64,000 nucleotides of DNA from Phaeosaccion multiseriatum (taxonomy: Eukaryota > Protista > Ochrophyta, other classes): assembly GCA_965112735.1 (NCBI GenBank), contig OZ218957.1, forward strand, positions 1,488,001 through 1,552,000, given 5' to 3'. The translations under genes and the position numbers were made by a program. Under the pieces are notes generated by a model that was not told the DNA's origin, did no database searches, and saw nothing but the letters and a program-made list of their open reading frames with translations. Positions 1 through 64,000 of the stretch are shown here, one piece after another; position 1 is the first letter of the stretch; every line of letters starts with the position of its first letter.

Positions 1-244
1 CGTTCAAGCTCTAGGTCCATCCCCCGTTGAGAAGGGGGCTCTTTTCTTGAGCGGGACCGGCCGTGATGGATGATAGAAAAAAATCATTTAGAGGCATACG
101 TTGGCGTTTCGATTTCAGGGTGCGCTGCATTCATCTAAAACTTGAGCTCAAGCGAAAGAGCAAGCACATAACTACCGTGGACTCGGAAGCATACGCCGGC
201 TTGTAGAACTTAGTCCAGCGGCATAGGACGCAGCAAAGGCGACC

Positions 245-1996
245 ATGACGGGAGCCAATGCTTCGGCCAGCAAGGGATCCAACAGAACGGGAAGGATGAA
301 GAGCACAATGGTTAAAACTGTAGTGGGTAAGGTCAAGACAAGTACCTATGACCTCCCAAAGTCTGACCACGTGTATGGTGCTACTGTAATAAAGGATGAG
401 TACGCTGCCGGAGACGGTGAGTTCTCACGGGAGGCGGAAAGAAGGGGGAGAGATGGAGAGGTAGAGGGCGTGGGTTGACAAGCGACTGGTACTGTCTTGC
501 GCGTGTGCCGATCATGTCCTCTCCGCACGCTACGTGGTCTCGCTACTCCGCAGTAGACCGATACAACACACGCCCCCACCCACCGTCACCCCCATATCCA
601 CCCCGCAGTCATCAGCAAGTGGCAGGTATCGAAGCCTTCCGAAGCCAAGAAGAGCGACCGAGACTTGATCCGGACCAACGTCATGGCCATTGAGGCGGGA
701 AACCTCACGGCGAAGGACATGCGCATCTTCCAGCAGGCCCACCCGGATGTGCGCGTGAAGCAGTCCGTGTCCAAGCTCAAGAGAGAGGAGGACGGGCGGC
801 GGACAGTCACGCTTCCTCCAGGTAAGAAAGGCCTACACACAGACAAACCATAGGCTGCAGCCATATAGGTGGTAGGGTGCATGATTCCGTCGCTGCTACA
901 ATACCATAACGTTAGGGGCGGAAAAGCGAAGTACTGCCTGATGGCTTTTCTGCTGCGGCCCTCGTCTACCTCTCTATCTCTCTCTCCTTCCATCCTCATC
1001 GGCCCGCACCTGCCCCCCCAACCCCCCACACCCATGCACCAACGCAACACCAACCAACCACCCACTCACTCACACACACAGGTGCAGGCGGCAAGGATCG
1101 CATCTACGGTGTGGTGACGAAGAAGACGGAGCCCCCTCTCAGCCACTTGATCGAGGCCCGTTATACAGACATGACTCGGGACGAGATGGACTATCCCGAC
1201 GTCATGGTCCTCAGGAAGAAGAACGTAAGTAGTGTATCATTGGCACCTGCCACTTTATTCCATTGTTTACATTTTAGACAGAGACAGCCCAGACAAACTC
1301 TCGATGACATTGACTCAGTGGTGGACGCAGTGGGTGACAGACTGAGAAGAGAAGGAGAAGGAGAAGCTTGGCGGGGGGGCTGGGCCGCGAGCCCTGGCCA
1401 CACAATTCACCACAGAGGCAGAGAGGAAGAAGCAAACGGGACAAGGTCAAGGCAAGCGCGCCCAAACCACAACCAGGTCCATGTCCGGCTTCTCTCCTTC
1501 CAGCCGGCGCAATCGAGCGATGGCATCTGCTCACCCCTCAGACTAGCGCAGCTCCCTCATTACGCGCTCACTCTCCCTCTCTCCGTGTGTGTGTGTGTCT
1601 CTCTCTTCCCCTCCCTTCCTCCTTCCCTTCATCCTTCCTTCCCCTCCCCTCTCCCTCCCGCCCTCCCTCCTCCTCCTCTTCCCCTCCCTCCCTCCCTCCC
1701 TGCAGCGCATGCCCGAACCCCGACCCACTCGAGCGTCAGAGGGTCACTCTCTGCGAGCACGCCTAAGTGCCATGGGCCTTGAGGAACACGGCTACGGTTA
1801 CGGACCGCCAGAGAAGGAGCGTTTCGTCATCTCGCGTTTCAGAAACATCCCTTCCAAGTACGGCATTGGCGTGTTCGACACCAAACCGACAGCAGCAGGA
1901 GCTGTATCACCAACCGCTGCAGCAAGAGGAGGAGAGGAGGCCCCTGAGTCCCATGAGGAGCCAAGCTGCCGAGCGGAGGCTGTCCCTGCGTGCTGA
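245..1996 (+). CDS. CFAP77: Cilia- and flagella-associated protein 77-like (CFAP77/C9orf171 family), 4 exons: 245-416, 609-821, 1082-1224, 1706-1996
   Basis: Spliced translation gives VGKVKTSTYDLPKSDHVYG...VISKW...RDLIRTNVMAIEAGNLTAKDMRIFQQAHPDVRVK...IYGVVTK...LSHLIEARY...FVISRFRNIPSK, matching my recollection of the CFAP77 family. Canonical GT..AG introns keep the frame. Confidence 0.72.
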
Positions 1997-2296
1997 AGCT
2001 TCGTTGCTAAAGGAGCCATATATTTGTATACACGTACACACGCAGACTAAGGAGGTGGGCGGGCGGCGGTGGGGCATGAGGACAAGCCATGTTTCGTGAG
2101 AAACAGGGAAAAGGAAGGGAGAGTCAGGGAATCAAGGAATTGATCGCCAGCTGTCGGCGCCCTTGTGCCAAGTACCTCGCGCACCCTTCGGCACAAAACA
2201 AGAACATTAGTGTAACCACAGCCTAAGGAAAAGAAAAAAAGATCATGTAAGATTATAGGCCAAAATGAAACTGTGCTCATCCGCCTCTACGATTGA

Positions 2297-3396
2297 CTAC
2301 CGCCGCGTAGGTTTCCGCTGCGTGGCGGCTTTCTCCCTCTCCTTCCTCTCCCCCTCCACCCCTTTCCCCTTCCCACCCCTCTTCCCTCTCGTCCCCCCTC
2401 TTACCCCATCCCCCTCCCTCTCCTTCTCCTGCGCCGCTAATAACAACATCGCGTCGATCTCTGCGTTGGCCTGCGCCCTCTCTCCCGACGAGAGCTCCCT
2501 GAAGGTCCGTCCGGTCTTGGCCTCCCACGCCCTGTAGGCCCGGACGGGGTGGCGAGACGGCTCGTAGGTGGTCTTGGCCTGGCACACGGTCTTGTTGTGG
2601 CGATGAATCAGGGCTTCGATGTCCAACTCATCTCCTCCTCCTCCTCCTCCTCCTCCTCCTCCTCCTCCTCCTCCGCTGCCATCACCACCTCTTCTTCCTC
2701 CTCCTCTTCTTCCTCTTCCTCCTGGTTCTTCTTCTTGTTGGCCTGCCTGGGCTCTGCTGCTGCTGCCACTGTGGTGACTATTGCCCACACCACCGCCACC
2801 ACCCAAGGGCGGCACTTCTGTATCACCAACCGCTGCTGCTGCTGCTGCTGCGGCTGCCACCGCCAGAGATGACTGAGGGAGTCGCCGGCGTTTGCCCAGA
2901 GGCCCGCCGGACGCTCCTCTCCCTCTCTTCGCGGCATTCGAGGGCAACGCCAAAACTGCTGCTGCTGTATCACCAACTGCTGCTGCTGTATCACCAACTG
3001 CTGTTGCTGCTGCTGGTGGTGGTGGTGCTGCTGCTACTCCGGAGGGGGGAAAGGGACACGCCTCCTCCGCCCGGCCTGGCCTCGAAGCCCGAGTCTGCCT
3101 GCTGCCGCTGTCGCTGCTTTTGCTGTTGCTCTTGGTGCTGCTGCTCAAGGAGCCACGAATACTGACAGCCGCATCAGCACTAGCACTCGCACTAGCAGCT
3201 GAAGCACTCGCATCTGGGGCGGTTGCAGTGGACTTTAGCTTCACCACCCCCCCGCCCACCGAACCGATAGGGTCCAGCTCAGCAGCATCGCGTTCGAGGC
3301 GCTGCCTGCTCTGCCTGCTGCTGGCCGCCGGTGCTTTCCTCTGTGCCCCACCCGCTTTGCCTCCCTCCACACCTTGCCGCCCTCCTCCTCCTCCTC

Positions 3397-3433
<37 letters not shown>

Positions 3434-4576
3434 ATCAATGCCTGCTGCTGCGGCTCCTGTCTTATTTTCTCCGCCCCGCCCGGCCCCTGCTGCCACCCCT
3501 CCCGCCCCTCCAGTGCTTCGTGCAATACCTGGTCTGCTGCTACTACGGCTCGTGCTGCTCGTGGTGCTCCTCCGGACGCTGCTGCTGGAGGCCGCGGTTG
3601 CTGCACTTAACCCACCCACCTTCTTCTTCTCCTGATAGGCCTGCAGCTTTGCCTTCATGGAGCTCTCTTCCGCCTCTTGCTGCTGCCGGGCCAAGCCCTG
3701 CCGCCGCCGCTGCCTCGGTGACGACTCTCCAAAACCTGGACCACCACCTGGGGCCCCGCCTGAAGAGGCGCCATCCTTGCTGGTGCTTCTGCTGCTGCTG
3801 CTGCCGGGGCGAACGCGCGAGGGTGAGCGTGGGGGCGCGGCCCTCTTCCCCTGGCCCTGTGCTCTTGCAGTAGTAATACCTGGACCGCATTCTCTTCCTT
3901 CTCCTCCTATGCCTCCCCCTCCTCTTCGTCGTCCTCTTCGCATTGCGACATCATCCTCCCCCTCCTCCTCGTCGTCGTCCTCCACACTAATGCTCGTGTT
4001 GCCTGCCGTCGTGAAATGGTCCTCGTGATAGTTTGTGAACCACAGATCGTCCTTCGCCTCCGCCGCTGCGGCATCACGCACTTCCCCTCGAGCAGCCTTG
4101 CTGAGATTGATGTAGTGACAGGGAGCATCAAAGTTAAAGTCTTCGTCGCACCAAGCAGGACCACCTCCGGCTGGGGGAAATCTAGCAGTCGTAACTTTGG
4201 CTCCCGGTAGGGGGCGCTTGCCCCCCCCCCGCCTGCTTCTGCCATTGCTGCCGTGCATGCTCCTTCCTCCTTCCCTCCTCCTCTCAGCCAAATCAACGGC
4301 GCCTTTCACCTCCTCATATTTTTCCAAATACAAGCGGGCTAGGCTTGGAATTTCAACTGCTGCTGCTGCTGCTGCTGCTGCTGCAGCTTCTTCTGCACCC
4401 GCTTCTGCTGCGGCTATCCTACGATGGAAGCGTTCTCGATGGCTATGCCTTCTCCAGCGCAAGAAGAGAAGGGCCGGACCAATTCGCTGACTTACTACGC
4501 TTCGCATCTGAAAATGTGAACCGTCAAGGGAAGCATGCCAGGAGGTTGTAAACAAAACATAGGGAGGTGTTGACAT
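2297..4576 (-). CDS. Single-exon low-complexity protein with a TPX2-like Aurora-kinase-binding motif and a small C-terminal domain; true start may be the downstream Met near 4258
   Basis: 759-aa open frame. DEDFNFDAPCHYINLS...DDLWF resembles the TPX2 N-terminal motif (Y/F-x-Y/F-DAP-x2-F/Y-I-N...D-x-WF). The C-terminal YEPSRHPVRAYRAWEAKTGRTFRELSSGERAQANAEI is high-complexity and looks like a real domain. Confidence 0.6.
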
Positions 4577-5048
4577 GGCGAGGGAGTGTCGATAGTCCTA
4601 CAGGAGCGTACTGGGCAAGTCGATGATGCACGAGGCTGATCAAGGCAGCTACAAAGGCTGCTTGTGAACGCCTATCGTGAGCTTACCTTCCCTTCGAGTA
4701 TGGCTTCCCGAGAGAGGAAACTGAGGTACGCGCGGGTGGTTGGCTCTGAGCGGAAGGGACAGCTCGTTTCCCAGGCCTTTCAAAACCCTTCGCAGACTTC
4801 TCCCTCCTCTCAACGCTTTTACTTGAAGGCCTGTGGTACCTATGCCAACCCTCTTCCATGGTCGCTCTCTCGCTTCTCCCTCTTCTCCTCTCTTCTCTGC
4901 TACTGCTCTACTCATTCTACAAGCATTCCATGCCTAACGCAACACAAAACGCGACTCCTTCCCTCCTCGTCCCCTCCCATTTGGTGGACACTCTCCCCGA
5001 TCCATCAATCACACCACCCAACACACCTCCGTACCAACCTGTGGATCC

Positions 5049-9033
<3,985 letters not shown>

Positions 9034-9541
9034 TGGGGCCAATGCGTTTCTAAAAGTTAGAAGTACAGCAGTTGGTGGTACAATAAGAGCCACACAGCAC
9101 ACCCACCCACCAAAGGGTTTGGGCTGGAGGGGCTGACACAAAAGTTGGTGATACGGTATGTTTCCAACCCACGCGCCACAAGACCTGGAGCTGGAGCTGA
9201 AAGAAGCAGCAGCAGCAGCAGAAGCAGCAACAGTAGGTGATACAGTACCAAGAGCTGGCGAGCGCTCAGCTCATTAGACCTTTTATAGGAAGGGCGAGGG
9301 TCGCCTCATGCACACGTGCAGCGGCCCCACCCTCACAGCAGTTGGTGATACAGCACCGCCCCATAGCAGTTGGTGATACAGCACAAGGCAGGGCGTATGA
9401 GTATGCGCTTTGCACGGCTACTGACCCAACTCCGTGTCATCCCCGCAGGGAGACACACACGCACACACACACCGACAGAGAAACAAAACACACACACGCG
9501 CACGCACAGAGAGAGATAGAGATGACAGAGAGAGAGAGAGG

Positions 9542-9589
<48 letters not shown>

Positions 9590-10706
9590 GAGAGAGAGAG
9601 AGAGAGATTCCCCACGGCGAGGCGAGGCAATGATGCCTCGACCGACCGGCCGTACCACCAACTACTGCAGTTTGCAGTTTTGTGTGTGCGTGTAAAAGAT
9701 GCTAAGTATCGGTAAGGTGGATGTATGATATATATATATATATAACCTAAGCCCTCTGAGGTCAACACTGAGGTCCTCCCTCACTGCACTCAAACCGAGC
9801 ACTCGGGGCCTCGAAACTGGATAGAGAGATAGAGATGGATGGATGGATGGATGGATAGATAGAGATGGATAGATGGATAGATAGAGAGACAGAGATGGAT
9901 GGATGGATGGATAGATAGAGATGGATGGACAGATGGATAGATGGATAGGGCCACAAGAGGGGGTGGGTTAGGCTGCTGCAGCTGCTCCTACGGATACAGG
10001 CAGAGAGGCAGAGCATTAGAGGCATACAGGTCATACGGGTAGCTCTCGCTCGTCAGTCGGTACAAGGTAGGTACTGCTGCCCTTGTTTTTGTGACCGGCG
10101 TGCTGCGTGTGTGTGCACGTGTGTACACACACGCACACATACACAAATCACAAATAGAGACAGAGAGAAAGGAGAAGAGAGGAGAGAGAAGGGGGGGGGG
10201 GGGGCGCTGCGAAGCACTTTGTGTGGTGCCCCTCCTCTCCTCCTCTCCCCTCCCACACACGGCTCACGGTGGGAAGGGCTCACTGTCACTACCGCTGGCC
10301 CTATCCCTCCGTATGCTGCGTCCATATGCCCCATATGCCGCTGTATGCCTCCGTATATCCTCCGCATGGTTACGTATGCCTCTCCGCATGCCCTGCCCCC
10401 CGTATTCCTCTAACTACCCAACTAACTACCCAACTAACTCACCAACTAACCAACTAACCAACTCACCAACTCGCCAACACCATCCTCAGTACTCAGTGCT
10501 TAGTGCTCAGCGCTGGAGGGCGGTTTTGGGCTTCTGTATTGCCCTCCATACAACATCCATATGCCCTCAGATGGCCTTGATGTGTCCTTAGTATGCCCTC
10601 TGTATACCACCCGTAGGCCCTTCAGGTGTCCTTCACATGCCCTCTGTATGCCTCCCTATGCTTCCAACTAACACTGTCTAACTAACGAACTAACGAACTT
10701 GTTGTA

Positions 10707-18465
<7,759 letters not shown>

Positions 18466-18782
18466 AAAGCCAATTAATCGCTGGATAATAAAGATCCGAA
18501 AGCTGTGGGGGGGGGGGATAAAGAGAGCGTGTTGGTTCTCTCCTTGGACTCACAGCTGGGCAGGACTCGTTCCACACGTTCTCTTCCCCTAACGTCAAAA
18601 CAGGTCGCAAAAAGAAGAGAGATAGAGAGAGAGAGAAAAAAAAGGAGGAAGAGGGACACACAGAGAGAGGAAGGGAGGGACAGAGTTGTGGAGAAGGGGA
18701 GAGAGAGAGGGAGAGAGAGAGAGAGAACAGCTGGGGACCAGGAACAAGGTCCGCCCGTTCCGTTTAGCGGGCGGCTCTTGTC

Positions 18783-19702
18783 ATGGCACTTTATTCCATA
18801 GTGTTTGGGCTGCTCATCGCAGAGCTGGTGGTGGTAGCAGCTTTGATTTGCCCACTGCCCAACGTCTTGCGAAAAGCGATTGTGGGCTTTCTGGGAAGGC
18901 TCGCCAAGAACCCCACCATCAAGACTGTGTTCTGGGTGGTCACGTCGCTGCTCTTCCTGATGTTCGCAGAGAGCGTGAAGCAAGTGCAGGAGAAGCGGAT
19001 GGAGAGGGACGGCCATAGCCGCGGGGGGGGCGGAGGAGGAGCCTCGGACATCATCGTAGACAAAGTAAGCCTTACTCACTTCTTACAGCATCGCTTCCCT
19101 CTTCAGATTTGACTGTTCCCCCCCCCACCACGCACATTTTGACTGACTCGTTCCTTAAAACCCTTAAAAGGACGGTTCTCAGCTCACAAACACCGTCTTG
19201 GCCTGCCTAGGAGCTGGGGGAGAGAGAGGAGGTACGCATTGATCACACCCTCTCACCTCAACCACCGCCCTCCTGCCCCTCCCTCCTCCCCCTTGCTTCC
19301 TCACAGGCGAGCCGATTCCGGTCGGAGAGGAACTTATACATGACGGGGATGGCGCTGGTGCTCATCATGCTCATCGCACGAACGCTTAGCATCGTGAACC
19401 AGTGGCTGCAGGCCGTCAAAGACAAGGATACGATGGAGGCGAAGTTCGGAGCGTTGGAGAGGCAGCTGGTGGCCAATAAGAGGGGCGAGGAGATGCTTAA
19501 GAAAGCACAGGAGGCAGTAGAGGAGGAGGAGAGGAATAAGAGGCAGCAGCAGCAACAGCAGCAGGAGGAGGAGGAGGGGGAGGAGAAGAAGAAGCAAGAA
19601 GCAAGGGAGCCTGTGGCTGCTGATGTGGATGACAGAACATCGGGGGGCGAAGAGGTGGGCGGTCTGAGGCAGCGGAAAAACGACTCCAAGAAGAGCAAGT
19701 GA
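18783..19702 (+). CDS. BCAP31: BAP31/BAP29-family ER membrane protein, 2 exons: 18783-19064, 19307-19702
   Basis: Three N-terminal hydrophobic helices (L.AELVVVAALICPLP), the signature RFRSERNLYMTG.ALVL, a coiled-coil tail and a C-terminal KKSK dilysine ER-retrieval motif. Confidence 0.88.
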
Positions 19703-20800
19703 TACTATTTATCGGACTGACGAAGCTAGTAAGTAAGTTAGTAAGGTACCACCACCGCCAAACACATCGCCCAAGTGCACACACAGCACGGGCGTTTTCG
19801 GAACCCACAGCAATGTTGCAAAAACCAAGAAATTGAAGGTGGCCCAGTGTTTCCTTGTTATTCGCTTCACCAACGATTCGTCCATTGCAAGAACCAAGCT
19901 TCACCGTGGCGAAGATAGGCAGGAGATGAGGCGGACGGCTTCGCGTCACTACATCACCAGTCCCGAGCTATCAGCACCAGCACAAGCTTCTGCCACGCCC
20001 CCCACACGCACGCACGCTCGCAGCGCCTTCCGTCCCCGCCTCTTCTTCTCACTCGCCGCCACCATGCCCTCCTCCAGCACCTCCCACTCGTCCTGCTGCT
20101 TCTCGCCATCCTCGTTACCCCCTCCTCCTCCTGAGCGATAGCGCTGGTAGGCAGACACAAAGCCTCGTATCGTGCTCTCCAGGCTGGTCCCCTTCCTCTT
20201 GGTGCGCACAGCGTAGTAGGGCAGCAGCAACACCTTACTCTGGCCCACAGACACCACCACGCCATTCGACAGCTGCCTATCCTGGTGGCCCCAGCAGGCT
20301 ATGGCAGCGTCGGCAGCAGCATCTTCCAGCTCTCTCCACAGACCATTGGGAAGCTGAATCTCATCCCCGACATGAAGCCCCAGCCTCGCAAGCAAACCTC
20401 CTCCATCCCCATCCTGCTCCGCTGCTTCCTTCCCTTCCTCTTGCCTCTCCCCTCCCTCCACTGAAGGGGGGAACTTCGCCCTCTTCTTTCCTCTCGCATC
20501 GATGTCGGTGGCAGCTCCTCGCTTGGGTTTAGGCGTGCCCTGGGTCATCTTCCCCGTCTGCTCCGCTCCCTCCCTTTTCATTCGAGCATGACGCCAACAC
20601 ATCCCACCAGATCCACCCTGGGCTTGCTTCTCACACCCCTCCACAGTACACCTCTTAGGTATCCTCACAGCTCCATGCCTAGTGTACAATCCTCCCTGTT
20701 GCGACTGCTTCTCACACCCTTCCACAGTACACCTCTTGACCACAGCTCCATGCCTAATGCATAATCCTCCCTGCCTCGACTGCTTCTCACACACCCCATC

Positions 20801-23800
20801 TTTTTTTCTGCTTAAGACAGGGCCACCATGGCAGGGGACGACAGGGGGGCCCCGCGGCCCCCCGGAGCCCAGGAGACACCGGCAAACCTCACAGCAACCC
20901 AGCAGGAGCCACCTATGAGCCGCGATCAGCGGGGGCTCGAAAGAAGGGAGAGACGGGCAGCGGCAGCAGCAATTCGCCAAACACCAGCACGGGAAGGCGT
21001 GCCCACCCCCATCACGGCTCCACCAGCGGCCGCAGCACCCCGCAACACCCTCCCGCAGGACCCACAGCTCCCACCAGCACTCACGGAACCCACAGCAACA
21101 GCAGCGGAAGCCCACCCCCCGCAGCAGCAACCACAACCGATCTCAACGACACGGCAACAAACAGCACCGGCCGCCAGGAGATCTACCACGCCCGCCAGCG
21201 AGACAACAGGCCCTACAACAGCACCACCCCCCACAGCGACCAGCCCAGCACCCATGCAGCCAACCACGAGGCCAAGGGGACGAAGCAGGACCCCCCGAGC
21301 ACGCAGCCCGGAAAGGCCAACCGCCACTTTCCGAGCCTCAGATCCAGCCCAAACCACCAACGCGTCAACTCACAGAAACGCACACGGGATCACAGAGCAA
21401 ATCGTCTCCATCCTCCAAGACGAATACGAAGACACCCACCTCACAGCCACGACCCCCATACGGCAACACCCGAACCTCTTCTTCAACGAACAAGCGCCAG
21501 CATCCGCCAGCCGACGCATCAGCGCTGAGTTCGCAAGCCTAAACCTCACCGCGACGGAACTGACCCACCACAACACGGCCGAGGCCATCGCCGACCTCGT
21601 ACGACCACCCCCCACGACGCACGAGGAAGAGACAGCATCACTCGAAACAGACACGCATGGACACGCACCAACGACATGGAGCAACACCATACGCCACCAG
21701 CGCGACGCGGCGCTCCCGCCTACCAACTCGCACTTCTATATGCCCCTCCTCAGACAAGCTCTAAGGAGCGGAGGCCCCCCCACCACCCCCGGAAGACCAC
21801 ATGGGGGAGGAGATTACCCCCTTGGATGGCAACAGATCGTAGAGGCCTATGCCCACACGCTCGCAGGCCAAGAGATCACCTCCAACGAGTTGGTCAACGA
21901 CTACATCACCGCCTCACGACAGGAGGAACTCATCGCGGTATTACCCGACGTCCAAGCCATCGTTGAGCGCTACGGCCACGCCCTACGCGACCACACCAAC
22001 AACACCACCACCTCCCCCTTCGCCAACACCATGGCCACACCGTGGTGGGCGCCGGGGCAAGCCCTCGCCTTACGCACGAGGCAGGCCCCCCGGGGAACCG
22101 CACCAGGACCGCCAACACCCCCCACCCAAAGTGACACAACCACGCCACAGACGGACGACACCCACAACAACACCACAGCGTACCGCAGGAACATTGACAA
22201 CAACTACATCGCCACGGGAGTCCTCTGCAACTTCGAACAGTGCAATGACACCTTCGTCACGGTCGGCAGGTCCAGAGACCGCCTCAACAGGCACCAGTTG
22301 AGCCACCACCCCAACCGCGGCCGAGAGTGGGAACGATGGATGCGCGAACACCACCCCCAGGCCGCGTCAATCCTGTGGTACCGCGCCAACGGCCCACAGA
22401 GCGGACCACAGAACAGAACGTATCAGCTACGTGACTGTATACGTGGATGCGGCAACCTGGCCCACAGAAACTCCGGCAGATCCCTCCTCAGAAGCTTCCC
22501 GCAAGCAGGCCTACGGCAGCCCATATGCCACACATGCATACGAGCATACGAAGCAGCACACCTCCCGGCATCGTCAACCATCCCACCACGAGCTCGCAGC
22601 ATGCCCCCACCGACAAGAGCAGGTGGGACAGACACTACACGGGAGCACGACCCGGAGGGAGAAGGGAGAGGAGAGCGAGCGGGACACAGGGGAGGGGGAC
22701 GAGGAGACCGCGACGGAAGAGTAGTAGCAGGGGGGGAGAGGGCGAAAACAGCAGAGGCGGAGGAGAGCGCCCAGCACTGGCACGGGAAGCAGCGGCAGAA
22801 GGAGGGGAAGGGCAAGCAGAGGGAGGAGGTGACGAAGCAGAAGGAGGAGGCGACCCCACCAACAACGAGGAGCTACCCAACTGCCCGGTGTGTATGGAAC
22901 CGCTCACTGGCCAAGCACAAGTCGCCATGCACGAAGACGAACATCACGTGCACAACCACTGCGCATTGGGAGTCATGAGCACGTACCCCAACCGCAACGA
23001 CCACCTCTGCCCCTACTGCCGCAACCCCTGCTACCGGCACACGATCGAGCAGGCCATCACAGCACAAGGAGGGAGAGCTATGGGCCGCGCAAGGGATCGC
23101 CTAGCGAGGGAGCGCAGAGAGTCGCATCAGCAGCACGCGCAGGCCAGCCAAGGACGGCGCCGCCAGTCCCAGCCACCCCCCACCACCCGACACACACCCC
23201 CACCCCAACCTACCGCCCCCCCAGCCCCGATATGCTGCATATGCATGTCTGACGCGGACCCCCCTTTCATCGCACCAACCACGGAGTGGCCAGTACGCAC
23301 CCGACGCTGCCAACACACCGTTCACCCCGCGTGCCTCCTTCACCACCTGAACGACCAAGCCACACTGAGGAGAGCCAACCAGCAGCCCGTCATACCACCA
23401 GGCAACCTCCCCTGCCCCGCGCAAGGCTGCATGGCTGGCTACCAAGCTCAACGAGCCATCCCCGCCCTCAGGACCATCCTCACCCAAGGCAACGCAGCAT
23501 CGGCCTACCAAGGCCCCCTCAACGACCTCGAGAACGCCTATCTAGGCCCAGACCCAAACGAGGACCCGTCGCGTACGGCAACGCCCCAGCACACGACAGC
23601 AACGGCCAGGCTCAACCCGTACCAACCCACCACCCCCACGGGCAGAGGAGGAGGGCGAGGGCACGCGGAAGGAGGAGGAGGAGGAGGAGGAGCAATCGCA
23701 GCAGCGCCAAGTGGAGTAGAAGGACGAAGAGGAGGACGAGGGAGGGGGGAAGGAAACGGACAAGGAGCAGCAGCAGAGAGGGGACCTCAGAGAGAAAGGG

Positions 23801-26800
23801 CAGGGGGAGATAGCACACGCACGCAAGGAACCACAGCAGCAGCAGCGAGACGAGGGGGAGGAGGACGGAGCAGAGGCCAAGGAGGTAGCGGCGGGGACGG
23901 AGGGGACGGAGAAGGGCCAGCCAACGACGATACACCCGAGGAAGGATGGCCCATGCAGCACCCAAACGTCCTCCGCCTAGGGGCCCTGGACCCGCAGGGT
24001 ACCATCCTCTCAACACTCGTGTTTGAGACAGTAGCGCAGTGCAACCCCCGCCACGTAAGCTTGATTATCAGCTTACAGCAAAGAGCGCTCAACAACTGGA
24101 ACAGGGCGCTGAGGGCCCACAAGAACGGCCCCACCGACGCCACCCTCCACACCCTTCTGGCATGGGATGTCTTCCACCACCTCCTCCCTGCCATGCTCTT
24201 CTCTAAAGACGGAGCCTACAGCCGCCAGCAGCGGATACAGATGGTCCTCGACCTCGACATCGCCCCACTCGCACAAGCAGCGATAGCCACAGCACACGCA
24301 CGCCGCCCACCACCCCCAGCACAGGCACAGACAGAGGAGCGACGGAGAGAAACCTGCGCCCACCTGCTCACCAAACCCGGAGGCCTGCACAAGGCCGCGG
24401 CGAGGCTCAGCACAAAGAGCAGAGACGGCCACCTCCCTCCCACACACGAGACCTTTCGACGCCTCCAGCAAGCGCACGTCGACGAGAGCCTCGAAGAGAT
24501 CAACACAGCAGCAACAGCAGCCAGGGAGTACGCCAGAACCCAGGTGCAGGAGCACCCCGAGAATGGCAACGACGTCACCAGAGAGGAGATCAGCACAGCC
24601 ATGCTGCTGACCTACCGGAGGGTCAACTACTGGAAGGGCCAAGGAGCAGACGGGCGCAGGGCGAGCCACGTCAAGTACCCCCGGACAGCCCCCAGGAGTA
24701 CGCAATCGTGGAGGCTCTGACTGACACCTACGAGCTGCTCCGAACGGGGGACACTCCACTGCCTCCACAGCTCGCCAAACGGTGGTTCAGCACCAGCGCC
24801 GCAGCCCTCGGCGAGAAAGCGCGTCCTGTGACATCCCCCAACCTCTACCGCAGCCTCGTGGAGAGCTGTCACATGAAGCTCATCGCGGACAGGGTGGGCC
24901 CAGAGCTCAGAAGCGCAGGACAGCTAGCGGTAGCGGTCAGAGGCGGAGGGGAAACACACGCCGCAGCAGCCCAGCTAGCGCACGATGCCGGCAAAACCGT
25001 CGTGCTGCATGACATCACCAAGGCCTACACCCGCGTGTCGCGTGCCAGAGGCGTCCTAGCCTCAGGCGCACTCCCTACCATCGACCCAGCAGGCATCAAC
25101 TACGCCATCGCCAGCCTCTCCCACGCCTCCGCCCACAACGCCCTCACACCAGACGGCACCCAGACCATCCACCAGAGCTCCGGAGTCAACCAAGGAGCAC
25201 CAGAAGGGCCTCTCATGTTCGCAGCCGCCATCCACCCAGTGCTGAAAGTTCAGAACACAGCCGACACCGCAGCGAACCGCCCCACCATCTCCGCCTACGC
25301 AGACGACCTCATGGACCAGCTGGAACCCGACGCACCCCTACAGACCTACGCCCCACGCCATGCCCATCTCCAAGCCCAATTCCGAGGCTTGGGCCTCGAG
25401 TTCAACGAGAGGAAAACGGTTTACCTCATGGGCAAAGGCAAACAGCCAACACAGGCTGACAGGGACCACGCCCAACGGCAGGGCGCCACACTTGCCACCG
25501 AGGGTACCGTGGTAGCCGGCATCCCCGTCGGCACAGAGGAGTACATCGAAGAGTACCTCCGCAACATCCTCGGCCAAGAAGACCCCAGGGGCTACCTCCA
25601 ACTCGCCAAACACTGCAGCGAGTGGGACAACACCCAGGCGGCCACCCTCGTCCTCCTCCAATGCCTCCCAGCCAGGCTCACACACCTGGCGAGAGCCATT
25701 GACCCCTCCATCTTCCGACGCGCCCTCGGCAGCAGGGCAGACCGCACCAACAGGGCGACACTGGCCCACATCATGCGACTCCCCGATGCCCCCCCTCTGG
25801 AGCAGGCCGCAGATGCACAAGAGGAGCCATGGACGGAGACACAGCGCCTACAAATGCATACGGCACGGCGCTTCGGCGGCCTCGGCCTCACCAGCCTCCA
25901 CGACATCGCCCCAGCAGCATACCTTGGCAACACGATGCTCACCCTCCCCCCCCTGCTCAGCCGCACCGCACGCCGGGAAGGCTCCCAAGAGAGCGCCCTA
26001 CCGGACCAGCTGTTCACCAACGGAGCCCTCAAGAGCGTCGCCGACAGCGTCAACCTCCTGCACGAGGAGGGGGTCCCTGAGGCCCCCCTCATCCAAGCAG
26101 TGGGTCAGGCACAGTTCGACGAGGCCCGCTCACGCGTACTCGAGCCGCCTGACCACCAAGCCCAAGACACAGCGCGACGCAACGTGCGCAGGAGCCATCA
26201 GGCAGGCCGTCAACCGACCCACGGCGTCCAGAAGGCCCTCACCACCTTCATCCACAAACGCCGCCATGAGGAGCTGACGCAGAGCATCGCCACCATCGAC
26301 GTCACACCGGCAGAGGCACAGAGGGGAGAGGAGACACAGGAAATGGCAACAGCCCGACTCCACTCACAGCGAGGAAGGGGCGCCATGGCCTTCCTCGGAG
26401 CGCTCCCCCACGGCCACAACACCATGGCCCCCGCAGAATGGACCATGGCCCTTCGTCGCAACCTCGGTGTCAACACGCCATACGCGGACCCGCCCCCACC
26501 CTGCCTCGGCACAGGCTGCGCCCGCACGGCAAGCACCACCCACGCCACCATCTGCCCCCGCACCGGCCTCCACAACCACACACACCACCTCCTCGTCAAG
26601 GCCTTCGGGAGGATGATGCACAGCGTGGGCATTGGAGGAGCACGTGTAGAGGACCAGACCTGCTTCGACGGCCCCACGGGCACCCGAGCAGGCCGAGACC
26701 TACGCATGGATCTGACCTATCCCGCAGGTAGCTTCCCGGGAGCGGACGCACCCCTGCGGAGAAACCTCCTCTGCGACATCACCGTCACCAACCCCACCGC

Positions 26801-27524
26801 CCCCACCCACGTGGGACGGGCCTCCACCACGCCAGGCCACGCAGCAGCCGCCGCCGAAGAGCGCAAGCGCATTCACTACCTGGGCAGTTTTCTGCCCGGG
26901 ACTTCAACCCTGAAGTGCATTGCAATCGAGACGTACGGCAGACTGGGCCACCAAACGGACGAGCTCATCGAGGCGATGGCCATCCACAAGGCATCAAGAG
27001 GGCTCGGCCCCGCAGCGGCGGCAGCCACGGGCCCCATCAAGGGCCTCCTGCGCCAACAACTGTCCCTCGCCCTTCAACGCGCCCTCTCACAGCGGGAGAT
27101 CAGGTATGGCACCCTCCTTCGAGCCACGATGACGCAGCACGAAGCAGCAGAAACCCTCGACTGGGGGCTCATGGGAGCCATCGACGGAGCGGCCGCCTGA
27201 GGAGCAGGAGTACACCAGCCAGCAGACAGCGAGACCATCAGCACACAGCATAGCAACCACAGTTAGTCACGCCTTGTCACCCGCACCACCCACAGTAGGA
27301 TAGTTCACATATCACCTCCACCACCTCACTCCTTCCCACACCCCTTCATCTCCTCCTCCCCCCCTCACTCCCTTCCCATTCCCCATTATCCTCTACTCTA
27401 CCACCCTTACCATCCTCTTCCCCTCCACATCACGCTCCATCAATACCACACATACACGCATCTACACATGGTTACAACTTACCTCGAGCGCTCCAATACT
27501 GAGCCCATAAGCTCTAATATACAT
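20801..27524 (+). mobile_element. Non-LTR retrotransposon, CRE-clade-like (RT + RLE), insertion 1, full length (~6.7 kb)
   Basis: 5' end T7-CTGCTTAAGACAGGGCCACC-ATG; 3' end CCCATAAGCTCTAATATACAT; CTCACAC on both flanks. ORF 20828-27200 has two 1-nt frameshifts (~22737, ~24680). Confidence 0.93.
20828..27200 (+). pseudogene. Retrotransposon polyprotein (C2H2/C4 zinc fingers, 2 RING, RT, RLE), frameshifted
   Basis: ORFs 20828-22978, 22447-24720 and 24708-27200 together reproduce the 55033-61419 protein. RT motifs QLAVAVRGGGE, HDITKAY, GVNQGAPEGPLMF, AYADD, RFGGLGL. Confidence 0.9.
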
Positions 27525-27610
27525 CTCACACCCCTCCACAGTACACATCTTTCTCACAGCTCCGTGCCTCTTGCATAATCCTCCCTGCTGTGACTGCTTC
27601 TCACACCCCT

Positions 27611-30600
27611 ACCACCCCCACGGGCAGAGGAGGAGGGCGAGGGCACGCGGAAGGAGGAGGAGGAGGAGGAGGAGGAGGAGGAGCAATCGCAGCAGCGCCA
27701 AGTGGAGTAGAAGGAGGAAGAGGAGGACGAGGGAGGGGGGAAGGAAACGGACAAGGAGCAGCAGCAGAGAGGGGACCTCAGAGAGAAAGGGCAGGGGGAG
27801 ATAGCACACGCACGCAAGGAACCACAGCAGCAGCAGCGAGACGAGGGGGAGGAGGACGGAGCAGAGGCCAAGGAGGTAGCGGCGGGGACGGAGGGGACGG
27901 AGAAGGGCCAGCCAACGACGATACACCCGAGGAAGGATGGCCCATGCAGCACCCAAACGTCCTCCGCCTAGGGGCCCTGGACCCGCAGGGTACCATCCTC
28001 TCAACACTCGTGTTTGAGACAGTAGCGCAGTGCAACCCCCGCCACGTCAGCTCGATTATCAGCTTACAGCAAAGAGCGCTCAACAACTGGAACAGGGCGC
28101 TGAGGGCCCACAAGAACGGCCCCACCGACGCCACCCTCCACACCCTTCTGGCATGGGATGTCTTCCACCACCTCCTCCCTGCCATGCTCTTCTCTAAAGA
28201 CGGAGCCTACAGCCGCCAGCAGCGGATACAGATGGTCCTCGACCTCGACATCGCCCCACTCGCACAAGCAGCGATAGCCACAGCACACGCACGCCGCCCA
28301 CCACCCCCAGCACAGGCACAGACAGAGGAGCGACGGAGAGAAACCTGCGCCCACCTGCTCACCAAACCCGGAGGCCTGCACAAGGCCGCGGCGAGGCTCA
28401 GCACAAAGAGCAGAGACGGCCACCTCCCTCCCACACACGAGACCTTTAGACGCCTCCAGCAAGCGCACGTCGACGAGAGCCTCGAAGAGATCAACACAGC
28501 AGCAGCAGCAGCCAGGGAGTACGCCAGAACCCAGGTGCAGGAGCACCCCGAGAATGGCAACGACGTCACCAGAGAGGAGATCAGCACAGCCATGCTGCTG
28601 ACCTACCGGAGGGTCAACTTCTGGAAGGGCCAAGGAGCAGACGGGCGCAGGGCGAGCCACGTCAAGTACCCCCGGACAGCCCCCAGGAGTACGCAATCGT
28701 GGAGGCTCTGACTGACACCTACGAGCTGCTCCGAACGGGGGACACTCCACTGCCTCCACAGCTCGCCAAACGGTGGTTCAGCACCAGCGCCGCAGCCCTC
28801 GGCGAGAAAGCGCGTCCTGTGACATCCCCCAACCTCTACCGCAGCCTCGTGGAGAGCTGTCACATGAAGCTCATCGCGGACAGGGTGGGCCCAGAGCTCA
28901 GAAGCGCAGGACAGCTAGCGGTAGCGGTCAGAGGCGGAGGGGAAACACACGCCGCAGCAGCCCAGCTAGCGCACGATGCCGGCAAAACCGTCGTGCTGCA
29001 TGACATCACCAAGGCCTACACCCGCGTGTCGCGTGCCAGAGGCGTCCTAGCCTCAGGAGCACTCCCTACCATCGACCCAGCAGGCATCAACTACGCCATC
29101 GCCAGCCTCTCCCACGCCTCCGCCCACAACGCCCTCACACCAGACGGCACCCAGACCATCCACCAGAGCTCCGGAGTCAACCAAGGAGCACCAGAAGGGC
29201 CTCTCATGTTCGCAGCCGCCATCCACCCAGTGCTGAAAGTTCAGAACACAGCCGACACCGCAGCGAACCGCCCCACCATCTCCGCCTACGCAGACGACCT
29301 CATGGACCAGCTGGAACCCGACGCACCCCTACAGACCTACGCCCCACGCCATGCCCATCTCCAAGCCCAATTCCGAGGCTTGGGCCTCGAGTTCAACGAG
29401 AGGAAAACGGTTTACCTCATGGGCAAAGGCAAGCAGCCAACACAGGCTGACAGGGACCACGCCCAACGGCAGGGCGCCACACTTGCCACCGAGGGTACCG
29501 TGGTAGCCGGCATCCCCGTCGGCACGGAGGAGTACATCGAAGAGTACCTCCGCAACATCCTCGGCCAAGAAGACCCCAGGGGCTACCTCCAACTCGCCAA
29601 ACACTGCAGCGAGTGGGACAACACCCAGGCGGCCACCCTCGTCCTCCTCCAATGCCTCCCAGCCAGGCTCACACACCTGGCGAGAGCCATTGACCCCTCC
29701 ATCTTCCGACGCGCCCTCGGCAGCAGGGCAGACCGCACCAACAGAGCGACAATGGCCCACATCATGCGACTCCCCGATGCCCCCCTCTGGAGCAGGCCGC
29801 AGATGCACAAGAGGAGCCATGGACGGAGACACAGCGCCTACAAATGCATACGGCACGGCGCTTCGGCGGCCTCGGCCTCACCAGCCTCCACGACATCGCC
29901 CCAGCAGCATACCTTGGCAACAAGATGCTCACCCTCCCCCCCTGCTCAGCCGCACCGCACGCCGGGAAGGCTCCCAAGAGAGCGCCCTACCGGACCAGCT
30001 GTTCACCAACGGAGCCCTCAAGAGCGTCGCCGACAGCGTCAACCTCCTGCACGAGGAGGGGGTCCCTGAGGCCCCCTCATCCAAGCAGTGGGTCAGGCAC
30101 AGTTCGACGAGGCCCGCTCACGCGTACTCGAGCCGCCTGACCACCAAGCCCAGGACACAGCGCGACGCAACGTGCGCAGGAGCCATCAGGCAGGCCGTCA
30201 ACCGACCCACGGCGTCCAGAAGGCCCTCACCACCTTCATCCACAAACGCCGCCATGAGGAGCTGACGCAGAGCATCGCCACCATCGACGTCACACCGGCA
30301 GAGGCACAGAGGGGAGAGGAGACACAGGAAATGGCAACAGCCCGACTCCACTCACAGCGAGGAAGGGGCGCCATGGCCTTCCTCGGAGCGCTCCCCCACG
30401 GCCACAACACCATGGCCCCCGCAGAATGGACCATGGCCCTTCGTCGCAACCTCGGTGTCAACACGCCATACGCGGACCCGCCCCCACCCTGCCTTGGCAC
30501 AGGCTGCGCCCGCACGGCAAGCACTACCCACGCCACCATCTGCCCCCGCACCGGCCTCCACAACCACACACACCACCTCCTCGTCAAGGCCTTCGGGAGG

Positions 30601-31512
30601 ATGATGCACAGCGTGGGCATTGGAGGAGCACGTGTAGAGGACCAGACCTGCTTCGACGGCCCCACGGGCACCCGAGCAGGCCGAGACCTACGCATGGACC
30701 TGACCTATCCCGCAGGTAGCTTCCCGGGAGCGGACGCACCCCTGCGGAGAAACCTCCTCTGCGACATCACCGTCACCAACCCCACCGCCCCCACTCACGT
30801 GGGACGGGCCTCCACCACGCCAGGCCACGCAGCAGCCGCCGCCGAAGAACGCAAGCGCACCCACTACCTGGGCAGTTTTCTGCCCGGGACTTCAACCCTG
30901 AAGTGCATTGCAATCGAGACGTACGGCAGACTGGGCCACCAAACGGACGAGCTCATCGAGGCGATGGCCATCCACAAGGCATCAAGAGGGCTCGGCCCCG
31001 CAGCGGCGGCAGCCACGGGCCCCATCAAGGGCCTCCTGCGCCAACAACTGTCCCTCGCCCTTCAACGCGCCCTCTCACAGCGGGAGATCAGGTATGGCAC
31101 CCTCCTTCGAGCCACCATGACGCAGCACGAAGCAGCAGAAACCCTCGACTGGGGGCTCATGGGAGCCATCGACGGAGCGGCCGCCTGAGGAGCAGGAGTA
31201 CACCAGCCAGCAGACAGCGAGACCATCAGCACACAGCATAGCAACCACAGTTAGTCACGCCTTGTCACCCGCACCACCCACAGTAGGCTAGTTCACATAT
31301 CACCTCCACCACCTCACTCCTTCCCACACCCCTTCATCTCCTCCTCCCCCCTTCACTCCCTTCCCATTCCCCATTATCCTCTACTCTACCACCCTTACCA
31401 TCCTCTTCCCCTCCACCTCACGCTCCATCAATACCACACATACACGCATCTACATATGGTTACAACTTACCTCGAGCGCTCCAATACTGAGCCCATAAGC
31501 TCTAATATACAT
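27611..31512 (+). mobile_element. Retrotransposon insertion 2, 5'-truncated (~3.9 kb)
   Basis: Starts mid-ORF; canonical 3' end; 11-bp TSD CTCACACCCCT; several 1-nt frameshifts in C-runs. Confidence 0.92.
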
Positions 31513-31669
31513 CTCACACCCCTTCACAGTACACGTCTTTCTCACAGCTCCGTGCCTAGTGCATAATCCTCCCTGCTGTGACTGCTTCTGGCACCCCTCC
31601 ACGGTACACCTCTTGACCACAGCTCCGTGCCTAATGCATAATCCTCCCCGCTGCGACTGCTTCCCACAC

Positions 31670-32497
31670 GACCTACGCATGGATCTGACCTATCCCGCAG
31701 GTAGCTTCCCGGGAGCGGACGCACCCCTGCGGAGAAACCTCCTCTGCGACATCACCGTCACCAACCCCACCGCCCCCACCCACGTGGGACGGGCCTCCAC
31801 CACGCCAGGCCACGCAGCAGCCGCCGCCGAAGAGCGCAAGCGCACGCACTCCCTGGGCAGTTTTCTGCCCGGGACTTCAACCCTCAAGTGCATTGCGATC
31901 GAGACGTACGGCAGACTGGGCCACCAAACGGACGAGCTCATCGAGGCGATGGCCATCCACAAGGCATCAAGAGGGCTCGGCCCCGCAGCGGCGGCAGCCA
32001 CGGGCCCCCTCAAGGGCCTCCTGCGCCAACAACTGTCCCTCGCCCTTCAACGCGCCCTCTCACAGCGGGAGATCAGGTATGGCACCCTCCTTCGAGCCAC
32101 GATGACGCAGCACGAAGCAGCAGAAACCCTCGACTGGGGGCTCATGGGAGCCATCGACGGAGCGGCCGCCTGAGGAGCAGGAGTACACCAGCCAGCAGAC
32201 AGCGAGACCATCAGCACACAGCATAGCAACCACAGTTAGTCACGCCTTGTCACCCGCACCACCCACAGTAGGATAGTTCACATATCACCTCCACCACCTC
32301 ACTCCTTCCCACACCCCTTCATCTCCTCCTCCCCCCCTCACTCCCTTCCCATTCCCCATTATCCTCTACTCTACCACCCTTACCATCCTCTTCCCCTCCA
32401 CATCACGCTCCATCAATACCACACATCCACGCATCTACACATGGTTACAACTTACCTCGAGCGCTCCAATACTGAGCCCATAAGCTCTAATATACAT
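31670..32497 (+). mobile_element. Retrotransposon insertion 3, 5'-truncated (RLE + 3' UTR)
   Basis: Canonical 3' end; the variant TSD CCCACAC is present on both sides. Confidence 0.92.
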
Positions 32498-33447
32498 CCC
32501 ACACCCCTCCACAGTACACATCTTGACCACAGCTCCATGCCCAGTGCATAATCCTCCTTGGACCCGATGCTTCTCACACCCCTCCACAGTGCACGTCTTA
32601 CGCATTCTCACAGCTCCGTGGCCCGAGCAAAGTGCGCCCTGCTGCGAATGCTTCTCACACCCCTCCCCAGTCCACGGTTTTGGATCCCGGCTGCGAGACA
32701 AGAGAGTCTTCTCCTCTGAGAGTTCTTCAACAGATGACGGGAGAAGAGGTTAGGGTATCATGCAGGGAACCCCAGCTCTGAGGAAAAGACCCTTCAACAC
32801 AAAACAAAGATTATCTCTCCTCAGGGCCTTTCCCTCAGAGTTCTCGCCGTAGTCCTGAAAGGCAGAGAGAAGTCTCCCCCGTTCACGCTCACCAGCTCTG
32901 AGAGGCTCCTCACCAAAAAAGTGGGAGGACTTGGCTGAAGGTTGAATCGATGAATCCTACGCAGGATGTCGTCGTCCTTGGGAGACAACCTCTCCCACCA
33001 CCACTTCCTCCCCTCCTCTCCCTCCGGGACGCAAACAGCTGAAGGCCTTGGCTTAGCGCCTCTAGCCGTATCACTCTCCAGTCCGTTGTAAAGAGAGGGA
33101 AAATACAGACCCCCAGCCTAAAGTTTGGGAGCAGGCGGAGTAACCTTTCCCTTCTCTTTCCAGAGCTTTTTTTTCTCTTCCCCCTAGTTTTCTCTCCCCG
33201 GTTTCTCTTTGCTCTTCTCTTCAACTCTCTCTCTCTCTTGTTTCTCCTCGCTCTTTCCCTCCCTCTCAGCAGCCGAACTTCACCACAACTGGAGGGGGCT
33301 GCTGCTGCGGGAACGCTAAAGGGTGGTGAGTGACGAGGAAGCGGGGGAGATATCCGGGGGAAGGAAGGGAATGGGGGCGAAAATGAGCTTCATTGACATA
33401 ATAGGAATCACCTTTAAGAAACTGATGAATTTCGTGCCATGAGGAGG

Positions 33448-34580
33448 AGAAGCAAGAAGCAAGGGAGCCTGTGGCTGCTGATGTGAATGACAGAGCATCG
33501 GGGGGCGAAGAGGTGGGCGGTCTGAGGCAGCGGAAAAACGACTCCAAGAAGAGCAAGTGATACTATTTATCGGACTGACGAAGCAAGTAAGTAAGTTAGT
33601 AAGGTACCACCACCGCCAAACACATCGCCCAAGTGCACACACAGCACGGGCGTTTTCGGGACCCACAGCCAGCAATGTTGCAAAAACCAAGAAATTGAAG
33701 GTGGCCCAGTGTTTCCTTGTTATTCGCTTCACCAACGATTCGTCCATTGCAAGAACCAAGCTTCACCGCGGCGAAGATAGGCAGGAGATGAGGTGGACGG
33801 CTTCGCGTCACTACATCACCAGTCCCGAGCTATCAGCACCAGCACAAGCTTCTGCCACGCCCCCCACACGCACGCACGCTCGCAGCGCCTTCCGTCCCCG
33901 CCTCTTCTTCTCGCTCGCCACCACCATGCCCTCCTCCAGCACCTCCCACTCGCCCTGCTGCTTCTCGTCATCCTCGTCACCCACTCCTCCTCCTGAGCGA
34001 TAGCGCTGGTAGGCAGACACAAAGCCTCGAATCGTGCTCTCCGCCCAGGCTGGTCCCCTTCCTCTTGGTGCGCACAGCGTAGTGGGGCAGCAGCAACACC
34101 TTACTCTGGCCCACAGACACCACCACGCCATTCGATAGCTCCATATCCCGGTGGCCCCAGCAGGCTATGGCAGCGTCGGCAGCAGCATCTTCCAGCTCTC
34201 TCCACAGACCATTGGGAAGCTGAATCTCATCCCCGACATGAAGCCCCAGCCTCGCAAGCAAACCTCCTCCATCCCCATCCTGCTCCGCTGCTTCCTTCCC
34301 TTCCTCTTGCCTCTCCCCTCCCTCCACTGAAGGGGGGAACTTCGCCCTCTTCCTGCCTCTCCTATCGATGTCGGTGGCAGCTCCTCGCTTGGGTTTAGGC
34401 GTGCCCTGGGTTATCTTCCCCGTCTGCTCCGCTCCCTCCCTTTGCATTCCAGCATGGCGTTTACACATCCCACCACATCCACCCTGGGCCTGCTTCTCAC
34501 ACCCCTCCACAGTACACATCTTTACTACAGCTCCATGCCTAATGCACAATCCTCCCTGTTGTGACAGCTTCTCACACCCC
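33448..34580. repeat. Segmental duplicate of about 19590-20720 (BAP31 3' end, intergenic DNA and zinc-finger gene 3' part)
   Basis: Near-identical sequence, including ...AAAAACGACTCCAAGAAGAGCAAGTGA. Confidence 0.92.
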
Positions 34581-35750
34581 ATGGCAGCAGCCCGACTCCA
34601 CTCACAGAGAGGACGGGGCGCCATGGCCTTCCTCGGAGCGCTCCCCCACGGCCACAACACCATGGCCCCCGCAGAATGGACCATGGCCCTTCGTCGCAAC
34701 CTCGGCGTCAACACGCCATACGCGGACCCGCCCCCACCCTGCCTCGGCACAGGCTGCGCCCGCACGGCAAGCACCACCCACGCCACCATCTGCCCCCGCA
34801 CCGGCCTCCACAACCACACACACCACCTCCTTGTCAAGGCCTTTGGGAGGATGATGCGCAGCGTGGGCATCGGAGGAGCACGCGTAGAGGACCAGACCTG
34901 CTTCGACGGCCCCACGGGCACCCGAGCAGGCCGAGACCTACGCATGGACCTCCCCTACCCCGCAGGCAGCTTCCCGGGAGCGGACGCACCCCTGCGGAGA
35001 AACCTCCTCTGCGACATCACCGTCACCAACCCCACCGCCCCCACCCACGTGGGACGGGCCTCCACCACGCCAGGCCACGCAGCAGCCGCCGCCGAAGAGC
35101 GCAAGCGCATTCACTACCTGGGCAGTTTTCTGCCCGGGACTTCAACCCTGAAGTGCATTGCAATCGAGACGTACGGCAGACTGGGCCACCAAACGGACGA
35201 GCTCATCGAGGCGATGGCCATCCACAAGGCATCAAGAGGGCTCGGCCCCGCAGCGGCGGCAGCCACGGGCCCCGTCAAGGGCCTCCTGCGCCAACAACTG
35301 TCCCTCGCCCTTCAACGCGCCCTTTCACAGCGGGAGATCAGGTATGGCACCCTCCTTCGAGCCACGATGACGCAGCACGAAGCAGCAGAAACCCTCGACT
35401 GGGGGCTCATGGGAGCCATCGACGGAGCGGCCGCCTGAGGAGCAGGAGTACACCAGACAGCAGACAGCGATACCATCAGCACACAGCATAGCAACCACAG
35501 TTAGTCACGCACCACCCACAGTAGGATAGTTCACATATCACCTCCACCACCTCACTCCTTCCCACACCCCTTCATCTCCTCCTCCTCCCTTCACTCCCTT
35601 CCCACTCCCCATTATCCTCTACTCTACCACCCTTACCATCCTCTTCCCCTCCACATCACGCTCCATCAATACCACACATACACGCATCTACACATGGTTA
35701 CAACTTACCTCGAGCGCTCCAATACTGAGCCCATAAGCTCTAATATACAT
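34581..35750 (+). mobile_element. Retrotransposon insertion 4, 5'-truncated
   Basis: Perfect 10-bp TSD CTCACACCCC at 34571-34580 and 35751-35760. Confidence 0.92.
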
Positions 35751-35760
35751 CTCACACCCC

Positions 35761-37263
35761 TGGTGAGGCCAAGGCCTCCAAGGCGCCGTGCCGTGTGGAT
35801 TTGGAGGCGTTGGGTGTCCGTCCATGGCTCCTCTTGTGCATCTGCGGCCTGCTCCAGAGGGGGTGCGTCGGGGAGTCGCATGATGTGGGCCAGTGTCGCT
35901 CTGTTGGTGCGGTCTGCCCTGCTGCCGAGGGCGCGTCGGAAGATGGTTGGGTCGATTGCTCTCGCCAGGTGTGTGAGCCTGGCTGGGAGGCATTGGATGA
36001 GCACCAGGGTGGCCGCCGGTGTGTTGTCCCACTCGCTGCAATGTTTGGCGAGTTGAAGGTAGCCCCTGGGGTCTTCTTGGCCGAGGATGTTGTGGAGGTA
36101 CTCTTCGATGTACTCCTCCGTGCCTACGGGGATGCCGGCTACCACGGTACCCTCGGTGGCGAGTGTGGCGCCCTGCCGTTGGGCGTGGTCTCTGTCAGCC
36201 TGTGTTGGCTGTTTGCCTTTGCCCATAAGGTAGACCATCTTCCGCTCGTTGAACTCGAGGCCCAAGCCTCGGAATTGGGCTTGGAGATGGGCATGTCGTG
36301 GGGCGTAGGTCTGTAGGGGTGCATCGGGCTCCAGCTGCAACACCAGTGTGTCACAGTGTTGCAGCTGGAGCCCGATGCACCCCTACAGACCTACGCCCCA
36401 CGACATGCCCATCTCCAAGCCCAATTCCGAGGCTTGGGCCTCGAGTTCAACGAGCGGAAGGTCTACCTTATGGGCAAAGGCAAACAGCCAACACAGGCTG
36501 ACAGAGACCACGCCCAACGGCAGGGCGCCACACTCGCCACCGAGGGTACCGTGGTAGCCGGCATCCCCGTAGGCACGGAGGAGTACATCGAAGAGTACCT
36601 CCACAACATCCTCGGCCAAGAAGACCCCAGGGGCTACCTCCAACTCGCCAAACACTGCAGCGAGTGGGACAACACACAGGCGGCCACCCTGGTGCTCATC
36701 CAATGCCTCCCAGCCAGGCTCACACACCTGGCGAGAGCAATCGACCCAACCATCTTCCGACGCGCCCTCGGCAGCAGGGCAGACCGCACCAACAGAGCGA
36801 CACTGGCCCACATCATGCGACTCCCCGACGCACCCCCTCTGGAGCAGGCCGCAGATGCACAAGAGGAGCCATGGACAGCGGAAACCCTCGACTGGGGGCT
36901 CATGGGAGCCATCGACGGAGCGGACGCCTGAGGAGCAGGAGTACACAAGACAGCAGACATCGGGACCATCAGCACACAGCACAGCAACAACCATCAGTCA
37001 ACGACTTGTCTCCCGCACCACCCACACTAGGATAGTTCACCTATCACCACCACCACCTCACTCCCATCCCCCACCCCTTTATCCCCTCCTCCCCCCTTCA
37101 CTCCCTTCCCACTCCCCAGTATCCTCTACCTCCCCCTCTACCACCATTGCCATCCTCTCCCCCTCCACATCAATTCCATCACCACAACACACACACGCGT
37201 CTACACATGGTTACGACTTACCTCAAGAGCACCAATACCGAGCCCATAAGCTCTAATATAAAT
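35761..37263 (+). mobile_element. Retrotransposon insertion 5 (diverged subfamily): fold-back inverted duplication of an RT segment plus an internal deletion
   Basis: 35761-36343 is the reverse complement of element RT-region sequence. 36356-36876 is the same segment forward and then jumps to AETLDWGL and the 3' UTR. Confidence 0.88.
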
Positions 37264-37350
37264 CTCACACCCCTCCACAGTACAAGTCATGACCACAGCT
37301 CCATGCCTAATGCACAATCCTCCCTGCTTCGACTGCTTCTCACACTATCC

Positions 37351-38768
37351 AGGCACAGTTCGACGAGGCCCGCTCACGCGTACTCGAGCCGCCTGACCAC
37401 CAAGCCCAAGACACAGCGCGACGCAACGTGCGCAGGAGCCATCAGGCAGGCCGTCAACCGACCCACGGCGTCCAGAAGGCCCTCACCACCTTCATCCACA
37501 AACGCCGCCATGAGGAGCTGACGCAGAGCATCGCCACCATCGACGTCACACCGGCAGAGGCACAGAGGGGAGAGGAGACACAGGAAATGGCAACAGCCCG
37601 ACTCCACTCACAGCGAGGAAGGGGCGCCATGGCCTTCCTCGGAGCGCTCCCCCACGGCCACAACACCATGGCCCCCGCAGAATGGACCATGGCCCTTCGT
37701 CGCAACCTCGGTGTCAACACGCCATACGCGGACCCGCCCCCACCCTGCCTCGGCACAGGCTGCGCCCGCACGGCAAGCACCACCCACGCCACCATCTGCC
37801 CCCGCACCGGCCTCCACAACCACACACACCACCTCCTCGTCAAGGCCTTCGGGAGGATGATGCACAGCGTGGGCATTGGAGGAGCACGTGTAGAGGACCA
37901 GACCTGCTTCGACGGCCCCACGGGCACCCGAGCAGGCCGAGACCTACGCATGGACCTGACCTATCCCGCAGGTAGCTTCCCGGGAGCGGACGCACCCCTG
38001 CGGAGAAACCTCCTCTGCGACATCACCGTCACCAACCCCACCGCCCCCACTCACGTGGGACGGGCCTCCACCACGCCAGGCCACGCAGCAGCCGCCGCCG
38101 AAGAACGCAAGCGCACCCACTAACTGGGCAGTTTTCTGCCCGGGACTTCAACCCTGAAGTGCATTGCAATCGAGACGTACGGCAGACTGGGCCACCAAAC
38201 GGACGAGCTCATCGAGGCGATGGCCATCCACAAGGCATCAAGAGGGCTCGGCCCCGCAGCGGCGGCAGCCACGGGCCCCATCAAGGGCCTCCTGCGCCAA
38301 CAACTGTCCCTCGCCCTTCAACGCGCCCTCTCACAGCGGGAGATCAGGTATGGCACCCTCCTTCGAGCCACCATGACGCAGCACGAAGCAGCAGAAACCC
38401 TCGACTGGGGGCTCATGGGAGCCATCGACGGAGCGGCCGCCTGAGGAGCAGGAGTACACCAGCCAGCAGACAGCGAGACCATCAGCACACAGCATAGCAA
38501 CCACAGTTAGTCACGCCTTGTCACCCGCACCACCCACAGTAGGATAGTTCACATATCACCTCCACCACCTCACTCCTTCCCACACCCCTTCATCTCCTCC
38601 TCCCCCCCTCACTCCCTTCCCATTCCCCATTATCCTCTACTCTACCACCCTTACCATCCTCTTCCCCTCCACATCACGCTCCATCAATACCACACATACA
38701 CGCATCTACACATGGTTACAACTTACCTCGAGTGCTCCAATACTGAGCCCATAAGCTCTAATATACAT
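37351..38768 (+). mobile_element. Retrotransposon insertion 6, 5'-truncated, premature stop at 38121
   Basis: 12-bp TSD CTCACACTATCC (37339-37350 and 38769-38780). Confidence 0.92.
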
Positions 38769-38775
38769 CTCACAC

Positions 38776-38922
38776 TATCCTCTACTTCCCCCTCTGCCAC
38801 CATTGCCATCCTCTTCTCCTCCGCATCACTCTCCATCACTACCACACACACACACGCATCTACACATGGTTACCACTTACCTCGAGAGCTCCAATACTGA
38901 GCCCATAAGCTCTAATATACAT
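38776..38922 (+). mobile_element. Retrotransposon insertion 7, 3'-UTR-only fragment (~147 bp)
   Basis: 3' UTR sequence ending TAATATACAT, followed by CTCACACCCC. Confidence 0.88.
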
Positions 38923-38932
38923 CTCACACCCC

Positions 38933-40227
38933 TGGGTGGTGGGTCGGTACGGGCTGGGCCTGGCTGTAGCTGTCGTGTGCTGCGGCGTTGCCGTACGAGA
39001 CGGGTCCTCATTTGGGTAGTAGGGGCATGTAGAAGTGCGAATTTGTTAGCGGAAGTGCCGCGTCGCGCTGGTGGCGTATGGTGTTGCTCCATGTCGTTGG
39101 TGCGTGTCCATGCGTGTCTATGCGTGTGAGTGCTACTGTCTCTTCCTCGTGCGGCGTGGGGGGTGGTCGTACGAGGTCGGCGATGGCCTCGGCCGTATTG
39201 TGATGCAGTAATTCCGCCGCCGTCAGGTGGAGGTTTGGGAACTCTCGGCTGATGCGCCGGCTGGCTGAAGCTGGCGCTTGGTCTTCGAAATAGGTGTGCG
39301 GGTGCTGCGTGAGGGGGGTCGTGGGTGTGAGCTGGCTGTCGTCGTATTCGTCGCGAAGTATTGAGCCGATTTGCTCTGTGATGCTGTGTGCGTTTCTGTG
39401 AGTGGACGCGTTGGTGGTCCGGGCCAAATCTGAGGTTGGGAAATTGGCGGTTGGCCTTTCCGGGCTGCGTGCTGTGGCGGTCCTGCTTCGTCCCCGTGGC
39501 CTCGTGTTTCTGCGTACGGGTGCGGGGGTGGTAGGTGTAGGCTGCTGTGCTGTTGGTTGCGCTCGTTGCCTCTCTGGCGGGCGTGGTAGGTCCCACAGCA
39601 GCCTACACCTACCACCCCCGCACCCGTACGCAGAAACACGACGCCACGGGGACGAAGCAGGACCGCCAGAGCACGCAGCCCGGAAAGGCCAACCGCCAAT
39701 TTCCCAACCTCAGATTTGGCCCGGACCACCAACGCGCCCACTCACAGAAACGCACACAGCATCACAGAGCAAATCGTCTCAATACTTCGCGACGAATACG
39801 ACGACAGCCAGCTCACACCCACGACCCCCCTCACGCAGCACCCGCACACCTATTTCGACGACCAAGCGCCAGCTTCCGCCAGCCGGCGCATCAGCCAAGA
39901 GTTCCCAAACTTCAACCTGACGGCGACGGAACTAATGCATCACAACACGGCCGAGGCCATCGCCGCCCTCGTACGACCACCCCTCACGCCGCACGAAAAA
40001 GAGACAGCATCACTCACACGCAAGAACACGCATGGACACGTGACTTCCCTCCACCCCCCTTCACTCCCTTCCCACTCCCCATTATCCTCTACTTCCCCCT
40101 CTACCACCATTGCCATCCTCTCCCCCTCCACATCACTCTCCATCACCACAACACACACACGCGTCTACACATGGTTACAACTTACCTTAAGAGCTCCAAT
40201 ACCGAGCCCATAAGCTCTAATATACAT
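38933..40227 (+). mobile_element. Retrotransposon insertion 8 (diverged subfamily): fold-back inverted duplication of the 5' ORF region with internal deletions
   Basis: 38933-39590 is inverted element sequence, 39594-40040 is the same region forward, and about 40047-40227 is 3' UTR with the canonical end. Confidence 0.86.
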
Positions 40228-40310
40228 CTCACACCCCTCCACAGTACAACTCTTGACCACAGCTCCGTGCCTAATGCATAATCCTCCTTGCTGCGACAGC
40301 TTCTCACACC

Positions 40311-40837
40311 GCGGCGGCAGCCACGGGCCCCATCAAGGGCCTCCTGCGCCAACAACTGTCCCTCGCCCTTCAACGCGCCCTCTCACAGCGAGAGATCAGG
40401 TATGGCACCCTCCTTCGAGCCACGATGACGCGGCACGAAGCAGCGGAAACCCTCGACTGGGGGCTCATGGGAGCCATCGACGGAGCGGACGCCTGAGGAG
40501 CAGGAGTACACAAGACAGCAGACATCGAGATCATCAGCACACAGAATAACAACAACAGTTAGTCAACGACTTGTCTCCCGCACCACCCACACTAGGATAG
40601 TTCACATATCACCCCCACCACCTCACCCCTTCCCACACCCCTTCATCCCCTCCTCCCCCCTTCACTCCCTTCCCACTCCCCATTATCCTCTACTTCCCCC
40701 TCTACCACCATTGCCATCCTCTCCCCCTCCACATCACTCTCCATCACCACAACACACACACGCTTTTTTTTCTTTTCTTCATGGTTACCACTTACCTCAA
40801 GAGCTCCAATACCGAGCCCATAAGCTCTAATATACAT
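40311..40837 (+). mobile_element. Retrotransposon insertion 9, 5'-truncated (diverged 3' UTR)
   Basis: Canonical 3' end; TSD CTCACACC. Confidence 0.9.
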
Positions 40838-41080
40838 CTCACACCCCTCCACAGTACACCTCTTACGTATGCTCACAGCTCCATGCCTAGTGCACAATCC
40901 TCCTTGGACCCGCTGCTTCTCACACCCCTCCACAGTACATGTCTTGACCACAGCTCCATGCCTACTGCACAATCCTCCTTGGAATCCGCTGCTTCTCACA
41001 CCTCTCCACAGTACACCTCTTGACCACAGCTCCATGCCTAGTGCACAATCCTCCTTGGACCCGATGCTTCTCACACCCCT

Positions 41081-41404
41081 GGAGTACACAAGACAGCAGA
41101 CATCGAGACCATCAGCACACAGCATAGCAACAACAGTTAGTCAACGACTTGTCTCCCGCACCACCTACACTAGGATAGTTCACATATCACCTCCACCACC
41201 TCACCCCTTCCCACACCCCTTCATCTCCTCCTCCCCTCTTCACTCCCTTCCCACTCCCCATTATCCTCTACTTCCCCCTCTACCAACATTGCCCTCCTCT
41301 TCCCCTCCACATCACTCTCCATCACTACCACACACACGCATCTACACATGGTTACAACTTACCTCGAGCGCTCCAATACTGAGCCCATAAGCTCTAATAT
41401 ACAT
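41081..41404 (+). mobile_element. Retrotransposon insertion 10, 3' UTR only
   Basis: Canonical 3' end; TSD CTCACACCCCT. Confidence 0.9.
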
Positions 41405-42442
41405 CTCACACCCCTCCACGGCACACGTCTTTCTCACAGCTCCGTGCCTAGTGCACAATCCTCCTTGGACCTGATGCTTCTCTTTTTTTTCTGCTTAAGA
41501 CAGGGCCACCACGGAGGGGGACGACAGGGGGGCGTGCACGCGGCCCCCCGGAGCCCAGGAGACAGCAGCAAACACGCCAGCAGACCAGCAGGAGCCACCT
41601 ACGAGCCGCGCCCAGCAGCGGCTCGAAAGGAGGGAGAGACGGGCAGCGGCAGCAGCAAATCGCAACCCACCACCACGGGACCCCTTGCCCACCCCCATCA
41701 CGGCTCCACCAGCGGCCGCAGCGCCCCACAACACCCTCCAGCAGGACCCACAGCCCCCACCAGCAACGACGGAACCCCCAGCAACAGCAGCGGAAGTCCG
41801 CCCCCAGCAGCAGCAACCACAACCAACGACACAGCCACAAACAGCACCAGCCGCCAGGAGATCTACCACGCCCGCCAGCGAGGCAACGAGCGCAACACCA
41901 GCACGGCAACCAACACCTACCACCCCCGCACCCGTACAGAGAAATACGAGGCCACGGGGACGAAGCAGAACCGCCAGAGCACGCAGCCCAGAAAGGCCAA
42001 CCGCCAATTTCCGAGCGATTGTCCGAGCCTCAGATTCAGATTTGGCTCGGACCACCAACGCGCCCACTCACAGAAACGTACACACAATCTCCCAAATCGT
42101 CGTCTCAATACTTCGCGACGAATACGACGACAGCCAGCTCACACCCACGACCCCCCTCACGCAGCACCCGCACACCTATTTCGACGACCAAGCGCCAGCT
42201 TCAGCCAGCCGGCGCATCAGCCAAGAGTTCACAAACCTCCACCTGACGGCGGCGGAACTAATGCATCACAACACGGCCGAGGCCATCGCCGACCTCGTAC
42301 GACCAACCCCCACGCCGCACGAGGAAGAGACAGCAGCACTCACACGCATGGACACGCATGGACACGCACCAACGACATGGAGCAACACCATACGCCACCA
42401 GCGCGACGCGGCGCTCCCGCCCACCAATTCGCACCACTATAT

Positions 42443-42695
42443 TCGGCCCCCCGAGGGGCTTCTCGGGCTCCGGGCTTCTAGGCCATAGCCCCCTCCAGGC
42501 TTCGGGCTTCTGGCCGCAGGCCAAAGGTCTGGGCTTCGGGCTTCTCAGGCTGGGAAAAAAAATGGGAGACTTGGGCTTCTCGCTACTTTCCTGCAGGCTT
42601 CTGGCCGCAGGCCAGCCCCGGGCTTCTTGCTTTCGGCCGCAGGCCGCCTCAGGCTTCTGCTTATCGGGGGCCCGAGAAGCCCCGCGGGGGGCCGA
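42443..42695. mobile_element. Non-autonomous TIR element (MITE-like) A, 253 bp
   Basis: TIR TCGGCCCCCCG(A/C)GGGGCTTCTCGGGC of about 26 bp; internal GGCTTC repeats; CTATAT on both flanks. Confidence 0.85.
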
Positions 42696-42701
42696 CTATA
42701 T

Positions 42702-42907
42702 TCGACCCCTGACACGCTATCCGCTATCCGCTATCGGCCGGCGCCAGCCGGCGCGCTATCCGCTATCCCGGCGCCAGCCGGTGCGCTATCCGCTATCGCC
42801 GGCGCCAGCCGGCTTTGGGGGGGGGGGGGGTTGTGGGGGCGTGCTATCCGGCTGTCGCCGGCGCTATCCGCTATCGAGAAAGTGGGCGATAGCGTGTCAG
42901 GGGTCGA
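42702..42907. mobile_element. Non-autonomous TIR element (MITE-like) B, 206 bp
   Basis: Perfect 20-bp TIR TCGACCCCTGACACGCTATC; internal CGCTATC repeats; CTATAT on both flanks. Confidence 0.85.
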
Positions 42908-44483
42908 CTATATGCCCCTCCTCAGACAAGCTCTAAGGAGCGGAGGCCCCCCCACCACCCCCGCGAGACCCCAGGGGGGAGGTGACTACCCCCTTGGATG
43001 GCAACAGATCGTAGAGGCTTATGCCCATACGCTTGCAGGCCAAGGGATCACCTCCAACGAGTTGGTCAACGACTACATCGCCACCTCACGACAGGAGGAA
43101 CTCATCGCGGTATTACCCGACGTCCAAGTCATCGTCGAGCATTTCGGCCACGCCCTACGCGTTCACACCAGCAACAATACCACCTCCCCCTTCGCCAACA
43201 CCATGGCCACAGAGTGGTGGGCACCCGGCCAAGCCCTCGCCCTACGCACGCGACAGGCCCCCCGGGGAACGGCACCAGCCAGGGCCCACAACACCCCCCG
43301 CCCAAAGCGACACAACCACGCCAGCGACGGACGACGCCCACAACAACACCACCGCGTACCGCAGGAACATAGACAACAACTGCATCGCCACGGGAGTCCT
43401 CTGTAACTTCGGCGAGTGCAATGACACCTTGCTTCGTCACGGTCGGCAACTCCAGAGACAGACCGCCTCATCAGGCACCAGTCGAGCCACCATCCGAACC
43501 GCGGCCGAGAGTGGGACCGATGGATGCGCGAACACCACCCCCCAGGCCGCGTCAATCCTGTGGTACCGCGCCAACGGCCCACAGAGCGGCCCACAGAACA
43601 ACACGTACCAGCTACGTGACTGTAACCGGGGATGCGGCAACCTGGCCCACAGAAACTCCGGCAGATCCGTCCTCAGAAGCTTCCCACAATCAGGCCTACG
43701 ACAATCCATATGCAACGCATGCATACGAGTATACGAAGCCGCAAACCTACCAGCATCGTCAACCATCCCACGAGCTCGCAGCACGCCCCCACCGACAAGA
43801 GCGGGTGGAGCAGAGACTACACGAGAGCACGAACAAGAGGGAGGAGGGAGAGGAGCGCGAGCAGGACAAAGGGGAGGAGGACGAGGAGGCCCAGGAGGAA
43901 GAGTAGTAGCAGGGGGAGAAAAGGGCGAGAACAGCAGAGGCGGACTAGTACCCGCCCCTTGTTCATCATGAAATTCATATTTTTTTCTTCAATCGCACTC
44001 ACTGCCTGTTGACCAAACGACCTGTTCGCCACTCCCACCTCGAGTGTCGTGTGCGTGAGCTCCCTGCTCCCTCCGACGTCAGTCACATCGCCATGATGAG
44101 TATGGGAGCCTGACAGCAAGAGAGCAGCCGAGCCTACGGCAGCCCAGCCTGATGGCCTCACAGCCTGACAGCCTCTCCTCCCCATCCCACAACCGAATCA
44201 TAGAATATGCAAGTGATCTAATCAAATCAAATCGGCAAGCTTGAGAGACTTGGCCACGAGCAAAGGCCCCTCCTCGTCAGTAGCTTTGACCCGGCTCATG
44301 CCTTCCGTGCTCCCGCCGCCTCCCTGCACAGCCAACACAACACACATGAATACATCCAGAGGGCAACAACAGCAGAGCAGAGCAGAGCAGAGCAGCAGCG
44401 AGGGCCCGGCGTAAGGGCGACAGGGCGCAGCTGCTTCACACGAGTCCGTGTGTACGGGTCACGTCAAGCACGGGGCAGAATGT

Positions 44484-44584
44484 TAGAAGTCGTGCTTTTG
44501 CTAGACTGATACCTATCCTCTGAATTCAGACCCCGCTAGGGAATTCACAGGATAGGTACCAGTCTAGCAAAAGTAGGACTTCTA
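44484..44584. repeat. ~100-nt imperfect inverted repeat (long hairpin)
   Basis: TAGAAGTCGTGCTTTTGCTAGACTGATACCTATCCTCTGAATTC, a 13-nt loop, then GAATTCACAGGATAGGTACCAGTCTAGCAAAAGTAGGACTTCTA. Confidence 0.85.
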
Positions 44585-45686
44585 CCAAGAACACTCCCAG
44601 CATCCATCGTGGCAGTGGCAAGGCGTGAAAGTCACTCGCCCCATTACCCTCCTCCCTGTTGGCTTATTCCAACCCATAACCCCTTGGACAAGACTCGCAG
44701 ACACTTCCACCCCTCTCTCTCCTCGTCTATGCCCTCGGTCTTCCGCTGTCTCCTGCCCCAAGCCTCCGACCTCCAACACCCCCTAGCCCCCCCCCGACCC
44801 ACCCACACCCACCCACTCATCCACCCACCCACCATGGTACGATGGTGCAAGCCAAGCTTCACCCTGGCGAAGATACAGAGTTGTACGCAGGAGTTGAGCT
44901 GGACAGCTTCGCGTCACTACATCCCCAGTCCCGAGGTATCAGCACCCGCACAAGCCCCTGCCACGCGCCCCACACGCACGCACGCTCGCAGCGCCTTCCG
45001 TCCCCGCCTCTTCTTCTCACTCGCCGCCACCATGCCCTCCTCCAGCACCTCCCACTCGTCCTGCTGCTTCTCGTCATCCTCATCACCCCCTCCTCCTCCT
45101 GAGCGATAGCGCTGGTAGGCAGACACAAAGCCTCGAATCGTGCTCTCCAGGCTGGTCCCCTTCCTCTTGGTGCGCACAGCGTAGTGGGGCAGCAGCAACA
45201 CCTTACTCTGGCCCACAGACACCACCACGCCATTCGACAGCTGCCTATCCTGGTGGCCCCAGCAGGCTATGGCAGCGTCGGCAGCAGCATCTTCCAGCTC
45301 TCTCCAAAGATCATTGGGAAGCTGAATCTCATCCCCGACATGAAGCCCCAGCCTCGCAAGCAAACCTCCTCCATCCCCATCCTCCTCCGCTGCTTCCTTC
45401 TCTTCCTCTTGCATCTCCCCTCCCTCAACTGAAGGGGGGAACTTCGCCCTCTTCCTTCCTCTCCTTTCGATGTCGGTGGCAGCTCCTCGCTTGGGTTTAG
45501 GCGTGCCCTGGGTTATCTTCCCCGTCTGCTCCGCTCCCTCCCCTTTCATTCGAGCATGACGCCAACACATTCCACCACATCCACCTTTTGCTTGCTTCTC
45601 ACACCCCTCCACAGTACACCTCTTAGGTATCCTCACAGCTCCATGCCTAACGCACAATCCTCCTTGGACCCGATGCTTCTCACACA

Positions 45687-45707
45687 CCCATAAGCTCTAA
45701 TATACTT
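45687..45707 (+). mobile_element. Retrotransposon insertion 12, a minimal ~21-bp 3'-terminal fragment
   Basis: CCCATAAGCTCTAATATACTT between two CTCACACA copies. Confidence 0.75.
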
Positions 45708-45727
45708 CTCACACACCACACCCCATC

Positions 45728-48700
45728 TTTTTTTCTGCTTAAGACAGGGCCACCATGGAAGGGGACGACAGGGGGGCCACGCGGCCCCCCGGAGCCCAGG
45801 AGACACCAGCAAACCTCACAGCAACCCAGCAGGAGCCACCTATGAGCCGCGATCAGCAGCGGCTCGAAAGAAGGGAGAGACGGGCAGCGGCAGCAGCAAT
45901 TCGCCAAACACCAGCACGGGAAGGCGTGCCCACCCCCATCACGGCTCCACCAGCGGCCGCAGCACCCCGCAACACCCTCCCGCAGGACCCACAGCTCCCA
46001 CCAGCACTCACGGAACCCACAGCAACAGCAGCGGAAGCCCACCCCCAGCAGCAGCAACCACAACCGATCTCAACGACACGGCAACAAACAGCACCAGCCG
46101 CCAGGAGATCTACCACGCCCGCCAGCGAGACAACAGGCCCTACAACAGCACCACCCCCCACAGCGACCAGCCCAGCACCCATGCAGCCAACCACGAGGCC
46201 AAGGGGACGAAGCAGGACCCCCCGAGCACGCAGCCCGGAAAGGCCAACCGCCACTTTCCGAGCCTCAGATCCAGCCCAAACCACCAACGCGTCAACTCAC
46301 AGAAACGCACACGGGATCACAGAGCAAATCGTCTCCATCCTCCAAGACGAATACGAAGACACCCACCTCACAGCCACGACCCCCATACGGCAACACCCGA
46401 ACCTCTTCTTCAACGAACAAGCGCCAGCATCCGCCAGCCGACGCATCAGCGCTGAGTTCGCAAGCCTAAACCTCACCGCGACGGAACTGACCCACCACAA
46501 CACGGCCGAGGCCATCGCCGACCTCGTACGACCACCCCCCACGACGCACGAGGAAGAGACAGCATCACTCGAAACAGACACGCATGGACACGCACCAACG
46601 ACATGGAGCAACACCATACGCCACCAGCGCGACGCGGCGCTCCCGCCTACCAACTCGCACTTCTATATGCCCCTCCTCAGACAAGCTCTAAGGAGCGGAG
46701 GCCCCCCCACCACCCCCGGAAGACCACATGGGGGAGGAGATTACCCCCTTGGATGGCAACAGATCGTAGAGGCCTATGCCCACACGCTCGCAGGCCAAGA
46801 GATCACCTCCAACGAGTTGGTCAACGACTACATCACCGCCTCACGACAGGAGGAACTCATCGCGGTATTACCCGACGTCCAAGCCATCGTTGAGCGCTAC
46901 GGCCACGCCCTACGCGACCACACCAACAACACCACCACCTCCCCCTTCGCCAACACCATGGCCACACCGTGGTGGGCGCCGGGGCAAGCCCTCGCCTTAC
47001 GCACGAGGCAGGCCCCCCGGGGAACCGCACCAGGACCGCCAACACCCCCCACCCACAGTGACACAACCACGCCACAGACGGACGACACCCACAACAACAC
47101 CACAGCGTACCGCAGGAACATTGACAACAACTACATCGCCACGGGAGTCCTCTGCAACTTCGAACAGTGCAATGACACCTTCGTCACGGTCGGCAGGTCC
47201 AGAGACCGCCTCAACAGGCACCAGTTGAGCCACCACCCCAACCGCGGCCGAGAGTGGGAACGATGGATGCGCGAACACCACCCCCAGGCCGCGTCAATCC
47301 TGTGGTACCGCGCCAACGGCCCACAGAGCGGACCACAGAACAGAACGTATCAGCTACGTGACTGTATACGTGGATGCGGCAACCTGGCCCACAGAAACTC
47401 CGGCAGATCCCTCCTCAGAAGCTTCCCGCAAGCAGGCCTACGGCAGCCCATATGCCACACATGCATACGAGCATACGAAGCAGCACACCTCCCGGCATCG
47501 TCAACCATCCCACCACGAGCTCGCAGCATGCCCCCACCGACAAGAGCAGGTGGGACAGACACTACACGGGAGCACGACCCGGAGGGAGAAGGGAGAGGAG
47601 AGCGAGCGGGACACAGGGGAGGGGGACGAGGAGACCGCGACGGAAGAGTAGTAGCAGGGGGGGAGAGGGCGAAAACAGCAGAGGCGGAGGAGAGCGCCCA
47701 GCACTGGCACGGGAAGCAGCGGCAGAAGGAGGGGAAGGGCAAGCAGAGGGAGGAGGTGACGAAGCAGAAGGAGGAGGCGACCCCACCAACAACGAGGAGC
47801 TACCCAACTGCCCGGTGTGTATGGAACCGCTCACTGGCCAAGCACAAGTCGCCATGCACGAAGACGAACATCACGTGCACAACCACTGCGCATTGGGAGT
47901 CATGAGCACGTACCCCAACCGCAACGACCACCTCTGCCCCTACTGCCGCAACCCCTGCTACCGGCACACGATCGAGCAGGCCATCACAGCACAAGGAGGG
48001 AGAGCTATGGGCCGCGCAAGGGATCGCCTAGCGAGGGAGCGCAGAGAGTCGCATCAGCAGCACGCGCAGGCCAGCCAAGGACGGCGCCGCCAGTCCCAGC
48101 CACCCCCCACCACCCGACACACACCCCCACCCCAACCTACCGCCCCCCCAGCCCCGATATGCTGCATATGCATGTCTGACGCGGACCCCCCTTTCATCGC
48201 ACCAACCACGGAGTGGCCAGTACGCACCCGACGCTGCCAACACACCGTTCACCCCGCGTGCCTCCTTCACCACCTGAACGACCAAGCCACACTGAGGAGA
48301 GCCAACCAGCAGCCCGTCATACCACCAGGCAACCTCCCCTGCCCCGCGCAAGGCTGCATGGCTGGCTACCAAGCTCAACGAGCCATCCCCGCCCTCAGGA
48401 CCATCCTCACCCAAGGCAACGCAGCATCGGCCTACCAAGGCCCCCTCAACGACCTCGAGAACGCCTATCTAGGCCCAGACCCAAACGAGGACCCGTCGCG
48501 TACGGCAACGCCCCAGCACACGACAGCAACGGCCAGGCTCAACCCGTACCAACCCACCACCCCCACGGGCAGAGGAGGAGGGCGAGGGCACGCGGAAGGA
48601 GGAGGAGGAGGAGGAGGAGCAATCGCAGCAGCGCCAAGTGGAGTAGAAGGACGAAGAGGAGGACGAGGGAGGGGGAAGGAAACGGACAAGGAGCAGCAGC

Positions 48701-51700
48701 AGAGAGGGGACCTCAGAGAGAAAGGGCAGGGGGAGATAGCACACGCACGCAAGGAACCACAGCAGCAGCAGCGAGACGAGGGGGAGGAGGACGGAGCAGA
48801 GGCCAAGGAGGTAGCGGCGGGGACGGAGGGGACGGAGAAGGGCCAGCCAACGACGATACACCCGAGGAAGGATGGCCCATGCAGCACCCAAACGTCCTCC
48901 GCCTAGGGGCCCTGGACCCGCAGGGTACCATCCTCTCAACACTCGTGTTTGAGACAGTAGCGCAGTGCAACCCCCGCCACGTAAGCTTGATTATCAGCTT
49001 ACAGCAAAGAGCGCTCAACAACTGGAACAGGGCGCTGAGGGCCCACAAGAACGGACCCACCGACGCCACCCTCCACACCCTTCTGGCATGGGATGTCTTC
49101 CACCACCTCCTCCCTGCCATGCTCTTCTCTAAAGACGGAGCCTACAGCCGCCAGCAGCGGATACAGATGGTCCTCGACCTCGACATCGCCCCACTCGCAC
49201 AAGCAGCGATAGCCACAGCACACGCACGCCGCCCACCACCCCCAGCACAGGCACAGACAGAGGAGCGACGGAGAGAAACCTGCGCCCACCTGCTCACCAA
49301 ACCCGGAGGCCTGCACAAGGCCGCGGCGAGGCTCAGCACAAAGAGCAGAGACGGCCACCTCCCTCCCACACACGAGACCTTTCGACGCCTCCAGCAAGCG
49401 CACGTCGACGAGAGCCTCGAAGAGATCAACACAGCAGCAACAGCAGCCAGGGAGTACGCCAGAACCCAGGTGCAGGAGCACCCCGAGAATGGCAACGACG
49501 TCACCAGAGAGGAGATCAGCACAGCCATGCTGCTGACCTACCGGAGGGTCAACTACTGGAAGGGCCAAGGAGCAGACGGGCGCAGGGCGAGCCACGTCAA
49601 GTACCCCCCGGACAGCCCCCAGGAGTACGCAATCGTGGAGGCTCTGACTGACACCTACGAGCTGCTCCGAACGGGGGACACTCCACTGCCTCCACAGCTC
49701 GCCAAACGGTGGTTCAGCACCAGCGCCGCAGCCCTCGGCGAGAAAGCGCGTCCTGTGACATCCCCCAACCTCTACCGCAGCCTCGTGGAGAGCTGTCACA
49801 TGAAGCTCATCGCGGACAGGGTGGGCCCAGAGCTCAGAAGCGCAGGACAGCTAGCGGTAGCGGTCAGAGGCGGAGGGGAAACACACGCCGCAGCAGCCCA
49901 GCTAGCGCACGATGCCGGCAAAACCGTCGTGCTGCATGACATCACCAAGGCCTACACCCGCGTGTCGCGTGCCAGAGGCGTCCTAGCCTCAGGCGCACTC
50001 CCTACCATCGACCCAGCAGGCATCAACTACGCCATCGCCAGCCTCTCCCACGCCTCCGCCCACAACGCCCTCACACCAGACGGCACCCAGACCATCCACC
50101 AGAGCTCCGGAGTCAACCAAGGAGCACCAGAAGGGCCTCTCATGTTCGCAGCCGCCATCCACCCAGTGCTGAAAGTTCAGAACACAGCCGACACCGCAGC
50201 GAACCGCCCCACCATCTCCGCCTACGCAGACGACCTCATGGACCAGCTGGAACCCGACGCACCCCTAGAGACCTACGCCCCACGCCATGCCCATCTCCAA
50301 GCCCAATTCCGAGGCTTGGGCCTCGAGTTCAACGAGAGGAAAACGGTTTACCTCATGGGCAAAGGCAAGCAGCCAACACAGGCTGACAGGGACCACGCCC
50401 AACGGCAGGGCGCCACACTTGCCACCGAGGGTACCGTGGTAGCCGGCATCCCCGTCGGCACGGAGGAGTACATCGAAGAGTACCTCCGCAACATCCTCGG
50501 CCAAGAAGACCCCAGGGGCTACCTCCAACTCGCCAAACACTGCAGCGAGTGGGACAACACCCAGGCGGCCACCCTCGTCCTCCTCCAATGCCTCCCAGCC
50601 AGGCTCACACACCTGGCGAGAGCCATTGACCCCTCCATCTTCCGACGCGCCCTCGGCAGCAGGGCAGACCGCACCAACAGGGCGACACTGGCCCACATCA
50701 TGCGCCTCCCCGATGCCCCCCCTCTGGAGCAGGCCGCAGATGCACAAGAGGAGCCATGGACGGAGACACAGCGCCTACAAATGCATACGGCACGGCGCTT
50801 CGGCGGCCTCGGCCTCACCAGCCTCCACGACATCGCCCCAGCAGCATACCTTGGCAACAAGATGCTCACCCTCCCCCCCCTGCTCAGCCGCACCGCACGC
50901 CGGGACGGCTCCCAAGAGAGCGCCCTACCGGACCAGCTGTTCACCAACGGAGCCCTCAAGAGCGTCGCCGACAGCGTCAACCTCCTGCACGAGGAGGGGG
51001 TCCCTGAGGCCCCCCTCATCCAAGCAGTGGGTCAGGCACAGTTCGACGAGGCCCGCTCACGCGTACTCGAGCCGCCTGACCACCAAGCCCAAGACACAGC
51101 GCGACGCAACGTGCGCAGGAGCCATCAGGCAGGCCGTCAACCGACCCACGGCGTCCAGAAGGCCCTCACCACCTTCATCCACAAACGCCGCCATGAGGAG
51201 CTGACGCAGAGCATCGCCACCATCGACGTCACACCGGCAGAGGCACAGAGGGGAGAGGAGACACAGGAAATTGCAACAGCCCGACTCCACTCACAGCGAG
51301 GAAGGGGCGCCATGGCCTTCCTCGGAGCGCTCCCCCACGGCCACAACACCATGGCCCCCGCAGAATGGACCATGGCCCTTCGTCGCAACCTCGGTGTCAA
51401 CACGCCATACGCGGACCCGCCCCCACCCTGCCTCGGCACAGGCTGCGCCCGCACGGCAAGCACCACCCACGCCACCATCTGCCCCCGCACCGGCCTCCAC
51501 AACCACACACACCACCTCCTCGTCAAGGCCTTCGGGAGGATGATGCACAGCGTGGGCATTGGAGGAGCACGTGTAGAGGACCAGACCTGCTTCGACGGCC
51601 CCACGGGCACCCGAGCAGGCCGAGACCTACGCATGGATCTGACCTATCCCGCAGGTAGCTTCCCGGGAGCGGACGCACCCCTGCGGAGAAACCTCCTCTG

Positions 51701-52451
51701 CGACATCACCGTCACCAACCCCACCGCCCCCACCCACGTGGGACGGGCCTCCACCACGCCAGGCCACGCAGCAGCCGCCGCCGAAGAGCGCAAGCGCATT
51801 CACTACCTGGGCAGTTTTCTGCCCGGGACTTCAACCCTGAAGTGCATTGCAATCGAGACGTACGGCAGACTGGGCCACCAAACGGACGAGCTCATCGAGG
51901 CGATGGCCATCCACAAGGCATCAAGAGGGCTCGGCCCCGCAGCGGCGGCAGCCACGGGCCCCATCAAGGGCCTCCTGCGCCAACAACTGTCCCTCGCCCT
52001 TCAACGCGCCCTCTCACAGCGGGAGATCAGGTATGGCACCCTCCTTCGAGCCACGATGACGCAGCACGAAGCAGCAGAAACCCTCGACTGGGGGCTCATG
52101 GGAGCCATCGACGGAGCGGCCGCCTGAGGAGCAGGAGTACACCAGCCAGCAGACAGCGAGACCATCAGCACACAGCATAGCAACCACAGTTAGTCACGCC
52201 TTGTCACCCGCACCACCCACAGTAGGATAGTTCACATATCACCTCCACCACCTCACTCCTTCCCACACCCCTTCATCTCCTCCTCCCCCCCTCACTCCCT
52301 TCCCATTCCCCATTATCCTCTACTCTACCACCCTTACCATCCTCTTCCCCTCCACATCACGCTCCATCAATACCACACATACACGCATCTACACATGGTT
52401 ACAACTTACCTCGAGCGCTCCAATACTGAGCCCATAAGCTCTAATATACAT
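45728..52451 (+). mobile_element. Retrotransposon insertion 13, full length; ORF 45755-52127 with two 1-nt frameshifts (~47664, ~48675)
   Basis: T7-CTGCTTAAG 5' end; canonical 3' end; RT and RLE intact in ORF 48213-52127. Confidence 0.93.
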
Positions 52452-52463
52452 CTCACACCCCTC

Positions 52464-53017
52464 ACACTGGGCCACCAAACGGACGAGCTCATCGAGGCGA
52501 TGGCCATCCACAAGGCATCAAGAGGGCTCGGCCCCGCAGCGGCGGCAGCCACGGGCCCCATCAAGGGCCTCCTGCGCCAACAACTGTCCCTCGCCCTTCA
52601 ACGCGCCCTCTCACAGCGGGAGATCAGGTATGGCACCCTCCTTCGAGCCACGATGACGCAGCACGAAGCAGCAGAAACCCTCGACTGGGGGCTCATGGGA
52701 GCCATCGACGGAGCGGCCGCCTGAGGAGCCGGAGTACACCAGCCAGCAGACAGCGAGACCATCAGCACACAGCATAGCAACCACAGTTAGTCACGCCTCA
52801 CATATCACCTCCACCACCTCACTCCTTCCCACACCCCTTCATCTCCTCCTCCCCCCTTCACTCCCTTCCCATTCCCCATTATCCTCTACTCTACCACCCT
52901 TACCATCCTCTTCCCCTCCACATCACGCTCCATCAATACCACACATACACGCATCTACACATGGTTACAACTTACCTCGAGCGCTCCAATACTGAGCCCA
53001 TAAGCTCTAATATACAT
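52464..53017 (+). mobile_element. Retrotransposon insertion 14, 5'-truncated, directly in tandem with insertion 13
   Basis: Separated from insertion 13 only by CTCACACCCCTC; small deletion in the 3' UTR. Confidence 0.9.
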
Positions 53018-53183
53018 CTCACACCCCTCCACAGTACACCTCTTAGGTATCCTCACAGCTCCATGCCTAGTGCATAATCCTCCCTGCTGTGACTGCTTCT
53101 CACACCCCTCCACAGTACACCTCTTGACCACAGCTCCGTGCCTAGTGCACAATCCTCCTTGGATCGACTGATTCTCACACCCC

Positions 53184-53363
53184 TTCATCTCCTCCTCCCC
53201 CCTTCACTCCCTTCCCATTCCCCATTATCCTCTACTCTACCACCCTTACCATCCTCTTCCCCTCCACCTCACGCTCCATCAATACCACACATACACGCAT
53301 CTACACATGGTTACAACTTACCTCGAGCGCTCCAATACTGAGCCCATAAGCTCTAATATACAT
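53184..53363 (+). mobile_element. Retrotransposon insertion 15, 3'-UTR fragment
   Basis: 5' junction falls at the CACACCCC microhomology shared by target and UTR; canonical 3' end. Confidence 0.88.
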
Positions 53364-53447
53364 CTCACACCCCTCCACAGTACACCTCTTGACCACAGCT
53401 CCGTGGCTACTGCACAATCCCCCCTGCTGTTGCTGCTTCTCACACCC

Positions 53448-54383
53448 CTCCTCGTCAAGGCCTTCGGGAGGATGATGCACAGCGTGGGCATTGGAGGAGC
53501 ACGTGTAGAGGACCAGACCTGCTTCGACGGCCCCACGGGCACCCGAGCAGGCCGAGACCTACGCATGGACCTGACCTATCCCGCAGGTAGCTTCCCGGGA
53601 GCGGACGCACCCCTGCGGAGAAACCTCCTCTGCGACATCACCGTCACCAACCCCACCGCCCCCACTCACGTGGGACGGGCCTCCACCACGCCAGGCCACG
53701 CAGCAGCCGCCGCCGAAGAACGCAAGCGCACCCACTACCTGGGCAGTTTTCTGCCCGGGACTTCAACCCTGAAGTGCATTGCAATCGAGACGTACGGCAG
53801 ACTGGGCCACCAAACGGACGAGCTCATCGAGGCGATGGCCATCCACAAGGCATCAAGAGGGCTCGGCCCCGCAGCGGCGGCAGCCACGGGCCCCATCAAG
53901 GGCCTCCTGCGCCAACAACTGTCCCTCGCCCTTCAACGCGCCCTCTCACAGCGGGAGATCAGGTATGGCACCCTCCTTCGAGCCACCATGACGCAGCACG
54001 AAGCAGCAGAAACCCTCGACTGGGGGCTCATGGGAGCCATCGACGGAGCGGCCGCCTGAGGAGCAGGAGTACACCAGCCAGCAGACAGCGAGACCATCAG
54101 CACACAGCATAGCAACCACAGTTAGTCACGCCTTGTCACCCGCACCACCCACAGTAGGCTAGTTCACATATCACCTCCACCACCTCACTCCTTCCCACAC
54201 CCCTTCATCTCCTCCTCCCCCCTTCACTCCCTTCCCATTCCCCATTATCCTCTACTCTACCACCCTTACCATCCTCTTCCCCTCCACCTCACGCTCCATC
54301 AATACCACACATACACGCATCTACACATGGTTACAACTTACCTCGAGCGCTCCAATACTGAGCCCATAAGCTCTAATATACAT
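53448..54383 (+). mobile_element. Retrotransposon insertion 16, 5'-truncated (RLE + UTR)
   Basis: Canonical 3' end; CTCACACCC(CTCC) on both flanks. Confidence 0.9.
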
Positions 54384-54543
54384 CTCACACCCCTCCACAG
54401 TACACGTCTTGACCACAGCTCCATGCCTCTTGCATAATCCTCCCTGCTGTGACTGCTTCTCACACCCCTCCACAGTACACGTCTTTCTCACAGCTCCGTG
54501 CCTAGAGCATAATCCTCCCTGCCTCGACTGCTTCTCACACCCC

Positions 54544-54916
54544 AACCCTCGACTGGGGGCTCATGGGAGCCATCGACGGAGCGGCCGCCTGAGGAGCAGG
54601 AGTACACCAGCCAGCAGACAGCGAGACCATCAGCACACAGCATAGCAACCACAGTTAGTCACGCCTTATCACCCGCACCACCCACAGTAGGCTAGTTCAC
54701 ATATCACCTCCACCACCTCACTCCTTCCCACACCCCTTCATCTCCTCCTCCCCCCTTCACTCCCTTCCCATTCCCCATTATCCTCTACTCTACCACCCTT
54801 ACCATCCTCTTCCCCTCCACATCACGCTCCATCAATACCACACACACACGCATCTACACATGGTTACAACTTACCTCGAGCGCTCCAATACTGAGCCCAT
54901 AAGCTCTAATCTACAT
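54544..54916 (+). mobile_element. Retrotransposon insertion 17, 5'-truncated
   Basis: 10-bp TSD CTCACACCCC; 3' end variant TAATCTACAT. Confidence 0.9.
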
Positions 54917-55000
54917 CTCACACCCCTCCACAGTACACGTCTTTCTCACAGCTCCGTGCCTAGTGCATAATCCTCCCCGCTGTGACTGCTTCTCACACCC

Positions 55001-58000
55001 TTTTTTTTTTTTCTGCTTAAGACAGGGCCACCATGGAAGGGGACGACAGGGGGGCCACGCGGCCCCCCGGAGCCCAGGAGACACCAGCAAACCTCACAGC
55101 AACCCAGCAGGAGCCACCTATGAGCCGCGATCAGCAGCGGCTCGAAAGAAGGGAGAGACGGGCAGCGGCAGCAGCAATTCGCCAAACACCAGCACGGGAA
55201 GGCGTGCCCACCCCCATCACGGCTCCACCAGCGGCCGCAGCACCCCGCAACACCCTCCCGCAGGACCCACAGCTCCCACCAGCACTCACGGAACCCACAG
55301 CAACAGCAGCGGAAGCCCACCCCCAGCAGCAGCAACCACAACCGATCTCAACGACACGGCAACAAACAGCACCAGCCGCCAGGAGATCTACCACGCCCGC
55401 CAGCGAGACAACAGGCCCTACAACAGCACCACCCCCCACAGCGACCAGCCCAGCACCCATGCAGCCAACCACGAGGCCAAGGGGACGAAGCAGGACCCCC
55501 CGAGCACGCAGCCCGGAAAGGCCAACCGCCACTTTCCGAGCCTCAGATCCAGCCCAAACCACCAACGCGTCAACTCACAGAAACGCACACGGGATCACAG
55601 AGCAAATCGTCTCCATCCTCCAAGACGAATACGAAGACACCCACCTCACAGCCACGACCCCCATACGGCAACACCCGAACCTCTTCTTCAACGAACAAGC
55701 GCCAGCATCCGCCAGCCGACGCATCAGCGCTGAGTTCGCAAGCCTAAACCTCACCGCGACGGAACTGACCCACCACAACACGGCCGAGGCCATCGCCGAC
55801 CTCGTACGACCACCCCCCACGACGCACGAGGAAGAGACAGCATCACTCGAAACAGACACGCATGGACACGCACCAACGACATGGAGCAACACCATACGCC
55901 ACCAGCGCGACGCGGCGCTCCCGCCTACCAACTCGCACTTCTATATGCCCCTCCTCAGACAAGCTCTAAGGAGCGGAGGCCCCCCCACCACCCCCGGAAG
56001 ACCACATGGGGGAGGAGATTACCCCCTTGGATGGCAACAGATCGTGGAGGCCTATGCCCACACGCTCGCAGGCCAAGAGATCACCTCCAACGAGTTGGTC
56101 AACGACTACATCACCGCCTCACGACAGGAGGAACTCATCGCGGTATTACCCGACGTCCAAGCCATCGTTGAGCGCTACGGCCACGCCCTACGCGACCACA
56201 CCAACAACACCACCACCTCCCCCTTCGCCAACACCATGGCCACACCGTGGTGGGCGCCGGGGCAAGCCCTCGCCCTACGCACGAGACAGGCCCCCCGGGG
56301 AACCGCACCAGGACCGCCACCACCCCCCGCCCAAAGCGACGCAACCACACCCAGCCCACCAACACCGGAGGACAACCCCAACAACGCCCGAGTGTACCGA
56401 AGACACCCCGACAATGGAAACATTCAAGGGGGCATCCTCTGCAACTTTGGCGAATGCCACGACACCTTCGTCACGGTAGGCAACACAAGAGACCGCCTCA
56501 TCAGGCACCAGTCGAGCCACCACCCGAACCGCGGCAGAGAGTGGGACCGATGGATGCGCGAACACCACCCCCAGGCCGCGTCAATCCTGTGGTACCGCGC
56601 CAACGGCCCACAGAGCGGACCACAGAATAATACGTACCAGCTCCGGGACTGCACAAGTGGATGCGGCAACCTGGCCCACCGAAACTCCGGCAGATCCTTC
56701 CTTACCCGCTTCCCGCAATCAGGCCTACGACAACCCCTATGCAACGCCTGCATACGAGCACACGAAGCCGCAAGCCTACCAGCACCGCCAACCATCCAAC
56801 GAGCTCGAAGCATGCCCCCACCGACAAGAGCAGGTGGGACAGACACTACACGAGAGCACGACCAGGAGGGAGGAGGGAGAGGAGAGCGAGCGGGACACAG
56901 GGGAGGGGGACGAGGAGACCGCGAAGGAAGAGTAGTAGCAGGGGGGGAAGAGGGCGAAAACAGCAGAGGCGGAGGAGAGCGCCCAGCACTGGCACGGGAA
57001 GCAGCGGCAGAAGGAGGGGAAGGGCAAGCAGCGGGAGGAGGTGACGAAGGAGAAGGAGGAGGCGACCCCACCAACAACGAGGAGCTACCCAACTGCCCGG
57101 TGTGTATGGAACCGCTCACTGGCCAAGCACAAGTCGCCATGCACGAAGGCGAACATCACGTGCACAACCACTGCGCATTGGGAGTCATGAGCAGGTACCC
57201 CAACCGCAACGACCACCTCTGCCCCTACTGCCGCAACCCCTGCTACCGGCACACGATCGAGCAGGCCATCACAGCACAAGGAGGGAGAGCTATGGGCCGC
57301 GCAAGGGATCGCCTAGCGAGGGAGCGCAGAGAGTCGCATCAGCAGCACGCGCAGGCCAGCCAAGGGCGACGCCGCCAGTCCCAGCCACCCCCCACCACCC
57401 GACACACACCCCCACCCCAACCTACCGCCCCCCCAGCCCCGATATGCTGCATATGCATGTCAGACGCGGACCCCCCTTTCATCGCACCAACCACGGAGTG
57501 GCCAGTACGCACCCGACGCTGCCAACACACCGTTCACCCCGCGTGCCTCCTTCACCACCTGAACGACCAAGCCACACTGAGGAGAGCCAACCAGCAGCCC
57601 GTCATACCACCAGGCAACCTCCCCTGCCCCGCGCAAGGCTGCATGGCTGGCTACCAAGCTCAACGAGCCATCCCCGCCCTCAGGACCATCCTCACCCAAG
57701 GCAACGCAGCATCGGCCTACCAAGGCCCCCTCAACGACCTCGAGAACGCCTATCTAGGCCCAGACCCAAACGAGGACCCGTCGCGTACGGCAACGCCCCA
57801 GCACACGACAGCAACGGCCAGGCTCAACCCGTACCAACCCACCACCCCCACGGGCAGAGGAGGAGGGCGAGGGCACGCGGAAGGAGGAGGAGGAGGAGGA
57901 GGAGGAGGAGGAGCAATCGCAGCAGCGCCAAGTGGAGTAGAAGGAGGAAGAGGAGGACGAGGGAGGGGGGAAGGAAACGGACAAGGAGCAGCAGCAGAGA

Positions 58001-61000
58001 GGGGACCTCAGAGAGAAAGGGCAGGGGGAGATAGCACACGCACGCAAGGAACCACAGCAGCAGCAGCGAGACGAGGGGGAGGAGGACGGAGCAGAGGCCA
58101 AGGAGGTAGCGGCGGGGACGGAGGGGACGGAGAAGGGCCAGCCAACGACGATACACCCGAGGAAGGATGGCCCATGCAGCACCCAAACGTCCTCCGCCTA
58201 GGGGCCCTGGACCCGCAGGGTACCATCCTCTCAACACTCGTGTTTGAGACAGTAGCGCAGTGCAACCCCCGCCACGTCAGCTCGATTATCAGCTTACAGC
58301 AAAGAGCGCTCAACAACTGGAACAGGGCGCTGAGGGCCCACAAGAACGGCCCCACCGACGCCACCCTCCACACCCTTCTGGCATGGGATGTCTTCCACCA
58401 CCTCCTCCCTGCCATGCTCTTCTCTAAAGACGGAGCCTACAGCCGCCAGCAGCGGATACAGATGGTCCTCGACCTCGACATCGCCCCACTCGCACAAGCA
58501 GCGATAGCCACAGCACACGCACGCCGCCCACCACCCCCAGCACAGGCACAGACAGAGGAGCGACGGAGAGAAACCTGCGCCCACCTGCTCACCAAACCCG
58601 GAGGCCTGCACAAGGCCGCCGCGAGGCTCAGCACAAAGAGCAGAGACGGCCACCTCCCTCCCACACACGAGACCTTTAGACGCCTCCAGCAAGCGCACGT
58701 CGACGAGAGCCTCGAAGAGATCAACACAGCAGCAGCAGCAGCCAGGGAGTACGCCAGAACCCAGGTGCAGGAGCACCCCGAGAATGGCAACGACGTCACC
58801 AGAGAGGAGATCAGCACAGCCATGCTGCTGACCTACCGGAGGGTCAACTTCTGGAAGGGCCAAGGAGCAGACGGGCGCAGGGCGAGCCACGTCAAGTACC
58901 CCCCGGACAGCCCCCAGGAGTACGCAATCGTGGAGGCTCTGACTGACACCTACGAGCTGCTCCGAACGGGGGACACTCCACTGCCTCCACAGCTCGCCAA
59001 ACGGTGGTTCAGCACCAGCGCCGCAGCCCTCGGCGAGAAAGCGCGTCCTGTGACATCCCCCAACCTCTACCGCAGCCTCGTGGAGAGCTGTCACATGAAG
59101 CTCATCGCGGACAGGGTGGGCCCAGAGCTCAGAAGCGCAGGACAGCTAGCGGTAGCGGTCAGAGGCGGAGGGGAAACACACGCCGCAGCAGCCCAGCTAG
59201 CGCACGATGCCGGCAAAACCGTCGTGCTGCATGACATCACCAAGGCCTACACCCGCGTGTCGCGTGCCAGAGGCGTCCTAGCCTCAGGAGCACTCCCTAC
59301 CATCGACCCAGCAGGCATCAACTACGCCATCGCCAGCCTCTCCCACGCCTCCGCCCACAACGCCCTCACACCAGACGGCACCCAGACCATCCACCAGAGC
59401 TCCGGAGTCAACCAAGGAGCACCAGAAGGGCCTCTCATGTTCGCAGCCGCCATCCACCCAGTGCTGAAAGTTCAGAACACAGCCGACACCGCAGCGAACC
59501 GCCCCACCATCTCCGCCTACGCAGACGACCTCATGGACCAGCTGGAACCCGACGCACCCCTACAGACCTACGCCCCACGCCATGCCCATCTCCAAGCCCA
59601 ATTCCGAGGCTTGGGCCTCGAGTTCAACGAGAGGAAAACGGTTTACCTCATGGGCAAAGGCAAGCAGCCAACACAGGCTGACAGGGACCACGCCCAACGG
59701 CAGGGCGCCACACTTGCCACCGAGGGTACCGTGGTAGCCGGCATCCCCGTCGGCACGGAGGAGTACATCGAAGAGTACCTCCGCAACATCCTCGGCCAAG
59801 AAGACCCCAGGGGCTACCTCCAACTCGCCAAACACTGCAGCGAGTGGGACAACACCCAGGCGGCCACCCTCGTCCTCCTCCAATGCCTCCCAGCCAGGCT
59901 CACACACCTGGCGAGAGCCATTGACCCCTCCATCTTCCGACGCGCCCTCGGCAGCAGGGCAGACCGCACCAACAGAGCGACAATGGCCCACATCATGCGA
60001 CTCCCCGATGCCCCCCTCTGGAGCAGGCCGCAGATGCACAAGAGGAGCCATGGACGGAGACACAGCGCCTACAAATGCATACGGCACGGCGCTTCGGCGG
60101 CCTCGGCCTCACCAGCCTCCACGACATCGCCCCAGCAGCATACCTTGGCAACAAGATGCTCACCCTCCCCCCTGCTCAGCCGCACCGCACGCCGGGAAGG
60201 CTCCCAAGAGAGCGCCCTACCGGACCAGCTGTTCACCAACGGAGCCCTCAAGAGCGTCGCCGACAGCGTCAACCTCCTGCACGAGGAGGGGGTCCCTGAG
60301 GCCCCCCTCATCCAAGCAGTGGGTCAGGCACAGTTCGACGAGGCCCGCTCACGCGTACTCGAGCCGCCTGACCACCAAGCCCAGGACACAGCGCGACGCA
60401 ACGTGCGCAGGAGCCATCAGGCAGGCCGTCAACCGACCCACGGCGTCCAGAAGGCCCTCACCACCTTCATCCACAAACGCCGCCATGAGGAGCTGACGCA
60501 GAGCATCGCCACCATCGACGTCACACCGGCAGAGGCACAGAGGGGAGAGGAGACACAGGAAATGGCAACAGCCCGACTCCACTCACAGCGAGGAAGGGGC
60601 GCCATGGCCTTCCTCGGAGCGCTCCCCCACGGCCACAACACCATGGCCCCCGCAGAATGGACCATGGCCCTTCGTCGCAACCTCGGTGTCAACACGCCAT
60701 ACGCGGACCCGCCCCCACCCTGCCTTGGCACAGGCTGCGCCCGCACGGCAAGCACTACCCACGCCACCATCTGCCCCCGCACCGGCCTCCACAACCACAC
60801 ACACCACCTCCTCGTCAAGGCCTTCGGGAGGATGATGCACAGCGTGGGCATTGGAGGAGCACGTGTAGAGGACCAGACCTGCTTCGACGGCCCCACGGGC
60901 ACCCGAGCAGGCCGAGACCTACGCATGGACCTGACCTATCCCGCAGGTAGCTTCCCGGGAGCGGACGCACCCCTGCGGAGAAACCTCCTCTGCGACATCA

Positions 61001-61641
61001 CCGTCACCAACCCCACCGCCCCCACTCACGTGGGACGGGCCTCCACCACGCCAGGCCACGCAGCAGCCGCCGCCGAAGAACGCAAGCGCACCCACTACCT
61101 GGGCAGTTTTCTGCCCGGGACTTCAACCCTGAAGTGCATTGCAATCGAGACGTACGGCAGACTGGGCCACCAAACGGACGAGCTCATCGAGGCGATGGCC
61201 ATCCACAAGGCATCAAGAGGGCTCGGCCCCGCAGCGGCGGCAGCCACGGGCCCCATCAAGGGCCTCCTGCGCCAACAACTGTCCCTCGCCCTTCAACGCG
61301 CCCTCTCACAGCGGGAGATCAGGTATGGCACCCTCCTTCGAGCCACCATGACGCAGCACGAAGCAGCAGAAACCCTCGACTGGGGGCTCATGGGAGCCAT
61401 CGACGGAGCGGCCGCCTGAGGAGCAGGAGTACACCAGCCAGCAGACAGCGAGACCATCAGCACACAGCATAGCAACCACAGTTAGTCACGCCTTGTCACC
61501 CGCACCACCCACAGTAGGCTAGTTCACATATCACCTCCACCACCTCACTCCTTCCCACACCCCTTCATCTCCTCCTCCCCCCTTCACTCCCTTCCCATTC
61601 CCCATTATCCTCTACTCTACCACCCTTACCATCCTCTTCCC
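55001..61641 (+). mobile_element. Retrotransposon insertion 18, full length; the last ~100 nt of the 3' UTR is displaced by an LTR element
   Basis: T12-CTGCTTAAG 5' end directly after GCTTCTCACACCC; UTR homology stops at 61641, where TGTGCTA begins. Confidence 0.93.
55033..61419 (+). CDS. CRE-clade-like non-LTR polyprotein, 2128 aa: C2H2 finger (~56440-56523), C4 finger (~56650-56751), RING-like 1 (57094-57231), RING-like 2 (57445-57641), RT (YADD at 59518-59529), CCHC knuckle + restriction-like endonuclease (~60721-61300)
   Basis: Continuous ORF. Motifs CNFGEC..LIRHQSSHH, CPVC..HHVHNHC..CPYC, CCIC..CQHTVHPAC..CPAQGC, QLAVAVRGGGE, HDITKAY, GVNQG.P.GPLMF, AYADD, CLGTGC..HATIC, RMDL..CDITV..KRTHY..IETYGRLG. 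A compensating -1/-2 pair in C-runs (~60016, ~60172) puts about 50 aa, including RFGGLGL, out of frame. Confidence 0.9.
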   Translation: MEGDDRGATRPPGAQETPANLTATQQEPPMSRDQQRLERRERRAAAAAIRQTPAREGVPTPITAPPAAAAPRNTLPQDPQLPPALTEPTATAAEAHPQQQQPQPISTTRQQTAPAARRSTTPASETTGPTTAPPPTATSPAPMQPTTRPRGRSRTPRARSPERPTATFRASDPAQTTNASTHRNAHGITEQIVSILQDEYEDTHLTATTPIRQHPNLFFNEQAPASASRRISAEFASLNLTATELTHHNTAEAIADLVRPPPTTHEEETASLETDTHGHAPTTWSNTIRHQRDAALPPTNSHFYMPLLRQALRSGGPPTTPGRPHGGGDYPLGWQQIVEAYAHTLAGQEITSNELVNDYITASRQEELIAVLPDVQAIVERYGHALRDHTNNTTTSPFANTMATPWWAPGQALALRTRQAPRGTAPGPPPPPAQSDATTPSPPTPEDNPNNARVYRRHPDNGNIQGGILCNFGECHDTFVTVGNTRDRLIRHQSSHHPNRGREWDRWMREHHPQAASILWYRANGPQSGPQNNTYQLRDCTSGCGNLAHRNSGRSFLTRFPQSGLRQPLCNACIRAHEAASLPAPPTIQRARSMPPPTRAGGTDTTREHDQEGGGRGERAGHRGGGRGDREGRVVAGGEEGENSRGGGERPALAREAAAEGGEGQAAGGGDEGEGGGDPTNNEELPNCPVCMEPLTGQAQVAMHEGEHHVHNHCALGVMSRYPNRNDHLCPYCRNPCYRHTIEQAITAQGGRAMGRARDRLARERRESHQQHAQASQGRRRQSQPPPTTRHTPPPQPTAPPAPICCICMSDADPPFIAPTTEWPVRTRRCQHTVHPACLLHHLNDQATLRRANQQPVIPPGNLPCPAQGCMAGYQAQRAIPALRTILTQGNAASAYQGPLNDLENAYLGPDPNEDPSRTATPQHTTATARLNPYQPTTPTGRGGGRGHAEGGGGGGGGGGAIAAAPSGVEGGRGGRGRGEGNGQGAAAERGPQRERAGGDSTRTQGTTAAAARRGGGGRSRGQGGSGGDGGDGEGPANDDTPEEGWPMQHPNVLRLGALDPQGTILSTLVFETVAQCNPRHVSSIISLQQRALNNWNRALRAHKNGPTDATLHTLLAWDVFHHLLPAMLFSKDGAYSRQQRIQMVLDLDIAPLAQAAIATAHARRPPPPAQAQTEERRRETCAHLLTKPGGLHKAAARLSTKSRDGHLPPTHETFRRLQQAHVDESLEEINTAAAAAREYARTQVQEHPENGNDVTREEISTAMLLTYRRVNFWKGQGADGRRASHVKYPPDSPQEYAIVEALTDTYELLRTGDTPLPPQLAKRWFSTSAAALGEKARPVTSPNLYRSLVESCHMKLIADRVGPELRSAGQLAVAVRGGGETHAAAAQLAHDAGKTVVLHDITKAYTRVSRARGVLASGALPTIDPAGINYAIASLSHASAHNALTPDGTQTIHQSSGVNQGAPEGPLMFAAAIHPVLKVQNTADTAANRPTISAYADDLMDQLEPDAPLQTYAPRHAHLQAQFRGLGLEFNERKTVYLMGKGKQPTQADRDHAQRQGATLATEGTVVAGIPVGTEEYIEEYLRNILGQEDPRGYLQLAKHCSEWDNTQAATLVLLQCLPARLTHLARAIDPSIFRRALGSRADRTNRATMAHIMRLPDAPLWSRPQMHKRSHGRRHSAYKCIRHGASAASASPASTTSPQQHTLATRCSPSPLLSRTARREGSQESALPDQLFTNGALKSVADSVNLLHEEGVPEAPLIQAVGQAQFDEARSRVLEPPDHQAQDTARRNVRRSHQAGRQPTHGVQKALTTFIHKRRHEELTQSIATIDVTPAEAQRGEETQEMATARLHSQRGRGAMAFLGALPHGHNTMAPAEWTMALRRNLGVNTPYADPPPPCLGTGCARTASTTHATICPRTGLHNHTHHLLVKAFGRMMHSVGIGGARVEDQTCFDGPTGTRAGRDLRMDLTYPAGSFPGADAPLRRNLLCDITVTNPTAPTHVGRASTTPGHAAAAAEERKRTHYLGSFLPGTSTLKCIAIETYGRLGHQTDELIEAMAIHKASRGLGPAAAAATGPIKGLLRQQLSLALQRALSQREIRYGTLLRATMTQHEAAETLDWGLMGAIDGAAA

Positions 61642-61877
61642 TGTGCTAAGCTGACGTAGAAAAGCTTAAGGGGTTTGGACCAAGTATTCGCCGCGCCTCT
61701 GGTGGGGCGTCGGTGTCCGTATTAAGTCTTTACTACTCACTTAGAGCTTGCAAGAAAAAGAGTGCTCTCCACACGCTTTCTATCTATCCCCCCTGGGTCA
61801 GGGGTGTCCATGAAGGTTACACTCATATTTCTGTGACCCCTGAATGTATGACCAACACTTTATAGGACAATAGCACA
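61642..61877 (-). repeat. 3' LTR (236 bp) of a Ty3/Gypsy element
   Basis: TG...CA with 7-bp terminal inverted repeat TGTGCTA/TAGCACA; polypurine-like GGGGGTAG immediately upstream on the minus strand (61885-61878). Confidence 0.82.
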
Positions 61878-61944
61878 CTACCCCCAAGCGACAGCCCGAG
61901 CCGTCAAAAGAGGAAAGAAACTATCCCAGTACCTAACACAACGC

Positions 61945-64000
61945 TTACCGCTTCTTGCGCGTACGCTTGCGCTTGGGCGCTACTACCCGCTCTGCGTTCC
62001 GCTCCGAGAGGGCCCGCAAGTAGGCTCGGACTGCGCTGATTCGCTGTTTGTCCGGATGCTTGGCGAGATACTGCTCCACTGCTTGGGGTGTATCCGCCAT
62101 AAGCTGCTCGATGGGCTCCTCGCTGTTCTCGACTGCGTCGAAGCCTCTCCACTTGACGATTAAGAACCAGCTGCCATCAGCACGCCTAACCAGCCCCTCA
62201 AAAGACTCGACTACGAAACTCTGAGTGCTGTGTGAGATCTGGTGGAGGACGTCGGTAGTAAGATTGACATCACCGTCGCAGTAGTAGCGTAGCCGGTTGA
62301 TGTGCACGTCCAAAGTGCGCTTCTGTCCCACTAACTCCTCAATGCGATATACGTGGTGCTCGAGAGCCTCAGTCACTCGGCAAGGACCATGCCATCGGCC
62401 AACGACCTTGCTCGTAGGCCCCACTGACGCCACCGTCACAAATACTCCAGGCTGGAAAATTGACTCGCTGGCGAGCTCGCGCGCGCGATCAAGATCCTTC
62501 CTGTGCTCGGCGCCACGCCGCCCCTGCAATAGACGTGCGTTGATGCCATCACGCTTGCGCTCCCTGATCTTGGAGAGGTGCTCCTCGACCCGTGTACGTA
62601 ACTGCTCCCGAATTTGCTGCAGCCCCTCAGCCATCGTGTCGACCTGCGCTTGGGTGAGTTGCTTCAACTCCACCTTCTGCGCTCGATCAGCATCATGAAG
62701 CATAACCGTGTCGATAGGGCGCTGAGGTACATGGCCTGAATGCAGCTCAATCGGAGACTTGCTGGAACGACTGCTCTTGGTGCAACTGTTCTCGATGGAC
62801 TCGACCACTGGCAGAAACTGCGGCCACGACTCTGGTAGCGCCCTCATCTCTGATAGTAGCGGCTGCATAAGCTTCTGAAGCGTTTGCACTCCGCGCTCCC
62901 CAAGTCCACGGCTATAAGCCGCATGTGCCACCACAAAATGATGATCACACCTCAACATTGCTCTCAGCTCGCTCATCACCTCATTGAGGAAATGACTGCC
63001 TCTGTCACTCTGCCATCGAGGCACAATGCCATGCTGAGCAAACCATCTCAGCAAAGCCCGCGCGCACCCTCGTGCGGTAGCCTCATAGCACGGCTCGTAC
63101 ATTGTCAAGGACGAAAAGTCATCAAAAATGCATAGCGCGTACTGTACTTGAATCTGCATGAACCCATCAGGTCCATCAACCCAAATGATACCCTTGCCCA
63201 TCTTGACATAGTCAAACCATATCATCTGCTGGGGCTTGGTAGCATGCCATTGACCCAAAAGCGGTCGAGGAACGCGCAGCCCTACGCCATTGCTAAGGCA
63301 ATGAATACACTCGTTCACAAAGCGCTTGATATCCTCATGCTGGCCATGCCAGACAAAGTCCTTCCCTACAGCTTCCAGCGTGTTGGTCATCCCACGATGG
63401 CCCATGCCCCCCTGGTGGGCCACTACGCTGAGCCGAAGGCGCAAATCCTCTGCCTTACGCGGTATCCAAATCTTTGACTGCTGAGCGTCGTCATCTGTGC
63501 TACTTTTTGCTCGAATCAGACCGCCGTCGCCAGTCTGTGAGAGAAGCAGTTGGCGACCACTCTCTCCCACCTCTTTGCCAGCGTCCAGGAGCTTTGCAAA
63601 GGCCTCCTGCTGAACGCTGACAATCTCCTGCTCCGTGGGCCAAAGAAAGTCAGGCGCCATCATGTCAAAGACCTGCATGGCTCCGAATTTCCCGCCTCGT
63701 AGAGCCAACACGCAAGGCGCTGCATGGCTCGTCCTCTTGCGCCAACGGCTCAGAGGGTCAGCCCACAAGTGCTTGTCGCCAGGCAAATGCATAATTGTAT
63801 AGTCAAATGCCTGCAATCGAAGTGCCTGTCGCTGCAGCCGCTCTCGCATGGGTTTGGTCAGACCCGGGTACTGTGGGTCGTTAGACCAGAGAAAAGCCAA
63901 ATTGCGATGGTCGCAGAAAATGTATACCTTCCTCGCCCCTACCAAAGCGTACTCATTCTGAATCACAGTCCGGTAAGTGGCATCTGCCTCTTTGTCCACA
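61945..64000 (-). CDS. Ty3/Gypsy (chromovirus-type) Pol C-terminal part: end of RNase H, integrase, chromodomain; truncated by the window edge
   Basis: IFCDHRNL..RLQRQALRLQAFDYTIMHLPG..WADPLSR (RNase H end); HQGGMGH..CIHC; WFDYV..SDRGSHF..GLGER (DDE core); RWHGPCRV; FLIVKWRGFDAVENSEEP (chromodomain). Confidence 0.92.
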   Translation of the reverse strand, partial: VDKEADATYRTVIQNEYALVGARKVYIFCDHRNLAFLWSNDPQYPGLTKPMRERLQRQALRLQAFDYTIMHLPGDKHLWADPLSRWRKRTSHAAPCVLALRGGKFGAMQVFDMMAPDFLWPTEQEIVSVQQEAFAKLLDAGKEVGESGRQLLLSQTGDGGLIRAKSSTDDDAQQSKIWIPRKAEDLRLRLSVVAHQGGMGHRGMTNTLEAVGKDFVWHGQHEDIKRFVNECIHCLSNGVGLRVPRPLLGQWHATKPQQMIWFDYVKMGKGIIWVDGPDGFMQIQVQYALCIFDDFSSLTMYEPCYEATARGCARALLRWFAQHGIVPRWQSDRGSHFLNEVMSELRAMLRCDHHFVVAHAAYSRGLGERGVQTLQKLMQPLLSEMRALPESWPQFLPVVESIENSCTKSSRSSKSPIELHSGHVPQRPIDTVMLHDADRAQKVELKQLTQAQVDTMAEGLQQIREQLRTRVEEHLSKIRERKRDGINARLLQGRRGAEHRKDLDRARELASESIFQPGVFVTVASVGPTSKVVGRWHGPCRVTEALEHHVYRIEELVGQKRTLDVHINRLRYYCDGDVNLTTDVLHQISHSTQSFVVESFEGLVRRADGSWFLIVKWRGFDAVENSEEPIEQLMADTPQAVEQYLAKHPDKQRISAVRAYLRALSERNAERVVAPKRKRTRKKR

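Follow-up and report, generated by a model that had tools for sequence, protein, structure and literature searches.

The window analyzed here is a stretch of 64,000 nucleotides from the ochrophyte Phaeosaccion multiseriatum (GenBank assembly GCA_965112735.1, contig OZ218957.1, positions 1,488,001 to 1,552,000 of the forward strand). It contains three minus-strand paralogues of a zinc-finger gene family and 18 copies of a non-LTR element, which BLAST with a full-length copy places between 20790 and 61641, all on the plus strand (Table 1). The full-length element is ~6.7 kb long. Three copies are full-length, one is complete at its 5′ end and deleted at its 3′ end, thirteen are 5′-truncated, and one is a stub of 22 bp; the copy map of the window displays 16 different 5′ ends. 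In the remainder of the window, BLAST returns no element copy and just low-complexity matches of the GGAGG type at 2638-6810.

Table 1. Host paralogues and mobile elements in the 64-kb window (TSD, target-site duplication).
Feature	Position	Strand	Remarks
Host paralogue 1, C-terminal domain and last fingers	19949..20789	-	Zf_WRKY19, E = 5.6e-14
Copy 1, full-length (6.7 kb)	20790..27524	+	TSD CTCACAC; two 1-bp deletions disrupt the frame
Copy 2, 5′-truncated at element position 2836	27604..31512	+	TSD CTCACACCCCT
Copy 3, 828 bp, in variant target	31670..32497	+	CCCACAC flanks both ends
Host paralogue 2, C-terminal domain (frameshifted) and last finger	33750..34580	-	
Copy 4, 5′-truncated	34581..35750	+	
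Copy 5, older; inverted 5′ segment and internal deletion	35760..37263	+	Pieces 88-95% identical to reference copy
Copy 6	37350..38768	+	12-bp TSD, 5 nt of it from copy 7
Copy 7, short 3′ fragment	38776..38922	+	
Copy 8, old; inverted 5′ segments	38934..40227	+	Pieces 84-90% identical
Copy 9, 5′-truncated	40311..40837	+	
Copy 10, 5′-truncated	41081..41404	+	
Older 5′-complete copy; 3′ part missing at join with downstream region of paralogue 3	41484..43944	+	84-89% identical
Host paralogue 3, C-terminal domain and last fingers	44917..45685	-	
Stub, 22 bp of element 3′ end	45686..45707	+	
Copy 12, full-length	45715..52451	+	99.7% identical to copy 1; two 1-bp deletions disrupt the frame
5′-truncated copy, head-to-tail with copy 12, TSD alone between	52463..53017	+	
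5′-truncated copy	53172..53363	+	
5′-truncated copy	53441..54383	+	
5′-truncated copy	54544..54916	+	
Full-length copy without its last 102 bp	55006..61641	+	2128-codon open frame at 55033-61419
LTR-type retroelement, integrase and chromodomain ORF 61945-63999	61642..64000	-	Separate from the finding

The finger arrays of the three paralogues continue between the element copies. The remaining array of paralogue 1 lies at 27525-27603, 31513-31669, and 32498-32660; that of paralogue 2 runs on between copies 4-11 as far as 41483; and the fingers of paralogue 3 resume at 53018-53171, 53364-53440, 54384-54543, and 54917-55005. The finger unit matches Pfam Zf_WRKY19 (PF24906): paralogue 1 scores 52.1 bits and two isolated units score 35.4 bits, where the gathering cut-off is 27, and all 150 genomic finger candidates that were scored (150/150) lie above this cut-off. 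Genome-wide, the family's C-terminal domain has at least 121 matches, arranged in tandem clusters, and finger candidates number at least 909; we put the size of the family at about 70-120 genes. Of the 43 paralogues sampled, antisense element DNA interrupts 21; the other 22 have unbroken arrays of as many as 15 fingers, and there are arrays of 4-15 fingers that hold no element. Comparisons of the C-terminal domain give a dN/dS of 0.44-0.56 between clusters and of 0.8 within the C1 cluster, the latter indicating that constraint on the host family is modest. Atlas neighbors of the host protein hint weakly at Bacillariophyta and Streptophyta.

The insertion site is defined to the nucleotide. In 16 of the 18 window copies, the 3′ junction reads ...GCTCTAATATACAT/CTCACAC (the slash marks the boundary), and the junction 21-mer GCTCTAATATACATCTCACAC has 16 matches in the window with at most one mismatch, on the plus strand only, where shuffled sequences predict 0. 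The target corresponds to the G-C-E codons of the 75-81 bp finger unit in all three paralogues; on the minus strand, the site follows the GAG of ...GGG TGT GAG/AAG (G-C-E/K), and the element lies antisense to the host gene at every window insertion. The target-site duplications have the sequence CTCACAC(CCCTCC) and vary in length from 7 to 13 bp. Successive copies are separated by 0-3 mutually different finger units of 75-81 bp, or just by the duplicated CTCACAC(CCCT). Copy 3 occupies a unit with the variant heptamer CCCACAC, which is duplicated at both of its sides, and the heptamer is therefore target DNA and not a part of the element. In-silico excision of each element together with one duplication restores open frames of 420 aa, encoding 8 fingers and the C-terminal domain, and 408 aa; in the third paralogue, excision likewise reconstructs the gene, with frameshifts of its own remaining. 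No long terminal repeat or terminal inverted repeat is seen at the element ends, and this, combined with the common 3′ end, the variable 5′ truncation, and the target-site duplications, constitutes the signature of target-primed reverse transcription. The initial annotation had described 18 insertions at one site and in one orientation, with 16 visible 3′ junctions in three paralogues, spacers of zero to three intact but differing units, finger arrays rebuilt by element removal, and no window copy outside the target; the copy map, the 21-mer search, and the excisions agree with it on every count.

None of the three full-length copies (0/3) in the window encodes an undamaged protein. Copies 1 and 12 have one 1-bp frame-breaking deletion in common, and the copy at 55006-61641 has a compensated frameshift (60010..60166) in which a conserved GGLGL motif is lost; the last 102 bp of this copy were removed by the LTR-type retroelement that abuts it. 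The relative age of one pair of insertions can be read directly, as the duplication around copy 6 contains nucleotides of copy 7, and copy 6 thus inserted later, into the 5′ copy of a target-site duplication, the one side on which such re-use of an occupied site is seen. Outside the window, copies with 99-100% protein identity are found on seven contigs, some with open frames of more than 2,100 codons. The element is real and recently active, and we infer that it is active at present. A contig from a second sample (run X5) joins the flanks of copy 3 exactly (31661 to 32497, with 8 shared letters) and, with a shorter side of 28 letters, represents a candidate empty-site allele for this copy; the joined sequence is absent from the assembly, where it was searched for.

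In the single long ORF of the element, Cys/His motifs at the N-terminus precede a reverse transcriptase, which is followed at the C-terminal end by a CCHC knuckle and then a PD-(D/E)xK nuclease. The Cys/His motifs, one C2H2-like and two RING-like, belong to the N-terminus, which is ~1150 aa long. A single C-x4-C-x12-H-x4-H pattern was picked by eye in the N-terminal translation; Pfam gives no zf-C2H2 match here, a weak zf-RING_2 match (E = 0.0038), and no Myb domain in the element protein. The reverse transcriptase (aa 1369-1540) matches Pfam RVT_1 with E = 8e-07 and 29.4 bits, next to a curated cut-off of 29.6, and its YADD motif is invariant in an alignment with 11 homologues. In the C-terminal domain, C59, H72, C76, H86, D128, D150, and Y184 are invariant across 24 sequences, and E108 and K180 are nearly so. 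The structure model of the last 290 aa reaches a pLDDT of 90, and R2 proteins, the only good matches, fill the first seven places among the PDB matches of the modelled C-terminal part; Prp8 and cap-snatching PD-(D/E)xK nucleases come next. At the sequence level, similarity to R2 is negligible (E = 0.25). An exhaustive representative search of metagenome, Logan, and NCBI proteins recovered 710 homologues, where word-based searches gave 2 and 4, and in one language-model neighbor cluster, the commonest recorded taxon is Euglenozoa, the sole hint that bears on the CRE-like label of the initial annotation. By its sequence motifs and modelled fold, the element is a LINE-type, non-LTR retrotransposon of the early-branching RLE class, whose members have a restriction-like endonuclease; the assignment reaches class level only.

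The preference for this site extends across the genome. Copies lie in diverged gene subfamilies on several contigs, and the flank [CG]TC[AG]CAC follows 98 of 115 element 3′ ends (contigs C1, C2, C3, C5, C8, and C13), so that the common flank seen in the window also holds for most genomic copies. The flank varies with the local paralogue subfamily, being CTCACAC on C8, CTCGCAC or GTCGCAC on C1, and GTCACAC on C13, while the elements themselves are 99-100% alike between these contigs. About 15% of the 3′ ends fall elsewhere, for instance in a (CA)n tract or in unrelated DNA, and specificity is therefore strong but not absolute. The 10-mer core of the site occurs 739 times in the genome, 61 of them in a C8-type finger context and most outside fingers; the other ~680 occurrences are dispersed in the genome, and the insertions nonetheless fall almost entirely in fingers. 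Recognition must thus extend past the 10-mer core. An ancient association of element and fingers was looked for in the flanks of five distant relatives (L046, L047, and L088-L090): as far as their short contigs extend, no finger-coding sequence is seen.

Some copies did not arise by separate insertions. Segmental duplicates with identical flanks (L006, L012, and L013) occur at two places on C8, and not all copies are therefore independent events. This raises the question of whether a few founder insertions could have been amplified by unequal crossing-over, gene conversion, or segmental duplication, without any endonuclease that picks the site. The host genes are indeed tandem and recombining, and besides the C8 duplicates, the deletion common to copies 1 and 12 and the copy joined by deletion to a paralogue's downstream region fit such a history. 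We nevertheless consider it quite improbable as the main cause. First, the window alone holds sixteen different 5′ ends with duplications of differing lengths. Second, near-identical elements adjoin flanks from three diverged subfamilies on different contigs. Third, the C-terminal domains adjoining copies 1 and 12 are 93% identical at the protein level, against 99.7% nucleotide identity for the elements. Fourth, copy 3 is flanked on either side by the duplicated variant site. The congruence of flank units with elements that amplification would leave is not seen.

Less probable still is loose targeting, by a short CACAC-type motif or by chromatin state, followed by selection that purges insertions elsewhere while the redundant finger family tolerates them. 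Off-target copies often start in CTC, TTCAC, or CACAC, with one in the (CA)n tract, the contig of a distant relative ends in a CA-rich tract, and insertions cluster in genes already disrupted, with 18 in ~21 units of the window and none in other paralogues. Neither single-base precision nor one fixed orientation, however, can come from selection; the junction is nucleotide-exact in 98 of the 115 copies, and the ~680 other occurrences of the 10-mer lie dispersed in the genome. Finally, the notion that the finger unit, or part of it, is cargo of the element transcript (as a terminal repeat or by 3′ transduction), and the target illusory, would account for the same heptamer after every 3′ end and for finger sequence in read-through transcripts of an inserted copy, but is already refuted: the flanking units vary among copies and fit the local paralogue type, element-free arrays of 4-15 fingers exist, excision of element plus one duplication restores the frame, CCCACAC stands on both sides of copy 3, and off-target copies stop at the same ...ACAT and continue into unrelated sequence with no finger unit carried.

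With the anatomy of the element, its exact site, its duplications, its specificity across the genome, its RLE fold, and the condition of the host genes established, it is very probable that this is an autonomous RLE-class non-LTR retrotransposon that homes to one site in the codons of the Zf_WRKY19 finger. The proposal of the initial annotation that an RLE-type element uses an internally repeated protein-coding motif as its landing pad is thereby supported by the junctions, the flanks, and the fold. The element protein would recognize the DNA of the finger unit through a putative reading domain and nick the host coding strand directly after the GAG of ...GGGGTGTGAG/AAG (G-C-E/K), the putative cleavage site. 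Element RNA would be copied from the nicked 3′-OH by target-primed reverse transcription, and the opposite strand would be cut 7-13 bp off, presumably as the second of the two nicks. A second cut at this distance would yield the variable duplication, the frequent 5′ truncation, and the fixed antisense orientation. The site lies over codons for the metal-binding Cys knuckle; selection at the protein level therefore holds it near-invariant across hundreds of units, making the tandem family a multicopy landing pad as the rDNA is for R2. Genes that are hit turn into pseudogenes and then gather more insertions, with about half of the family remaining intact.

This organization resembles that of R2 and the other site-specific RLE clades (R4, NeSL/Utopia, CRE/SLACS/CZAR, and some HERO). 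These elements share a single ORF running from reverse transcriptase to CCHC knuckle to PD-(D/E)xK nuclease, and the predicted C-terminal fold described here fits solved R2 proteins best. R2 and its kin also have a multicopy target, which they enter at a single nucleotide position, in fixed orientation and with frequent 5′ truncation, and dead occupied units build up next to intact ones. Unlike R2, the element targets a coding repeat instead of the R2 site of the 28S rDNA; it produces a duplication of 7-13 bp, whereas R2 insertion leaves a small deletion; and it has a very long N-terminus with RING-like motifs and no Pfam Myb domain. Members of the CRE clade (CRE1/CRE2, SLACS, CZAR, MoTeR, and Cnl1) have a C2H2 zinc finger N-terminal to the reverse transcriptase, and the element differs from them in that its target is neither a spliced-leader gene nor a telomeric repeat.

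To our knowledge, the catalogued targets of site-specific RLE elements are all non-coding multicopy sequences. The nearest precedent for a clustered coding family that is a non-LTR hot spot, with broken and intact members side by side, is the RHS (retrotransposon hot spot) family of trypanosomes. Its elements ingi and L1Tc are of the APE type and have a relative site preference only. RHS is a large clustered protein-coding family and a hot spot where ingi/RIME insert, and over half of its genes are pseudogenes with one or more elements, alongside intact copies (PMC7563717). The earlier statement that coding targets had not been described must therefore be narrowed: a protein-coding hot spot was known in RHS, albeit with another endonuclease type. 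RHS has one hot spot per gene; here, each 75-81 bp finger unit of every gene holds the site, and insertions strike it with single-base precision. The gene families and host lineages are unrelated.

Homing endonuclease genes and group II introns likewise target the most conserved codons, where selection on the protein preserves the site, but splicing removes them from the RNA or the protein, which leaves the host gene functional. The element has a conserved antisense donor-like GAG/GTAAGT 42 nt inside its 3′ end and an acceptor-like CAG at its 5′ end. Past the putative acceptor, two of four full-length 5′ ends retain the frame, close to the chance rate, and truncated copies have no acceptor; judged from the sequence, splicing-out of the element is not supported.

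The tandem finger-gene family could also act as a trap for the element, beyond a passive landing pad, a reading that we regard as unlikely. All insertions are antisense to the host gene, and a transcribed hit gene would therefore give antisense element RNA. Pairing of such RNA with element transcripts could then supply RNA interference, a role that has been suggested for trypanosome RHS pseudogenes. A related, weaker reading is that host transcripts are partly freed of full-length copies through the antisense GAG/GTAAGT. If the trap reading is true, the family would have expanded within an arms race, or a truce, between element and host.

Site-specific RLE elements serve as models of LINE integration and are under development as safe-harbor gene-insertion tools. 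The element that homes to the Zf_WRKY19 codons carries the safe-harbor habit of this class beyond RNA genes and simple repeats, to repeats that code for protein, and indicates that a landing-pad strategy can rest on a coding repeat that is constant across several diverged gene subfamilies. It provides a new, well-defined DNA target for work on how RLE proteins read DNA, in a natural system with occupied and empty sites within one genome. Next to the trypanosome RHS family, it offers a second, independent case in which a gene family coexists with a resident retrotransposon.

A full-length copy of the retrotransposon, used as BLAST query against the window, identifies one element in 18 copies spread over 20790–61641, which all share a single orientation, as the initial annotation had proposed. 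The 3′ terminus reads ...GCTCTAATATACAT and lacks a poly(A) tail, and full-length copies start with a run of 7–12 T followed by CTGCTTAAG. The 16 visible 3′ junctions had been described as alike, and a 21-mer spanning the junction is indeed found 16 times in the 64 kb, always on the plus strand (0 in shuffles). Successive copies are separated by 0–3 finger units of 75–81 bp, the spacing claimed earlier, or by the duplicated CTCACAC(CCCT) alone. No true copy occurs elsewhere in the window, as had been stated for sites outside the finger target; the remaining BLAST matches are GGAGG-type low complexity. The last copy ends at 61641, its final 102 bp gone, and an LTR-type retroelement with an integrase–chromodomain ORF sits in its 3′ UTR. 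In two older copies (35760–37263 and 38934–40227) the 5′ end is an inverted segment that is then repeated in direct orientation; one of these copies also carries an internal deletion. Such starts resemble the L1 5′ inversions from twin priming. Upstream of the array are host genes at 5605–6825 (+) and 15054–15839 (−), with matches to the tubulin-tyrosine ligase family and an HMGL-like domain.

Element copies and the neighbouring retroelement in the window
Feature	Number	Position	Strand	Basis
Element copies of ~6.7 kb	3		+	BLAST within window
Older copy, 5′-complete, 3′-deleted	1		+	BLAST within window
5′-truncated copies, break point different in each	13		+	BLAST within window
22-bp element stub	1		+	BLAST within window
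LTR-type retroelement		61642–64000 (ORF 61945–63999)	−	Integrase zinc-binding, rve-core and chromodomain matches

On the minus strand the units translate as C-T-V-E-G-C-E-K-Q-S-x-Q-G-G-L-C-x-R-H-G-A-V, with Pfam Zf_WRKY19 matches of 52 and 35 bits (cut-off 27). The junction falls after GAG in GGG TGT GAG/AAG, which places it at the G-C-E^K codons named in the initial annotation. Target-site duplications (TSDs) are 7–13 bp long and begin at the same base in every case. Copy 3 occupies a variant target unit with CCCACAC flanking both sides, and the 12-bp TSD of copy 6 takes in 5 nt of the adjoining copy 7; the heptamer directly 3′ of the element is therefore target DNA. The copy 6 duplication also implies that the site was re-used after copy 7 arrived, and that the second cut is placed by distance, not by sequence. 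In-silico excision of each element with one TSD yields open frames of 420 and 408 aa, each encoding eight fingers and the common C-terminal domain of ~200 aa. The third paralogue is likewise rebuilt, as expected from the earlier reading, but its own frameshifts remain.

Specificity was assessed genome-wide in the 67-Mb, 22-contig assembly, in which the window is C8:1488001–1552000. The element's 3′-terminal 21 nt have 115 genomic occurrences (≤1 mismatch), and 98 of these ends, on contigs C1, C2, C3, C5, C8 and C13, are followed by [CG]TC[AG]CAC (≤1 mismatch), so that the 3′ flanks are not mostly unrelated. The flank tracks the local gene subfamily, being CTCACAC on C8, CTCGCAC or GTCGCAC on C1, and GTCACAC on C13, and the 75 nt past the heptamer vary in step with it. 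Element proteins are 99–100% identical between contigs whose flanks differ. The finger units are therefore not carried by the element, which contradicts the alternative, raised at the outset, that they move with it. About 15% of the 3′ ends lie outside the finger target, including in a (CA)n tract, in unrelated sequence and in a divergent ...ATAAAT subfamily on C4. Such off-target ends (L032–L041) are found on C2, C4, C8, C11, C12 and C13, and several begin CTC, TTCAC or CACAC. In a distant relative (P0003, L090) the contig likewise terminates in a CA-rich tract; with the (CA)n end, this hints at a microsatellite-targeting ancestry. The 10-mer CTCACACCCC has 739 genomic occurrences against 468 for its reversed control, most of them far from finger genes, and only 61 of the 739 are in C8-type finger context. 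Recognition must therefore reach past the duplicated core.

The longest element frame (55033–61419, 2128 codons) has a Pfam RVT_1 match at aa 1369–1540 and a weak RING match. N-terminal to the RT, at 57094–57641 (aa ~687–870; zf-RING_2, E = 0.0038), the protein has two RING-like Cys/His clusters, an uncommon feature among LINE proteins. When the last 979 aa were searched exhaustively, 710 relatives at 25–45% identity were retrieved. Alignments of 12 and 24 relatives show complete or almost complete conservation of YADD, of a C...H-x3-C knuckle and of the residues E, D, D, K and Y in series. The last 290 aa were modeled confidently (pLDDT 90, pTM 0.88); the seven best solved-structure matches are all R2 retrotransposon proteins, followed by Prp8 and viral cap-snatching PD-(D/E)xK nucleases. 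The conserved residues and the R2-like predicted fold thus support membership of the RLE class of non-LTR elements, an assignment at class level only. All three full-length window copies are damaged. Copies 1 and 12 have one 1-bp deletion in common and a second in each, whereas the 2128-codon copy has a −1/−2 deletion pair 156 nt apart (60010–60166) that puts ~52 codons out of register and destroys a ...FGGLGL... motif kept in distant homologues. This motif is retained in copies 1 and 12 (25789–25946, 50716–50873), their common deletion lying upstream. Open frames of >2,100 codons survive in some copies elsewhere in the genome. Read antisense, the last 42 nt form an open 14-codon stretch ending GAG/GTAAGT (27475–27524 and equivalent 3′ ends); GAG/GTGAGT is retained in a diverged family (L035), the GT is lost in another (L037), and the frame past the putative acceptor is retained in only two of four full-length 5′ ends.

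A search for empty-site alleles, proposed with the initial annotation, gave one candidate. In another sample from this organism, a Logan contig of roughly single-copy depth links 31661 to 32497, exactly bypassing copy 3, with 8 letters common to both sides; the assembly does not contain this joined sequence (≤2 mismatches). The candidate is weakened by its shorter side of 28 letters. Summed contig depth of the element 3′ kilobase relative to flanking unique DNA (31400–35800) is ~500–1000x in runs X1 and X2, ~100x in X3 and only ~20–55x in X5, and the assembly holds ~115 3′ ends. RNA, unassembled copies or summed error variants are possible sources of the excess in X1–X3.

The C-terminal domain of the host family has at least 121 genomic matches. 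The genes form tandem clusters, spaced ~2.3–2.6 kb on C13, with similar clusters on C1, C8 and C2. At C13:3145000–3169000 they lie head-to-tail with 4–15 fingers each and share an identical N-terminal lead-in; as this has no start codon, the genes probably have an exon further upstream. There are at least 909 finger candidates, and all 150 scored exceed the Pfam cut-off. Among 43 paralogues, each taken with 3.3 kb of upstream DNA, element DNA cuts the frame in 21, always antisense except for inverted 5′ bits; the array is element-free in the other 22, most of which have 4–15 uninterrupted fingers. Insertions are strongly clumped, with 18 in ~21 units of the three window genes and none in neighbouring paralogues. 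C-terminal dN/dS is 0.44–0.56 between clusters and 0.3–0.8 within them, values that fit modest constraint on a coding family.

These data fit integration of a sequence-specific RLE element by target-primed reverse transcription, in which the first nick would fall after GTGTGAG on the coding strand of the host gene and the second cut 7–13 bp from it. Loose targeting combined with selection, spread through recombination alone, and carriage of the finger unit by the element do not account for the pattern, in which insertion is precise to one base, truncation points and TSDs differ between copies, flanks match the local subfamily and excision restores the frames. Full-text literature searches on site-specific non-LTR elements returned no report of one that inserts into repeats that code for protein. 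Nearest among known cases is the RHS family of trypanosomes, a protein-coding multigene family that is a hot spot for ingi/RIME and has more than half of its members as pseudogenes (PMC7563717). The P. multiseriatum case differs from RHS in the endonuclease class of the element, in single-base precision and in a target site that recurs inside each gene. The insertion site coincides with the Cys-knuckle codons, which vary less than any other part of the unit between host subfamilies that differ by 30–40% in the C-terminal domain. Protein-level selection keeps this target intact; occupied units die and collect further insertions beside persisting intact units, as with R2 in rDNA.
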